NCBI GenBank assembly: GCA_963674735.2
Contig: CAXXQS010000001.1
Location: forward strand, 1,888,001 to 1,952,000
From: Myxococcota bacterium
Lineage (GTDB): Bacteria > Myxococcota_A > SURF-8
Length of the DNA: 64,000 nt
Direction of reading: 5' to 3'
Positions 1 through 64,000 of the stretch are shown in pieces. Made by a program: the position numbers and the translations under genes. How positions within the stretch are numbered: position 1 is the stretch's first letter; the number at the start of each line of letters is the position of its first letter. Below the pieces are notes generated by a model that saw nothing but the letters and a program-made list of their open reading frames with translations, made no database searches and was not told the DNA's origin.

Positions 1-2119
1 CGATCCTCGACTGTCCTTCAGGCAAAAGTTCGACCTCCACTCGTTTTTCGTCTCCAGCAAAAGCCTGAATTTTGAGATTACTCGCCTGATACCCCGCCTT
101 AACCAATTTGATTTGGTAGTGTTTGCCGCTTTCCAAATCGCTGATCCGGGCCGGTGTCAGATAGGCGGTCTTCTTTCCATCGATCCAAACTTGAGCCCCA
201 GGCGGCTCGGAAATCACCCGGGCCGACGGAGACAACGGAGATAAAACAAGCGAGGTCGTATGAAACGCTTCTTTTTCGAGAACAACAGACAAAATTTCGT
301 CTTTATATCCGGTCGCAGTTACTTTTAGCGTGTGTGGCACCCCAGCCTTGACATCCTTGATCACAGTTGGCGTCGGTCCGGGAGCAGGTTTGTTGTTCAG
401 CCAGACTTCCGCACCGGATGGTTCCGACTGCACCAGTAACACCGCCGGGGCCATGCCCGCCTCGTATAACCCACCGAAGACCTTTTCCTGCCTGTCATTT
501 TTAATTCGAAACGGGACGCGGTCGGCAAGAAACCCGCTTTTTTCAAAGACGGCCTCATGCTCCCCCACCGGATAATCCACAATCTTGCAGGGGGTAATGC
601 ATATCTCCTGCCCGTCAACGCGAACAACAGTATCAACACGATTGGCATTGAAAATCACGGTACCGGATTCACCAGGAGTACCCAGAGTGATAATTTTCTC
701 TTCGACATTTTCCACCAGAAACCAACCGACCAAAATCAACATCGCCAGAAGAACAGTGAGGATGCCGCCCAACAAAGTGGGCGAAATGAATGGACCAATT
801 TCCTGTTCATCATTGATCAGCGGTTTGTCTTCATTTTCTTCGCTGAAAACCGGCAGAGGACTGCTTTTTTCTTTTGTTCGGGCTAGGCGGGTCGGCTTCT
901 TTCGGGGCTGAGTGATGGGTTTCGACCCTGTTTTTTGCGATTTCGGAGATTCTTCAACCGGCTTTTTCTCTTCAGCTTTACGCTCTTTTTCCTTCCCTGG
1001 CTTCTTGGCCGGCACCACATCGGAAGCGATTTCGACCGGTTCCTCTATCTCGCTTTTTTCCCGAGGTGCAACACTTTCAGTCCGCAACGAGCGAACCGAA
1101 GCCTGTTCCAGGGCAGCCAAATCGATACCCAGGTGGTTGAAATCGAGCTTTTCAACTTTCTCGACCAACTGGGTAGCACGATCCAAATCCTGCTTGAAAT
1201 TCTCCTTCATCCAAGCAGAAAGAGCATGTTGGGTAAAAATGGTTTCTTGCTTGTAAAGATAGCGCTGCAGGTCGTGCTGCATATCGAGAGCGGAGGCGTA
1301 ACGCTTGTTCATGTCTCGCTCGAGCGCCCTCATCACCATGGCATCCACTTCCGGTGGAATTTGGTCGTTGTAATGGGATGGTGGAGTGATTTCCATCCCG
1401 CGCACCTTTTCCAAGGTGGCAAAGTCGGTGTCTCCGACAAAGAGGCGGCGGGCAGCCAGCATTTCATACAGCACGATACCCACGGAAAACACATCCGAGC
1501 GGCCATCGATCGGTAGACCGCGTACCTGCTCGGGAGACATATATCCGAACTTCCCCTTGAGAATACCCGCCTGCGTCTTTGATATTTTCCGTGCGGCCTT
1601 GGCGATTCCGAAATCGATCAGCTTCACTTCGCCTTCGTGGGACAGCAGAATATTCGGCGGGCTGACGTCGCGGTGAACGATATTGAGCGGCTGTTGCGTT
1701 GCATCCGTTTTGCGATGCGCATAGTCCAGCCCTCCAAGAATTTCAGCGGCAATAAAAAGGGCCATTTCAACAGGCAGCCGTTTGCGTGTTTTCTTTTGCC
1801 GATCGAAAATCGCCCTCAGGTCTTTCCCTTCAACATATTCCAGCGCGATGAAGTAAGCGTCGTTGACAACGCCAAGATCGTAAATCTGTGCAATATTAGC
1901 ATGGTGCAGTTGCCCGGCGATGTTCGCTTCATCGACAAACATCTTGATGAATTCATCATCTTCAGCAACATTCGGCAATACTCGCTTGATCGCCAGAATT
2001 TTTTGAAAACCGGACACTCCGACGGTGATCGCTTTAAAAACCTCGGCCATCCCCCCGACAGAGACCCGGTCGATTAGCAGGTATTTCCCAAAGACTTCCG
2101 GTTGTTCCACGTGCTCCAT
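1..2119 (-). CDS. Hanks-type Ser/Thr protein kinase with TM segment and probable C-terminal PEGA-like domains (3' end runs off the window)
   Basis: Translated by hand from ATG at 2119: MEHVEQPEVFGKYLLIDRVSVGGMAEVFKA...LAIKR...HRDVSPPNILL...DFGIAK...KGKFGYMSPEQ...DVFSVG. It is not in the ORF track because it is partial. Confidence 0.93.
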   Translation of the reverse strand, partial: MEHVEQPEVFGKYLLIDRVSVGGMAEVFKAITVGVSGFQKILAIKRVLPNVAEDDEFIKMFVDEANIAGQLHHANIAQIYDLGVVNDAYFIALEYVEGKDLRAIFDRQKKTRKRLPVEMALFIAAEILGGLDYAHRKTDATQQPLNIVHRDVSPPNILLSHEGEVKLIDFGIAKAARKISKTQAGILKGKFGYMSPEQVRGLPIDGRSDVFSVGIVLYEMLAARRLFVGDTDFATLEKVRGMEITPPSHYNDQIPPEVDAMVMRALERDMNKRYASALDMQHDLQRYLYKQETIFTQHALSAWMKENFKQDLDRATQLVEKVEKLDFNHLGIDLAALEQASVRSLRTESVAPREKSEIEEPVEIASDVVPAKKPGKEKERKAEEKKPVEESPKSQKTGSKPITQPRKKPTRLARTKEKSSPLPVFSEENEDKPLINDEQEIGPFISPTLLGGILTVLLAMLILVGWFLVENVEEKIITLGTPGESGTVIFNANRVDTVVRVDGQEICITPCKIVDYPVGEHEAVFEKSGFLADRVPFRIKNDRQEKVFGGLYEAGMAPAVLLVQSEPSGAEVWLNNKPAPGPTPTVIKDVKAGVPHTLKVTATGYKDEILSVVLEKEAFHTTSLVLSPLSPSARVISEPPGAQVWIDGKKTAYLTPARISDLESGKHYQIKLVKAGYQASNLKIQAFAGDEKRVEVELLPEGQSRI

Positions 2120-2390
2120 CCAATATAAAACGCTAGAATTTTCAGGAAGATTAGTTCAAAAACCATTGAAATGTCAAGACATCCGCATCGGAATAAGTGA
2201 AGCCGCTATCTCCTTCGAGACCACCGCTCATTCAAATGCCTGAAATAATGAACCCATTATCGCCCCCTATCGCTTTTTTCGTTAGGATGTTGTAAGATTC
2301 CTTCTTGTTCGTCAATTCGATGATCCCGTTCCCTGAACGGGCGGTTATCAGACGAGACAAGTTGCAGAGAAATAAAAGCGACAAAAGGAT

Positions 2391-4070
2391 GTGATGATGA
2401 AGACGATGGCGTCAAGCTTCGGATGGGTGGGATGGATTGGGATCATGTTGTTCGCCGTCGGCTGCGGTTCGAACGACTCCATCAATCAACCGATGGGCGA
2501 TGCAGACCCCGACCTTGAGACGGTGGAAGATGGCGATCTTCCTCAATCCGACGGCGATAACGAATCCGAATCCGACAACGAAATCGATGCCATTGACGGT
2601 GACGCGGATAATGAACTTTCGGAAGAATCCGACAAAACCGAAACCTCGACAGACGGGGATGAAGACACGTCGACCGACGGCGACCAAGATCCGATCCAAA
2701 CGGACGGCGATGAGAGCGAAATGGAGCTAGAGCAGGAAGACGAGCAGGCAGAAGCCGAAATCGCCGATCAGGAGGACGACACCGAGACGGTTGAGGCAGA
2801 AACCGAAATAGAGGAAGAAGCAACCCTCGTTTGTGACGCGGAAACCGACCCACTCGACGTTTACCATCTGCTTGACGAACCGTATTTCTCCGACCTCACC
2901 TGGAGCTACGAAGGTGAAATTTCGAAACGCTGCGACTCCGACGGATTCATTTTCGCCGGGGCGAGAGGAATGCAAGTCTCGATCGAATTGAAACAGCGCA
3001 CTACCTACATGCCACTCAATGGACGCCTCATTCTAACAGACATCGCCGCAGTGAGCGGTCGCCGTGAGACGGAGATTTACTTCGACCAATCGCTCGAAGG
3101 GCCATCCGGAACCGTCCAGACCAGTTTCACCCTGCCCTATTCCGGCGAATATCTCGTCTTGGTGGCCGGACGCGGCAACGTGCAGACCGGAGCATACACG
3201 CTGGAAACCACCTGCACCGCCAATTGCGGACGCCGTTTCACCCGTCATCCGGTGGTTCTCATGCACGGCATGGCAGGTTTCGACAATGCACTTGGGTTTT
3301 ACGACTACTTTTACGGAGTCGAAGCGGACTTGTGGGATAGGGGCTACAACGTGGATTCCACCGAAGTGGCCATGTTCAACGATTCCGTCTACCGCGCAAA
3401 CGAAGTCGAGCGCCAGCTCATGGAAAAGCTGGAAGACACCGGAGCTCGCAAGCTCAATCTGGTCGTTCACTCGCAAGGCGGACTCGATGCACGCCATTTC
3501 ATCAGCGTGATGGGACATGCCGACGATGTCTCGGTGTTGGCCATGGTCGCCACTCCCAACCGCGGCGTTATTTTAGGCGACATGGTACTGGGAACCGTCA
3601 CCGGCGTCAGCCAGGACGTCATCGCTTCCATCATCGATTTTTTCGGCAACCTGATCGACGCCTCGGATAGCGACATCGTTGCGGCCTTGGGCCAGATTTC
3701 TACCGCGCAGATGGAAAATGAATTCAACCCCGCCCATCCTGACGCCCCAAATGTGGAGTATTGGTCCTGGGCGGGCGTCACCTGCGGATTCTTCGACTTC
3801 GACTGCCGCGACGACCACGGCGGCGAATATGTCGGTGCCGCCCTCTCCCTGACTTATGGCCTGATCAAAAACGGCCCAGAGGAAGAAGGCTACGGTCCCA
3901 ACGACGGCATGGTGCCGCTTTACAGCGCTCAATGGGGCACCTTTATGGGCATCGTCAATGCCGACCATGCCGACGAAATCGGGCAGCTCAAATCGCCTTT
4001 GATCAACGGCTTCGATCACAAACAGCTTTATCGCGACATCGTGTTTAAACTTTATGACGAAGGATTCTAA
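2391..4070 (+). CDS. Lipoprotein lipase (family I type alpha/beta hydrolase) with acidic DGD linker and PPC-like domain
   Basis: Lipobox FAVGC, D/E-rich linker with DGD motifs, PVVLMHGMAG oxyanion region, VHSQGG nucleophile, NDGMV Asp, ADHADEIG His. Confidence 0.85.
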   Translation: MMMKTMASSFGWVGWIGIMLFAVGCGSNDSINQPMGDADPDLETVEDGDLPQSDGDNESESDNEIDAIDGDADNELSEESDKTETSTDGDEDTSTDGDQDPIQTDGDESEMELEQEDEQAEAEIADQEDDTETVEAETEIEEEATLVCDAETDPLDVYHLLDEPYFSDLTWSYEGEISKRCDSDGFIFAGARGMQVSIELKQRTTYMPLNGRLILTDIAAVSGRRETEIYFDQSLEGPSGTVQTSFTLPYSGEYLVLVAGRGNVQTGAYTLETTCTANCGRRFTRHPVVLMHGMAGFDNALGFYDYFYGVEADLWDRGYNVDSTEVAMFNDSVYRANEVERQLMEKLEDTGARKLNLVVHSQGGLDARHFISVMGHADDVSVLAMVATPNRGVILGDMVLGTVTGVSQDVIASIIDFFGNLIDASDSDIVAALGQISTAQMENEFNPAHPDAPNVEYWSWAGVTCGFFDFDCRDDHGGEYVGAALSLTYGLIKNGPEEEGYGPNDGMVPLYSAQWGTFMGIVNADHADEIGQLKSPLINGFDHKQLYRDIVFKLYDEGF

Positions 4071-4116
4071 TCGCGCGCCTTGAATCGGACCGTCTAAACC
4101 GGGAGGAACGCCAATC

Positions 4117-5223
4117 ATGCAAGATGGAACCGTTTATTTTGTTCCTTATTCGATTCATAAAGACCCCCGCAATGTGCTGGTGCGCATGCGTGCCGCCTGC
4201 GAGGAAGTCGGAATTGCAACGTTCATCCGTCCGGACGATTTCTGCGCCATCAAAATGCATTTTGGCGAGTTCGGCATCACCAGCTATTTGCGTCCGGCCT
4301 ATCCACGCACCCTGGTCGCCATGCTCAAAGATCTGGGCGCACGTCCCTTCCTCACCGACACCAACACCCTTTACCGGGTGGCGCGACACAATGCGGTCGA
4401 CCATCTAACCACGGCGCATCAGAACGGTTTTTCCTACGGTTCGGTCGGCGCACCACTCATCATCGCCGACGGACTCCATGGTCACGCTCATCAGGAAGTC
4501 GACTACGACGGCAAACACCTGACGAAAATCTCCATCCCCGACGCCATTCACGATGCCGACTCGATGCTGGTGCTCAGCCATTTCACCGCCCATCTGGCCG
4601 CCGGTTTCGGCGCGGCGGTGAAAAACCTGTCCATGGGCTGCTCCAATCCCCAGGGCAAACGGCGCATGCACTGTCACTCCAAACCGACCGTGGACACCGA
4701 CACCTGCACAGCCTGCGGGATGTGTGCCCGCTGGTGCCCCACCGGCGCCATTACCGTGGACGACTACGCCTCCGTTAATGAAGACCTCTGCATGGCCTGC
4801 GGCGAATGCACCGTGGTGTGTCCCGTGCAGGCAGTGAAGATCCCCTGGGACGAAAACTCGTCGATTTTGCAGGAAAAGATGGCCGAACACGCTCATGCGG
4901 TCGTCCAGCAGAAGAAAGATCGGATTTTCTTCGTCAATTGCTTAGTCGATATCACCCCCCACTGCGACTGCATGGAACAAAGCGAACCGGTCTTCAAACC
5001 TGATGTTGGAATCCTGCTCGGAAGCGACCCGGTAGCCGTGGATCAGGCCTGCATCGACTTTGTTTCCGGCAAACTCAATTGGGATGGCCGCCGCTTGACC
5101 GAAGGCGAGCCCGGCGACCCGCTACGGGCGATTTACAAACACATCGACTGGCAGGTTCAACTGGCCTATGCCGAAACAATCGGTCTCGGGTCGCGTAGCT
5201 ACGAGCTTAAATTGATGCGCTGA
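4117..5223 (+). CDS. DUF362-type protein with 2x[4Fe-4S] ferredoxin domain
   Basis: KMHFGE, TDTNTLY, IIADGL, two CxxCxxCxxxCP motifs, CDC and DPVAVDQA. Confidence 0.88.
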   Translation: MQDGTVYFVPYSIHKDPRNVLVRMRAACEEVGIATFIRPDDFCAIKMHFGEFGITSYLRPAYPRTLVAMLKDLGARPFLTDTNTLYRVARHNAVDHLTTAHQNGFSYGSVGAPLIIADGLHGHAHQEVDYDGKHLTKISIPDAIHDADSMLVLSHFTAHLAAGFGAAVKNLSMGCSNPQGKRRMHCHSKPTVDTDTCTACGMCARWCPTGAITVDDYASVNEDLCMACGECTVVCPVQAVKIPWDENSSILQEKMAEHAHAVVQQKKDRIFFVNCLVDITPHCDCMEQSEPVFKPDVGILLGSDPVAVDQACIDFVSGKLNWDGRRLTEGEPGDPLRAIYKHIDWQVQLAYAETIGLGSRSYELKLMR

Positions 5224-5409
5224 GCACCTGGATAACATGCATCACGAGGTTGAAAAACCGGGTGCGAATGGTCTTCTTCAATGACCTTGATCGTGTCGAG
5301 CATCGCCAATCTCCCAGGTTCTGACTGACCTGTGGCCCATCACAAAAGACCGGAGAGCTATCGGGGCCTTTCTTATTTTCACTCAAACGAGAAAGCACCC
5401 CGCACTATT

Positions 5410-8400
5410 TCAAGGTCGATTTTCCTCTTCCTTAGCCGCTTCTATATCCTCATGAATGGTGTCGTCGTGCAACTCGGCCGCGCGCCGTATTAGCGCCTCG
5501 CCGGTTGTCTCCATGCCCACCCAACGCCGCGGAATGTTCACGATGTCGTCGAGAATCGCATAGCTGCAAGGAATCACGAACAAGGTCAAGAAGGTCGCGA
5601 ATGCCAACCCCCAACAGAAACAGATAGCGAGAGGCTGCCAGGTTTCGGTAGACCCACCAAGCCCAAAGGCCATGGGTGTTAGTCCTGCGATAGTGGTGAC
5701 GGTCGTCAACAGAATAGGCCGCATACGGCGCGACCCCGATTCCACAAGCGCTCGCCGCCTCGAAAGCCCCGAGGCACGTCCCTTGTTGATGAAGTCCACC
5801 AACACCAACGAATCGTTCACCACGACCCCCGAGAGCGCAACCACCGAGATGCCCGCCACCAGTGAGAACGTCAGGTTCATCAAAATCAGCCCGATCGCCA
5901 CACCTAAAATGGAGAACGGCACCGTAAACATCACAACCAGCGGTTGACTGAACGACTGGAATTGCGTGCCGAGAATCAGATAAATGAGCACCAAAGCGAC
6001 GATGAAAGCCTGAATCAGCGAAGCGAACGATTTTTGCTGTTCCTCGAATTCCCCACCGAAATCAAGATTGAATCCGGGGAAACGGGTGGAGAAATCGTCG
6101 TACTTTTCGCGCATAACACGGTTGGCCTCATCGGAGTTGATGGTTACCTTGTCGACGTCTGCAGTCACGGTAATGGCACGTTTCCCATCGCGTCGATGGA
6201 TCTGGCTGGCTCCGCGTTCCACCTTGAACTCGCCCAGTTCCGCCAACGGCACGTGGATACCAAGCGAGGTTGAGATCGTGATCCGCTTCAAGTCGTCTAG
6301 ATCATTGCGATCCGCCTCCCGATACAACACACGCACCTTGACTTCATCACCCATTTCATCGCGAAATTTGGTGGCTTCGTAGCCCTCCACCGCCGATCGC
6401 ATAGTCAGGCTGAGGTCGGTCATCGACACCCCGTAGGCCGCCATTTTTACCCGGTCGGGAATAAACTGTACCTCCCGTTTTCCGGGACGATGATCCATTT
6501 TCACATCGGTAATACCCGCCACCGACTTCATTTCTTCCATCACCATATCGGCCAGTTCTCTCAGCCTTTCCAGATTGTCCCCCCGCACCCGGATTTCAAC
6601 CGGTTCCCCAACCGGCGGGCCGCCCTCACCGCGCGTGAAATAGGCCTCCTTCAGTTCGGGAATATTGCGAATCCGCTTACGAATCCTGTTTTTCACTTCA
6701 CTGTTGGAAGGACGGCTGTCTTCATCGGCCAGTTCGAATATTACCATCCCACCTTCGGTGGTCCGCGTCCATTGCTGGTTCTCGATGACCAGACCGGTCA
6801 AAACCTGGTATGAATTCAGTTCCTGCCCCACCATATCCGCCACGCGGCTCTCGATATCCTGCATCACGCGATCGGTCTCTTCAAGCTTGGTGCCGGTGGG
6901 TAACCGCATGATTAAACGTTCGGTGGAGGTCGCTTCCTCGGGAAACATCTCGATGCGCAAAATATTGGCAGCCAGAGCAGTGAAAACCACCGTCGCCACG
7001 AAGGTACCAAACGTCACCAGGTAGCGATGATCGAGGAATTTGTTGATCTGCCAGCGGTAAAGGCGAAGCAGTTTGTCATAGAAACGATCCCCGAAACGAT
7101 CGCCCTTTTTCTTTGGAAGACGCCCAAAATCATTGAGATGCGAGGGCAACACCACCAGCGATTGGATCAACGAACCGATCAATGCCAGTGTCACCACGAT
7201 CGGCAAAACCTGCAAAAACTTGCCGACGATACCCTCCATCATCAGCAGAGGCAAAAAGGCGGCGATCGTTGTCAACACAGCCGCAATGACCGGCCACATG
7301 ACTTGCTCGGTCCCGGCCACGGCCGCCTGAACCGGCGTTTTGCCTTCCTCCATGTGCCGATACACATTTTCGATAATGATGATGGCATCATCCACAACCA
7401 TGCCCAACACGAGAATAAAGGCAAAGAGCGACAAGGTATTGATCGTGCCGCCGGTTGCATCGAGGAAAATAAAGGCGCTCAAAAAGGCGAACGGAATGCC
7501 GATCACAGCCAGAATCGCACTGCGCATGCCGATAATGAGCGTCATCAGAATCGAGACCAGCACCAGCCCGGTCAGAGCGTTGGTCGTCAGCACCGAAATG
7601 CTCTCCACCACGTCCTTCGACTGGTCGTTGCGGATCGACAGATCCACTCCCGGTACTTTTTCGCGATATTGATCGACCACTTCGCGCACCTGCTCGGCCA
7701 CGTCCACGACCGAACCTTCACGCTTCATGAACACGCGGATATAAACCGAAGACTTACCGTTTAGACGTCCAATTATCTCATCGCGCTCAAAGGTGTCCGT
7801 TACCCGGGCCAAATCGGCCACCCGGGCCGATTCGCCTCCGCGTCCGATGCGCACAATCACGCGTCCCACCTGTTCGGGTTCGTCTATCTCCCCCATCGAA
7901 CGAACCAGGAATTCCTCGCGGCCCATTTCGACGCGCCCGGAAGGTAGGTTGATGTTCGCCATCTGAATGGCAGCGGTCAACTCGGTCAAAGAGACCCCGG
8001 CGGTCTCCAGTCGGTCGCGATCGGCTTCCACCCATATTTCACGGTTTAAGATTCCGCTGATATCGATGCTGGCCACATCGGGAATATCCAGCAATTCTTC
8101 TTTCAGCGAATCGGAAATTCGCTTGAGCCCTTCGTTGGAATATTCACCGCCGAGCGCAATAGCCATAATCGGCCAGACGTCTTCGGACGCCAGTTTGAGC
8201 GTAAACATGTTGTCTTGGGCTTCTTGAGGCAGCTCGGGCTTGACCTTGTCGACCTCCGACTTCAGATCCATCACGGCCTGATCGAAGTTGTCCAGGCCCA
8301 CTTCGTACTGGATGAAAAACACGCAGCGTCCCTCGGAAGAGGCCGACTGAATGAAATCAATGTCGGGCAACGACGTGATTTCGTCTTCGATGGGCAAGGT

Positions 8401-8589
8401 GATAAGCTTTTCCACATCTTCCGGCGACGCACCGGGATAAGGCACGATGATGATAACCGAATCGAAGTCCACGGCCGGTGCATTTTCCATCGGCATACGA
8501 TGCAGCGAAAACAGCCCCGCCACCAGAATGGCGATCATCAACATATTGACCAGAACGGTCTGACGCGAGAAAAAGCGCGGTATCGACAT
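5410..8589 (-). CDS. RND efflux permease (AcrB/AcrD/AcrF family)
   Basis: 1059 aa; YPGASPEDVE, LGMVVDDAIIIIEN, RMRPILLTT; 12-TM pattern. Confidence 0.95.
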   Translation of the reverse strand: MSIPRFFSRQTVLVNMLMIAILVAGLFSLHRMPMENAPAVDFDSVIIIVPYPGASPEDVEKLITLPIEDEITSLPDIDFIQSASSEGRCVFFIQYEVGLDNFDQAVMDLKSEVDKVKPELPQEAQDNMFTLKLASEDVWPIMAIALGGEYSNEGLKRISDSLKEELLDIPDVASIDISGILNREIWVEADRDRLETAGVSLTELTAAIQMANINLPSGRVEMGREEFLVRSMGEIDEPEQVGRVIVRIGRGGESARVADLARVTDTFERDEIIGRLNGKSSVYIRVFMKREGSVVDVAEQVREVVDQYREKVPGVDLSIRNDQSKDVVESISVLTTNALTGLVLVSILMTLIIGMRSAILAVIGIPFAFLSAFIFLDATGGTINTLSLFAFILVLGMVVDDAIIIIENVYRHMEEGKTPVQAAVAGTEQVMWPVIAAVLTTIAAFLPLLMMEGIVGKFLQVLPIVVTLALIGSLIQSLVVLPSHLNDFGRLPKKKGDRFGDRFYDKLLRLYRWQINKFLDHRYLVTFGTFVATVVFTALAANILRIEMFPEEATSTERLIMRLPTGTKLEETDRVMQDIESRVADMVGQELNSYQVLTGLVIENQQWTRTTEGGMVIFELADEDSRPSNSEVKNRIRKRIRNIPELKEAYFTRGEGGPPVGEPVEIRVRGDNLERLRELADMVMEEMKSVAGITDVKMDHRPGKREVQFIPDRVKMAAYGVSMTDLSLTMRSAVEGYEATKFRDEMGDEVKVRVLYREADRNDLDDLKRITISTSLGIHVPLAELGEFKVERGASQIHRRDGKRAITVTADVDKVTINSDEANRVMREKYDDFSTRFPGFNLDFGGEFEEQQKSFASLIQAFIVALVLIYLILGTQFQSFSQPLVVMFTVPFSILGVAIGLILMNLTFSLVAGISVVALSGVVVNDSLVLVDFINKGRASGLSRRRALVESGSRRMRPILLTTVTTIAGLTPMAFGLGGSTETWQPLAICFCWGLAFATFLTLFVIPCSYAILDDIVNIPRRWVGMETTGEALIRRAAELHDDTIHEDIEAAKEEENRP

Positions 8590-8598
8590 GCCGTCCCC

Positions 8599-9708
8599 CT
8601 ACTCCACCACCTGGACCTTGGCGCCATCGGTGAGGTTGTTCTGTCCGGTCACCACGATCACCTCTCCGGGATCGATGCCTTTCTCGACCACGACCTCGCG
8701 TCCGGCGGTTTCTCCAAGCGCCACTTCGCGTTCGATTACGCGCTCTCCATCAAGGACATAAAGGTAGTAATGCTCGAAACGTTCGACCAAACTTTCCAAC
8801 GGCAGAAGAATCACCTGGCGTCCGGTCGGCATCATCAGGCGCACACGCGCCACCATCCCGATACGCACCTGTGACGGCGGGTCGCTTAGCACCACCTCCA
8901 CGGGATAGGTCATGGTCGGCTGCAAAGTCTTCACTCCCACGGTTGCCACTTTTCCCAGGAATGTCTTCCCGCCGATGGTCGGAATGGTAACTTGAGCTTC
9001 CATACCGGGAGCAACGATATCGATCGCATCTTCCCCGACACCGATGGCCACTTTCAGGTTTTCCAGATTGACCAGCTGAGCCACGGGCGATCCTTGAGCG
9101 ATGGTATCGCCCAACTTCACCAATTTATTGGCAATTACTCCTTTAAAGGGAGCACGAATCTTGGCTAGGCGCAGTGCGCGTGACGCCTGAGACAAGGTCG
9201 CCTCAGCGCTTTGAACCGCTGCCTGGGCGCTTTGATAGGCCATCTTGACCTGATCGAACATCGAGTCGGAGACATCCCCCAGCTCATGCAATTCCTTCAG
9301 ACGATTGTATTCCGCCTGCGCCTGCTCATACCCGGCTTTAGCCTGTGCCAATCCGGCTTTGGCCATATTGTGCTGGATCGCATACGGTTCCGCATCCACC
9401 GAGGCCAGCACATCACCCTTCGCAAATTTCTTTCCCAATTCAAGGTATTCGGCCACCACGCGTCCCGCCGTTTCGCTCAGCACAGTCACATCTCGATCGG
9501 TTGTGATACTGCCACTAACCTCGACATGGTGGTTCAAATCTTTCAATGCCACCGTTGCCACTCGGACGGGAATGACCTTTTCGGATGAAGCCGCCTCACC
9601 CGACTCGTGGTCACCATCACCCTCCACTGCCGTCTCGCTTGCCTTCTGAGAACACCCACAGATAAGAAGCAGAATTAAAAGCCATCCGACAGTCAGTCGT
9701 TTCCCCAT
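8599..9708 (-). CDS. RND periplasmic adaptor (membrane fusion protein), lipoprotein
   Basis: Lipobox LICGC, alpha-hairpin, IRAPFKGVI, GMVARV; adjacent to the RND permease; start placed at ATG 9708 after a GAGG RBS. Confidence 0.92.
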   Translation of the reverse strand: MGKRLTVGWLLILLLICGCSQKASETAVEGDGDHESGEAASSEKVIPVRVATVALKDLNHHVEVSGSITTDRDVTVLSETAGRVVAEYLELGKKFAKGDVLASVDAEPYAIQHNMAKAGLAQAKAGYEQAQAEYNRLKELHELGDVSDSMFDQVKMAYQSAQAAVQSAEATLSQASRALRLAKIRAPFKGVIANKLVKLGDTIAQGSPVAQLVNLENLKVAIGVGEDAIDIVAPGMEAQVTIPTIGGKTFLGKVATVGVKTLQPTMTYPVEVVLSDPPSQVRIGMVARVRLMMPTGRQVILLPLESLVERFEHYYLYVLDGERVIEREVALGETAGREVVVEKGIDPGEVIVVTGQNNLTDGAKVQVVE

Positions 9709-9845
9709 TTTTCTACCCTCATGTTCCAATCAGTTTGGCTCGCATGATCTAAATTAATGCAAACCCTACCGTAAACAATTTGTTTTCGCAAGATCGGGAA
9801 GACACTGAACTCCACCATACTCATTTTCCCGATTGAGGAACACCC

Positions 9846-10904
9846 TCACGAGTTGAGAATCGCTTGGATAATTTTCTTGTTGGCGCTGGGAAACGGATAA
9901 GAGTCCAAGTCCGACGGGCGCACCCATTTCAGTTCATCCGCTGCGTGTGGAATCGCTTTTCCGGGTTCAGCACGACAGGCAAAAGCCGTCAACGTGATAG
10001 AAAAGTGCGAATAGGTATGGCGCAACGTTATTATTTTCTCGCCGACAATCGCCTTTAAGCCGGTTTCCTCCATGATTTCACGCACGACGGCAACATCGAG
10101 CGTCTCGTCGGGCTTCCGTTTTCCACCGGGGAATTCCCACAAACCACCCAGCATGGATTCCTGCGGTCGCTTGGCGATAAGGATGCGACCTTTCCGGTGA
10201 ATCACGCCTACCGCGATTTCATAATGCGGAGTCGGTGCTTTGGTTGTTTTTACCGGCAATTCCTCCACCCGGTCTTCACCATTGGCAACGCAGTCTTTGC
10301 GCAGAGGACACGCCGAACAATCCGGTTTCGTCGGACGGCAGATCAACGCCCCAAGTTCCATCATCGCCTGATTGAAATCTCCAGGTGAAGTCTCCTTTAT
10401 GAACGGGCGCAAGCGATCCCGTATTTTATTGCGCACGATCGGGCGCCGGATATCGTCGGCTATCCCCCAAAAACGTGTGAAAACACGCAGCACATTGCCA
10501 TCCACCACCGGTTCGGATAGACCAAAGGCAATACTCCCCACCGCCGCCGCCGTATAAGGCCCGAAACCCGGCAGGGAACGTAGCTCGTCGAATGTCTCGG
10601 GCATTTCGCCATTCCGGTCATGAATGATCTGTCGGGCCGCTTTATGCAGATTACGGGCACGGGAGTAATAGCCCAACCCTTCCCACTGTTTGAGAACCGG
10701 CTGGAGGTCCGCCGCCGCCAGATCGTTAACCGTTGGAAATGAGGCTAGAAATCGCCGAAAGTACGGAATGACAGTGTCCACCTGGGTTTGTTGCAACATG
10801 ACTTCGCTAAGCCATATCAAATAAGGATCGCTCGTCCGTCGCCAGGGAAGATCCCGCCGGAACGACCGATACCAAGCCAGCAACCGTTTGACCCATGTTG
10901 TCAT
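9846..10904 (-). CDS. mutY: A/G-specific adenine glycosylase with C-terminal Nudix domain
   Basis: LPWR, SEVMLQQTQV, WEGLGYYSRARNLH, HhH LPGFGPYTA, VDGNVLRV, Fe-S motif CX6CX2CX5C. Confidence 0.96.
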   Translation of the reverse strand: MTTWVKRLLAWYRSFRRDLPWRRTSDPYLIWLSEVMLQQTQVDTVIPYFRRFLASFPTVNDLAAADLQPVLKQWEGLGYYSRARNLHKAARQIIHDRNGEMPETFDELRSLPGFGPYTAAAVGSIAFGLSEPVVDGNVLRVFTRFWGIADDIRRPIVRNKIRDRLRPFIKETSPGDFNQAMMELGALICRPTKPDCSACPLRKDCVANGEDRVEELPVKTTKAPTPHYEIAVGVIHRKGRILIAKRPQESMLGGLWEFPGGKRKPDETLDVAVVREIMEETGLKAIVGEKIITLRHTYSHFSITLTAFACRAEPGKAIPHAADELKWVRPSDLDSYPFPSANKKIIQAILNS

Positions 10905-10924
10905 CCGTTATCCTTTCGCGAAAC

Positions 10925-10953
10925 AGACTAGTTGCGAACGAATGGGCTGTCAA
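10925..10953 (-). promoter_or_regulatory. Putative sigma70 promoter for mutY
   Basis: TTGACA-N17-TAGTCT on the minus strand, divergent from the fumC promoter. Confidence 0.55.
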
Positions 10954-10990
10954 TGCGGGATTGAAGAATAGCGGCAATGCATCGGCAATC

Positions 10991-11019
10991 TTGACAGGCG
11001 AGCAGCGAATGAGTAGGTT
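10991..11019 (+). promoter_or_regulatory. Putative sigma70 promoter for fumC
   Basis: TTGACA-N17-TAGGTT upstream of an AGGAG RBS. Confidence 0.6.
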
Positions 11020-11058
11020 GATTCACGTCGAGTCAACCTGCAACCAAGGAGACAAATC

Positions 11059-12468
11059 ATGAGCGATCAGTCGGCCCTGCGGATGGAAAGGGACACCATG
11101 GGCGAAGTGCCCATTCCGGTCAACAAGTTGTGGGGAGCCAACACCGAACGTGCGCGCGTGAATCTTCCGATCGCCGATCGTCCCATGCCCAAAGGGATGC
11201 TGCGCGCCCTGGCTCGCATCAAAGCCGCCGTCGCGCTGGCCGCCTCCGAAGCTGGCGATCTTCCACAAGAGATCACCGACGCCATCGTGGCCGCCACGAA
11301 AGAAGTCGCCGACGGCAAACACTGGGAACATTTTCCCCTCGACGTTTTCCAAACCGGCTCGGGCACCTCATCCAACATGAATGTCAATGAGGTCGTGGCA
11401 AATCTGGCCAATCTCGCGCTGGGAGGTCAAGTGGGAGACTACAAGCCGGTCCACCCCAACGATCATGTGAACTTCGGCCAGAGCTCCAACGACACCATTC
11501 CTTCGGCCCTTCATCTCGCGGCACTCGATGCGCTGGAACACGAGCTGCTCCCCAAGCTTACCGATTTGATCGAGGCTTGGGATAAAAAAGCGGTGAAATA
11601 TGAACAGGTCGTCAAAACCGGCCGCACCCATCTTCAAGATGCCCTGCCGATTACTTTCGGGCACGTTTTCCGCAGCTATTCCTGCTCCTTGTCGACCCTC
11701 AAAACAAGCCTGGAAGAAACCCTGCACCGTTTGGCGCTGATTCCACTGGGCGGGACCGCCGTCGGAACCGGCTTTCAAGCTCCGGTGGGATTACCGCAAG
11801 CCGCCTGTGTCAAGCTTTCGGAAATGCTGGGGCGTAAAATCACGGCAGCGAAAGACCCGCTGACTCTGATGGCCGGACGCCCGGTGGTTACCGACACCAT
11901 GGGACGCGTCGCCGCACTGGCAGCCGAATTACAGCGCATCGCCAACGATATCCGCATGATGGCGTCGGGACCGCGTTTGGGCTATGGTGAATTGACCATC
12001 CCGTCGCTGCAACCGGGTTCGAGCATCATGCCGGGCAAAGTCAACCCGGTCGTTTGCGAATCGATGATCCAGGTTGGGTTAGCCATCGCCGGTCATAATA
12101 CGACGGTGCAAGCAGCCGCGACCTGGGGCCAATTCGAACTGAACGTCACCCTGCCGGTCACGGCCGAAGCTCTGGTCGGTTCCATCGAAATGCTCGCCAA
12201 CGCCTGCGACGTCTTCCGCAGTAAACTCGTGGAAGATATGGAGGTACGTATCGACGACGTAGGCCGCGACTTATCGCAAAGCCTGGCGCTGGCAACGGCT
12301 CTCATCTCCAAGATCGGCTATGCCGAAGCAGCCAAAGTCGCTTACAAAGCCCATAACGACGGGGTCACGGTAGCCGAAGTCGTCGTAACGATGGGGATTC
12401 TCAAGCCGGAAGAAGTCGACCATTGGCTCGACCCCACCAAGCTGGTCAAAGCGGGCCGCTTAACCTGA
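11059..12468 (+). CDS. fumC: Class II fumarate hydratase (fumarase/aspartase family)
   Basis: FQTGSGTSSNMNVNEV, HPNDHVN, KTGRTHLQDA, GSSIMPGKVNP. Confidence 0.85.
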   Translation: MSDQSALRMERDTMGEVPIPVNKLWGANTERARVNLPIADRPMPKGMLRALARIKAAVALAASEAGDLPQEITDAIVAATKEVADGKHWEHFPLDVFQTGSGTSSNMNVNEVVANLANLALGGQVGDYKPVHPNDHVNFGQSSNDTIPSALHLAALDALEHELLPKLTDLIEAWDKKAVKYEQVVKTGRTHLQDALPITFGHVFRSYSCSLSTLKTSLEETLHRLALIPLGGTAVGTGFQAPVGLPQAACVKLSEMLGRKITAAKDPLTLMAGRPVVTDTMGRVAALAAELQRIANDIRMMASGPRLGYGELTIPSLQPGSSIMPGKVNPVVCESMIQVGLAIAGHNTTVQAAATWGQFELNVTLPVTAEALVGSIEMLANACDVFRSKLVEDMEVRIDDVGRDLSQSLALATALISKIGYAEAAKVAYKAHNDGVTVAEVVVTMGILKPEEVDHWLDPTKLVKAGRLT

Positions 12469-12496
12469 AGTCTCCAAACAGGTCGTCTCACTCAAT

Positions 12497-12527
12497 GCCG
12501 CGACCGCTCAAGGTCGCGGTTTTTTTC
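12497..12527 (+). terminator. Rho-independent terminator after fumC
   Basis: GCCGCGACC-GCTCAA-GGTCGCGGT followed by a T-run. Confidence 0.8.
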
Positions 12528-12627
12528 TTTGAAGTAAGTGATTGCTTGAATTCATGGGATTCTGAAATTATCGGCTAAAGTTACAGTACGCGATTCCAAA
12601 GTAACAATTCCTCCCCGAAGTTCTTTT

Positions 12628-12809
12628 GGGTGCATCACAGGATATTGCCATTTTCGAGCACCTTCAAGTCCGCTCCTCCCGAGTGTTGCCCGTCGGGCAT
12701 AGTATCGAGGGATCGGGTCTGAAAACCGCGTGGTTCGATACCATTTGCTCCGCCAATCACTCACCATGAGCGGTTTTCACGGTCAATCGCCATATCTTGT
12801 GATGCACCC
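12628..12809. mobile_element. MITE, 182 bp, 18-bp terminal inverted repeats and 9-bp target-site duplication
   Basis: GGGTGCATCACAGGATAT (12628-12645) and ATATCTTGTGATGCACCC (12792-12809), one mismatch; AGTTCTTTT directly flanks both ends (12619-12627, 12810-12818). Confidence 0.88.
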
Positions 12810-12909
12810 AGTTCTTTTTTTGCGAAAGCCGGATATTTGCGATTTAGCTCCGAGTAGGCTAATATGCTTGCGTTTTCTCACATGACAAACCCACACGATG
12901 AGGGCATCC

Positions 12910-14499
12910 ATGACCGCAACTCGGACCGCGCTGATCATCGGGGCCGGCCCCGCCGGACTCACCGCCGCCTATGAACTTCTGAAACGTAGCGACATCAAGC
13001 CAATCGTGATCGAAGCGACGGAACACATCGGCGGCATCTCGCGCACCGCCCGTTACAAGGGAAATCACATCGACTTGGGTGGCCACCGTTTTTTCTCAAA
13101 ATCCGACCGCGTCATGGACTGGTGGCTCGAACACATGCCCATGCAAGGCGCCCCCGCCATCGATGACCGTGAGCTTGGACGAGAGATCCCGCTAAGCGAC
13201 AAGTCGGATGCTCCCGACCCCGAGAAAAGCAACCTTGTCATGCTTTTTCGCAACCGGCTTTCACGAATATACTATCTGCGTAAGTTCTTCGACTATCCCG
13301 TTTCGCTGAATGTGAAAACGGTTTTGAATCTCGGTCCGCTGCGTATCGGCCGCATTGGAATGAGCTATTTGAAAGCCCGTGCGCTTCCGATCCGAAACGA
13401 AAAAAACCTGGAAGATTTTTTCATCAACCGTTTCGGACGCGAGCTGTATCTCACCTTTTTTAAAGACTACACCGAAAAAGTGTGGGGCGTCTCCTGTACC
13501 GACATCCAACCCGAATGGGGTGCGCAACGAATCAAAGGTCTTTCCATCACAAAAGCCCTGCTGCACGCCGCCAAACAGCTCGTCGCACGCGACACGGACA
13601 TCAGCCAAAAAGACGTGGAAACCAGCCTGATTGAACGCTTCCTGTATCCCAAATATGGGCCCGGCCAGATGTGGGAAACGGTCGCCGATAAAGTCCGTTC
13701 ACTCGGCGGCGATGTCCATATGAATCAAGAAGCTGTGAAACTTGACCTTTCCGACAAAAACATACAATCCGTCACCACACGCAATACCGTAACCGGAGAA
13801 ACGACCCAATACGAAGCCGATTTCGTTTTCTCCACCATGGCCGTCAAAGACCTGATTGAGTCTATCGAAGGTCAAATCCCCGACAAAGTCCGCACAATCA
13901 GCAGCGGCCTCTCCTATCGTGACTTTATGACGGTAGGCTTGCTGTTGAATCGGTTGAAAATCCGTAATGAGACCGCGATTAAAACGGTCGGCAACCTGGT
14001 TCCCGACAATTGGATTTACATCCAGGAACGTGAAGTGAAATTGGGACGCCTCCAGGTTTTCAACAATTGGAGCCCCTACCTGGTTGCCGATTCCGGCAAG
14101 GTTTGGATCGGGCTTGAGTATTTCTGTACCGAAGGAGATGAGCTATGGAGCATGGCCGACGATAAGATGAAGGCTTTTGCAATCAAGGAACTGGCCTCCA
14201 TCGACATCATCGATCCGGCGGAGGTACTCGACGGGGTGGTGATTCGCCAGAAAAAAACCTATCCGGGCTATTTCGGCAGCTACGACCAATTCGATACCGT
14301 ACGCGCCTTCACGGATAGCATCTCCAACCTGTTCCTGGTCGGCCGAAACGGCATGCACCGCTATAACAACCAAGACCACTCCATGTTGACCGCCATGACC
14401 GCCGTCGACAATATTTTGGTGGGCCAAACCGATAAAAGCAATATCTGGGATGTCAACACCGAACAGGAATACCACGAAACCAACGACGAAACCAGCTAA
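12910..14499 (+). CDS. NAD(P)/FAD-dependent oxidoreductase (protoporphyrinogen oxidase / UDP-galactopyranose mutase-like)
   Basis: [12 protein letters not shown] Rossmann motif, [32 protein letters not shown]. Confidence 0.85.
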
Positions 14500-14512
14500 G
14501 GTCCAAAGCGAT

Positions 14513-14693
14513 AGGGCGTTTCAATTCTGATTTAGTCTCGAATCATCTTCGATTGATGATGGGTGGCACGGGCTAAACCGTCAGGTTTGCCCGTGAAAAC
14601 AGCATGGGCAAGCCAAAGGCTTGGCCCATGGCACCCCGTAAGCCGAATTATATTGGGTGGAAAACGGTGAAAAGCTTAGAATTGAAACGCCCT
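14513..14693 (+). mobile_element. MITE-like 181-bp element with 16-bp TIRs and internal REP-like doublet, copy 1
   Basis: AGGGCGTTTCAATTCT...AGAATTGAAACGCCCT perfect inverted repeat; reverse complement copy at 20645-20825 differs at about 10 of 181 positions (counted by eye). Confidence 0.85.
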
Positions 14694-14735
14694 GCCGAAG
14701 CGACCGACTCAACCATTATCGCATACCGCCAAATG

Positions 14736-14765
14736 AAAAACGGGCCGTCACATAACGACCCGTTT
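14736..14765 (-). terminator. Probable terminator of the FHA-CpaF gene
   Basis: Minus strand AAACGGGTCGTT-ATGT-GACGGCCCGTTTTT, just downstream of the stop at 14791. Confidence 0.55.
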
Positions 14766-14790
14766 GCATTTTATCTAACAATGCTGAGTG

Positions 14791-16560
14791 TTACAGTTTG
14801 ACGAACTCGCCTTCGAGCTTATCGGCGGTATCCGTCTTCACATCGAAGCGAAAACGCTCGGTAAGCTTCCAGTTTCCGTCCGCTTCACTCACTTCAGCCA
14901 AGCTCACCAATCTCCGTTTGCTGTTGGCGAAACGTTTGACCACCGCCACGAGATCCACATTCGCTCCGATCAACTCCTTGGCCAAGCGATGCGCATCATC
15001 ACCGGCGTATGCCAGAGCCATGCGCTCGAAGCGTTTCAGGCCATCTTCCGCGCTCGATCCGAAGACGGAGAAGATCGAGCCCGCCATTCCACCATTGAGA
15101 GCGAACAGAAGTTCCATCGCGGCATCCTCACGAACATCCAGGGCCACGATGCGGTCGACGTTCAGGCGCGGCAGATGCTGCAGCAATTCTGCCGTACCGA
15201 TCTCCAGGTCGGCATCCAAAAACTCACCGGCGCCGCCTTCAAGCGTCAGTTGATCTTCGTGCGGCAAAGCCAGACCACGCCCGGCATTCAGCAGCGCCAA
15301 ACGAGCGCGCAGCGGAATTTCCGACGCGATCGCGGTCAACAGATCCAGGCGATCGCCGTCGTTCAAGCCGACGATGGCAACGGTTTTGTTCGACACCATC
15401 GCCTCGCGCAGAGCATCGGCGATATCCTGGTCGATCGATTCCTCGACAAGCAGACTATCTACGCTAGCTCCGGCACTCACGGGCTTGGTAATGCGCAAGG
15501 CGGTTCCTTTAACCGAGAACGGGTACAACACACCCGAAACACCAAAGCCATCCGGTGTCTGGATATCGAAAATGCCATGTTCTTCTTCGACATGGATGCC
15601 CGCCGAATGCAGGATCCGCGAGAGAATATAGAACAACGACTCTTCACAAGAGAAGCTTTCCCCTGCTACTTCTTTCACACCATTGCGGAACAGCACGATG
15701 CTGTCGGGCCCGTTGATGAAAATCTCCTCGACATCTTCTTCAAAAAGATATTGCTCGATCGGACCGAAGCCGAGCAGTTCCTCAATAATGGTTTCTCTCA
15801 AAATATCTTTCTTCTCGTCGGAAGTCTGCTCATCGAGTGTTTCTGCAATCAGGCCTTCCAACTTCTCTTTGACGGCATCGACAAGTTCCTGATTATCGAG
15901 ACGATAGGTCAGGAAAAGATCTTCATCGCCAAACTCATCCAAATCGAGTGCATCGCGGAAGATCTGATAGCGGGCTTCGGCAAAAAGGTCGAGATCCGTC
16001 ACTTCGGCTTGTTGCTCGATGGTCTGCCGGGCGGGTTCGTCCTCATCTTCGATCGGATCCGGAATCAATTCCATCGGTTCTCCCGGCAGCGGCGGCATGG
16101 AAGCCGCTTCGTCCATGGGCTCGGGAGTGGCTTCGGCGGCCTCAGCAGGCTGCTCATCCTCCTGCGGCGTCACATCCGACGAGGACGGCAGAGGGGGCGG
16201 AACGGGTTTGGCTTCGGTCGCAGCATCGACGGCCGGTTGGCTTGCATCCTTGGGTTTCGCCTGATCGTCGGCAAGCAGGAAGGTAAGCGAGAAATCGCCG
16301 ACATAAATTTTGTCACCGCTCTTCAAGGACTTGGGGGCACTCACGCGCTTGCCGTTGACAAACGTGCCATTCGTCGATTTGCGGTCGATCACAAAGTGCC
16401 GTCCCTCGCGAAAGACGATACGCGAATGCTGCTTGGATACATTGCTGACTTTGAGCGGAATATCGGAACTGGAGAGCCGCCCCACGGTTACTTCAGGCTT
16501 GTCGAAGTCCAGATATTTGGGCTCCACACCTTCCGATTGCAGAATAATGGTAAACATCAA
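14791..16560 (-). CDS. FHA domain + CpaF/TadA (VirB11-like) ATPase-fold protein with degenerate catalytic motifs
   Basis: FHA: VGR, VSKQH, STNGTFVNG; acidic Pro-rich linker; CpaF-like LLGFGPIEQYL..EEIFING; Walker A position reads VAIVGLNDGDRLDLL. Confidence 0.82.
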   Translation of the reverse strand: MMFTIILQSEGVEPKYLDFDKPEVTVGRLSSSDIPLKVSNVSKQHSRIVFREGRHFVIDRKSTNGTFVNGKRVSAPKSLKSGDKIYVGDFSLTFLLADDQAKPKDASQPAVDAATEAKPVPPPLPSSSDVTPQEDEQPAEAAEATPEPMDEAASMPPLPGEPMELIPDPIEDEDEPARQTIEQQAEVTDLDLFAEARYQIFRDALDLDEFGDEDLFLTYRLDNQELVDAVKEKLEGLIAETLDEQTSDEKKDILRETIIEELLGFGPIEQYLFEEDVEEIFINGPDSIVLFRNGVKEVAGESFSCEESLFYILSRILHSAGIHVEEEHGIFDIQTPDGFGVSGVLYPFSVKGTALRITKPVSAGASVDSLLVEESIDQDIADALREAMVSNKTVAIVGLNDGDRLDLLTAIASEIPLRARLALLNAGRGLALPHEDQLTLEGGAGEFLDADLEIGTAELLQHLPRLNVDRIVALDVREDAAMELLFALNGGMAGSIFSVFGSSAEDGLKRFERMALAYAGDDAHRLAKELIGANVDLVAVVKRFANSKRRLVSLAEVSEADGNWKLTERFRFDVKTDTADKLEGEFVKL

Positions 16561-16684
16561 TCTCTCCTTGCCTGAATCGCCTTAGCCTAAGATAAGGTTA
16601 ACCCCCTGATTTCACGTAGAATCGGCTTATTTTTTAACGAATTTTTTCAAAGCCGTCAAGTTCTTTTCCTTTAAAGGTCCAGAA

Positions 16685-16969
16685 TCAAGGCATGGAAGAG
16701 AGGTATGACTGCGCCCAATCGGCGACCTGCCCAACGGTCTGGCGTAACTCATCTCCGAACTGATGCACGGTCACCCAAGCCATAACGACGGCGACAAAAA
16801 CACCGAAAGCCTTCTTCACCCGAACGCCTGACGACAGGCTGACGGACTCGCGCTTGATCCGCACAACAGGCTCGGCCCCCTTCGTCTTTCTTGCCTTGGT
16901 CGGCTTCCTCTCACTCATGCGACTGTCCGCCTCTAACCCACCGATGGGGTTCAACGAGTCATTGGCCAT
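16685..16969 (-). CDS. Small hypothetical membrane protein (alternative start 16918)
   Basis: Basic segment followed by one TM helix (AFGVFVAVVMAWVTV), divergent from surE. Confidence 0.45.
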   Translation of the reverse strand: MANDSLNPIGGLEADSRMSERKPTKARKTKGAEPVVRIKRESVSLSSGVRVKKAFGVFVAVVMAWVTVHQFGDELRQTVGQVADWAQSYLSSMP

Positions 16970-17147
16970 GGAATCGCCATGGATTTTACCATAATGCGTG
17001 AACACATCGCAACTGAATCCACCTTGCGCCAAACAAGCCGAGACCCGATATTCTCTATTTAGTGGGAACAAACCCCCGAATTCCCTTGCACGCCCATGGT
17101 TTTCATTATAAAAGTTCCTGATTATCAACCTTTGGCGAAAGCGGATT

Positions 17148-17891
17148 ATGCTTGTACTGATCACCAATGATGACGGATACCTTGCCCCCGGTATTCAAAG
17201 CCTGATCGCAGCCATGGAACCCGACCACGAAGTCTGGATGGTCGCTCCCGACCGTGAACAAAGTGGGTCTTCGCATAAACTGACGCTTTCGCAGCCCCTT
17301 CGAATCGTGAAACTGGACGAACGTCGCTACAGCGTCGATGGAACGCCGACCGACACGGTTTACATGGCGGTTCACCATCTCATGCCGCGTCGGCCCGACC
17401 TCGTGCTGTCCGGCATCAATCGCGGTCCGAACCTGGGCGACGACGTCACCTACTCCGGTACGGTAGCGGCCGCAATGGAGGGCACCGTCCTCGGTATTCC
17501 TTCCATCGCTCTGTCTTTGGCCGGTTTTTCCAACCTGGATTACACCGCCAGTTGCCAGGCAGCACTCCAAGTGGTGGATTGGGTCGTTCGAGATGGGCTG
17601 CCTGCCGGAACCCTGCTGAATGTCAACATTCCGGTGGAGGCGAAGTCCGACGACCTCAAGCTGCGTATAACCAAACTGGGTAAACGAAACTACGGCCAGT
17701 ATGTCATCGAGCGCAAAGATCCGCGAGGACGCTCCTATTTCTGGATCGGCGGCGACGCGCAGGGGTCCGTCCCCATGAACGGCAGCGATATCGACGCCGT
17801 AGCGGCGGGCTTCGTCACCGTGACACCGCTTTCGATCGATCTGACCGACACGGCCACCCTATCCAAGCTGAAACACTGGGAAACACTCTGA
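17148..17891 (+). CDS. surE: 5'/3'-nucleotidase SurE
   Basis: LITNDDG, APDREQSG, GTPTD, SGINRGPNLG, YSGTVAAAMEG. Confidence 0.97.
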   Translation: MLVLITNDDGYLAPGIQSLIAAMEPDHEVWMVAPDREQSGSSHKLTLSQPLRIVKLDERRYSVDGTPTDTVYMAVHHLMPRRPDLVLSGINRGPNLGDDVTYSGTVAAAMEGTVLGIPSIALSLAGFSNLDYTASCQAALQVVDWVVRDGLPAGTLLNVNIPVEAKSDDLKLRITKLGKRNYGQYVIERKDPRGRSYFWIGGDAQGSVPMNGSDIDAVAAGFVTVTPLSIDLTDTATLSKLKHWETL

Positions 17892-17925
17892 TTCCAAGCG
17901 GATCTCGTTAAATGAAAGGACTTCG

Positions 17926-18534
17926 ATGGGACTGTACAAAAAAGTGATGGGTTGGGTTCGCGCCTTGTACGACTGGGTTTTGCATTGGGCCGATACCAAG
18001 TATGGAACGCCCGCCCTGATCACCCTATCCTTCGCCGAATCGTCCTTCTTCCCGATTCCGCCCGATCCGCTCCTGATGGCCTTGGCTCTCGGAAACCGAA
18101 GCAAAGCCTTGCGTTTCGCTTTTTATTGCACAAGCGCCTCCGTAGTCGGTGGAATTCTCGGCTATTACATCGGTTTCGGCCTTTTCGAAACCGTGGGCCG
18201 CTCCATCATCGAATTTTATAATGCTTGGGAAATCTACGAACGGTTATCCGGGATCTTCAGGGAAAACAGCTTCATCGCCGTGATGATCGCCGCCATCACC
18301 CCAATCCCTTACAAAGTCTTCACCATCACCGCCGGTGTCGCGCAATCCGACCTGCTGACTTTCCTTGCCGCATCGGTGCTGGGACGTGGCTTACGCTTCG
18401 GCCTGGAAGGAGTACTGATCTATCGTTTCGGCGATCCGATTAAGAACTGGATCGATAAATATTTCGAATTACTGGCGATTCTATTCGCTATCCTCTTGAT
18501 CCTGGGCTTTGTTGTGATAAAATATATGATCTAG
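17926..18534 (+). CDS. YqaA/DedA (VTT domain) membrane protein
   Basis: SFAESSFFPIPPDPLL, TPIPYKVFTITAG, GRGLRF. Confidence 0.9.
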   Translation: MGLYKKVMGWVRALYDWVLHWADTKYGTPALITLSFAESSFFPIPPDPLLMALALGNRSKALRFAFYCTSASVVGGILGYYIGFGLFETVGRSIIEFYNAWEIYERLSGIFRENSFIAVMIAAITPIPYKVFTITAGVAQSDLLTFLAASVLGRGLRFGLEGVLIYRFGDPIKNWIDKYFELLAILFAILLILGFVVIKYMI

Positions 18535-18556
18535 GAATCGAGATGAAAGCGAAACG

Positions 18557-19261
18557 TTGCCCACTCTACGCACCGGACTTCGGATCACCCTTGTTTTTTT
18601 AATCGGCTGTTTTCTGGCTTCCGGTTGCCATACCGCTTTTGGTATTTATCACACGGTTAAAAAAGGGGAGACGCTTTATCAGATTTCGAGAACCTACGAC
18701 GTATCGGTCAAAACGCTCAAAGAAGTCAACTATCTACGCAACGAAAACGAGATCAAACCCGGAAACCAGATTTTCATTCCAGGGGCCGACCGCCCCAAGT
18801 CGACGGAAAAAGTTCGGAAAGCTGCCTCTCTGGAACGGCGTCCTCCCGGTCGAAAAACTCCCACCGGCCGCAGTTCCACGACCCAACGCAAAGTCACACT
18901 GCGCTGGCCCGTTGATGGCGTTTTAACGTCGGGATTCGGCCCCCGAAAAGGACGCATGCATAGTGGCATCGATATCGCCGCTCCCATCGGCACCCCCATC
19001 GTCGCCGCCGCCGCCGGCGAAGTGATCTACAGCGACAACAAGCAGCGTGGTTATGGAAACATGATCATCATTCGGCACAGCGAAAATCTTGTAACCATCT
19101 ACGCACACAATAAAATCAATCTCGTTCAAGAACACGATACCGTTCGCCGGGGTGAAGTCATCGCGCGCGTGGGACGCACCGGGCGCGCAACCGGTCCGCA
19201 CGTCCATTTCGAAGTCCGTAAAAACCGCAAAGCGGTCGACCCGTTGCTGTATCTTCCATAG
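18557..19261 (+). CDS. LysM + M23 peptidase lipoprotein (NlpD-like)
   Basis: Lipobox LASGC, HTVKKGETLYQIS LysM, HSGIDI, YAHN, GPHVHFEVR with intact Zn ligands. Confidence 0.9.
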   Translation: MPTLRTGLRITLVFLIGCFLASGCHTAFGIYHTVKKGETLYQISRTYDVSVKTLKEVNYLRNENEIKPGNQIFIPGADRPKSTEKVRKAASLERRPPGRKTPTGRSSTTQRKVTLRWPVDGVLTSGFGPRKGRMHSGIDIAAPIGTPIVAAAAGEVIYSDNKQRGYGNMIIIRHSENLVTIYAHNKINLVQEHDTVRRGEVIARVGRTGRATGPHVHFEVRKNRKAVDPLLYLP

Positions 19262-19354
19262 AAGATTTGCGCTAACTTGTTTTTTTCTCTTGACAAATCG
19301 TTCTCTCCAGGGTATTGGCATGCGCTATGTGAGTGCTCGATATGGGTGATCTAA

Positions 19355-19432
19355 GCCCCCATAGCTCAGCTGGATAGAGCACAGGATTCCTAATCCTGGT
19401 TTGCGCAGGTTCGAGTCCTGCTGGGGGCACCA
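19355..19432 (+). tRNA. tRNA-Arg(CCT)
   Basis: GCCCCCA/TGGGGGC acceptor, CAGGA-TTCCTAA-TCCTG anticodon arm, TTCGAGT T-loop, encoded CCA. Confidence 0.96.
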
Positions 19433-19515
19433 TTCACTTTGAGCCAATATTGTTGTGTAACGAGACGACTGAGACCGAAACCAAGGATTTCGTTTCTCGG
19501 ATACAAACAAAAAAG

Positions 19516-19544
19516 TTGACAACATTCAAGTAATTACATAGAAT
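19516..19544 (+). promoter_or_regulatory. Sigma70 promoter for ihfB
   Basis: TTGACA-N17-TAGAAT. Confidence 0.7.
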
Positions 19545-19582
19545 CCGGACATTCCTTCAGTTATCTTATGAGGAGGCGGTCG

Positions 19583-19867
19583 ATGAATAAGTCGGAGCTG
19601 ATCGAACAGCTTGCCGGTAAAGCGAATATCACGAAGAAAAAGTCCGAGCTGGTGGTCAATCTGATATTCAATTCGATGGCAGACGCTCTCGCCGAGGGCG
19701 AACGAATCGAAATTCGCGGTTTTGGTAGCCTGGTTAACAAGCACTACGGTGCCTATTCCGGCCGTAACCCCCGCACTGGCGAAGTCATCCAGGTTCCCGA
19801 GAAACGCCTCCCCTTCTTCAAAGTGGGAAAAGAGCTGCGTGAACGGGTCGATGGTGAAGACGACTAA
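19583..19867 (+). CDS. ihfB: Integration host factor beta subunit
   Basis: MNKSELI..RIEIRGFGS..GRNPRTG..PFFKVGKELRERV; GGAGG RBS. Confidence 0.9.
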   Translation: MNKSELIEQLAGKANITKKKSELVVNLIFNSMADALAEGERIEIRGFGSLVNKHYGAYSGRNPRTGEVIQVPEKRLPFFKVGKELRERVDGEDD

Positions 19868-19939
19868 GTCAGCCCATAGTCTGTTACTCCCGTAAACGAT
19901 TCACGGGTTAAACTGCGGCCTTACCAAGGACTCTATCAG

Positions 19940-20605
19940 ATGGCGAAGTTCTATCTTTGCTTTTTGTTTTTTCTGTCCTTTCTGTTCTCATCCTGTAGTC
20001 ATACACCGATGAACACCGAGGAAGCGCGGGCCTATCTGCTGGATGCGCAACAGCACATCGAGCGGATCCGTGAAAACAATCGCCATCGTTATGCGCGCGA
20101 ACTGGAGAAGTCCGAACGCATGCTGACCGCACGGCAGACCCAGGCTCCACTCGCTGATCTCAACGCCCTGAAAAAACAAGCCACGATTTACGGTCGCGTG
20201 ATTGTCGCGGCTATGCTGCGGTATCAAGTCGATCTGGAACTCCTGGCCTATAGCGAAAGTGTCCAGAACGATGTCCGGGAAGCATTGAAAATACTTCGTA
20301 ATGCTTCACTGCCGCGCCCGGAGAATTTATCCGCCTACCTGACCGAGACGGAGCTGGCCGAGTTTGAAACCGAAACAGCAGATATGCGGTCCCGCAGCCG
20401 ACAGCGCCTTGAATTCTGGACAAAAGAGCGCACGAAATGGCAAAAGGCTTGGGATTCCGGTAGCACGGACTACGTTCCGCCACCGCACCAACCCGACGTG
20501 TTTCGTTTCAACTACGACGACGGCCGCAAGCTAAGACAACGCTTACGGATGAAAACATCACCTGCCTCGCCTTCACAAAAAAATCCGCCACCCGCAACAA
20601 ACTGA
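19940..20605 (+). CDS. Hypothetical helical lipoprotein
   Basis: Hydrophobic leader ending FSSC; coiled-coil-like body. Confidence 0.6.
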   Translation: MAKFYLCFLFFLSFLFSSCSHTPMNTEEARAYLLDAQQHIERIRENNRHRYARELEKSERMLTARQTQAPLADLNALKKQATIYGRVIVAAMLRYQVDLELLAYSESVQNDVREALKILRNASLPRPENLSAYLTETELAEFETETADMRSRSRQRLEFWTKERTKWQKAWDSGSTDYVPPPHQPDVFRFNYDDGRKLRQRLRMKTSPASPSQKNPPPATN

Positions 20606-20644
20606 ACCCTCCTTCTTCTTTCCGAAATTTCCGTCCGGACCGCT

Positions 20645-20825
20645 AGGGCGATTCAATTCTAAGCTTTTCACCGTTTTCCACCCACTATAATTTGGTTTAC
20701 GGGGTGCCATGGGCCAAGCCTTTGGCTTGCCCATGCTGTTTTCACGGGCAAACCTGACGGTTTAGCCCGTGCCACCCATCACCAATCGAAGATTATTCGA
20801 GACTCAATCAGAATTGAAATACCCC
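20645..20825 (-). mobile_element. MITE-like 181-bp element, copy 2 (inverted relative to copy 1)
   Basis: Reverse complement of 14513-14693; ends AGGGCGATTCAATTCT and AGAATTGAAATACCCC. Confidence 0.85.
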
Positions 20826-20843
20826 ACCGCGACGCCAAGTACC

Positions 20844-20872
20844 TTGACTTCCTTCCCGCTTTTACCTACACT
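20844..20872 (+). promoter_or_regulatory. Putative sigma70 promoter for miaB
   Basis: TTGACT-N17-TACACT followed by an AGGAGG RBS. Confidence 0.6.
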
Positions 20873-20895
20873 CGCCCCTCTTCAGGAGGTGCCCC

Positions 20896-22239
20896 TTGCC
20901 CAAACGCAAACTACATATCATCACCCATGGCTGTCAAATGAACCAGTACGACTCGCGCCGCATGCGAGAGCGATTGGCCGATGGCTGGACCGATGCCGCA
21001 ACGGCGGAAGATGCCGACTGCATCATCATCAATACCTGCTCGGTGCGTGAAAAACCGCAGAAAAAAGTATTATCCGAATTGTCCCGCCTCAAACCCCTCA
21101 AAAAGGATCGACCGGACCTGATCCTGGCGGTGGCGGGCTGCGTCGCGCAACAGGAAAGAGAGCATCTGCTCGATCTTGTGCCCTACTTGGATCTGGTGGT
21201 CGGCCCCGATCGCCTGTCCGAACTCCCGGAATTGATTGCGCGCGTCCAGTCGGGAAAACGTATCGTCCGCACCGGCTTCGAACCGGATGGGTTTACGCTG
21301 GACACCCTGGCTCCCCATCCGAGTCTGGGTCAAAACGGCCAGGTCAGCGCCTTCGTCGCCGTACAAAAAGGATGCGACCACTTCTGCACGTATTGCATCG
21401 TTCCCCACGTGCGCGGCCGCGAGAAAAGCCGTCCCCTCAACGAAGTAACCGAAGAAATTCGCTCCTACGCCGCCGTCGGTATCAAAGAAATCACGCTGCT
21501 TGGGCAAAACATCAACAGTTACGGAAACGACTTTCCCCAAGGCCCTGATTTCGTGGATCTTCTGGCGGCATCCGCCGAAATCGACGGCATCGAGCGCCTG
21601 CGCTTCGTCACCTCTCATCCCGCCGCAATGACCGACCGCCACATTGACGCCATGGCGGATATCCCCAAGATCTGCCCTTACCTGCATCTGCCGATTCAGG
21701 CTGGATCGGATCGTATTCTGAGCGCCATGAAACGTGGATATACTTGCGCGGAATATTTAAACATAATCCGCCGTCTAAAGGAAAGAACGCCGAATCTGGC
21801 GCTGTCGGGAGACATCATCGTTGGTTTCCCGGGAGAAACGGAAGCGGATTTTCAGGAAACGCTTAGAGTCCTAGAAACGGTCCGGTACGATTCGTTGTTT
21901 TCTTTCGTTTATTCGGTCCGTCCCGGTACGAAAGCGGCTAATTTGCCGGATGACGTTTCACGAGAAGCAAAACTTGAGAGACTTGCGAGGCTTCAGACAT
22001 TGCAAAAAGAGATCACACGCGAGGCCAATCTACACATGGTCGGAAGCATCCAGGAGGTTCTGTTGGAACAGGTCAGCAAAAGAAGCCCTTTGGATTTGAG
22101 TGGACGCACTCCCTGCAACAAAGTCGTCAACGTCAAAGCGGATAAAAGGCTGCTTGGATCAACCGTGCCGGTTGAAATCTCTGCCGCCTACCAAAATTCC
22201 CTGCGTGGCACCATCATCGAGAAACAACTTGGGAGATAG
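20896..22239 (+). CDS. miaB: tRNA-2-methylthio-N6-dimethylallyladenosine synthase
   Basis: THGCQMN, NTCSVREK, GCVAQ, radical SAM CDHFCTYC, RFVTSHP, C-terminal TRAM domain. Confidence 0.96.
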   Translation: MPKRKLHIITHGCQMNQYDSRRMRERLADGWTDAATAEDADCIIINTCSVREKPQKKVLSELSRLKPLKKDRPDLILAVAGCVAQQEREHLLDLVPYLDLVVGPDRLSELPELIARVQSGKRIVRTGFEPDGFTLDTLAPHPSLGQNGQVSAFVAVQKGCDHFCTYCIVPHVRGREKSRPLNEVTEEIRSYAAVGIKEITLLGQNINSYGNDFPQGPDFVDLLAASAEIDGIERLRFVTSHPAAMTDRHIDAMADIPKICPYLHLPIQAGSDRILSAMKRGYTCAEYLNIIRRLKERTPNLALSGDIIVGFPGETEADFQETLRVLETVRYDSLFSFVYSVRPGTKAANLPDDVSREAKLERLARLQTLQKEITREANLHMVGSIQEVLLEQVSKRSPLDLSGRTPCNKVVNVKADKRLLGSTVPVEISAAYQNSLRGTIIEKQLGR

Positions 22240-22241
22240 TC

Positions 22242-22745
22242 ATGGCGGCTGGAAAAGAAATGCGATTGGTATCGTTGGATTTGGAATTGACCCGCCAGAT
22301 GCCGACTGCGGTCTTATGCGGCGTGGAAAGCGGACAAACCTTGCCGCTTTGGATCGAATACGACACCGTCGATTTTCTCATGGATGCCATGCAAGACAGC
22401 AATTCCGGTGAAGAAGGCGTTATCAAAACCTTGCTGGCAGCGATTGCCGCCCTTGAAGGTCAAATCGATCACATCGAATTGACCGGGGATGAAGCGGAAA
22501 ATTATTCGGCTCATGTCATTTTATCGCATAACAACGAACAGTTAAAAACCGTGTCGGCCCCCATCGGCCTGGCGCTGGCCTTGGCAATACGCACGAAACG
22601 ACCGATTTTCGCGGATGAAACCATTCTGCCCGAAATCTGCACCCTCGACACTCATGCCCAATCCGGCGGGAAAACAATCGACGATCGTGCTTCGGAAGGC
22701 TTCTCGCCTCTGATTGGATTATCGGACGACAAATACAAAATGTAA
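22242..22745 (+). CDS. Bifunctional nuclease family (DUF151)-like protein, divergent
   Basis: TLPLWI, ALALAIRTKRPIF, terminal KYKM; typical position after miaB. Confidence 0.7.
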   Translation: MAAGKEMRLVSLDLELTRQMPTAVLCGVESGQTLPLWIEYDTVDFLMDAMQDSNSGEEGVIKTLLAAIAALEGQIDHIELTGDEAENYSAHVILSHNNEQLKTVSAPIGLALALAIRTKRPIFADETILPEICTLDTHAQSGGKTIDDRASEGFSPLIGLSDDKYKM

Positions 22746-22912
22746 TCCCCGGGAATTCTCCATTCTGCTTGCAAACCGGTGGCGTTCCATCCCTAATATG
22801 ATATAATTCGAATCGTTATCTCCAGCCCTTTTCATTAACCAGGGTTGTTCTTCCTGACCTGGAGCGAAGGATATTCCTCCGCTCAGATAGCCATTACGGC
22901 CTGGGAGGCATT

Positions 22913-24514
22913 ATGCAGGCGATCATCCATGCATTCGGAACCGAGAATCAAAAACGACAGAAAGCACTGGCGATTCAGCTGTTTTCATCGGCCATGCTTA
23001 CAATCTTCGTGATATTTGGAGCCATAGCTTGCTCCAGTGACGATGACGACGGTCTTACCGACTCCGATGCACCCACCGACGGCGATCAATCGCCCATCGT
23101 GACAGACCATGAATTTCCAACAACTGACGGCGACACGACCCCGGATGGCGATAGCGAGGAGGGAGACTTGGACGTATCGGAAACGGAATCCGATGTGGAT
23201 CAGGATCTGGAATTTGCGGATGGCGATCTCGACGGCGAGCAGTCGGAAACGTTCGAGTACGAGAATGAATACAGCGATTTCGCCCCCGACGGCGATTTCG
23301 AGTGGGAGATTCCGGGAGGCGACGAAGACCCGACCGATATCGGCGAACAAGCCGCCGATGAGCTGGTACTGCCTTTCGATAACCGCGAAGTCATGGAGTT
23401 GACCCCTTTTTGCGCCTGGACTTACCAGGTCGAAAATGCAGCAGAATCACGTGCGGGGCAAGTCGCCACCGCCGTTTGCCTAAGCGACCCGCTCGGTAGC
23501 GATGAATTGTACCGCCACGACGGCGAGAACGCCTTGGCCAATCCGCCGCTACGCAGTTCCTTCGCACTTGCCAATGAAAACATGGGCTGGGCCGTTTATC
23601 GTCCTTTCAACGCCGATGGTCGAATCGACCATGACAGCCAAGTCGTATTTCGACGAGAGGAAAAGCTGAATACCGGTAAAATCGAGGTCGCTTACTTCAG
23701 CGCCGATATCCCGGCAATCGACAATTGCCGCTTTGTGCAGACCGCCGCTCTGCCCGTTCAGTCGGACGAAAAGGACGACCAGGTCGATTTTCTGGCGGCC
23801 TATGTATGGGAATATGACGACGAGAACGCCTACCTCGTCACCCGCCCCTACCGGGCCATAACCGGGCCCGAAAACGACGCCTCCATCACCGCTCTCGCGG
23901 ACCCGACCTATATCACCCTGAATTATGGGTTTCGACAAGCATCGCAAGTACGCATTGTCAATCACGCCAACCAGGTGTGGTTGAATGCCGGGGACTCCCT
24001 GCACGCACTCAGCTCCAGCGGCGAATATTTGAACAGTCACCGTCTCAACCTGATCCTCGACGACGATTCACGTTTCGATCTCATCGATTTCGCCATTTCT
24101 TCAGACGGCGTCTACATCAGCACGCTGACGCAAGTCGAGTTTACCAATGGCTCTCTCGAAACGGTATGGACTCTCCAACCTGCCGCCACCCCGCATCAGG
24201 TAACCAAGCTTTGGCGTTTCGGATATGAATACAATGCCTACCGCACCGCTTTCAGCGCCGACAGCCGCTATGCCATGGTGGCCAACGGCGACCCGAATAC
24301 GTACGACGACCTGTATGTTATCGACCTCGACCGCAGCCCGTTAAGCGTTCAGGCCACCAACCAGCCCGTTTGGGGACGTCCGCTTTCCTTTGACGACCCC
24401 TCACGACTCTTGCTGGCCTTTCCGATTTCAAGCGATCTGTTCCGCTCCGTGGATCTTCGAATCGATTCCGTTGCATTCAGTACGTTGCTCGACCGGTCCT
24501 TCAACCTGGAATAG
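22913..24514 (+). CDS. Hypothetical lipoprotein with DGD-repeat linker and beta-rich (propeller-like) C-terminus
   Basis: AIAC lipobox then TDGD/PDGD/ADGD acidic linker. Confidence 0.7.
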   Translation: MQAIIHAFGTENQKRQKALAIQLFSSAMLTIFVIFGAIACSSDDDDGLTDSDAPTDGDQSPIVTDHEFPTTDGDTTPDGDSEEGDLDVSETESDVDQDLEFADGDLDGEQSETFEYENEYSDFAPDGDFEWEIPGGDEDPTDIGEQAADELVLPFDNREVMELTPFCAWTYQVENAAESRAGQVATAVCLSDPLGSDELYRHDGENALANPPLRSSFALANENMGWAVYRPFNADGRIDHDSQVVFRREEKLNTGKIEVAYFSADIPAIDNCRFVQTAALPVQSDEKDDQVDFLAAYVWEYDDENAYLVTRPYRAITGPENDASITALADPTYITLNYGFRQASQVRIVNHANQVWLNAGDSLHALSSSGEYLNSHRLNLILDDDSRFDLIDFAISSDGVYISTLTQVEFTNGSLETVWTLQPAATPHQVTKLWRFGYEYNAYRTAFSADSRYAMVANGDPNTYDDLYVIDLDRSPLSVQATNQPVWGRPLSFDDPSRLLLAFPISSDLFRSVDLRIDSVAFSTLLDRSFNLE

Positions 24515-24522
24515 CAAAACCC

Positions 24523-25326
24523 ATGTCCGTTTCTCTTGCAAACGAAATATCCGCCGCTTCTTCGGACAGCGAAGACACGATCATCCGCTTCGATCGGGTA
24601 TCGAAATCCTTCGGGGACAAACTGGTCCTATCGGAGGTCAGTTGCGATATCCGGCGAAATAAAATCACGGTGATTGTGGGGCCATCCGGCGTTGGAAAGT
24701 CGGTCTTCATCAAACATTTGGTGGGATTGATCAAGCCTGATTCCGGGCAGGTGCTGGTCGATGGCATCGATGTGACGGGGCTCAAACGACGCGAATTATT
24801 CGCGTTGCGTAAACGCTTCGGCATGATGTTTCAAGACGGAGCCTTGTTCGATTCGATGACCGTCGGGGAGAACGTCGCGTTTCCGCTCACGCAGCACACC
24901 GACCTCTCCCGCCCCAAGATGAAAGCGATTGTGGCCGACAAACTGCGTTCGGTGGGGTTGCCCGGTATCGAAGCCCTCTATCCCTCGGAACTCTCTGGAG
25001 GTATGCGAAAACGGGTGGGTTTCGCGCGCGCGATTGTGATGGAACCGGAAATCGTTCTGTTCGACGAACCCAATTCGGGGCTCGATCCGGTGATGGCCGA
25101 TGCCATCGACAGCCTGATTTTGAACATGCAACGCGAACTGGGCATCACCTTCCTGGTCATCTCCCACGACATCGCCTCCACGCGCCGGATTGCGGATTAC
25201 GTCGGCATGTTGTACGACTCACGCCTGATCGCCTTTGGTGAACGCGAGGCCGTCTTCGGCTCCGACGACCCTATCCTGCAGCAGTTTTTCGCTCGCTGCG
25301 CCGATGGACCCATCCAAGTGGTGTAA
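24523..25326 (+). CDS. ABC transporter ATP-binding protein, MlaF/Mkl family
   Basis: GPSGVGKS, FQDGALFDSMTVGENVAFPL, LSGGMRKRVG, FDEP, SHD. Confidence 0.9.
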   Translation: MSVSLANEISAASSDSEDTIIRFDRVSKSFGDKLVLSEVSCDIRRNKITVIVGPSGVGKSVFIKHLVGLIKPDSGQVLVDGIDVTGLKRRELFALRKRFGMMFQDGALFDSMTVGENVAFPLTQHTDLSRPKMKAIVADKLRSVGLPGIEALYPSELSGGMRKRVGFARAIVMEPEIVLFDEPNSGLDPVMADAIDSLILNMQRELGITFLVISHDIASTRRIADYVGMLYDSRLIAFGEREAVFGSDDPILQQFFARCADGPIQVV

Positions 25327-25400
25327 GGACGGCTTGCAAGCATTCCCACTCCGGATTTTCCTTCGATCGTATTTGGAAGAAATCACCGTTTGGCGATCGA

Positions 25401-26225
25401 TCACACCCAGCTGTTGGTCATCACTTCGCCGATGCCGCCGCCACCGGGAACGATGTAGTGAATGTCCGTCAATCCGCGTTCCTCATCCCAACGTTCGCCG
25501 GGTTTGGTCGCCAAAACATCCGGTGCGGACAAGCCCCGGTCGAGTCGAATGGCGTAGATGATCACATCGGGATGGTTGGTGGTCAGGTTTTTCAAATATT
25601 CAGGCGTCACGATCAGGTGCATGGCTACAGTCTTCTGGGGTTGCCCCGCCCCGACCTGCTTGTAGGTGTCGAGCGTCTGCACGATGGAGGAACCGGTGGC
25701 TCCCATGGGATCGGGCAGAAGCAGGATGCGCCCGTCGAGCGCACCGCCGATTTTGGAGCTGGAAACATTCGCGCCGGTGACATGCTGCTGTTCGTCGGTG
25801 GCGCGGGCGACAAAGAAGCAGTCCAGACGCACCCCGGCCGGATTGACCAGCAGATTGAGTTGATCGTACACCACCTGGGAGGGCAGGATCCCGGCGCGCG
25901 CCACCTGCGCCACGGCCACCTTCACCTCGGAATCGAGGTTGTGTCCACGATAGACTCCGTGCTCGGTGCTGGCGATCATGCGGCTGGGAATCTCGACGTT
26001 CTGACTCGGGAATTCGGCGTTGACCGCAATCTTCAACAAGTCGATATAGAGTTCGGTAAAGAGGCGATTGGCATCGGGTTGGGCGGTCTTTTCCGCGCAC
26101 ACCTTGGCTAAAAGCGTCATCAGCACCGGCGTCGAAACGATATGCACGTTCGGCCCGTAAGCATGTTCCACTTCGGGAACCTGATAAGGCAGATTCCGGT
26201 ACTGGCAGTCGACACTTTTTCCCAT
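25401..26225 (-). CDS. upp: Uracil phosphoribosyltransferase-like protein
   Basis: ARAGI, LLPDPMGATGSS PRPP-binding loop, YIVPGGGGIG; start after a GGAGG RBS. Confidence 0.75.
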   Translation of the reverse strand: MGKSVDCQYRNLPYQVPEVEHAYGPNVHIVSTPVLMTLLAKVCAEKTAQPDANRLFTELYIDLLKIAVNAEFPSQNVEIPSRMIASTEHGVYRGHNLDSEVKVAVAQVARAGILPSQVVYDQLNLLVNPAGVRLDCFFVARATDEQQHVTGANVSSSKIGGALDGRILLLPDPMGATGSSIVQTLDTYKQVGAGQPQKTVAMHLIVTPEYLKNLTTNHPDVIIYAIRLDRGLSAPDVLATKPGERWDEERGLTDIHYIVPGGGGIGEVMTNSWV

Positions 26226-26468
26226 CATTTCCTCCATGTGCTGAACCCCGACAACTCCTGCTTCCGTCGCAGACAGTAAACGACAAAGCGCCCGATTCCG
26301 CAAGCCTTTTCATGCTCCATGCCGCCCCGACACTGAATCGCGGAGGCAAACGGATTGTCGAAAGTGGAACGGCAATCTCGGCTTCAGCTTTTTTCGAGAT
26401 AAACTTGAAACATGTCGTTGCTTTGAATAGTGTAAACCGACGAATCGACATCTTACCCGAATCCATGT

Positions 26469-28025
26469 ATGGGAGTCGCGATGCTGATCCTACAACGACC
26501 GCTGATACTATTTCTGTTCTCGGTTCTGACGGCGATCTTGTCTGCCGCTTGCGGTGACGACTCGTCCATGCCTGACGGCGATCTCGACGGGGAAACGGCG
26601 AACGGCGAGTCCGACATACCCGATAGCGACGCAGACAGCCCAGGCGAGGAGAGCCCCGACGGTGACCTCGACGCCCCGGAAGGCGAAGAAGGTGAAGCAG
26701 ACACACTGCGCGTGTTCTACACCGAAGACGGCTTTATCCGCGACCGCGACGGACGGGCCATCATCCTGCGCGCCATCGCCTTTCCTTCCAAAGACCTGGA
26801 TTACTGGTCCGAACAGCCGCCCGACCAGGATGAGACCGATCTCGCCTTTATCGCCGAATCGGGCTTCAACGCCATTCGCCTTGGCATCAACTGGTCCCGT
26901 ATCGAACCCGAACGCGATCAGTACGACGAAAGCTATCTCGATCTGGTGGCGCGTCACGCACGTCTGGCGGCGGACCAGGGGCTTTACATCTTCATCGACA
27001 TGCATCAGGATCTTTACGGCGTGGGATTCGGTCTTGAAGGCGCGCCCTACTGGACCTGCGACGAGGCGTATTACGAATCGTTCGAGCCCATCGAGCCGTG
27101 GTTTTTCAACTATTTTTCGGAAGAAGTCAAAGCCTGCTTCGACGGGTTCTGGGAAAGCGAGGAATTGCAGCGCCACCAGCGAAACGCCGCCGCCGCACTG
27201 GCCTCGCGCCTGACCGACAACGCGTACATTCTGGGTTTCGATACTTTCAACGAACCGCTGCCGGGGAACATGAGTTGGGACGATTTCGGCCGCGACGCCC
27301 TGTGGCCTTTCCAGGAGCGTTTTTTCGAGGCTCTAAACGCCGCCCTGCCGGGACGCATGGTCTTTTTCGAACCGGCGGTCACCTTCTCCGCTACCCTCTC
27401 GACCACTATGACGGGACCGCAGGGAGGCTTTCCGGCTGTTTTTGCGCCGCATTATTACAACCAGTCGGTCGAAAACGATTGGCTGTGGGACGGCGATCCC
27501 ACTTCCGACCGGGCCGCCATCGACGCCATCGCCGCCGAGGCCGAGCGCATGAACGTTCCCTGGGTGCTGGGGGAAATGGGGGGAGATCGACGCACGACCA
27601 ACCTCGACGACTACCTGATGTCGCTGTATGCCATGATCGACGAAAAGATGGCCAACAGCGCCATCTGGATTTTCTCGAAGGGTACCAAGGGCTTCGGGCT
27701 TTACGATTCGGAAAAACAGGACTGGACCGAGCACGCCTCGGCTTATTTGCGTCCCGCCCCTTCGGCGGTGGCAGGCACCCCGCAGCATTTCGCCTGGAAT
27801 TACGACAGCTTGACCTTCACGCTGACCTGGGATGAAAAGCCCGGTATCGGCGACACGGAAATCCTGATTCCCAAATGGATGCGCGAGGCGGGGCTGACCC
27901 TCACCGTCGACGGCTCCCCCGCCATACCGGAATACTCCGAGCATCACCGCCTGATCGTTCCCGCAGGCGACGCAGCCGTCACCCGCTCGCTGGAAATCAT
28001 CGTGAAGGAGGAGGATGGGGGGTAG
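26469..28025 (+). CDS. GH5 glycoside hydrolase lipoprotein (endoglycoceramidase-like) with DGD linker
   Basis: LSAAC lipobox; PDGD repeats; GFNAIRL..WSRIEP, DMHQDLY, FNEP acid/base, APHYY, LGEMG nucleophile. Confidence 0.88.
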   Translation: MGVAMLILQRPLILFLFSVLTAILSAACGDDSSMPDGDLDGETANGESDIPDSDADSPGEESPDGDLDAPEGEEGEADTLRVFYTEDGFIRDRDGRAIILRAIAFPSKDLDYWSEQPPDQDETDLAFIAESGFNAIRLGINWSRIEPERDQYDESYLDLVARHARLAADQGLYIFIDMHQDLYGVGFGLEGAPYWTCDEAYYESFEPIEPWFFNYFSEEVKACFDGFWESEELQRHQRNAAAALASRLTDNAYILGFDTFNEPLPGNMSWDDFGRDALWPFQERFFEALNAALPGRMVFFEPAVTFSATLSTTMTGPQGGFPAVFAPHYYNQSVENDWLWDGDPTSDRAAIDAIAAEAERMNVPWVLGEMGGDRRTTNLDDYLMSLYAMIDEKMANSAIWIFSKGTKGFGLYDSEKQDWTEHASAYLRPAPSAVAGTPQHFAWNYDSLTFTLTWDEKPGIGDTEILIPKWMREAGLTLTVDGSPAIPEYSEHHRLIVPAGDAAVTRSLEIIVKEEDGG

Positions 28026-28067
28026 GAAGTGGGAAAAGGCAGAATTTGTTTTAGTGTCGGTGCAGTA

Positions 28068-29813
28068 TTATCCACGATGGCCACTAGATTCTGCCACTTT
28101 TTCGGGTGCACAATAGTACCGATGCTTGGTTTTGCCCCAAGTTGGGATCATTTCCCTTATGGTTTGTTTTTGTTCCTCTCCCAGATTATCTGCAGGCTGT
28201 TGCAAACGCTGATTTTTAATCCGGCGTATCTTCAACACATGACAAATATAACGAATGAGGGCAACAATATTGGCAGATAGGTTTATCAAGAAAGAATAAA
28301 GCGGACCGATCATAAGCAGAGTCCTAATAATAAAGCCCCAAACTTGGTCCGGGCCATACACTGCCCGTATGGAAATTGCTTTTACTACCAGGCGCTCAAC
28401 CAACAGCAATAGTATCAGCACCATAATTGCAGGATGAAGTATCTTTCCAGACCAACCCAATGCAATAAAGTCGGATAAAGGCATGAATGACAACAAATAG
28501 AGAGATAGAATCAAGCTGGAAATGTTTATATTACCTACAAGCATCATTTTTCTGTCCCGATACAGCGTGTACTTGGTCGCGAAATCTCCTTGCCAACTTT
28601 TTAGAAAATCCTTTGCCACACTTCGTTCTATACCTGGAAACATGGATTGATACACAACTCCCATCACCCATCGAGATTTTTGCCATATCGCTTCACGGAG
28701 TGTCTGCGGAAAGTATTCTCTGGTCGCAATATATGCATGGCCACTGCCTCTTTGGTTCCAGAAACAATGGGAAACCCCTTCTCTATGCAACTTGAGGGCG
28801 ATTTCGTAGTCTTCCGTCAGATGATATGGATTGAACAGCATGCCATCCGACCTATCATCCAAGAGCTTCTTCAAAGCTGAGCGTGCAATACCTGTTCCGA
28901 CACCGGCAGAAGGAACCAATCCTCCAATTCGCCACCTTGAAACAAGGTCTTTGGTGTGCGCTTCTGCAAACTCTTCCAAATATACGGCCGAAACTAGGTA
29001 ATGATGGACTTTCTTAAGTATCGTTGCGGAAACATGATTAACTCGCATCAGCATTGAAGAAACACGTCCCCTGATAAATAGGTCTTTTTCATTTTCAGAG
29101 ACAAACGAATTCTGCATATTTGACCAGTCGTCTCGCTCCGGCCAAAACGCCTGAGGGAGGGCAAACACGGGAGTCTGAACGAATTCGTAATGTTGCCTCG
29201 TCATCAATTCGTTGAATAGTTTTAGTTCCTCAGGATGAATAACATCTTCTGCATCATGTAAGACCATTATCGAAAACTTTAAGTCATTATCACCTTTAAG
29301 CGAACTGGAATTCTCATAGTCTTCTATATAGCGATAGATCTGATTCAAGTTGTCGGCTTTGCTTGTCGGGCCTCTATTTAAGCCAATAACCATGTGAACT
29401 TCCGGATAACAACCTTCGATTTGAGCTTCGGGCCGTTTTTTGCGATCCATCTCTTGCATATCCTTCAAATTCTGAATCACCCGCCTTACCTCTTTTTGCG
29501 TTTCCCTGTCATTTGGATAGAGACCCACAAAGATATGATAATTGGAATACTGTATAGATTTGATATTATTAATCAACATATCACCAATCACCGCAGCCTC
29601 ATGCCAGACCGGTACCAAGATGGCGATCGTCTGCTCGGCAAGGGCTTGATGACTATCACTGCCAGATCGCAGCTTTTTGTCGTTTTTTCTTTTCAGGATG
29701 TAATGAGTAAAAACGATATCGATAAGCAAATCATCAATTCCATTCAGCAAAGCCGTACTGACAATCAGAATTGAAAGAATAATAACAATCTCATCCGACT
29801 CTCCGCCAATCAT
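28068..29813 (-). CDS. NfrB-like family 2 glycosyltransferase (no C-terminal MshEN domain)
   Basis: GIDDLLIDI, AILVPVWHE, YPND, GPTSKADNLN, LHDAED, VPSAGVG, LTEDYE, REYFP, QKSRW, RDRK, WGKTKH match the motif order I recall for E. coli NfrB; AT-rich. Confidence 0.85.
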   Translation of the reverse strand: MIGGESDEIVIILSILIVSTALLNGIDDLLIDIVFTHYILKRKNDKKLRSGSDSHQALAEQTIAILVPVWHEAAVIGDMLINNIKSIQYSNYHIFVGLYPNDRETQKEVRRVIQNLKDMQEMDRKKRPEAQIEGCYPEVHMVIGLNRGPTSKADNLNQIYRYIEDYENSSSLKGDNDLKFSIMVLHDAEDVIHPEELKLFNELMTRQHYEFVQTPVFALPQAFWPERDDWSNMQNSFVSENEKDLFIRGRVSSMLMRVNHVSATILKKVHHYLVSAVYLEEFAEAHTKDLVSRWRIGGLVPSAGVGTGIARSALKKLLDDRSDGMLFNPYHLTEDYEIALKLHREGVSHCFWNQRGSGHAYIATREYFPQTLREAIWQKSRWVMGVVYQSMFPGIERSVAKDFLKSWQGDFATKYTLYRDRKMMLVGNINISSLILSLYLLSFMPLSDFIALGWSGKILHPAIMVLILLLLVERLVVKAISIRAVYGPDQVWGFIIRTLLMIGPLYSFLINLSANIVALIRYICHVLKIRRIKNQRLQQPADNLGEEQKQTIREMIPTWGKTKHRYYCAPEKVAESSGHRG

Positions 29814-29816
29814 CAA

Positions 29817-31742
29817 CTATTGCCTTATGTCATATCTACATTGTTTCGATCCATTGGAATCTAGGAGCACTTGTGCGCATTTCCTTCTTTTCTCGGTCTT
29901 ACGGTAATCCTCTGTATCCGAGCGTTTAAACACATCAGCGCCAAGTGCCTTTCGATAATAATCCAATGCCTTCTGCAGCATAGTCTTATCCCTACTGCTC
30001 AAGTATAATTCGTGATACAATAGGCCAAGGTTCGCTTGCACCCGGGCTAGATCTAGTACGTCACCTTCTTTCTGGTGATGGGCTTCAATAATTTGGTAAG
30101 CATCAAGGGCATTTTCCAAGTTTTCAATTTTTTCCGTTTTTTCGGTTAATGCACGCGCAAGGTGATGATGGGAAATCGCCAAATTCAGGACCGTCGCTAT
30201 ATAAGAGTGATAATTGTACTTTTCCAAGTGATCAGCAGCTAAAGCAGCCTTGTAAGCTTTTCCGGCTTTCAACATATCTTGAATAATTGCGCTAGCTTTT
30301 TCGGGATCTGCTTCAGCTTTTCTTCTCTCGGCTCGTATTGAGTATGCAACCCCAATATTAATCTGGTTGTGCACATGCGGAATGGGGTCTTCATTCAACG
30401 TTAAAGTTTCGAGCGCTTTTTCATAGCAGTCAATGGCTTCACTGAAATGATCCTCATTTTGGGTGACATAATAATAATTCTGGTAAACCATCCCCTTGAC
30501 AATATTCAAAATTCCATAATCAAGAGGAAAATCATTCAACCTGACACCAGAACATTCGCCTAACGTTTTCAGCGCCACCTGTAGAAGTTTATACTTCTTC
30601 GCATGATCATTTTCAAGCTTACTCAACTGGGTATAGCAAACCGCGAGATATGATCGTATTCTGATATGCTCGAGTCGATGCTCTTCTTCTGACAGAATAT
30701 CCTCGGCTCGTTCAAAGCACTCGATGGTCTCATTTAATAGGTCATTTTTTCGTTTTGTACTTGAATCCGGGATAATAAGAAACAAGCGCTGAAGAGTTCG
30801 CCCTTTGTAAACCTGTACTGTGGCATATTCTTTCGGGTAATTTTGCCTGGTTAAGATTTTGAGTGCTTCATCGTGGAGGCTAATAGCTTTTTGAACTTCT
30901 TCCGGATCACGGTTTAATTGTCCCAGTATTCCGGTTGCTCTGCCTAGGTATGTACGGGTGATTTCTGTTTCTTTGATTTGTGAGTCCTGATCCGTCTTTC
31001 CAATCAGAAGAAGTGCTTTTTCATGATGGAAATAGGACTTTTCAGCAAGGGAAGATTGGTTTTGGGCCTCCGTTAACAAATAGTAGGCTTTCCCGATGGA
31101 ATTATGTATCCTTATTTCATCAGCTACAGCTAAACCAACATTTTTCATTTTCAACGCACGCTTGTAGTGCCTAATGGCTTCATTCGCATAATTGATTCTG
31201 GCGCGTAAGTTTGCACGAAATAAGTAAGCATCCCCTAGCATACGCTCACATTGATATTTGGTTTTATCTTTTACCGCTTCTTGACCGGCAATCGATTTGA
31301 TAAGATGAATGGCTTTGCTAAGATGAAGTTCACTGTTTTCCAATGAAGCTAGCTTAATCAAGCATTCTGCTTGGTGAATACAAATTTCATTGTGAAGCCG
31401 ATCACTTTCATCGGATAGGATACATGCTTCTTTTAGTTTTCTTTTCTGGGTACCTATTAGGGATAATTGTTCATTAATCGTTTCAACTTTTTGTTTTTCC
31501 GTAAGATAGATTTCGTTTGTTTCATCCAAACGACATTCTATTTTAGCCACCTGCTTGTCGATCATTTCCAGTTGAATATTATTATCCTTATATTTCTTAA
31601 AAGGGTTGGTAATAAAGTATGCGACAAAAAAACAACCGAGAGCGCCAGCTGCCGCCATCAAAGCTTTCGTAAACAATTTGTTTATTCTTCCTAGCGCCTT
31701 ATCACTTTGATTGGCTTCTTTGGGCTGATCGCTTTCCGTCAT
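29817..31742 (-). CDS. Membrane-anchored TPR-repeat protein
   Basis: N-terminal TM, coiled coil, repeated AIxxYxxAL...N(L/I)G TPR units; AT-rich. Confidence 0.8.
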   Translation of the reverse strand: MTESDQPKEANQSDKALGRINKLFTKALMAAAGALGCFFVAYFITNPFKKYKDNNIQLEMIDKQVAKIECRLDETNEIYLTEKQKVETINEQLSLIGTQKRKLKEACILSDESDRLHNEICIHQAECLIKLASLENSELHLSKAIHLIKSIAGQEAVKDKTKYQCERMLGDAYLFRANLRARINYANEAIRHYKRALKMKNVGLAVADEIRIHNSIGKAYYLLTEAQNQSSLAEKSYFHHEKALLLIGKTDQDSQIKETEITRTYLGRATGILGQLNRDPEEVQKAISLHDEALKILTRQNYPKEYATVQVYKGRTLQRLFLIIPDSSTKRKNDLLNETIECFERAEDILSEEEHRLEHIRIRSYLAVCYTQLSKLENDHAKKYKLLQVALKTLGECSGVRLNDFPLDYGILNIVKGMVYQNYYYVTQNEDHFSEAIDCYEKALETLTLNEDPIPHVHNQINIGVAYSIRAERRKAEADPEKASAIIQDMLKAGKAYKAALAADHLEKYNYHSYIATVLNLAISHHHLARALTEKTEKIENLENALDAYQIIEAHHQKEGDVLDLARVQANLGLLYHELYLSSRDKTMLQKALDYYRKALGADVFKRSDTEDYRKTEKRRKCAQVLLDSNGSKQCRYDIRQ

Positions 31743-31822
31743 AACTGAATCCCTTCTTACTACCGCCGAATAGGAAACTACCCCAAGTTTTTTTATTCAG
31801 AAATATTGTAGGCTTATTCTTC

Positions 31823-31854
31823 AAGTATAACATAAGTCCTTATTATGTATACTT
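31823..31854. promoter_or_regulatory. Palindromic site ACATAA-N7-TTATGT overlapping an extended -10 (TGTTATACT, minus strand)
   Basis: AAGTATAACATAA-GTCCTTA-TTATGTATACTT, about 80 bp upstream of the TPR gene start. Confidence 0.5.
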
Positions 31855-31867
31855 TAATTTTAGACAC

Positions 31868-31896
31868 AAAAAAACCCGACTCCTTGCGAAGCCGGG
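31868..31896 (-). terminator. Rho-independent terminator after the S33 hydrolase gene
   Basis: CCCGGCTTC-GCAAG-GAGTCGGG followed by T7 on the minus strand. Confidence 0.75.
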
Positions 31897-31917
31897 CGGG
31901 GAAAGAGGCGGGATTGC

Positions 31918-34371
31918 TTATGGGTCGAGGCGCCAGCGTTGGGCGGCCTCGGGGGTAAAGGTCGGCAGGTCGGGACGACGGTAGGCGCGATACGGGGCCT
32001 GCGTTTTGAATGGCACCGGGCTGAGGGAATCCTGTCCGACCGTATCCCAATCCGCGCAATCAAACTCCGAGCCGCCGTGCTGGTAACAATAGCAGGCTCC
32101 CTCATTGGCCAACACCTGACCGATCAAGGCCGAGTCGGTGGTCATGGGAAGATTGGCGGCGATTTCGAACGGCTCTCCCTGCACAAACTCGCTGTTGTTC
32201 TCCACACACACCCACAAAGACGGGGTGTAATCGCCCTGGGTGAGGATGGCGGTCGGGCACATGCGCACATAACGGTTGCTGCCGACGGTTTTGTCGTTGA
32301 CCTCCGATAAGTAGGCGAAAAAGCCGCCCGTTTCCGGATCGTAATCCAAACGGTTCTCTCCGGCCGTTTTCAAGCTTTCCAGCCGCTCGATGCCGATATT
32401 GGTTTCCATGTACTTCATGCTAATCTGATTCGGCGCCACTTGATTCAAGCTGCCATAGCTGGTCACCGTCACGATCGGCGTCCCATCCTGAGCGGATCGC
32501 GTAACGGCGGCGATGGCATAGCTGCCGTAATCGTGTGTCTCGCCATCTAGCGTAACCTGAACCTCACCGGAGCCGGGTTGACCGTCCGCCAACACCCCGT
32601 CAAGAATGAAAGTCAGCGAATTGGCGGCCTGCGGAGTCAGAAAATCATCCGGCAGGCTGCAGCTCAGTTCCAGAACCGACGTTTCCCAGGCATCTTCGAT
32701 ACCCAAGTAATAGTTGTTGTAGGCCGGATTTCCCGCGAAATCGATCTCGCGCAAGTCGTTTAAACAACTCGTGTCGGGCGCGGCTTGCGGATTGTCCATG
32801 AACGACAGCATGATCTGCAGACCGCAGTCGCGACTGTTTTCGCTCTGTACGGGCGATTGCGTCAGCACGCCGTGGTTGGCGAAGGGAATCTCGACGAAGG
32901 TCTGATGCTCACCGGTGAGAGCATCCCGCGCCGCAACGGCCACCTCGATGGGGGTTTGCAGATCGAGGGTTCCGTTCATCGATAAAATCGGCACACTGGG
33001 GTCGGCCCAAAGCCCCCAATAGTCGTCGGGTGTGTAAGTCGGCCAGAAGTCGGCCAGACTCATCAGCCGTTCACCCAGGTAGTTGTTGGTCAACATATCG
33101 TTGCGCATGTCTTCCAACTCCGCCACCGTCAGCGGTATTTCGCTCAGCATCTCGGATAGGATAATGTGATTACCCAAAGCATATCCGTATTGACGATCCG
33201 CGAACGACACCTCACCTCCGAAAATCTTGAAAATGGCGTTGACAATTGCCGCCACATCATCCTCGTTGCAACGCGCCAACCGATAGTAAAGTGCCGGAAC
33301 GAGCACCCGCGAGTTCCAGTCGCGTCCCAAGGTGAAAGACGCCATTTGAATGTATTGCATGGTGATGCCGTAGGAATCGGTCAGCACCGAACAATGCCCA
33401 TCGCGAAAGTCCGCCAGAGCTTGCTCGGCTGTCGCGGCCGGATCGGAACCGAGTTTTTCGGAACAGAAGTCGTCTTCGGCGCACATATCGAAAAGTTTGC
33501 GCGTGGTCGCATCCGCGTAAACGTCGTAGCGATCGAGATAGGTGGGAATCGAAGGCGGCACCGAGTCCAGCACGACCCCTTCACTTTGCTCGGGAAAGAG
33601 TTGGGCATAGCGATGCCCCCAGTAGGAGCCATAGCTGCAGCCGTAAACGATCACATCCTTGGTTTCTTCCCGCGCCAGTTCAACCAGGTATCCGACATCA
33701 ATTGCGGCCTGGGTGGTGGTAAAGGCATGCAACGGATACCCCCAATCCGATTGCAGCCAATCCACGCACTGCGTCCACTCGGAATTGGAAAGGCCGAAAC
33801 CGTTCTCCGAATCGTCGGCCTCGTATTGCGGACAGCCGATTCGCGTCGAAAAACCCACTCCCCGGTGATCGAGAAGGTAGATATCCGCCTTGGGATCGGC
33901 CTGATTCAGCAGATCCGCCAACCAGGCTAACCCCGTACTCCCCGGTCCGCCCGGACCGCCATGCAGCAACCAGATCTGCCGCGTCGCGTCGGCGGACTGC
34001 CTGAGACGTTTCACGCGAACGAGCAAGGTCTGGCCTTCGACGTCATACCAGTCCACCGGCATCGGGACATCGGCACATTCGGCATCGCGCTGCTGAGCGG
34101 AGGTGCTGCCTTCGTAGAGGGGACAATCCGCCCATTCGATCTCCGCCTCAAGCAAGGCCTGCGGCAAAACGAAGGGCCCCGGAACATCGCCGTCGGGGTC
34201 GTCGCCGTCGGGGTCGTCACCATCGGGCTCATCGCCGTCGGGACTATCGCCGTCAGGGCTATCGCCATCCGGATTTCCATTGCCTTCAGAATCCCCCCCG
34301 CAAGCAATGAGCACCAAGCTCATGACAATCAACGAAGTCCATCTTAAAATCCAGAAGCATCCCTTGCGCAT
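31918..34371 (-). CDS. Alpha/beta hydrolase lipoprotein (S33/TAP-like peptidase) with PDGD linker and extra C-terminal domain
   Basis: Start MRKGCF after AGGAG; LIAC lipobox; LLHGGPGG, DHRGVG, GCSYG, DLQTP, ANHGV. Confidence 0.85.
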   Translation of the reverse strand: MRKGCFWILRWTSLIVMSLVLIACGGDSEGNGNPDGDSPDGDSPDGDEPDGDDPDGDDPDGDVPGPFVLPQALLEAEIEWADCPLYEGSTSAQQRDAECADVPMPVDWYDVEGQTLLVRVKRLRQSADATRQIWLLHGGPGGPGSTGLAWLADLLNQADPKADIYLLDHRGVGFSTRIGCPQYEADDSENGFGLSNSEWTQCVDWLQSDWGYPLHAFTTTQAAIDVGYLVELAREETKDVIVYGCSYGSYWGHRYAQLFPEQSEGVVLDSVPPSIPTYLDRYDVYADATTRKLFDMCAEDDFCSEKLGSDPAATAEQALADFRDGHCSVLTDSYGITMQYIQMASFTLGRDWNSRVLVPALYYRLARCNEDDVAAIVNAIFKIFGGEVSFADRQYGYALGNHIILSEMLSEIPLTVAELEDMRNDMLTNNYLGERLMSLADFWPTYTPDDYWGLWADPSVPILSMNGTLDLQTPIEVAVAARDALTGEHQTFVEIPFANHGVLTQSPVQSENSRDCGLQIMLSFMDNPQAAPDTSCLNDLREIDFAGNPAYNNYYLGIEDAWETSVLELSCSLPDDFLTPQAANSLTFILDGVLADGQPGSGEVQVTLDGETHDYGSYAIAAVTRSAQDGTPIVTVTSYGSLNQVAPNQISMKYMETNIGIERLESLKTAGENRLDYDPETGGFFAYLSEVNDKTVGSNRYVRMCPTAILTQGDYTPSLWVCVENNSEFVQGEPFEIAANLPMTTDSALIGQVLANEGACYCYQHGGSEFDCADWDTVGQDSLSPVPFKTQAPYRAYRRPDLPTFTPEAAQRWRLDP
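34186..34272 (-). repeat. Six 15-bp coding tandem repeats (PDGD-x)
   Basis: PDGDSPDGDSPDGDEPDGDDPDGDDPDGD. Confidence 0.9.
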
Positions 34372-34909
34372 GGCGACTCCTTTTCTTCTGCGGCCATAAA
34401 TTTTATCGGCAATCGTCGGTACTGACTTCATTCCCAGCAGCAACTCACCAAGATCTTCCACGATCGAAATGAAAGACATGAACTCCCACAACCGTCGTTT
34501 CACTGAGTACTTCGCCCTTTACCGAACTGACGAATCCACGAAATGAAGGTTTATTTTCTTTTTTATATCGTGATCAGCAGGCTTCATCCAAATAAAATTC
34601 GTTTCATATATGGTTATACCGCTCTTTACTAAAGAGCACCTATCCATACACCAGACAACTACCATATTGTTATTACTGGAATATTTTTGCTTTACAGGCG
34701 GCACTTACACAGCATGAACGGATATTGAGAACATACGTGAGAGCATCTGTGCATGCTCTTCACGATTTTGTGCTCGCATTCTGGTAACGCTTCACAAGCG
34801 AAAACGTCCTCCTTACTAGAACGCCGCTCTTTCGGTGTCTGGCAAACAGGGGCGACAAATGACAGGCAATTCTGCTCGACCCCATGGATTTTTTAAGGAG
34901 GTTCTCATC

Positions 34910-35206
34910 ATGAAAAAAGTACTGCTTCTAACTACCCTGATGCTGGCTCTCACGCTCCCCGTTCTCGCCGCCGACAACAACGACCGTCCACGCCGCCAAG
35001 GTCCGCCCCCGGAATCGCTGGACGCCTGCGCGGATCTGCAAGCCGGCGACAGCTGCTCCTTCACCTGTCCGGTGCGAGGCATGGAAATCGAAGGGGTCTG
35101 CGTAACCTCTCGACGCAGCGACGATCTACACTGTCGTCCGAACGATCCTCCGGGCGGCGGCCGCGGGAAAGGCCGAGGAAAAGGACGCGGAAACAACAGG
35201 AACTAG
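34910..35206 (+). CDS. Small secreted Cys-containing protein
   Basis: AAGGAGG RBS, signal peptide, GPPPESLDAC..GDSCSF..EGVC..LHCRP, GRG-rich tail. Confidence 0.75.
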   Translation: MKKVLLLTTLMLALTLPVLAADNNDRPRRQGPPPESLDACADLQAGDSCSFTCPVRGMEIEGVCVTSRRSDDLHCRPNDPPGGGRGKGRGKGRGNNRN

Positions 35207-35263
35207 CCGCGATTCTGTGATAACGTCTCCTCAGGCGACGATTGTTCACCTGAGGAGACACAC

Positions 35264-35764
35264 ATGTTTAAGCTATCCCCCAAAAGCCAGAAGTGGTTGA
35301 AAATCCTTCATCTTATCTTTGTTTCGGCTTGGGTGGGAACGGCGATTTGTCTCACGTCCATGTTGGCGACCTTGGATGCGAAAAGCGGACAAGAACTTTT
35401 GGGATATCTGAAAGCGATGAAATTCATCGATGATTTCATCATCATCCCAGCCGCCATGAGTTGCCTGCTGACCGGCCTGCTATACAGCACGGTCACCCAC
35501 TGGGGTTTTTTCAAGCATCACTGGATCACAATCAAATGGATCATTACGGTTTCCAGCATTCTTTTCGGCACCTTCTGGCTGGGTCCGTGGCTCAACAGTT
35601 TGCTGCCTATGGCCGATCGACTGGGCTTGGCGGCCTTCGCCGACGCCGAGTTCGTCCGAATTTACCACCTGGATATGAGGTTCGGGATCCTGCAGGTGGC
35701 CGCGCTGCTGTTTGCCGTCGTGCTGTCCGTTCTCAAACCCTGGAAAGCCAAACACACAAGTTGA
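35264..35764 (+). CDS. 4-TM membrane protein (DUF2269-like)
   Basis: WLKILHL, LTGL, WGFFKHHWITIKW, SVLKPW. Confidence 0.75.
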   Translation: MFKLSPKSQKWLKILHLIFVSAWVGTAICLTSMLATLDAKSGQELLGYLKAMKFIDDFIIIPAAMSCLLTGLLYSTVTHWGFFKHHWITIKWIITVSSILFGTFWLGPWLNSLLPMADRLGLAAFADAEFVRIYHLDMRFGILQVAALLFAVVLSVLKPWKAKHTS

Positions 35765-35895
35765 ACACTTCGATCCGGACCTCAAACGGTGCAAAATAGT
35801 CGGTTATCAGAAGACCTCTCAAATGGGCTTGCCGCCGGAACCCGATTCCGTTACTCTTGCTGGTGAGATTTTCAACTCAGCCATCAGGAGATGCC

Positions 35896-36252
35896 ATGCG
35901 TTGCGAAAAATGCGGAGCCGCCACAACGGAGCAGGAAGCACACAACCATGCCGGTCAGACCTTATGCGACGACTGCTACATGGACGCTCTTTCCCCCACT
36001 CGTACCTGCGACCCCTGGGCGGTGCATGCGGCCAAAGGGTTGGAAAAAAGCGATGGGCCTGTTTGCCTCACCCCGCGCCAGGAACGCCTGCTGGGCATTC
36101 TCAAACAAACGGGCGGTATCGCTCCCGGCAACTTAGCTGCGGAACTGGGCATCGAGATCAAAGAACTTGAGCGCGATATCGCCGCCCTGCGCCATATGGA
36201 AAAACTGCGCGGGGAAATGCGAGACGGGGTCAAACTGATTGTCCTCTGGTAA
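35896..36252 (+). CDS. Zn-finger + winged-HTH hypothetical protein
   Basis: CxxC...CxxC, CDPWAVH, LAAELGI..ELERDIAALRHM; AGGAG RBS. Confidence 0.7.
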   Translation: MRCEKCGAATTEQEAHNHAGQTLCDDCYMDALSPTRTCDPWAVHAAKGLEKSDGPVCLTPRQERLLGILKQTGGIAPGNLAAELGIEIKELERDIAALRHMEKLRGEMRDGVKLIVLW

Positions 36253-36286
36253 ACAAGACCCCCTCGTCATTCGCGAAGGAACAGAC

Positions 36287-36784
36287 ATGACCTCCCCCGT
36301 CTTTTGTCCGCAATGCGGCAAGAAACTGATGCCCGGAATGCACGCGGAACGCGAGCGTCTGGCCTGCCCCGACGCATCCTGCGGATATGTCTTCTGGGAC
36401 AATCCGATTCCGGTGGTGGCGGCCATCATCGAACAGAAGGGCAACGTACTCTTGGTACGCAATCAGGGTTGGCCGGAAAAGATGTTCGCGCTGGTCACCG
36501 GATTTCTCGAACGCGATGAGAGCCCGGAGGAAGGCTGTCTGCGTGAAATTGCGGAAGAAACGGGACTCCGTGCTGAAATCACCGAATTGGTCGGAGTCTA
36601 CCCTTTTCTTCCGATGAATCAAGTCATCATCGCCTATGCCGTCAAGGCACAGGGCGAGGTGATATTAGGAGAAGAACTCGCGGATTTTCGCTGGATCCCG
36701 ATCGAAAAAGTGCGGCCGTGGCCACAAGCGACCGGACAAGCGCTTGCTCGCTGGCTGGAGAAACAAGGAGTGGATAGAGCCTGA
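36287..36784 (+). CDS. Nudix hydrolase with N-terminal zinc ribbon
   Basis: FCPQCG..C..CG; GFLERDESPEEGCLREIAEETGL Nudix box. Confidence 0.88.
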   Translation: MTSPVFCPQCGKKLMPGMHAERERLACPDASCGYVFWDNPIPVVAAIIEQKGNVLLVRNQGWPEKMFALVTGFLERDESPEEGCLREIAEETGLRAEITELVGVYPFLPMNQVIIAYAVKAQGEVILGEELADFRWIPIEKVRPWPQATGQALARWLEKQGVDRA

Positions 36785-36807
36785 TTTCGATCCACAGCAG
36801 GATTCGA

Positions 36808-37026
36808 TCAGCCTTTTTCCAAAATAACTTTGGCCTTGCTCTGATTGTTTGGAAAGAGATCCGAAGGCACACGGCCTTTTCCCTTGGCTTTGAAAATTAT
36901 ATACCGAGCGCAATTACTTTTATCGCCTTTGCAATATTGCCGTTTGTAGGAATTCGCCAAGGCGGGCATGTTGGCCATCTTGTCATTGAAGAAAATGCAA
37001 CCGGGAATACATTCACAATCAGCCAT
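36808..37026 (-). CDS. Small 4-Cys-type hypothetical protein
   Basis: MADCECIPGCIFFNDKM...YC...CAR...VPSDLFPN; GGAG RBS. Confidence 0.7.
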   Translation of the reverse strand: MADCECIPGCIFFNDKMANMPALANSYKRQYCKGDKSNCARYIIFKAKGKGRVPSDLFPNNQSKAKVILEKG

Positions 37027-37182
37027 GATAGTCTCCAATCATGATAAGGTTCAACCCAAACGCCTCAATTCTCATATCGGTCATTGTCTTTTTTATTTTA
37101 CCATTGTTTCAACCAAGTAGTGTTTTCAACTAAGAAGTAAACAGATGGGTTTTTACCTTGAATTTTGAATCAGGGGAAAAAG

Positions 37183-37845
37183 ATGTCTAAAAGCGGAACG
37201 TTTAACTACAACGCCGACGTCGCATCCATCTACGACGACATCGCTCGTCGTTGTTGGTCGCACAGTGCGGAAATCATATTCGGTTTGCTCTATGAATGGA
37301 TTGAACCGGGGCAACGGATGCTGGATATCGGCATCGGCACCGGTTTAAGCGTCCGGCCTTTTCTCAAAGCCGGGCTTTCGGTCCATGGTTTGGATAATGC
37401 GGAAGCGATGCTGGCTCGCTGCCGGGAAACGCTTCCCTGCAAAGAGCTGCTTCTACACGATCTCACCCAATTCCCCTACCCTTTTCCAGACCGGCACTTT
37501 CAGGTTGTCACCTGCATCGGTGTTTTTCACTTCATTAAAGATCTCTATCCCGTTCTCGCCGAAGCGGCACGCCTGCTTCCGCCCGACGGCGTCTTCGGTT
37601 TTACCTATGCCGTTCGTCCGCTGACGCTCGATAAAAACAGTACGGACGTCATCCCGGGACGCATCTCGACTCAAACGGACCCGGAAAGCGGAACCCGGCT
37701 CTACGCGCATTCCGAAACCTACCTGGAGCGGGGATTGCAACGCGCCGGTTTTCACTTGGAGAAACAAACGGACTTTCTGGCATCCAAAGCCGACACCCCG
37801 GAGAAGAACGTTTACATGCGGGCCGTAACGGCAAAACGAAGCTGA
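37183..37845 (+). CDS. Class I SAM-dependent methyltransferase
   Basis: MLDIGIGTG, GLD..EAML, LLPPDGVFGF. Confidence 0.88.
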   Translation: MSKSGTFNYNADVASIYDDIARRCWSHSAEIIFGLLYEWIEPGQRMLDIGIGTGLSVRPFLKAGLSVHGLDNAEAMLARCRETLPCKELLLHDLTQFPYPFPDRHFQVVTCIGVFHFIKDLYPVLAEAARLLPPDGVFGFTYAVRPLTLDKNSTDVIPGRISTQTDPESGTRLYAHSETYLERGLQRAGFHLEKQTDFLASKADTPEKNVYMRAVTAKRS

Positions 37846-37998
37846 TTCGCCGAAGCCATGCCGTTGGGTCGCCTCTGATTTTGCAGGCACGAGTCGTCGG
37901 AAAAGGCTAGACAAACTCACCTACCTCTAATAGTATTAAGGTTTGTAGGTGCAGTCTTTCCGTGTCACGAAAAACCGGACAAAAGGAGTCGTTTCATC

Positions 37999-39963
37999 AT
38001 GTTTCTGCGACCTGCTCTGCAGCGTTTTCTGGTGGTTGGTTTATTGATCTGCTTAGCCCTTTCCGTCGCCTGCAACAGTTCCGAAGATTCCAACGGCGAA
38101 GAGCCCGTTTTCGATGGCGACGTCGGCGGCTCCGACCCCACCGATGGCGATACTCCCGTCGATGGCGACGACACGCCGCTTCCGGCATGCAAACCGATCT
38201 GCGAGCGCTATTGCGACCTGCTTAAACAATGCGACACAACCGGTGCCGTCGCTGGCGAAGTTTATGCCCAATGCAAGGAAAGCTGTGCGGCGATTCGACT
38301 GAGCGGCCAATACATACCCAACATTTCCTGTGGAGAAGAAGCCGATTGCGGCACCTTCGTCCGTTGCGACTCCAGTAATGGCGACCCCGATTTTCGCTGC
38401 GACACCGGCGATGCGCCCGATATCGACGGCGACAGCCCGCAACCCGACGGCGACCAGCCCCAAACCGACGGCGACCAGGAAGCGCAACCCGATGGCGACG
38501 AAGAAATTCCCGAAGGCGGATGCACCGCGGAAATCTTCTGTCCCGCCCAAACCAATTGCGATCCCGATTCCCACCTCTGCCTGCCGGACTGCGATCCGTA
38601 CGCCCCGAATTGCCACGGCGACCAGATCTGCAAAATCATCACCGAACCGGCCCCCTACGGATTGGGCAAAGGCGTCTGTATCGCCGACCCCGGAGAAGGC
38701 GGACTGGAAGGCGAGATCTGCAATCCCGGCCGCCCGTGTCGCCCCGATTTCGTCTGCGGGGACGCCAGTTTCTGTGAAAAACCCTGTAATCCCAATCTTC
38801 CGGACGACGCCTGCACCGACGGTCTGCGCTGCCGCTATAGCGACTCGGTCGGAATCGGCACTTGCGCGTTCTGTCACCTCGGCTATCCCTGCACCCAGAA
38901 CAAAAAGTGCCTCAACGGCTACTGCCGCTACGGTCAGGAATGTGAAAGCTCCGACACCTGCCCCAACGGCGAGAGCTGTTTCAACGGTTACTGCGACGAC
39001 AACTGCACGGTCACCGGCTGCAATCCCGGCACCTGCGATGCCGACAGCGGTTTCTGCTATGCCGATATCTGCGACAACGGATGCGACAGCGGCGAATGCT
39101 GCAACCGCACAAGTTGCGGTCCCTGCTGCTCTCCCGCCTGTCCGGCAGGCCAAGTCTGCGACTACGATCCCAGCTGCGGCAACGAGCTTTCGTGCTGCGT
39201 CGACCGCACCGACTGCCGCGACATGCCCGACAACTTCTGCAACGGCATTCCCTGCGACCGCGAAACCGGCGGTTGCCGGGGAGCCTGTCCGGCCAGTTGT
39301 CCATGGAACTACGTCTGCGGACAATGGAGCGGCTTCGAATGCGTCCCGACCTCTCCCCAGAGCTGCGATGAGCCCATCGGCGGCGATTGCCCGACCTGCA
39401 CGGCCTGCGATTTCTGGGGCTCGAAACAATGTGTTGCCACCGGAACCTGCGGCATCAGCTGCATCCCGCGTGGAATCGCCTGCACCCCCACTCCCGGAAC
39501 CAGCTTCCTTTCCTGCTGCGACGATCAGGTCTGTTGCACCGCCTCCAGCGGCAGCAAGGTCTGCTGTCCGCCCGGCTGGTGCCAGGTGGGAGTCGGATGC
39601 GTCGACCCGGATGCCGACGGCGATGTGACGGAAGATTACACCTGCCCCGAGTGCGACAGCATGGCGGGCAACTGGTGCAAAGATCCATCCGCCACCTGTC
39701 CTTCGCCATGGGAAGAGCTGATCGTGCGCCGTATCAACTCCTACCCGTGTTTCTTCGTGCTCTACCATACCGCTTACGAGTTGGACAACCTGCTGACGGA
39801 CACGGAGTATTGCGACAGTCAGGCCTTGCACTTCTACGACAGTCCGGGGTATGACGAATGCGCGTTGTATTGGGATCGTCCCAATGATCGATACACAGTC
39901 AAATGCCGACAAGGAACGACCTCGTGCAGTGCCGCGTTCAGCCAAAGCTACTGCAGCAAGTGA
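37999..39963 (+). CDS. Cys-rich lipoprotein A with DGD linkers
   Basis: SVAC lipobox; DGD blocks between densely Cys-rich modules; AGGAG RBS. Confidence 0.85.
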   Translation: MFLRPALQRFLVVGLLICLALSVACNSSEDSNGEEPVFDGDVGGSDPTDGDTPVDGDDTPLPACKPICERYCDLLKQCDTTGAVAGEVYAQCKESCAAIRLSGQYIPNISCGEEADCGTFVRCDSSNGDPDFRCDTGDAPDIDGDSPQPDGDQPQTDGDQEAQPDGDEEIPEGGCTAEIFCPAQTNCDPDSHLCLPDCDPYAPNCHGDQICKIITEPAPYGLGKGVCIADPGEGGLEGEICNPGRPCRPDFVCGDASFCEKPCNPNLPDDACTDGLRCRYSDSVGIGTCAFCHLGYPCTQNKKCLNGYCRYGQECESSDTCPNGESCFNGYCDDNCTVTGCNPGTCDADSGFCYADICDNGCDSGECCNRTSCGPCCSPACPAGQVCDYDPSCGNELSCCVDRTDCRDMPDNFCNGIPCDRETGGCRGACPASCPWNYVCGQWSGFECVPTSPQSCDEPIGGDCPTCTACDFWGSKQCVATGTCGISCIPRGIACTPTPGTSFLSCCDDQVCCTASSGSKVCCPPGWCQVGVGCVDPDADGDVTEDYTCPECDSMAGNWCKDPSATCPSPWEELIVRRINSYPCFFVLYHTAYELDNLLTDTEYCDSQALHFYDSPGYDECALYWDRPNDRYTVKCRQGTTSCSAAFSQSYCSK

Positions 39964-39989
39964 TAGAACCGAATTCAAGGCTAAAAACG

Positions 39990-41585
39990 ATGAAAAACAA
40001 AGCAATCCATCTTCCGCTCGTCTTCCTGCTGATGCTCCTGCTCGTCCTCGGCATATCCTGCAAATCGGAGAGCGACGACTCCGACCCGACTTACCCGGCC
40101 GGGGATTCCGACTCAACAACGACCGATGGCGATCAGAATCCCAGCACGGGTGAAAATACGACCGGCACGGCCTGTGTCGCCAACTGTGAAGGAACCGATC
40201 AATATTGCCTGTCGCTCTCGAACGCGGTGGATTGCGATGGCTATTGCATGGCGGCCAGCGGCCAACAGGACGGCTTTTGCCTCGGACTGTGTGCGACCGG
40301 AACAGGCTGTCCGGCGCAAACCACCTGCTTGACCTGCGCCGACAAGGCCGAGTGGTCGGGGCATTGCGTCTACAACGACTTGCTGCCCTGGTTCAACAAC
40401 ATCTGCAACTCCGGCAGCGACGGCGACAACGATGCCCCCGATGGCGACGATCCCCTCGACGGCGACTCGGACGATCCCGTTGTTTACGGCTGCCAGACGG
40501 AAAATGATTGTGCGGATGGCGAGCACTGCGATCCGGCGACAAATAAATGCGCGACGGCCTGCGATCCCTACACCCGCGAATGCATGGGAGCCCAGGTTTG
40601 TCACGTGCTCCAGGAAGGCGAATTGGCCGGAGAAGGCGTGGCCATTTGCGTCGATCAAATCAGCTACGGTCGGGATGAGGGTCAGTTGTGCGTCGGCGGC
40701 CAACTCTGCAAACACCACTTGATCTGCTTCCTGAACGACCACTGCTCGACCGTCTGCGATCCGGATGGCGAGAACACCTGCCCCGACAACAAACTCTGCC
40801 ACCTGGATGACACCAGCGGCGTCGGCGTGTGCGAGCGCTGCTCGGACTTCGTCCCCTGCCCGGATGGCCAGGTCTGCGACGACGGCGTATGCGAAACCAA
40901 AATATCCTGCGATAGCTACGAAGACTGCACGCGCCCCATGACCTGCCTGTCGAATTACTGCCAGGACGGCTGTTCCATAACCGGTTGCATCAGCGGCTTC
41001 TGTAATGGCCTGACCGGCTATTGCGAAGAAACCTGCCTCCCCGCCTGCCCGGATGGCCAATGCTGCAACCAGGGCGAGTGCGGACCCTGCTGCGACCCAC
41101 CTTGCTATAATCGTGATATCTGCATCGAGGACGTCTCTTGCGCTCCCGACGCAACCTGTTGCTTTACACCGGAGGACTGCCGCGAGCAAACCGACCCGGA
41201 CGCTTGGTGCGAGGGCGATCTGATTTGCGACAACACCACCGGCGATTGCCGTCCGGAATGCCCGCCCGCCGGTTGCGGCTGGGGATATGTTTGCGGCATG
41301 GAAACCGGGTATGAGTGCGAACCGATCCCGCCCGAACCCTGCGACCCGCTAACGGCCTGCTCGGATTCGGCTTGTATGGTTTGCGCGTGGCTACAGGGTC
41401 AATGCGTTCCAAACGCCAGCGGAAATTGTCCGTTCAATTGCGTTCCGACCGGCGTGGGCTGCGGAACGGCTATCGGGCAAATGGCCTGCTGTATGGGCGA
41501 TACCTGCTGCACGGACGAATCGGGAATGTCGACCTGCTGCCCCTCCGGCAGTTGCGTCAGCGGCCAAGGCTGCCAGGCGCGTTAG
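39990..41585 (+). CDS. Cys-rich lipoprotein B, paralog of A
   Basis: GISC lipobox; DGD linkers; Cys spacing colinear with the upstream protein (CDP..C..CDPY..C...Q.C). Confidence 0.85.
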   Translation: MKNKAIHLPLVFLLMLLLVLGISCKSESDDSDPTYPAGDSDSTTTDGDQNPSTGENTTGTACVANCEGTDQYCLSLSNAVDCDGYCMAASGQQDGFCLGLCATGTGCPAQTTCLTCADKAEWSGHCVYNDLLPWFNNICNSGSDGDNDAPDGDDPLDGDSDDPVVYGCQTENDCADGEHCDPATNKCATACDPYTRECMGAQVCHVLQEGELAGEGVAICVDQISYGRDEGQLCVGGQLCKHHLICFLNDHCSTVCDPDGENTCPDNKLCHLDDTSGVGVCERCSDFVPCPDGQVCDDGVCETKISCDSYEDCTRPMTCLSNYCQDGCSITGCISGFCNGLTGYCEETCLPACPDGQCCNQGECGPCCDPPCYNRDICIEDVSCAPDATCCFTPEDCREQTDPDAWCEGDLICDNTTGDCRPECPPAGCGWGYVCGMETGYECEPIPPEPCDPLTACSDSACMVCAWLQGQCVPNASGNCPFNCVPTGVGCGTAIGQMACCMGDTCCTDESGMSTCCPSGSCVSGQGCQAR

Positions 41586-42898
41586 GCTGAGCGCCGGAGA
41601 CGCCGTTCGAGTTGCGTTCCCACAAGCGCAATCAAGGTCGATCCGGCTAACGCCCAGCCCAGGGCAAACGGCGTTTTCGACAGCGCTAAAATCAGACCGG
41701 TTGTCCCCCCGGCCATCATCGTAACAACTCCCGTTATTGCCGGTAAGGGTTTACGGATTAACAGCGCCGCGACAGCGGGAACGGCCAATCCGGACGTGTA
41801 AACCGTGTAACTGAGCAATAAAGCGGGGATAATGCCCCCCATCCAAAGCGCGATGGCGATCGAAATCAAGGCCAGAAACCCCGCCCACAAGCCGACGATA
41901 CGTGGTTGATCCCGCCGCATCAAATCGAACGAGACGATCGTGGCCGCCGACAACAAACAGGTATCGGCCGAACTGAGAATCGCCGCCGACAGTCCGATCA
42001 CCACGACCATGCGTCCCCAGCCGCCCCATTGCCACTCCGCCAACGCGATCCAGAGATTCTCGCCATCGATGCCCGGCAAAACGACCCGAGCCGTCAAGCC
42101 GACAAAGGTGATGCAAAGCGCCAGGATAAGGACACCCAAGGCGGCCAATCGAAGCGCTTGAACCCGGCCCGAGGGATGGTTAACGGTGAGCAATCGCGAG
42201 TAAATATCGGGGCCGATCAGGAACGGGAACCCGACAACCAAGGCGATTTCGAGCATGCGCAGGGGCGGCAACGACACAACCGGCACAGCCACTTGCCGCC
42301 CGACGTTCGCGCTCCCCCACAACGAACCGGCGATCAGAAGCACGATTCCGGCAAAAAGGGCAAACTGCCATTTGTCGGTCCTCAGCACGCCCCGCTGACC
42401 GGCCCAGAAAACATAGCCGCCCACTCCCACTCCCGCAAGAAGCGTCAAAACGGCACTCTCGACCGGATGACCGGCTCCGGCCAGCTTCCCCACCGCCGCC
42501 AGTTGCGCCGCGACAATGCCGACCCAGGCCGGAACGATCACCCCGGCGGCCGCCATGCGCATGTACGGTCCTCCCTGCAATCCCAACAAGTCGGGGAGAC
42601 TGAAAGCCCGGTCCATGGGCATGCGTGACACGAAGAACGAGAGAATCCACAAGGCGGCGGCGCCCGAGGCCAACCAAACCAGCGCGCTCCAACCATGCGC
42701 GTAAGCCAGTCCGGCCGTCCCCATGACGGCACTCGCACCGAAGATCGTCGCCAGCAACGAAGTGGCGGCCATAATCGGAGAGGCCGTCCGACCGGCAACC
42801 AGGTAATCGCCACTGGAACGGCGAGCCCGTCGCATCAGCCATCCCGCCAAGGGATGGAGCGCCAGCCAAAGCGCCAATACCCAGATTTCCCCTTGCAT
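41582..42898 (-). CDS. Sodium:solute symporter family protein
   Basis: DYLVAGR, SLLATIFGA, GVLRTDKWQ, SAAILSSADT; about 13 TM segments. Confidence 0.88.
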   Translation of the reverse strand: MQGEIWVLALWLALHPLAGWLMRRARRSSGDYLVAGRTASPIMAATSLLATIFGASAVMGTAGLAYAHGWSALVWLASGAAALWILSFFVSRMPMDRAFSLPDLLGLQGGPYMRMAAAGVIVPAWVGIVAAQLAAVGKLAGAGHPVESAVLTLLAGVGVGGYVFWAGQRGVLRTDKWQFALFAGIVLLIAGSLWGSANVGRQVAVPVVSLPPLRMLEIALVVGFPFLIGPDIYSRLLTVNHPSGRVQALRLAALGVLILALCITFVGLTARVVLPGIDGENLWIALAEWQWGGWGRMVVVIGLSAAILSSADTCLLSAATIVSFDLMRRDQPRIVGLWAGFLALISIAIALWMGGIIPALLLSYTVYTSGLAVPAVAALLIRKPLPAITGVVTMMAGGTTGLILALSKTPFALGWALAGSTLIALVGTQLERRLRRSA

Positions 42899-43223
42899 GC
42901 GCCAGCACCTCCGCCATCGCTGCGAAAACCCGCTGAGAACCCTTTACCTACCGATTGTGGCCGGGAGCATAGGCGCTGGAACAGGTGACTGTCAAATCGA
43001 ATCCGATCCCGCGCGGATCGGTCCAAGGGGCCAGGCGTCGAATGTGGGGAGAATCCTTGACAAGTCCTCAGAAATTCGGCTATTTTTCACTTGTTCCTAA
43101 GGTGATCGCCACGGACACGACAACCTGGACTATTCAGAACCAAACCCTTTTGTTTCTTTGAGTCGTCTTCTCGAAGATCGGCGGGGGGCTGAGGTCCAGT
43201 TAATAAAAGGGAAATACCCTGCA

Positions 43224-45092
43224 ATGTCAGAACGTTCTATCCACACATCGTCCAAATGGCATCTGCCCGTCCTCCTTTCATTGTGCCTTTCCCTCCTCCT
43301 ATCGGCCTGCTTTTACGGATCGCCGGAAGAGGAAAGCTCCGATCCGCAATCAACCATTGTGGTGAAATCGGACGATTCCGGCATCCTGACATCGCCCGAT
43401 GGCCGGGTGTACGTACAATTCGAAGCCGGAACCGTTTTACGGCCGACAACTTTTTCCGTAACCGAACTCGACCGGTCCCAATACCCCGATCAACCGTGGC
43501 TGCAGAGTAAGGTTTACATGATCGAGCCGTCTTTGCCGCTTGAAAAGGCCGTCACCGTTACCGTCGATATCAAAGGACTGGAAGGCCAAGGGGTCGACAT
43601 CGCCACGCTCTACAACCTCGACGCGCTGGCCTTGCGCAAAATCCGGCCGCTTATGCGGCCCGAGTATGTCTCGGTTCTCGAAACCAACATGGACCACTCC
43701 GATGGCACCAAACACCGGGTGCTTCTGCACCAGACCGATCAACTCGGCGCTTTCGGCGTCTATGTTCACGATTGTTTCCTGATGTGCCGCAAAATCATCG
43801 AATGCCCAAGCTACACCCTCGAACCCGATACGCCCATCCGCGAACAGATCTTGAGCTGCATGTCGGAGAATGGCTGCCCGGGCGAACTGGAATCCATCAA
43901 CAGCGACGACATGGCCGCAACCTTCGACTGCGCCTGGAACCGCTCGTGTGCGGATGCCTATGGATGCTGCCAGGAAGAAAACCACTGCAGCAGCGCTCCG
44001 GATGGAGATGATCCCGATGGCGACGATCCGACCGACGGTGACACGGACGGCGACACCGACGGCGACACCGACGGCGACACCGATGGCGACACCGATGGCG
44101 ACACGGACGGCGATACCGATGGTGACACGGACGGGGACACCGATGGCGATGACGACGATACCATCAGTTTCGATCCCCTGACCTGCAACGGCAATCCCGA
44201 ATGCCCCGACGGCTGGGACTGCATCTATGAGGAATCGATCGATATCACCACCGGTTATTGCATGCGCCTCGCCTCGCAGGCCATCGCCACCTACTCCTTT
44301 AGCGGAACCAGTTGGGATTACGCCGAAATGGTTCCCGATCTCACCTGCGTCGGACAGGATCCCGTCGCGGGCGGGCAGGGACCGGCGTTCTTCACGCTGC
44401 GCGTCCAGGTCGCTCCCTGGTGGCAACTGGAAGACAAATCCAGCATCCAAGTGAAAATGTTCCGAGCCACCAATCTCGACGTTCCCTTCATCAGCGGCGT
44501 TACCAACGAAAACGGAACGGTCGATTTCACTCAGATTTACCCGGACGAATGGTTCATGCTGCGCTCCGAACGGCTCCCGCCCGACGACCGCATCGTGCCC
44601 ACTTACGATTGGGGTCTCTTCATCCCCAAATCGGTCGCCAAAACCTACACCGATCAATCCGAGCCGGTTCCGATTACCATTCATCCATTGGACGAAACGC
44701 GGTATAACGCCTTTGCCCAGTCACTCGGTTTTTCGGAAGGCATGCCCCTTGGCTACGGCATGGTGATCGGCCAGGTTTTGGACTGCCATGCAAATCCGTA
44801 TGCCCTGGCCAACGTCGGCATCGGCTTCAAGGAAGCCTCTCCCGCTGTCATGGGCTATTTCAACAACCAGGTCGACTATCCGTCACCGATGATGTTGCAA
44901 ACCGCAACCAATAAAAACGGTTTATTTGTCGGGTTATATATGCCGCCACAGGACAATCTGACAGCCTTCGCCTTCGGACAGCTATCCGAAGGTGGCGGGT
45001 TGTATTCCATCCTGACCGGTCACACCGAACCGTTCCAATTCACCTTGAAACGGGATTCGGTGAGCATAATCCGATTCAACCAGACTTACTGA
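43224..45092 (+). CDS. Lipoprotein with ZU5-like domain, Cys-rich module, (TDGD)10 linker and beta-sandwich C-terminus
   Basis: LSAC lipobox; GILTSPDG..TFSVTE..VYMIEP; TDGD repeats. Confidence 0.75.
   Translation: MSERSIHTSSKWHLPVLLSLCLSLLLSACFYGSPEEESSDPQSTIVVKSDDSGILTSPDGRVYVQFEAGTVLRPTTFSVTELDRSQYPDQPWLQSKVYMIEPSLPLEKAVTVTVDIKGLEGQGVDIATLYNLDALALRKIRPLMRPEYVSVLETNMDHSDGTKHRVLLHQTDQLGAFGVYVHDCFLMCRKIIECPSYTLEPDTPIREQILSCMSENGCPGELESINSDDMAATFDCAWNRSCADAYGCCQEENHCSSAPDGDDPDGDDPTDGDTDGDTDGDTDGDTDGDTDGDTDGDTDGDTDGDTDGDDDDTISFDPLTCNGNPECPDGWDCIYEESIDITTGYCMRLASQAIATYSFSGTSWDYAEMVPDLTCVGQDPVAGGQGPAFFTLRVQVAPWWQLEDKSSIQVKMFRATNLDVPFISGVTNENGTVDFTQIYPDEWFMLRSERLPPDDRIVPTYDWGLFIPKSVAKTYTDQSEPVPITIHPLDETRYNAFAQSLGFSEGMPLGYGMVIGQVLDCHANPYALANVGIGFKEASPAVMGYFNNQVDYPSPMMLQTATNKNGLFVGLYMPPQDNLTAFAFGQLSEGGGLYSILTGHTEPFQFTLKRDSVSIIRFNQTY
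44031..44150 (+). repeat. Ten 12-bp tandem repeats encoding TDGD
   Basis: AC(C/G)GA(C/T)GG(C/T/G)GA(C/T) x10, variation only at third codon positions. Confidence 0.95.
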
Positions 45093-45159
45093 GATTCCGT
45101 TCCGGCCATGTAACGGCCGGATCGGCGAGCGCGCATTGTGTGTTTGAAAGGAGTTTTCC

Positions 45160-48036
45160 ATGCGATTTCAATGGACTGGGGTTTTGTTGGCGTGTGCCGT
45201 TCTGGCAGCCTTCTGTTTTGCCTGTGCCGGAGGGAGCGATTCCGGAATCCTGAATATGGGCGATGACGATGCCGAAGGAGATGGCGACGCAGACGACGAA
45301 ATCGCCAATGAAGACGGTGATGACTTGCCGGACGGTGACACGGATGGCGATGGCGAAGAAACCGAAGCCCTGCCCACCGAAACCAAATGCGATGTGGACC
45401 GGCATAACAACGACCGCATCGTGACGTCCAAAGACGGCGGCACCACCCAGGTTTGCATTCCCGGCGATCCACTGGACGGCGTGAAAGTCAAAATCCTCCC
45501 CGATGCTTTGAAAGACGACATCAATGTGACGCTCTCCATCACTGACAATTTCGACGTGGACGACTGGGTCGCGGTCGGACCCGCCATTTATTTCGAAGCC
45601 ACTCCCCTTGAAAATGATGGCGAAGTCCTGCTGGAAGAGAATGCCGAATTCGCGATTCCCTTCAAAGTGTCGCAACTTCCGGAACTCGCCGAAAACTTCC
45701 ACATCAACGTAGCCGTGGTGCTGGATCCGAAAACCGGTGTTGAGAACGGCGACGATAACGCACCGCTTTTCATCCCGAAATCGCCCTCTCTCATTCGCAT
45801 CGACCGCGAACGTGAGTTGCTGATTTTCCCCTACTGGTATTTCGGCACCATCCAGGCGATGGTCCCGGCGGAAATTTTGCCCCCCACCACACGTCATTTC
45901 ACCTACAAAGCCGTCAGCGGCGTTTCCATGGGCGGCATCGGATCGTCCATCACGGGCTTCCGCTACCCCGATCGTTTCGACATTCTCGGCCCGCTGGGCG
46001 GATCGATGAACATGGGCTATCTGCTCAACATGATGCATGATCTCCACCTCGGCGGATTCTGCGATTACGACACCATCACCGGAGCGGCCGATATCGACGC
46101 GTTCGTCACGGATACCACGCAGCAATGCGGTTGGTGCGGCCCCCAGCACGACCCGGAAGACTGGTCCAACCCGGGAACCTACTGCTATATGGTCGAACCG
46201 CGCAGTCAATACCCGGACGAGCACGCCCAGGGTTACAACCACTGGTATTACGACGACGACGGCGGCAACTTCAACCGGTCGAGCTATATGGACATTTTCC
46301 GCGACCTGGCCTATGCCTTCGGAAATCCGACGAATTACAACCCGGCCTCTCCCTATCTGCCTGTCGGTCTGGGCGGCGAGCGCGTTGTCGATCAGGATCG
46401 CCTGCAAACCTACCTCGACACCATCTACGACAAAGACCAACAAGCTCATGGATGTGCTGAATTGGCCACCTGGATGGCATCGGACCCGCTCACGGAACTC
46501 TTCGATCACGAGTACAACCCCGAGGGTCTGTATCCGGCCATTTATTACTGCGACGGAACCAGCCAGCGCAATGGCCATTGGGACCCGGATGACAGCGGTG
46601 CCCGCTCCCGCCGGATGGATATCGGCATCGCCATCGATTTCAACGAAAACGGTGTGCGCGACTACGGCGAGCCGGTGATTCGCCAGTTCTGGGAACCCTA
46701 CGAAGATTGCGGCCTCGACGGACTGTGCGACGAAAACGAAACCGGCTACAATGCCGACAGCAATCCCGATCCCGCCGGTGACAACTACCACCCCTTCGAC
46801 AATCCCACCGGCACGGAAGAAAACGGTTTCTGGGACGGTCCGGCAGGCAGCGACCCCGGCGAAACCTACCAGGACTTGGGCTTGGACGGCGTCGCGTGCC
46901 CGGTCGTCGGGGAGAGCACACCGCAAGCCATTAAAGCCACCTGCCCCTACGATTACGGTGAAGGCAACGGACAATTCGATCTCAATCCCAATATCGAAAC
47001 GTACTTCGCTCACGATCCCCTGCTGAATGCGAAAGGCTTGACGGACGAACAGGTCAAGCGCCTCAATATCTGGTTCGACGGCGGCATCCGGGATATCTTC
47101 AATTTCCTGGTCATGGCCGATGGCGTGGCGATGCAGTTCAACACGCAATCCGAGCCGCTCAACCTGCCGGTTAAAAAATACCAGCGCTACACCTCGCTGA
47201 TGGATCCCGTTCAGGATAACATCAACAGCTTCAACTTCTTGCGAGTCAATTACGCCGGACTCGGCCAGAACGTTTTGATGCGCTACGGCGACTACGATGC
47301 CACCGACGCGATGATCGCCGGAGGCGATGGGCGTCACGTGGGCTACATTCCGCAGCTCTTCTTCCGTATCCAGACCTTCTTCTCCTTCGCCAATCACCAC
47401 TTCGCGAATGGCGATTTCGAACCCGTCGAATCGAGTTCGTTGACCGACCTTCTCTTCAGTTCGATGTATGATTCGGATGTGCTGGGCCGGAAAGCGCGCT
47501 ATTCCGTCGCCCTGCCCCCCGGTTACTATTCCAACAATCAGGACGGAGCCGACGGCGCACCGGACACCTGCGTCAACCGCTATCCGGTCATCTATCTCGG
47601 ACACGGCTACGGAATGGATCCGCAAGGCATGGCGGGCGCGTTGACATTGTTCATGAGCTATATGTCGGACGGAATTTTCCAGAAAATGATCACCGTCTTC
47701 CCCGACGGCGAATGCTACGACCAGGGTACCTGCCGAGGCGACTGCAACAGCCAATGCAACAATGTTTCCGCCGCCGACAAACCGGCTTGCCTGGACGCCT
47801 GTTACACGGAACGCGGATGCGACGATGTGATTACGGAATGTGTCAGAGGCAATTTCTACGTCAACCACGTCGTATCGGCGGCGAACCCCGTCGACGGCAT
47901 GTCGACCGGCGGCTTGCACGAAGTCCAGACCGAAGACAGCCTGCTTGAACTGATGGACTACATCGACAGTCATTATTGCACCAAAGAACCGGAAGACGTG
48001 CAGGTCGACGGCGCGACCTTGGATGGTTTGTACTAA
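45160..48036 (+). CDS. Lipoprotein esterase (PF00756-like alpha/beta hydrolase), apparently circularly permuted
   Basis: CFAC lipobox, DGD linker, ZU5-like domain, then GVSMGG..YPDRF, IWFDGGIRD, GDGRH, followed by LPPGY, YPVIYLGHG, VFPDG, ELMDYIDSHY. Confidence 0.75.
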   Translation: MRFQWTGVLLACAVLAAFCFACAGGSDSGILNMGDDDAEGDGDADDEIANEDGDDLPDGDTDGDGEETEALPTETKCDVDRHNNDRIVTSKDGGTTQVCIPGDPLDGVKVKILPDALKDDINVTLSITDNFDVDDWVAVGPAIYFEATPLENDGEVLLEENAEFAIPFKVSQLPELAENFHINVAVVLDPKTGVENGDDNAPLFIPKSPSLIRIDRERELLIFPYWYFGTIQAMVPAEILPPTTRHFTYKAVSGVSMGGIGSSITGFRYPDRFDILGPLGGSMNMGYLLNMMHDLHLGGFCDYDTITGAADIDAFVTDTTQQCGWCGPQHDPEDWSNPGTYCYMVEPRSQYPDEHAQGYNHWYYDDDGGNFNRSSYMDIFRDLAYAFGNPTNYNPASPYLPVGLGGERVVDQDRLQTYLDTIYDKDQQAHGCAELATWMASDPLTELFDHEYNPEGLYPAIYYCDGTSQRNGHWDPDDSGARSRRMDIGIAIDFNENGVRDYGEPVIRQFWEPYEDCGLDGLCDENETGYNADSNPDPAGDNYHPFDNPTGTEENGFWDGPAGSDPGETYQDLGLDGVACPVVGESTPQAIKATCPYDYGEGNGQFDLNPNIETYFAHDPLLNAKGLTDEQVKRLNIWFDGGIRDIFNFLVMADGVAMQFNTQSEPLNLPVKKYQRYTSLMDPVQDNINSFNFLRVNYAGLGQNVLMRYGDYDATDAMIAGGDGRHVGYIPQLFFRIQTFFSFANHHFANGDFEPVESSSLTDLLFSSMYDSDVLGRKARYSVALPPGYYSNNQDGADGAPDTCVNRYPVIYLGHGYGMDPQGMAGALTLFMSYMSDGIFQKMITVFPDGECYDQGTCRGDCNSQCNNVSAADKPACLDACYTERGCDDVITECVRGNFYVNHVVSAANPVDGMSTGGLHEVQTEDSLLELMDYIDSHYCTKEPEDVQVDGATLDGLY

Positions 48037-48078
48037 CGCGAACACGGAAGCGTGCGTTCCGTTCCGGAGCGCGACGCC

Positions 48079-48771
48079 ATGATTTCGGCGGCCTGCGACT
48101 TGGCTGTTATGGCCGCCATGAGTATGGAACTTCAGGCGGTTCGGGAAGGGTTTCCTCTTCTGGAAACCCTCCCTTCCGCTGGTTCGAATTGGGAAATCCG
48201 CGAAACTCCTACCCAAGATAAATTATGGATCGCGCGTTGCGGAGTCGGCGCCAAGCACGCGGACGGATTGCTCGCGACTTTGCGACAGCGCTCATCCATC
48301 AACCGCGTGCTGCTGGTCGGCTGTGCCGGAGGACTGGACCCTGCGCTCTCCGCCGGACAGGCCGTGATCGCCAGCGAATGCCGAAATTTATCGAGCGGCG
48401 TCACGCATTTTTCCGACCCGGCGCTGGTTGAGCAGCTTCAAGCCCTTCTTCCCCTAGCTCAAAAAGGCGGCATGGCAACCACGTCCCGAGTTTTGGCGTC
48501 CGCCCGGGAAAAGAGCGATCTCTTCAACGACACCGGATTTTTAGCGGTCGACATGGAAGCCGCCCTGCTGGCGGAAAAATCCGCCACGCACAAATTGGCC
48601 TTTGCCTGCCTGAAAATGGTTTCGGATTGCGCCCATGAAACCCTGCTCCTGGAAAACTCCCCAGCCACGCAACCCGACACCCCGCTGACCCTTGCCGACT
48701 TCGATCATCGACTGCGCTCGATTGCGTCGATGATCGCCGACCTGCTGGCCGCCCTTACAAACCCATTCTGA
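48079..48771 (+). CDS. Nucleoside phosphorylase-fold protein (MTA/SAH nucleosidase / HpnG-like)
   Basis: AAMSMEL, CGVG, GCAGGL, AVDMEAA, KMVSD. Confidence 0.8.
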   Translation: MISAACDLAVMAAMSMELQAVREGFPLLETLPSAGSNWEIRETPTQDKLWIARCGVGAKHADGLLATLRQRSSINRVLLVGCAGGLDPALSAGQAVIASECRNLSSGVTHFSDPALVEQLQALLPLAQKGGMATTSRVLASAREKSDLFNDTGFLAVDMEAALLAEKSATHKLAFACLKMVSDCAHETLLLENSPATQPDTPLTLADFDHRLRSIASMIADLLAALTNPF

Positions 48772-49681
48772 TTCATTTATAATTCACGCATGGCGAGGCC
48801 GACGGGTATTGCATCGACACGACCACACCCGGAGCGCCGTGGGGAATGTCGCGCTTTGCCGCCCTCCATTTCCGAGGGGTCACTCTGCAAGGACTTGTTA
48901 TTACACAGGATACACGCTGTTTCGCCGGTATTTTCCAGCCCGACTCCAACCCTGTAACGGCGATTCGACAATAACCGAATCATTTCAACAGGATAGCAGC
49001 CCTTCTCTTGAATGTTTTTAATATATTATACTTAATATTTCTTAGAGCCGAGCGTTTGTCGGTCCCCGTCGAGTCGCGTTCGTCCGCTTCCAATACATTG
49101 GCGTTTGCTCTATCTCGTCGAGATCATTCATGATTGCGCGTGTGTGATGCGGCCGCTACCCGGAATCGACCCCGCGGCGGCAGCTCGTCCAGCGGCGGCG
49201 AATGTGACGTATTACGGCACTCCTAGCATTCCCATCGGCTTACAGTTTTCGGCCCTGTTTCGACGCCGAAAAAGTCAATGATTTCGCGAAAAGGAAAAAA
49301 TCGTTCCGAAAAACGGCGCAACGGGCGCAGTGAGCGCATCGGGCGCATTCCAAAACGTAGGAGGCAAAGCGGCAGGAATTGGCACTGCGCAACCGAAATG
49401 GACGCTTCGACCCAAAACACCTGTCACGGCAACGAGACGAAAGCACGCAGCAAGCGAATGAGAGACCAAAACAAAGGAAGTTTTTCCACGCTGGACGTTG
49501 AAACAAACAAGCGCATCAGCCCCTAGGCTCCAGCTTAAAGCCACGATTGCAGGGACCGAAAGCAGAGCCGAAAGACCCTAAAAATGACGTTGAATGACTT
49601 GACTTTCCGCGAGATTGCGTTAGGTTGAAGAAGAGTTTGTACTGGGAATTTTGTGAACGATGTATTGGAGGGAGGTCACGC

Positions 49682-50431
49682 ATGAGACGGTTATTAATCC
49701 TTGCGTTGATGGTTGGGATTGCGAACTTTATGCTGTTGTCGGTCGCCTGTGCCCAAGAAGAAGATGAGAAGCAAAGCCCGACGGAAGACAGTTTGGATTC
49801 CATTTTGACTACCCCGAAGAGCGCGCCGGAACCTGCCGCCGACGCCAAACCGGCCAAACCCGAAGAAGCACCGCCGACGGCGATCGAAGTACCCAAAGAA
49901 GAATTCCCGGTCGACCCGCGCAACCTGCGCATTTCCATCAAAATGAAGAATGGAAAGTCGATCAACGGCCGCGTGAAGAATTTCCTGATCAGCGAGCGCC
50001 TCGTCGATCATATGGGCGACCCGGCGTTTTCTCTCTGCGACGGTCCCACGGTTCAGTACGAGATGAATGAATTCGTGATGGATTGGTCCGATATCGGCAC
50101 CATCGTTTTCAACAAGAAAAACAAGGAAAACGGCGAAATCAGTTGCGTCGAGGTCAGCGATGTTTCCCTCGAACGCATGGAATGCATCATGATCAATGAA
50201 TTCAGTGCCTTCGCCCGCGATAAAAGCAAAAAAGGCGCCCACATCATTATCGATAAAAACCTCTTCCGCTTCGTCGTGGATACGGGAAAAGGCATCGTCA
50301 ATGTCGACACCCACCTTGGAAAAGTCAAAGTCACAAACGAGCGTGACGAATCGCGCAAGTCCAAGGAAATGGTGAAAGAACTCAAGGGTGTTTTCTCCAA
50401 CGAAGCGATGCTGATCTCTTTCAGCAAGTAA
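49682..50431 (+). CDS. Hypothetical secreted protein
   Basis: GGAGG RBS, signal peptide, Pro/Ala/Glu linker, beta-rich domain. Confidence 0.7.
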   Translation: MRRLLILALMVGIANFMLLSVACAQEEDEKQSPTEDSLDSILTTPKSAPEPAADAKPAKPEEAPPTAIEVPKEEFPVDPRNLRISIKMKNGKSINGRVKNFLISERLVDHMGDPAFSLCDGPTVQYEMNEFVMDWSDIGTIVFNKKNKENGEISCVEVSDVSLERMECIMINEFSAFARDKSKKGAHIIIDKNLFRFVVDTGKGIVNVDTHLGKVKVTNERDESRKSKEMVKELKGVFSNEAMLISFSK

Positions 50432-50452
50432 CCGGATAAAGTCCGTTTTTTC

Positions 50453-50483
50453 GGCCACCCTCCCATGGGTGGCCATTTCTTTT
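50453..50483 (+). terminator. Hairpin / probable terminator
   Basis: GGCCACCC-TCCCAT-GGGTGGCC-ATTTCTTTT. Confidence 0.6.
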
Positions 50484-50494
50484 GCGAGACTCCG

Positions 50495-51904
50495 ATGCAC
50501 ACAGACCGGAACTTGCGACAACACGTAGCCCGCTCCATCCGGCAACGAGCGTTGATTGCCCAAGGAGCCCGCTTGCTTGTGGCCGTTTCCGGAGGGATCG
50601 ATTCCGTCACCCTGTTGCATATCTTGTTGAGTTTGAAGCAGAAACAGGGCTGGTCCCTGGCTTTGGGCCACATCAATCACGGCATGCGGGGCGTCGAGTC
50701 GGACGGCGACGAGACATTCGTTCGCGATCTGGCCAAACGCTATGAACTGCCGATCCACGTGCATCGGATCGATCCCGCGACCTGGAAAGATCCCGGAAAC
50801 ACGCAAGCCAAAGCCCGCGCCATCCGCTATCAAGTCCTTGAAAACTGGCTGAAAGAAGAGAATTACGACCTGATCGCCACCGCCCACAATGCAGACGACC
50901 AGGCCGAAACCCTGCTCGACCGTTTGACGCGCGGCTCCGGTGTCGATGGCTTGTCCGGCATTCCCTGGATCAATGGTTTGGTCGTGCGGCCGCTGCTGGA
51001 TATTTCCCGGCAGCAGATTCAGCGATATGGCCAACGCCACGAATTGGCCTGGCGCGAAGATGCCAGCAACCAGAGTCTAAAATATTTCAGAAATGCTCTG
51101 CGCCACGGCCCCCTGCGCGACATGACCCGCCTGCGACCGACCTCCGTGCGGCAAATGGCCGCCGCGGCCGAGCGCTTGCGAGAAACCTCGGAAGCCATGG
51201 CCTGGCTGTTGAAGCAGGATCTTTCCAAGCGGCTGAATAAACAGAACAATCAGCAGTTTTCCCTCGATGTCAGCGATTGGAACCAAGCGCCGATCGGTCT
51301 GCGGCTGGCCTTGCTGAGAGCAGCCATGAAACAAGTGACGGCGAACGGACTTTGGGGATTCGGCGACGTTCACTGGCGCGACCTCGACCGCGCGGCCCTG
51401 ACGCCCCATCGTTTTTCCGAGCGACGCTTTCCACAGGGTATTGCTGTTTTAGGGGGCCGTAACCGCTTGATTATCAGTCAGAATCAGCCTCCGACTCCCG
51501 AAGCCTACACCCACTCGTTGGACATACCGGGAGAAGTCGATACCCCGCTCGGACGCATTCAGGCAACGCTCCTCGACACCTCGACCGGCATCCGCTACGA
51601 ATCGCCGAATACGGCCTATTTCGACGCATCGGCAATCGACTTGCCCCTCCAGGTGCGCTCGCGTTGCCGAGGCGATCGGATTCAACTGCCGAATCTGGGG
51701 CAACGGTCGGTGGCGCGGGTCATGAGCGACCTGAAAACACCTCGATATTCCCGCAGTCATTTGCCCCTGCTTCTCTCTCGGAAATCGCGGGTTTTGTGGA
51801 TTGTCGGGCTGCGCCGTTCGAGTCACGCCCTGGTCGGGGCCGAAACACGAAGCATCCTTGGAATAAAATTCATCCCCAATGATTCAAACATCTTGGAATT
51901 GTGA
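50495..51904 (+). CDS. tilS: tRNA(Ile)-lysidine synthase
   Basis: AVSGGIDS PP-loop, HINHG, TAHNADDQAET, RPLL, EDASN. Confidence 0.95.
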   Translation: MHTDRNLRQHVARSIRQRALIAQGARLLVAVSGGIDSVTLLHILLSLKQKQGWSLALGHINHGMRGVESDGDETFVRDLAKRYELPIHVHRIDPATWKDPGNTQAKARAIRYQVLENWLKEENYDLIATAHNADDQAETLLDRLTRGSGVDGLSGIPWINGLVVRPLLDISRQQIQRYGQRHELAWREDASNQSLKYFRNALRHGPLRDMTRLRPTSVRQMAAAAERLRETSEAMAWLLKQDLSKRLNKQNNQQFSLDVSDWNQAPIGLRLALLRAAMKQVTANGLWGFGDVHWRDLDRAALTPHRFSERRFPQGIAVLGGRNRLIISQNQPPTPEAYTHSLDIPGEVDTPLGRIQATLLDTSTGIRYESPNTAYFDASAIDLPLQVRSRCRGDRIQLPNLGQRSVARVMSDLKTPRYSRSHLPLLLSRKSRVLWIVGLRRSSHALVGAETRSILGIKFIPNDSNILEL

Positions 51905-52005
51905 AACTATTTATGATATGATACCGGGTTGATACATGTGGCAGGACGTCGGCGGGTACAAAAATTCGGAAGACCATCCGGTCGCCTGCACAAAGCGAGG
52001 TTAAG

Positions 52006-53952
52006 TTGAAGCAATCTCAAAAAACGGCCATTCTGTGGATCCTCCTGATCATGATGTTTCTCAGCATCATGTACATGATCAACGATCCGCAAAGCAACCG
52101 CAATGAAATCACATTCAACCAATTCGTCTCCAAGATGGAGCTGACGACGGAATCCGGCGAGCAGGAGGTTAAGGAAATCCTGGTCAAAGGTCGTCAGATC
52201 GAAGGAACCCTTGCCAATGGCGAACAATTCGTCACCCAAGGCCCCATCTCGGAGAGCTACCTGGACAAGCTGATTGCAGCGGGCACCGTGGTCAAATTCG
52301 AAAAAGAAGAGGAAACCGCCTTCTGGCAGCAGTTTCTGATTTCGTGGTTGCCCATGATCTTTCTGTTCGCCATTTTCTTTTTCTTCATGCGCCAACTGCA
52401 GGCCGGTGGCGGCAAAGCCATGTCGTTTGGAAAGTCCAAAGCCAAACTGCTGAACTCGCCAAACAAAAAAGTCACCTTCAAAGATGTCGCCGGAATCGAA
52501 GAGGCCAAGGAAGAAGTACAAGAAATTATTGAGTTTTTACGTGAGCCTAAAAAATTCACCAGCCTGGGCGGACGCATTCCCAAAGGCGTGCTTCTCATGG
52601 GACCGCCGGGAACCGGTAAAACACTTTTGGCACGCGCCATCGCAGGTGAAGCCGACGTCCCGTTTTACTCGATTTCCGGTTCCGATTTCGTTGAGATGTT
52701 CGTGGGTGTCGGCGCCAGCCGAGTGCGCGATCTTTTCGAACAAGGCAAGAAAAACGCCCCCTGCATCATCTTCATCGATGAAATCGACGCCGTCGGTCGT
52801 CATCGCGGCGCGGGCTTGGGCGGCGGACACGATGAACGCGAGCAAACCCTCAACCAGTTGCTCGTTGAGATGGACGGCTTCGAATCCAACGAAGGCGTGA
52901 TTCTGGTTGCGGCAACCAACCGGCCGGACGTCCTGGATCCCGCGCTGCTGCGTCCCGGTCGATTCGACCGCCGCGTGGTGGTTCCCAACCCGGACCTGCT
53001 CGGTCGTCTGGGAATCCTGCAGGTTCATTCCTCCCATGTTCCGCTCGATGAAAAGGTCGACCTGGAGGTGATCGCTCGCGGCACCCCCGGCTTTTCGGGT
53101 GCGGATCTCGAAAACCTGGTCAATGAAGCCGCCCTGCAGGCCGCCCGCCGCAACCTGAAAAAAGTGGAAATGTCCGATTTCGAATCGGCGAAAGACAAAA
53201 TCCTGTTGGGCACCGAACGCCGATCGATGATCGTGAGCGACAAGGAAAAACGCATCACGGCCTATCATGAAGCCGGCCATGCGCTTGTCGCCGCCAAATT
53301 GAAAGACTACGACCCGGTTCAGAAAGTGACCATCATCCCGCGCGGAATGGCGCTGGGATTGACGCAAACCCTTCCCGAAGAGGACAAATACACGCAGTCC
53401 AAAACGTACATCCTCAACACCATCCGTTACGCCATGGGGGGCAGGGCCGCCGAAGAACTCGTTTTCAAAGAAAAGACGACCGGAGCCGGAAACGACATCC
53501 TGCGTTCCACCGCCCTCGCCCGCCGCATGGTCTGCGAATGGGGAATGAGCGACAAACTCGGCCCGCTTTCGTTCGGGAAACGTGAAGAACACATCTTCCT
53601 CGGACGTGAAATATCACGCCAGCAGGACTACAGCGACGTGGTCGCGCGCGATATCGACAGTGAAGTTCGCAGTATCGCGGAAGGCTGCTACCACGACGCG
53701 GTAAGTTCGCTTCGTGAAAGCCTCGACCAGCTGCATGCCATGGCCGAGGCCCTGCTTGAATATGAGACACTCGATGCCGCGGAAGTCCGGAAGATCATGA
53801 ACGGAGAAAAGATCGTTCGTCCCGAGCCGTCGGCGGAGGTTAAAAGCCTCGATACTTTTCTAAAAGCCCCGGAAGACAAAACGGAATCGGATACGGAACC
53901 GGATAAAACCGACCCCAAAGTTCTGGTGCCGCCCAGCTTGGAGAACTCATAA
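52006..53952 (+). CDS. ftsH: ATP-dependent zinc metalloprotease FtsH
   Basis: Two TMs, [15 protein letters not shown], second region of homology, HEAGH. Confidence 0.98.
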
Positions 53953-54014
53953 GTCGCCGAGCGGATCGCGCAATCGGACACAACCGGGTTGCACACTGAT
54001 GAGGTGTAGGTGCG

Positions 54015-54884
54015 TTGGAGGCGACCCTGGACACGCTATCACTTGGATCGAAAGAACTTGCCTTTGCAAACAAGACCCTCGTTATGGGGATCTTGAACGT
54101 CACCCCCGACTCGTTCTCGGATGGAGGCCGGTTCGACTCGGTTGAACGCGCGCAACGGCATGCACTCAAAATGCTGGCGGATGGAGCGGACATCATCGAT
54201 ATCGGGGGCGAATCGACTCGTCCCGGATCGGATGCCATCTCGGCCGACGAGGAGATGACGCGGGTGATCCCGGTCATCGAGCGCATTCGACTGAAATCGG
54301 ACGTGCCGATCTCCATCGACACAAGCAAAGCCGTCGTGGCCCGCGCGGCCCTGGAAGCCGGAGCGGATATCATCAACGACATTTCGGGCTTGACCTTCGA
54401 TGCCGCGATGCCGCCGCTGGCCGCTGAAACGGGCGTTCCGGTGGTCGTAATGCACACCTTCTCGAATCCGAAAGTGATGCAGAAGACCTATCGGTATGAC
54501 GACGTCGTCGAGGATATTTTCCACTTTTTCAAGGAGCGGCTGGAAGCCCTGACACAAAGCGGCATTCAAGGCGATCGCATCATCCTGGATCCGGGAATCG
54601 GGTTCGGAAAATCGATTCAGCACAATTGCCGCCTGATTCGCGAATGTCGGCGTTTCGGCGAACTGGGCTGCCCCATCTTGATCGGCGCATCCCGCAAGTC
54701 GTTTATCGGTGCGATACTCGACGCGGATGTCAATGACCGCCTCGAAGGGTCGCTCGCGGCGGCGGTTGCCGCAGCCTGGGCCGGGGCGAACATCATTCGC
54801 GCTCACGACGTCAAGGAAACCGTTCGTGCATTGCAACTTTCAGACGCCATTTCAGGACGAACTTCTCTCACGGATTTAGCATAG
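54015..54884 (+). CDS. folP: Dihydropteroate synthase
   Basis: MGILNVTPDSFSDGG, GGESTRPG, DPGIGFGK, SRKSF. Confidence 0.97.
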   Translation: MEATLDTLSLGSKELAFANKTLVMGILNVTPDSFSDGGRFDSVERAQRHALKMLADGADIIDIGGESTRPGSDAISADEEMTRVIPVIERIRLKSDVPISIDTSKAVVARAALEAGADIINDISGLTFDAAMPPLAAETGVPVVVMHTFSNPKVMQKTYRYDDVVEDIFHFFKERLEALTQSGIQGDRIILDPGIGFGKSIQHNCRLIRECRRFGELGCPILIGASRKSFIGAILDADVNDRLEGSLAAAVAAAWAGANIIRAHDVKETVRALQLSDAISGRTSLTDLA

Positions 54885-54892
54885 GCGCGTAT

Positions 54893-55690
54893 ATGGAAAA
54901 TTTTCTCGGTCTCAACCTCGAAAACGACATCGGACGCATCGCCATAACTTTGCTGGACCTCGTTTTGGTTTGGTATGTCGTTTATCGCGTGCTGCTCTTG
55001 ATTCGAGGAACCAAAACGGTGCAGGTGCTGGTCGGCCTGATCTTGATCATCATCGCCTTTGCCGTTTCCAAGTTCCTGGGTTTGATGACCTTGAGCTGGA
55101 TACTCGATTATTTCGTCAACTCGTTCATCTTCATCCTGATCGTCGTTTTTCAGCATGATATCCGTCGCGGCCTTTCCAAAATGGGTCGCAACCCGTTTTT
55201 TCACGGGATCAGCACCCTTGAGGAGGTTTTCTTTATCGAGGAACTGGTCAAAGCCTCCTCGGCTCTTTCAAACAAACGCGTCGGAGCCTTGATCGTCATC
55301 GAGCGCGAGGCCGACTTGACCGAATTCACGGAAGAAGGAACGGCCATCGACGCCAAAGTCAACCGCGAGATGATCATGTCGATCATGCATCCAAGCTCAC
55401 CGATTCACGACGGCGCCATTATCGTTCAGGATGGTCGTATGACGTTCGCCGGATGTTTCCTCCCCCTGAGTTCAAACCCCAAAATTTCGCGTGAATTGGG
55501 CACCCGCCATCGGGCGGCGATCGGGGTTTCGGAGGAAACGGACGCCTTGGTCATCGTGGTCAGCGAGGAAACGGGCAAGATTTCGTTCGTCATGGATGGC
55601 CAGATCACACGGGATCTCGATTCCAACACGCTCAAGAAAATCCTTCAGAACACGTTGGGTCTTTCTACGTCAAAGAAGGCAAAATCCTAA
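54893..55690 (+). CDS. cdaA: Diadenylate cyclase CdaA
   Basis: Three N-terminal TMs, HDGA, GTRHRAA, VSEETG. Confidence 0.95.
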   Translation: MENFLGLNLENDIGRIAITLLDLVLVWYVVYRVLLLIRGTKTVQVLVGLILIIIAFAVSKFLGLMTLSWILDYFVNSFIFILIVVFQHDIRRGLSKMGRNPFFHGISTLEEVFFIEELVKASSALSNKRVGALIVIEREADLTEFTEEGTAIDAKVNREMIMSIMHPSSPIHDGAIIVQDGRMTFAGCFLPLSSNPKISRELGTRHRAAIGVSEETDALVIVVSEETGKISFVMDGQITRDLDSNTLKKILQNTLGLSTSKKAKS

Positions 55691-56679
55691 TGGCCCAGGG
55701 ATCCAAAGAAACATTTGCGAATATGGTGAAGTCGTTGTTGCGTCGCTTGTTCGTCGACAACATCGGGCTCAAGCTGTTCTCCTTCCTGATTGCCCTTCTG
55801 CTCTGGCTCTTTGTTCTCGGCGCTGAAGACGTCACCACCACGGTGGATGTTCCGCTCTTTTTCCGCCTCTCCGCCGACCGGGTGCTGGTTTCCGACGTTC
55901 CGCATCACATTAAAATCAACGTCTCCGGCCCTTGGGCGACTCTGAAAAGCTGGAACACGGAGAACATCGAAGTTTCGATGGATTTGTCGAAAACGGATCT
56001 AGGTCCAAGTGTGGTTTATTTCGAGGAAAGCCTGTTTCGACTTCCCCCCGGATTGAAACTGGTGCGCGTCAACCCTTCCCAGTTAACGATCAGCCTGGCG
56101 AAAAAGGCTTCGAAAATCGTGCGTTTGTTACCGATGCATTCAGGCAAACCCGCAGCCGGGTATGTCGTAAAGGCCATCGAGCCGATCCCGGAAGTCCTGA
56201 CCATCGAAGGCGCGGAAAGCGACCTGCTCATTATCGATGAGGTACTGACCGAAGAAATCAACGTAACCGGCAAACGCGAAACCTTCACCACGACCACGAC
56301 ACCGGTCCGGCTTTCAAAGAACATTCAATTCCCCAGCAAGGATCCGATCCTCGTGACCGTCACCATCAAGAAAGACCTCATCGAGCGGACCCTCCTCGAC
56401 ATTCCGATCTCGGTTAAAAACACGAACTTCCAGACATCCTTGAAACCTCCAACGACCTCCATCACGGTTTCAGGACCGCGAGAGGCCGTCGAAAAGCTGA
56501 CCCGTAAGGAGATTACCGCCTTTATCGATGTCGGCAAGGAGGAAGGCGATATCCCCGGCACCACCTCCACCCGCGAAGTGGAATTCGGTCCGCTCCCGGA
56601 CAACATCAAAATCAAGGCGGGTTCGTATACTGTGAAGCTGATCATATCGAGCGTTCTCAAGAACAAAAGCGACAACTGA
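55690..56679 (+). CDS. cdaR: CdaR/YbbR-like protein
   Basis: N-terminal TM and YbbR-type repeats; located between cdaA and glmM. Confidence 0.85.
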   Translation: MAQGSKETFANMVKSLLRRLFVDNIGLKLFSFLIALLLWLFVLGAEDVTTTVDVPLFFRLSADRVLVSDVPHHIKINVSGPWATLKSWNTENIEVSMDLSKTDLGPSVVYFEESLFRLPPGLKLVRVNPSQLTISLAKKASKIVRLLPMHSGKPAAGYVVKAIEPIPEVLTIEGAESDLLIIDEVLTEEINVTGKRETFTTTTTPVRLSKNIQFPSKDPILVTVTIKKDLIERTLLDIPISVKNTNFQTSLKPPTTSITVSGPREAVEKLTRKEITAFIDVGKEEGDIPGTTSTREVEFGPLPDNIKIKAGSYTVKLIISSVLKNKSDN

Positions 56680-56720
56680 CCGGATATCCTCGGAACCGGA
56701 ATCGTGAAACAGGACCGATT

Positions 56721-58073
56721 ATGAGAAAATTATTTGGAACAGATGGAATTCGCGGGCAAGCCAATCGCTATCCCATGGACGCCTATACCGCCTACAAAGT
56801 CGGCGCGGCGGTCGGCCATTATTTCCGCCAACTGCACCGCGCCCCGAAAGTCCTGATCGGCCGCGACACCCGTCTTTCGGGTTTCATGCTGCAAAACGCG
56901 ATTGCGGCCGGACTGTGTGCGGTGGGCTGCGAAGCCGTGGAATTGGGCGTCGTTTCGACCCCCGGCGTCGCCTACCTCACGCATCATAAAGGCGCCGATG
57001 CCGGTATCATGATCAGCGCCTCGCACAATCCCTACATCGACAACGGAATCAAGATCTTTTCCAACGATGGGTTCAAGCTGCCGGACGCCAATGAACTGGA
57101 AATCGAAGACCTGATCCTGAACACCAACAGCGACGACCTGCATGTGGCCCCTGAAGAGATCGGCATGACCTCCTCCAGGCCGGAAGCGGTCCGCTGGTAC
57201 AGTGAGATTCTCAGCAACTCGGTCGGAAAGCGGACCTTCGATGGGATGAAAATCGTGTTGGACTGTGCTCATGGCGCGGCCACCAACATCGCCCCGCCGA
57301 TTTTCCGCAGCCTCCGCGCCAAAGTCACCACCATCGGAAACGATCCGGACGGCCGTAACATCAATGACGGCATCGGCTCGCTGTATCCCGAACAACTCCA
57401 GGAAACCGTCCGCAAAACCGGGGCGGATTTCGGAGTCGCCTTTGATGGCGATGCGGATCGCGCCATTTTCGTCGATGCCAACGGGTTGGTCGTGGATGGC
57501 GACTGCATCATGGCAATCTGCGCCAAAAAGCTCAATGATGACGGCCATCTCATGCACAAGACCCTGGTTGCAACGGTGATGAGCAATATCGGCCTGCACC
57601 GCGCCATGGAAGCGGAAGGAATCAAAGTCATCACCACCGCCGTCGGTGACCGCTACGTCGTCGAAGAGATGCGGAGCCATGGCTACAATTTCGGCGGCGA
57701 GCAATCCGGCCACCTGATCTTCCTGGATTACAGCACCACCGGCGACGGCATCCTCACCGCTTTGCAGGTTTTGACCATTCTCTACGACAGTGGACGTCCC
57801 CTGCACGAACTCACCCAACTGATGACCCGTTATCCCCAGGTTCTGCTGAACCTGAAAGTGAAAGAAAAACGCCCCATCGACACATTGCCCTCGGTTTCCG
57901 GGTTGATTCGCCAGATCGAAGAAAAACTGGGGAAAGAGGGGCGCGTACTCGTGCGCTACAGCGGCACCGAAAACCTGGCGCGCGTCATGGTGGAAGGCCT
58001 GGATCAGCAAGAGATCGACGGCTATGCCTCCGAAATTCTTGCCGCCATCGACAAGGAGCTCAATCAAACGTGA
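56721..58073 (+). CDS. glmM: Phosphoglucosamine mutase
   Basis: LFGTDGIRG, ISASHNP, FDGDADR, GGEQSGH. Confidence 0.97.
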   Translation: MRKLFGTDGIRGQANRYPMDAYTAYKVGAAVGHYFRQLHRAPKVLIGRDTRLSGFMLQNAIAAGLCAVGCEAVELGVVSTPGVAYLTHHKGADAGIMISASHNPYIDNGIKIFSNDGFKLPDANELEIEDLILNTNSDDLHVAPEEIGMTSSRPEAVRWYSEILSNSVGKRTFDGMKIVLDCAHGAATNIAPPIFRSLRAKVTTIGNDPDGRNINDGIGSLYPEQLQETVRKTGADFGVAFDGDADRAIFVDANGLVVDGDCIMAICAKKLNDDGHLMHKTLVATVMSNIGLHRAMEAEGIKVITTAVGDRYVVEEMRSHGYNFGGEQSGHLIFLDYSTTGDGILTALQVLTILYDSGRPLHELTQLMTRYPQVLLNLKVKEKRPIDTLPSVSGLIRQIEEKLGKEGRVLVRYSGTENLARVMVEGLDQQEIDGYASEILAAIDKELNQT

Positions 58074-60433
58074 TATCTTTGCCGACAGGTCTGCCGTTCC
58101 GCCAAGGACAGGCAAGCCTGCTCCACGCAATCGGAGTCTTCCTGGTCCTTATCCTTGTTCTTTCTCTGCCCTGCTCTACCCTGGCGGCTCCCGATTCGAC
58201 CTCGCACCCCCTGATCCGAACGACGAAACAATCTTTTATCGGCGACATCGCCCTCCCCTCGCCGCCGTCGACGGTTCGACCACGCCCTTTCGTTAAACCT
58301 GCCGACGAAGAAGCCCAGCCCCTCAAAATCCCGAGCGAAAAAGCGAACAAACTGCCTTTGACCGAAATTCTGGACTTCGCCGATCGCTACAACCACGGAC
58401 TCTGGCTGGATGTCGGCTCCCCCGCCTTCGCCTTACATACGCGCCCCGGCGAATGGACGGAAGCGGAATTCGCTCCGTTCAACAGAAGCACTCAACGTCT
58501 TCGGAAAAATAGCGCAACCATTCGCTGTTTTCTTCCCGAAGCCGACACGTATGTCGTAAGCCTCCACGCCCGAGTCGACCGTTCGGGAGAAACGTTTTCC
58601 ATTGAAACCTCCGGAAAATCCCCGGTCTCGGTGGCGCTGGACAAAGAGGGCTGGTCAAGCTATTGGTTGGATCTCAGTGACTGGGATTCGATCAGTGGAT
58701 ATCGGGAATTCACGTTAAAAACGTCGCGAACGCAGTCTATTTCCATCGATCAGGTGCATTTCCACCCGGTTACCCGCTTTCATCCCAAACCGAATCTGGC
58801 CATTCCACCGGTAGAACCCCTTCGACAATCCATCTTTTACGGTCCCCCCGCCCCTCTCTCGCCCTCCAAATCCAAACAGGAGGTGTCTCTACCGGGCGAA
58901 GGCGGGCTTGTCTGGCATATGGAGGTTCCCAACGCGGTCCGGCTGCTGTTTTCCCTGCGCATCGAACGCGACATTCCCGGACAAAGTCCGGTCGTTTTGC
59001 TGGTACGCGCCGCCAACGCCGACGCGAAACCGGATCTGCTGTTCGTCGAACCTTTCGCGTACCCCTCCAACGCACGCAACCATACTTATGCCGTCGATCT
59101 GACAAAGTATGCGGGTCGTCTCGTCCGCCTGGAGATATGGACAACCGGAGGAACCGACAGCGACCGATTGACCCTGATCGATCCGCGCATCGAAACCTAT
59201 CTGCCGGTTCGCCCTCCAACGGCCTGGATTCCGCCACGCAACGTCATCGTTTTCCTGAGCGATACTCTGCGCTGGGACAAGATCCATTTCTTCAAACCGG
59301 CCGACAACGACATTATCACTCCCAACTTCGACCGAATCGCCAGCGAGGGCATCACCTTCACCAACGCCATCTCCCAGGGATGCTGGTCCAAACCCTCGCA
59401 GGCCGCCATCATGGGCGGTCGTTATCCGTGGGATCTCCGGATGGAGAAACCGGAGCAAACCCGCGCCGATAACGTTCTCTTGATTGCCGATGCCATCAAG
59501 GACAAGCGCCCCGAAGTGGTGACGGCCTCCTTTTCCTCCAACGGCTATGTGTCATCCCGCTTCGGTTTCGCCCAGAACTGGGACTATTCCCGCAACATGA
59601 TTCGCGAACAACTCCCCAATCGAACGGAATACCTGCTCTCCGCCATGACCCGTACATGGGAGAAAAACGCGATAAGCGAACAGCCCTTTTTCGTCTGGCT
59701 CGGGACCATCGACCCGCATGTGGCCTATAACCCCAGAAAGCCTTTTCTCGATCTCTACGACCCGGACCCCTATCACGGCCGAATCGTTCCTTATAAAACG
59801 GCCTCCCTTTTGTATGAAATCCGCACGGGACGCTTCAAACCATCCAAACGAGACTGGCACCACCTGAACGCCCTATACAAAGGCGAAGTTACCTACAACG
59901 ACGCTCAATTCGGCGAATTGATGAAACAATTGGAGGATTGGGATATTCTCGACGATACGGCTCTGATCCTCGTTTCGGATCACGGGGACGAATTCCTGGA
60001 CCACAAAGGCATGGGGCATGGTCATTCTCTTTATGACGAGTTGGTCCGCGTTCCGATGATCGTCTATTACCCGCGGGGATTTCGTCAAGCCCGCGTCATC
60101 GATCAAACCGTGGAAACCATGGCGATCTATCCGACGGTTTTGTCCATGCTCGACATCGAGCCCAAACCGGAAACCACGGCCCAAAGCCTTTTACCTTATG
60201 CTTTCGGGGCCGCTCCCTTGTGGCCACGCGTGTCCGCCTCTACCCTTTCGCGCTCCCAAACGTTGATCGCCCTTTCACAATGGCGGCTGCTGATCAAACA
60301 AAACGAGCTGCGCCTTTTCGATACGGCTTCAGACCCCTACCAGCAAAATGAACTAGCCGATTCACGGCCGGATGTTGTATATTACATGTGGAAGCGTTAT
60401 ATGATGTGGAAGTATCGCTATCAACTTTCCTAG
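58070..60433 (+). CDS. Sulfatase / alkaline phosphatase superfamily protein with N-terminal beta domains
   Basis: NVIVFLSDTLR, TPNFD, WSKPSQAAIMGGRYP, DPHVAY, SDHGDEF, GHG. Confidence 0.82.
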   Translation: MISLPTGLPFRQGQASLLHAIGVFLVLILVLSLPCSTLAAPDSTSHPLIRTTKQSFIGDIALPSPPSTVRPRPFVKPADEEAQPLKIPSEKANKLPLTEILDFADRYNHGLWLDVGSPAFALHTRPGEWTEAEFAPFNRSTQRLRKNSATIRCFLPEADTYVVSLHARVDRSGETFSIETSGKSPVSVALDKEGWSSYWLDLSDWDSISGYREFTLKTSRTQSISIDQVHFHPVTRFHPKPNLAIPPVEPLRQSIFYGPPAPLSPSKSKQEVSLPGEGGLVWHMEVPNAVRLLFSLRIERDIPGQSPVVLLVRAANADAKPDLLFVEPFAYPSNARNHTYAVDLTKYAGRLVRLEIWTTGGTDSDRLTLIDPRIETYLPVRPPTAWIPPRNVIVFLSDTLRWDKIHFFKPADNDIITPNFDRIASEGITFTNAISQGCWSKPSQAAIMGGRYPWDLRMEKPEQTRADNVLLIADAIKDKRPEVVTASFSSNGYVSSRFGFAQNWDYSRNMIREQLPNRTEYLLSAMTRTWEKNAISEQPFFVWLGTIDPHVAYNPRKPFLDLYDPDPYHGRIVPYKTASLLYEIRTGRFKPSKRDWHHLNALYKGEVTYNDAQFGELMKQLEDWDILDDTALILVSDHGDEFLDHKGMGHGHSLYDELVRVPMIVYYPRGFRQARVIDQTVETMAIYPTVLSMLDIEPKPETTAQSLLPYAFGAAPLWPRVSASTLSRSQTLIALSQWRLLIKQNELRLFDTASDPYQQNELADSRPDVVYYMWKRYMMWKYRYQLS

Positions 60434-60458
60434 CCCCAGAACGCCCAAGAGGTCGCCC

Positions 60459-61340
60459 ATGCGTCGGATTGATCGTCTTTTTATTTTCGCCCTGCTCGCC
60501 TTTATTCTGAGTTTGAGCAACCCCGCTCACTCAAAAACGAGCAAAGATAAATTCGTCCCGAAAACCGGCATCGAACGCAAAACCATCATGATGGCGCCGG
60601 TTGCGAAAGAAATCTATATAAACCGAGACATCACCCAGGAAGCTCTGACGCGCCTGGCCTCGATCGAGAATTTAACATTTATCGTCGATACGGGCGGTTT
60701 TCCGCCAAAGTCATTGTTGGTACGACTGGCCAAACTGGACCGTCCCGTTCGTCTCGTGTTGCCCAATACGTTCACCAGCGCTCACACACGACGTTTGTCC
60801 GTTCTCGCTGAATACGGTGTCCTTTTCAGGATTTCAGGATCCACCATGACCGAGGAGGTCGCGAATCGCGTGCTGGCGCTTGGACCTCGGCGCAAAACAT
60901 TCGAAGTCGACCTGCAAGAGCTGACTCCCAAAACCCTCAAACTGCTCTCCAAAGTCGGCCCATTCGACCTGCGAATCCGCCTTTCATCCACTCGCACTCT
61001 GTCCCGTACCGATTTGGGTATGTTGAGCCGGCTTAAAGTCATGAAAGAACTACTGGTTCCGGCCGACTATCCGCCCAAAATGATTCAGAGGCTCGGACGT
61101 TTCTCGCAAACACGCATTTTGCTGCACACACAGGGAGTCGGTCCCAACCAGGACCAAGTCAAGGTGTTGAATAAACTACGAAAAGTTGAATGTGGCGCGA
61201 TCGTCCGCGGTCTTATTAAAAGTCGTGAAGCCTTCAACTACCTCATGCTCGACAACCTGCGCGTCCTTTACATTTATCCCGAGGACTGGACAGTCACCCA
61301 GCAATTCGTCGAGATGATGAATAGTCGCGGGGCAATCTAG
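60459..61340 (+). CDS. Hypothetical secreted basic protein with degenerate alpha/beta repeats
   Basis: Signal peptide ending AHS; about 24-aa periodicity. Confidence 0.7.
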   Translation: MRRIDRLFIFALLAFILSLSNPAHSKTSKDKFVPKTGIERKTIMMAPVAKEIYINRDITQEALTRLASIENLTFIVDTGGFPPKSLLVRLAKLDRPVRLVLPNTFTSAHTRRLSVLAEYGVLFRISGSTMTEEVANRVLALGPRRKTFEVDLQELTPKTLKLLSKVGPFDLRIRLSSTRTLSRTDLGMLSRLKVMKELLVPADYPPKMIQRLGRFSQTRILLHTQGVGPNQDQVKVLNKLRKVECGAIVRGLIKSREAFNYLMLDNLRVLYIYPEDWTVTQQFVEMMNSRGAI

Positions 61341-61449
61341 GAACAAAGCTGAAGTAACACTTAAAGACTTTCATTATTTTCTTTTTTTTGCTAGGCTTTT
61401 CGACTGATTCCAGTCAAAATAATTATTCGACGATTTAATTGTTTTTTTC

Positions 61450-61478
61450 TTGACAGCCTATGACCCTTCTGGTAAAGA
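61450..61478 (+). promoter_or_regulatory. Putative promoter for tRNA-Val/infC operon
   Basis: TTGACA-N17-TAAAGA with an upstream T/A tract. Confidence 0.5.
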
Positions 61479-61517
61479 AATCACTCACTTGCGGGCCGTA
61501 TCGGCTTGCAGGCAGAC

Positions 61518-61592
61518 AGGCACGTAGCTCAAGGGTAGAGCGCCATCTTGACGTGGTGGATGTTGGCGGTTCAAGTCCGCCCGTGCCTACCA
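61518..61592 (+). tRNA. tRNA-Val(GAC)
   Basis: AGGCACG/CGTGCCT acceptor, CCATC-TTGACGT-GGTGG anticodon arm, TTCAAGT T-loop, CCA. Confidence 0.96.
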
Positions 61593-61642
61593 TCTTTGAT
61601 TTATAGGATGGTTTACCAAACACGTATTGCAGGAGGACCCCC

Positions 61643-62170
61643 ATCAAGTCCGATAAAGATAAAAGCGCACGGATTAACGATCAAATCCGTACTCCGAGCG
61701 TCAGAGTGATCACTGAAGACGGAGAACAGTTAGGGATTCTCGCTATACATGATGCGCTCGACATCGCGTTCGATCGTGGTTTGGATCTTGTTGAAGTATC
61801 GCCCAATGCGGATCCGCCGGTTTGCAAGATCATGGATTTTGGCAAATTCAAGTATCAGCAAAGCAAGCGCAAGACGGAAGCCAGAAAAAAACAGACGATC
61901 ATTCAAGTTAAGGAAGTGAAGCTTCGCACCAAAACCGAGACGCACGACATCCAGACGAAAGTGAAAAATCTGCTTCGGTTTATCGGTGAAGGAAATAAAG
62001 TCAAGATTTCGGTAATGTTCAGCGGTCGTGAGATTACACACCCCGAATTAGGTGTGTCGGTTCTTAACCGGGTTATGGACGAAGTCGGCGAAAAGGTGAC
62101 AATCGATACCCAACCCCGGATGGAAGGTCGCTGTATGGTCATGTTCGTGTCGCCACGATCTGACAAATAA
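61643..62170 (+). CDS. infC: Translation initiation factor IF-3 (ATC start)
   Basis: AGGAGG then in-frame ATC; RINDQIR..VRVI, DLVEVSP..PPVCKIMDFGKFKY. Confidence 0.96.
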   Translation: MKSDKDKSARINDQIRTPSVRVITEDGEQLGILAIHDALDIAFDRGLDLVEVSPNADPPVCKIMDFGKFKYQQSKRKTEARKKQTIIQVKEVKLRTKTETHDIQTKVKNLLRFIGEGNKVKISVMFSGREITHPELGVSVLNRVMDEVGEKVTIDTQPRMEGRCMVMFVSPRSDK

Positions 62171-62188
62171 TGACAACAGGAGTCGACA

Positions 62189-62389
62189 ATGCCTAAGATG
62201 AAAACGAACCGAGCCGCAGCTAAACGTTTCAAACTGCGCGCGAGCGGTTCGATCAAGCGGAAGCGGGCGTTCCATTCGCACATCTTGACGAAGAAGTCCA
62301 CCAAGCGCTGCAGGAATTTGCGGCAGCGAGCTGAACTTGACGCTAGCAACTTCGATAACGTTGCCCGTCTTATTCCCAAAGTGAAGTAA
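62189..62389 (+). CDS. rpmI: 50S ribosomal protein L35
   Basis: [21 protein letters not shown]. Confidence 0.97.
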
Positions 62390-62401
62390 CGGAGATTTTC
62401 G

Positions 62402-62761
62402 ATGCCTCGAGTGAAACGCGGATACAAAGCACGTCACCGCCGGAAAAAAATACTCAAGCTTGCCAAAGGCTACCGCGGCGCACGTTCGAAGCTTTATAGG
62501 GTTGCAACCCATACGGTTAAGCGGGCCTTGGTTTACGCTTTCCGTGATCGACGTGTGCGGAAACGGGATTTTCGCCGTCTTTGGATCACCCGTATCAATG
62601 CTGCCCTGCGAGCGGAATCGGTTTCTTACAGCCGCTTTATCAATGGGCTGAAACATGCAGAAATAGCGCTTGATCGGAAGATTCTGGCCGATCTGGCCGT
62701 GACAGATCCAAATGGGTTCAAGGCTGTCGTCGAGCAGGTGCGCCCACATTTGGCTGGCTAG
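62402..62761 (+). CDS. rplT: 50S ribosomal protein L20
   Basis: [36 protein letters not shown]. Confidence 0.98.
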
Positions 62762-62806
62762 CCGTATTGTGAGGGGTTGCACCGGCGGCGCAAACGGGAG
62801 GACCGC

Positions 62807-63094
62807 ATGACCAAAGCCGACTTGATCGAAAACGTGTATCAAAAAATCGGATTCTCGAAAAAGGAGTCTGCCGAAATCGTTGAGATGGTTTTCGATATCA
62901 TCAAAGAAACCTTGGAAAAGGGTGAAAAGATCAAGATTTCCGGCTTCGGCAATTTCGTCGTACGGGAAAAGAAGTCTCGCATCGGGCGCAATCCCCAGAC
63001 GGGTGAAGAGATCGAAATCTCATCTCGTCGCGTGTTGACTTTCAAGCCGAGCCAGGTACTGAAGAACCTGTTGAACGGTGGCATCGAGGTCTAA
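62807..63094 (+). CDS. ihfA: Integration host factor alpha subunit
   Basis: MTKADL..KISGFGNF..GRNPQTGEEI..RRVLTFKPSQVLK. Confidence 0.93.
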   Translation: MTKADLIENVYQKIGFSKKESAEIVEMVFDIIKETLEKGEKIKISGFGNFVVREKKSRIGRNPQTGEEIEISSRRVLTFKPSQVLKNLLNGGIEV

Positions 63095-63118
63095 CGACGA
63101 GTAAGGCGGGAGATCGGG

Positions 63119-63481
63119 TTGAACGTCGAGATCCCTGACAAGATCTATTTCAAGATCGGCGAAGTGAGTCGGATTGCTGACGTTAAACCGTATGTTTTAC
63201 GGTATTGGGAAAGCGAGTTCCCGTCGATTAGGCCGACGAAGTCGAAGAGCAATCAGCGGCTTTATCAGCGCAAGGACATAGAAGCGATACTCGAAGTGAA
63301 GCACCTCCTCTATGAGAAGCGTTTCACAATCGACGGCGCGAGGTCTTACATAAGAAGTTCCAGTTCATCCAGCCCTACGGACGATTCCTCAGGCTTTAAC
63401 GATTGGACTTTACTAAAAGAAGAATTACTTGGTATTCGGCTTAAGTTACAAGCCGTTCGGGATCTTTTACAGAATAGTTAG
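63119..63481 (+). CDS. MerR-family regulator (ihfA-associated)
   Basis: IPDKIYFKIGEVS..VLRYWESEF..FTIDGAR. Confidence 0.92.
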   Translation: MNVEIPDKIYFKIGEVSRIADVKPYVLRYWESEFPSIRPTKSKSNQRLYQRKDIEAILEVKHLLYEKRFTIDGARSYIRSSSSSSPTDDSSGFNDWTLLKEELLGIRLKLQAVRDLLQNS

Positions 63482-63486
63482 CATAT

Positions 63487-63563
63487 CGGGGCGTAGCGCA
63501 GTCTGGTAGCGTACCTGAATGGGGTTCAGGTGGTCGCTGGTTCAAATCCAGTCGCCCCGACCA
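63487..63563 (+). tRNA. tRNA-Pro(GGG)
   Basis: CGGGGCG/CGCCCCG acceptor, CCTGA-ATGGGGT-TCAGG anticodon arm, TTCAAAT T-loop, CCA. Confidence 0.96.
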
Positions 63564-63571
63564 TATAAGTC

Positions 63572-63609
63572 AAGGCATCTCACTTAGTTGTGTGATGCCT
63601 TTTCTTTTT
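63572..63609 (+). terminator. Hairpin / terminator after tRNA-Pro
   Basis: AAGGCATC...GATGCCTT followed by TTCTTTTT. Confidence 0.6.
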
Positions 63610-63701
63610 GGGATTGACCCTCCTGACCGAGAGCTACCAAGGAGCTACCATAGAAAATCGCAAACCATGCACGAAAATGAACGATGCAGTTCTAATTGCT
63701 G

Positions 63702-64000
63702 TCAGTGCTGAGACTCACATAGGGGCTCTGCTACCTCGATACTTGGGAAGTCCGAGAGTATTTGATCAACGCGGGATTGAAGATTGGCAATGAGTTTTCT
63801 TATCGTGGGCGTACCTAAGAGAGATTCAACGTCTTCGCGATTACAGCCACCGTACTCCGCCATGATCCAGACAAACTCCACTGTGTAGTCTGCATTCATC
63901 TTGAGAAGTGACCGTCGTGCGGAGTTGATTTCTTTCCGATCAGCCGGTAGCCATTTCACACCTTGTCTGGCCAGGATATGGATTACCTTTAGCAGGCACC
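63702..64000 (-). CDS. 3' end of a hypothetical protein entering from outside the window
   Basis: Frame stays open to the window edge: CLLKVIHILARQGVKWLPADRKEINSARRSLLKM... Confidence 0.55.
   Translation of the reverse strand, partial: CLLKVIHILARQGVKWLPADRKEINSARRSLLKMNADYTVEFVWIMAEYGGCNREDVESLLGTPTIRKLIANLQSRVDQILSDFPSIEVAEPLCESQH

Follow-up and report, generated by a model that had tools for sequence, protein, structure and literature searches.

The window analysed here, a 64,000-nt stretch of the genome of an uncultured Myxococcota bacterium (GCA_963674735.2, contig CAXXQS010000001.1), contains eight genes that share one design (Table 1). Each encodes a hydrophobic N-terminus ending at a lipobox-like Cys, together with 3–12 Asp-Gly-Asp (DGD) units; by inspection, which is heuristic, the N-terminal positive region, the hydrophobic region and the lipobox Cys are visible in all eight proteins. 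This is the design claimed in the original prediction, and all eight genes were recovered at the places given there. The array directly follows the Cys in g2391, g22913, g26469, g31918, g37999 and g45160, and interdomain arrays occur in g37999, g39990 and g43224. All other ORFs of the window lack arrays; four of them have a lipobox and zero or one DGD. The gene named for position 31918 runs on the minus strand and has its lower coordinate there, while the ORFs of g39990 and g43224 open earlier, at 39903 and 43158, respectively, the stated positions being internal Met starts.

Table 1 Predicted lipoproteins with DGD units in the window (positions in nt of the window).
Gene	Predicted product	Position	Strand	Lipobox Cys (residue)	DGD units	Location of arrays
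g2391	Lipoprotein with family I lipase domain	2391..4070	+	25	6	Six units, 2529-2711
g22913	Lipoprotein, unknown beta-rich cargo	22913..24514	+	40	5	Five units, 23078-23296
g26469	Lipoprotein with GH5 endoglycoceramidase-like domain	26469..28025	+	28	3	Two units, 26574-26666
g31918	Lipoprotein with alpha/beta hydrolase domain	31918..34371	-		6	Six xPDGD units, 34186-34269, directly after lipobox
g37999	Cys-rich lipoprotein	37999..39963	+		8	N-terminal array, 38113-38169; interdomain array, 38425-38499
g39990	Cys-rich lipoprotein, design like preceding gene g37999	39990..41585	+		4	Interdomain array, 40419-40466
g43224	Two-domain lipoprotein	43224..45092	+		12	Twelve units including (TDGD)10, between domains, 44001-44150
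g45160	958-aa lipoprotein, weak esterase-like region	45160..48036	+		4	Four units, 45280-45351, after lipobox

The cargoes proposed for these proteins mostly held. The product of g2391 matches Burkholderia/Pseudomonas family I lipases (E = 2e-24), and that of g26469 is a GH5 protein resembling endoglycoceramidases (Pfam 5e-27, PDB 9e-30; NCBIfam score far under the cut-off), with one further DGD within its catalytic domain. The product of g31918 is an alpha/beta hydrolase with a weak C-terminal TAP-like match, and the esterase match that is the sole cargo match of g45160 was weak as well. The Cys-rich proteins g37999 and g39990 contain 86 and 77 Cys, and profile searches (Pfam, NCBIfam) returned no family match for either.

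Protein classes across the genome were assigned with a heuristic ORF caller and a lipobox rule in place of SignalP/LipoP. The strict form of the rule flags six of the eight window genes and misses g45160 and g22913, although the lipobox of the latter is visible by eye; the rule is therefore conservative. Counting three or more DGD units as an array, we found 280 arrays in 243 proteins. The great majority lie beside a predicted lipid anchor, with 205 at most 100 aa after a lipobox Cys and 24 at most 100 aa before the Cys of a C-terminal MYXO-CTERM tag; 44 occur elsewhere in lipobox or MYXO-CTERM proteins and seven in other proteins. Since these 44 of 280 arrays are interdomain and not anchor-proximal, part of the signal is general linker use. 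Arrays are present in 187/540 strict-lipobox and 22/45 MYXO-CTERM-like proteins, as against 2/460 anchor-less signal-bearing, 2/1958 no-signal and 0/194 TM-only proteins. An equal frequency in cytoplasmic proteins, named beforehand as refuting the original prediction, was thus not found. The proposed scan for at least two DGD within 60 aa gave the expected enrichment, with 255/540 lipobox vs. 14/1995 no-signal proteins by our own heuristics (odds ratio 127, p = 1e-175), and the 80 aa following the lipobox Cys show a 106-fold enrichment of DGD over cytoplasmic proteins. The pattern is far beyond chance.

This single feature splits the lipoproteins of the genome into two classes. Those with N-terminal arrays (n = 237) have a median net charge of -20 in 60 aa, a median length of 559 aa and a median of 10 Cys, compared with -2 in 60 aa, 326 aa and 2 Cys for lipoproteins without DGD (n = 218). 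Among Pfam tallies, Ig-like, GH5, PKD, GH88, GDPD and S10 domains characterize array-bearing proteins, and TPR, PPIase/SurA and glutaredoxin domains proteins without arrays. The association of arrays with hydrolases and Cys-rich modules was supported, and Ig-like and PKD domains are among the cargo as well. Housekeeping periplasmic lipoproteins do without arrays: no N-terminal array follows the lipobox of BamD, of four OmpA/Pal-type or of seven membrane-fusion lipoproteins. The array-bearing set does include one membrane-fusion lipoprotein, presumably periplasm-facing, on account of two internal DGD.

Array-bearing lipoproteins have a consistent layout, in which the predicted lipidated Cys is followed by two or three Gly/Ser, a few Asp/Ser, (x)xDGD units and the folded cargo. 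Positions +2 to +6 are G/S, G/S/D, D/S, D/S and D, and the first DGD lies a median of 12 aa after the Cys. Arrays are 1 to 24 units long, net charge tracks DGD content, and the composition of the stretch following the Cys is 15.8% Asp, 9.9% Gly and 6.6% Pro. Neighbouring DGD are most commonly spaced by five residues (642/1406 pairs), and by four in 150/1406. In an AlphaFold model of g43224 the interdomain array is devoid of secondary structure (pLDDT 26-34), which says little because the whole model is poor (mean 49.4, 3 sequences). At the DNA level the arrays are imperfect tandem repeats (77-85% matches), with GGC accounting for 72% of Gly codons in DGD units vs. 42% elsewhere; for Asp, both GAC and GAT are used, inside arrays as well as outside. 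The GGC bias is consistent with an expansion through DNA slippage, a process that could be mostly neutral.

A mirror image of this layout is found at a second, unrelated lipid anchor. By our own pattern, 45-47 proteins of the genome end in a Cys motif, a membrane helix and an Arg cluster, and the MYXO-CTERM profile TIGR03901 gave 16 matches at E ≤ 0.01 among 79 candidates, with 14 places over the cut-off. These matches concern other genes of the genome, the eight window genes differing from them as lipobox proteins. At least two DGD are present in the 100 aa upstream of 32/47 MYXO-CTERM-like ends. The order here is cargo, DGD units, Asp, a Gly run, Cys, membrane helix and Arg cluster, with the last DGD a median of 18 aa before the tag Cys and positions -1 to -5 being G, G, G/D, G/D and D. 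PMC11980579 describes MYXO-CTERM proteins that reach the cell surface via the T2SS in Myxococcus xanthus, and a disordered region adjoining the tag of TraA. The genome's own Cys-helix-Arg ends resemble the MYXO-CTERM/myxosortase system, but the passages of that paper and of bioRxiv 10.1101/2023.06.07.544157 consulted here contain no description of an acidic repeat beside the tag.

In a comparison of 201 Myxococcota genomes, only the family of the window and a single sister family had high counts of real arrays, as expected from the original claim of a lineage-restricted feature. In orthologues from sister families the lipobox and an acidic linker are retained, whereas the DGD repeat is not. 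Glu-rich, poly-Asp or (EG)n stretches take the place of DGD in orthologues. Orthologues of g43224 have an array at the equivalent site with differing units, and seven orthologues of g45160 were compared. In general, unit number and sequence vary freely while position is conserved, and elsewhere in the phylum other acidic low-complexity stretches precede MYXO-CTERM tags. The lack of conservation of the exact DGD sequence between orthologues and the other acidic linkers of sister families argue against the sequence-specific signal or modification site that had also been suggested.

We consider it reasonably likely (probability about 0.6) that DGD arrays form a polyanionic and probably disordered stalk next to the anchor of predicted lipid-anchored envelope proteins, and DGD is best read as a lineage-specific form of such an acidic stalk. 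The stalk would hold large disulfide-rich hydrolases and binding modules off the anionic membrane surface, and by extrapolation from the MYXO-CTERM proteins of M. xanthus its carriers may be cell-surface proteins. Selection would act on composition (acidic, Gly/Pro-rich) and not on exact sequence, and the DGD form presumably expanded in the window's family, probably by duplication of GAY-GGC-GAY units. A stalk was already envisaged in the original prediction, and the position beside the anchor fits it; the link to the lipoprotein N-terminus did not hold, as DGD also precedes the MYXO-CTERM Cys. Long acidic repeats between anchor and domain are familiar from the Ser-Asp stalks of the staphylococcal LPXTG proteins Clf/Sdr, which are thought to project the domain. 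These differ from DGD in their Gram-positive wall anchoring, dipeptide unit and glycosylation, and there is no homology.

The view that no named system covers the feature was right for DGD itself, but known ideas that come close are disordered linkers of lipoproteins, the lipoprotein export signal (LES) of Bacteroidota and a motif of T2SS-dependent lipoproteins. About half of E. coli outer-membrane lipoproteins have a disordered segment after the Cys that matters for sorting, as outlined in bioRxiv 10.1101/2021.01.05.425367. The likeness would lie in a segment, probably flexible and non-globular, that immediately follows the predicted lipidated Cys; however, DGD is a repetitive polyanion of the charge given above and of up to 24 units, marks one lipoprotein class and is mirrored at C-terminal MYXO-CTERM anchors.

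The two other ideas bear on an explanation that we regard as possible but unlikely, in which the acidic segment beside the Cys is a sorting determinant that steers anchored proteins off the default Lol route and towards surface export by machinery such as the T2SS, with the DGD array belonging to this signal or extending it. Close to the Cys, the pattern G/S followed by D/S-D-D is specific to array-bearing lipoproteins, and it persists in sister families without DGD arrays. In Bacteroidota, acidic residues after the +1 Cys mark surface-exposed lipoproteins, as SDDDD in B. fragilis or as K-(D/E)2 (PMC5080379), the LES being defined by a polar or positive residue with at least two Asp/Glu behind it at +2 to +6; SDDDD is similar though not identical to the G/S-D/S-D-D of DGD carriers and belongs to another phylum. 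The LES spans no more than 4-5 residues, depends on position and has been demonstrated by experiment, whereas DGD arrays are long and variable and are also found before C-terminal anchors. Surface lipoproteins of Acinetobacter baumannii that depend on the T2SS and GspN carry Gly/Ser- or Asn/Asp-rich P2'-P8' residues after the lipobox Cys, including GGG or ND(N/D) at P2'-P4' (PMC12802150). The Gly/Ser- or Asp-rich Cys-proximal residues recall those of DGD carriers, but that motif is without a repeat array, and a genome search gave no GspN match at the cut-off. Two GspD-type secretins are present in the genome, and a like acidic layout flanks the Cys of MYXO-CTERM proteins, whose counterparts in M. 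xanthus use the T2SS. However, 1 to 24 units of replaceable sequence exceed the needs of a short signal, 16% of arrays lie far from any anchor, and no machinery was found to co-occur with arrays, short of a systematic search. The wider proposition that a polyanionic flank of an N- or C-terminal lipidated Cys is a shared Myxococcota routing code, leading off the Lol route, to the T2SS and to surface display, is likewise possible but unlikely.

Binding of Ca2+ or Mg2+ by the arrays, stiffening them or bridging them to lipopolysaccharide, appears improbable. Asp-Gly-Asp is a typical metal-ligand sequence, the carriers are extracytoplasmic, and by inspection (TDGD)10 at nt 44031-44149 and other four-residue-spaced arrays contain the DxDxDG motif (Asp 1, 3, 5; Gly 6) of the similarly Asp/Gly-rich thrombospondin type 3 repeats (PF02412). 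This motif fits the four-residue spacing only, however, and not the dominant five, and orthologues swap DGD for stretches of other acidic composition. The arrays do not belong to the thrombospondin type: none of the eight window proteins matches the thrombospondin profile at E ≤ 0.01, and genome-wide it gave two matches among 41 candidate places, one of them over the cut-off and both outside the window. The predicted structure, itself poor, has no ordered loops. Least probable, and indeed very unlikely, is that DGD content itself is functionless and GAY-GGC-GAY slippage is tolerated wherever a flexible linker exists: the tandem repeats with their strong GGC bias, the free variation among orthologues and the other acidic forms of other lineages would fit, but the near-absence of arrays from anchor-less signal-bearing and cytoplasmic proteins and the tracking of net charge with DGD content are left unexplained, and the mixed Asp codons and limited repeat identity suggest that the peptide was retained through synonymous change.

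Surface transport of lipoproteins is poorly understood outside Bacteroidota, spirochaetes and Neisseria, and the DGD feature recurs at an anchor whose carriers are displayed on the surface of a model myxobacterium. A stalk formed by the acidic flank would show how lipases, glycosidases and peptidases are presented on the cell surface in this lineage; were the flank also a routing signal, it would provide a simple predictor of Myxococcota surface lipoproteins and a portable display tag. Should the routing code be true, the hundreds of DGD carriers (7% of ORFs) would constitute an unusually large surface lipoproteome that is readable from sequence.

As a separate observation, lipobox proteins appear to make up 15-19% of ORFs of at least 100 aa in this genome by our heuristic, a share that would be unusually high.

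All eight genes of the original prediction, named here by the coordinates given there, are present in the window, and in each of them a hydrophobic N-terminus leads up to a lipobox-like Cys, in agreement with the proposed lipoprotein design. At the DNA level the window arrays, i.e., runs of three or more Asp-Gly-Asp (DGD) units, are imperfect repeats with a period of 12, 15, 18 or 21 and 73–85% matches (Tandem Repeats Finder). The cargo assignments that had been made were mostly right; those of a family I lipase and a GH5 enzyme stood, and the matches for the TAP-like and esterase calls were weak. The window otherwise contains genes of ordinary housekeeping type, among them those for an RND pump and its membrane-fusion protein, MutY, fumarase, FtsH, TilS and GlmM; no window ORF beyond the eight carries an array, and four further lipobox ORFs contain 0–1 DGD each. 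The two neighbouring Cys-rich lipoproteins are of like build, and short CxxxDC...C modules such as theirs lie between the DGD arrays of many other proteins of the genome. A low-G+C stretch within the window, in which both genes have low coding scores, may be a horizontally acquired island.

Coordinates and content of the features discussed (window positions unless a contig is given; single numbers are gene coordinates as in the original prediction)
Feature	Position	DGD tripeptides	Place of DGD units	Content
g2391	2391	6	few residues past Cys	family I lipase
g22913	22913	5	few residues past Cys	
g26469	26469	3	few residues past Cys	GH5, endoglycoceramidase-like
Low-G+C stretch	28068–31742			G+C 0.42 vs ~0.55 in surroundings; family 2 glycosyltransferase, TPR protein with lipobox-like start
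g31918	31918	6	few residues past Cys	alpha/beta hydrolase; C-terminal TAP-like match weak
Cys-rich pair	37999–41585			g37999 and g39990
g37999	37999	8	few residues past Cys; interdomain	86 Cys; no family match (Pfam, NCBIfam)
g39990	39990	4	interdomain	77 Cys; no family match (Pfam, NCBIfam)
g43224	43224	12	interdomain	
(TDGD)10 array	44031–44149			
g45160	45160	4	few residues past Cys	esterase-like match only, weak
GspN (T2SS; PF01203) match	G000:C2:485685–486128			21 bits, within 1389-aa open frame

The window's own genome (G000, with the window at C1:1888001–1952000), whose source organism is known from a metagenome-type assembly alone, comprises 5.26 Mb in three contigs with 55–58% G+C. 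The 3679 ORFs called in it (100 aa or longer), scored by codon usage and covering 4.65 of the 5.26 Mb, were sorted by our own simple rules (lipobox, signal-like N-terminus, membrane helices), and all class counts are heuristic. Per 1000 aa, DGD occurs 6.54 times in lipobox proteins (n = 540), 1.85 times in signal-like ones and 0.27 times in those with no signal (n = 1995). The expected enrichment among lipoproteins was borne out, as at least two DGD within 60 aa occur in 255 of 540 lipobox proteins versus 14 of 1995 no-signal proteins (odds ratio 127, p 1e-175). Across the 80 aa past the lipobox Cys, DGD is the top-enriched tripeptide (106-fold), with a median of 12 aa from the Cys to the first unit; neighbouring units are most commonly spaced by five residues (642 of 1406 pairs), and ahead of DGD stands most often Pro, then Thr, then Ser. 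Arrays are confined almost entirely to anchored proteins: 205 of 280 lie at most 100 aa after a lipobox Cys, 24 at most 100 aa before the Cys of a MYXO-CTERM tag, 44 elsewhere in proteins with one of these anchors and only seven in other proteins. By class, arrays are carried by 187/540 strict lipobox, 27/104 loose lipobox and 22/45 MYXO-CTERM-like proteins, versus 2/460 signal-like proteins without an anchor, 2/1958 with no signal and 0/194 with membrane helices only; arrays therefore track lipid anchors and not general secretion. Many seeming exceptions are lipoproteins overlooked by the strict rule, including g45160 and g22913. Lipobox ORFs number 540 (strict) to 685 (loose) of the 3679, a heuristic share of 15–19% that would represent an unusually large lipoproteome.

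At a second anchor the layout of the lipoproteins recurs in mirror image. Many proteins with ordinary signal peptides end in a DGD array that leads straight into a run of Gly, a Cys, a hydrophobic helix and a cluster of Arg, and 16 such ends matched the MYXO-CTERM model (NCBIfam TIGR03901), 14 of them over the cut-off. Our own pattern retrieved 47 such ends, 32 of which have at least two DGD in the 100 aa upstream of the tag Cys. The last DGD precedes this Cys by a median of 18 aa, net charge over 60 aa is −15, and positions −1 to −4 are mostly Gly. In a literature search that covered papers but not their supplementary files, which may contain relevant motif tables (e.g., in PMC11980579 and PMC12802150), we found no description of DGD arrays adjoining lipobox or MYXO-CTERM cysteines.

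Lipoproteins of G000 fall into two classes, 237 with an N-terminal array and 218 without DGD. Members of the former are longer (median 559 vs. 326 aa), richer in Cys (median 10 vs. 2) and far more acidic over the first 60 aa (median net charge −20 vs. −2), and DGD content and net charge increase in step. A lipobox without an N-terminal array is found in BamD, four OmpA/Pal-type proteins, a CpoB-like protein and seven lipoproteins of the membrane-fusion type; LptE (PF04390) had no profile match in G000 and was of no use as a control. Cargo was tallied by Pfam in the 40 lipoprotein-richest 20-kb stretches of the genome. Array-less lipoproteins (111 of the 112 sampled) represent 100 families, led by TPR, FGE-sulfatase, PPIase/SurA, glutaredoxin and LPP20; array-bearing ones (71 of 89, the longest proteins being left out) represent only 37, led by Ig-like folds, GH5, PKD, GH88, GDPD, FG-GAP, S10 and PETase-like proteins. 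Positions +2 to +6 read G/S, G/S/D, D/S, D/S, D in the array class and show no pattern in the other. These Cys-proximal G/S-D-D residues resemble the Bacteroidota lipoprotein export signal and the Acinetobacter T2SS lipoprotein motif, and they may have a sorting role.

What is conserved at the anchor is acidity rather than the repeat itself. Orthologues of g45160 all keep the lipobox, the G/S start and an acidic linker of varying sequence: in three MAGs it contains 3, 6 or 1 DGD, or (EG)n, and in G008 (EDGD)n, whereas G006 and G009 have a single DGD each and G007 lacks the tripeptide (G006–G009 represent sister families of the same order). In g43224 orthologues the array occupies the same interdomain site with different units. 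DGD arrays precede the MYXO-CTERM tags of two members of the G000 family (7/7 and 6/6 parsed loci in G001 and G004), and in G006 the tags follow Glu/Asp-rich stretches without DGD (3 of 22 loci in this comparison did not parse). In four other families the sequence ahead of the tag consists of poly-Asp, (GDG)n or Thr-Glu/Thr-Asp repeats, and its median net charge over 60 aa is −12. These data come from 19 of 25 loci, six having been set aside because their frames were short or they lay at the end of a contig; one of the 19 did not parse.

The orthologue records belong to the phylum Myxococcota, and the predicted lineage restriction of the arrays holds. A DNA pattern for DGD-xx-DGD, counted per genome, occurs 766 times in G000, 32–1289 times in its five family members, 168 times in G008 and 0–4 times in two other families of the order, versus 0–1 for the reversed pattern in genomes of this order and at most four per strand anywhere in the sample. 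Counts in 192 genomes of other orders are mostly 0–21, with the exceptions of G036 (54) and the distant Myxococcota family f41 (89–103). The excess in f41, as examined in its member G121, reflects a different motif, and a second DGD-rich lineage was rejected: in G121 the triple unit is absent, and nearly all listed matches are a fixed, Cys-containing DGDC(D/N)DGD within a structured Cys-rich repeat. About 100 copies of it (e.g., L072, L074, L077) lie in a longer Cys- and Asp-rich repeat, which we take to resemble 'putative metal-binding motif' repeats. Among 20 sampled G008 sites, 14 follow a lipobox, one is in a MYXO-CTERM-like protein and five have no resolved context; DGD units and runs of 6–9 Asp share the same linkers (L052–L071), another form of the anchor-proximal acidic segment.

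The best reading of these data is that the DGD array is a polyanionic flexible stalk adjoining the lipid anchor in a large class of envelope proteins, a local form of a wider acidic-segment habit in Myxococcota. The arrays are presumably disordered and would serve as spacers; an AlphaFold2 prediction for g43224, built on a three-row alignment, was poor (mean pLDDT 49.4). MYXO-CTERM proteins reach the Myxococcus xanthus surface via the T2SS (PMC11980579), and by analogy the array carriers would be surface-exposed, with which their extracellular-type cargo and the two GspD-type secretins of G000 are consistent. For GspN, nothing in G000 exceeded the cut-off, the sole match being weak. The Ca2+-stiffened stalk of the original prediction is possible but unsupported, given that the Pfam TSP_3 profile fails on the arrays, which also rules out a thrombospondin type 3 identity, and that DxDxDG fits only a minority of them.

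GGC accounts for 72% of the Gly codons within DGD units of G000 versus 42% elsewhere, and Asp codons are evenly split, as in the rest of the genome, a codon pattern that points to probable propagation of a GAY-GGC-GAY DNA unit. This bias would also fit neutral slippage, which does not, however, fit the confinement of arrays to anchored proteins. Public reads covering the stretch derive from three runs of one study, with no RNA data set listed among them, and short-read contigs break off at both flanks of the (TDGD)10 array. Read depth on this array is inflated, as many other array-bearing loci map there, and no insertions or deletions were reported in it, which in short-read contigs is uninformative on length polymorphism; nor do these reads bear on expression. 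DGD arrays thus likely fragment short-read assemblies of the G000 lineage.
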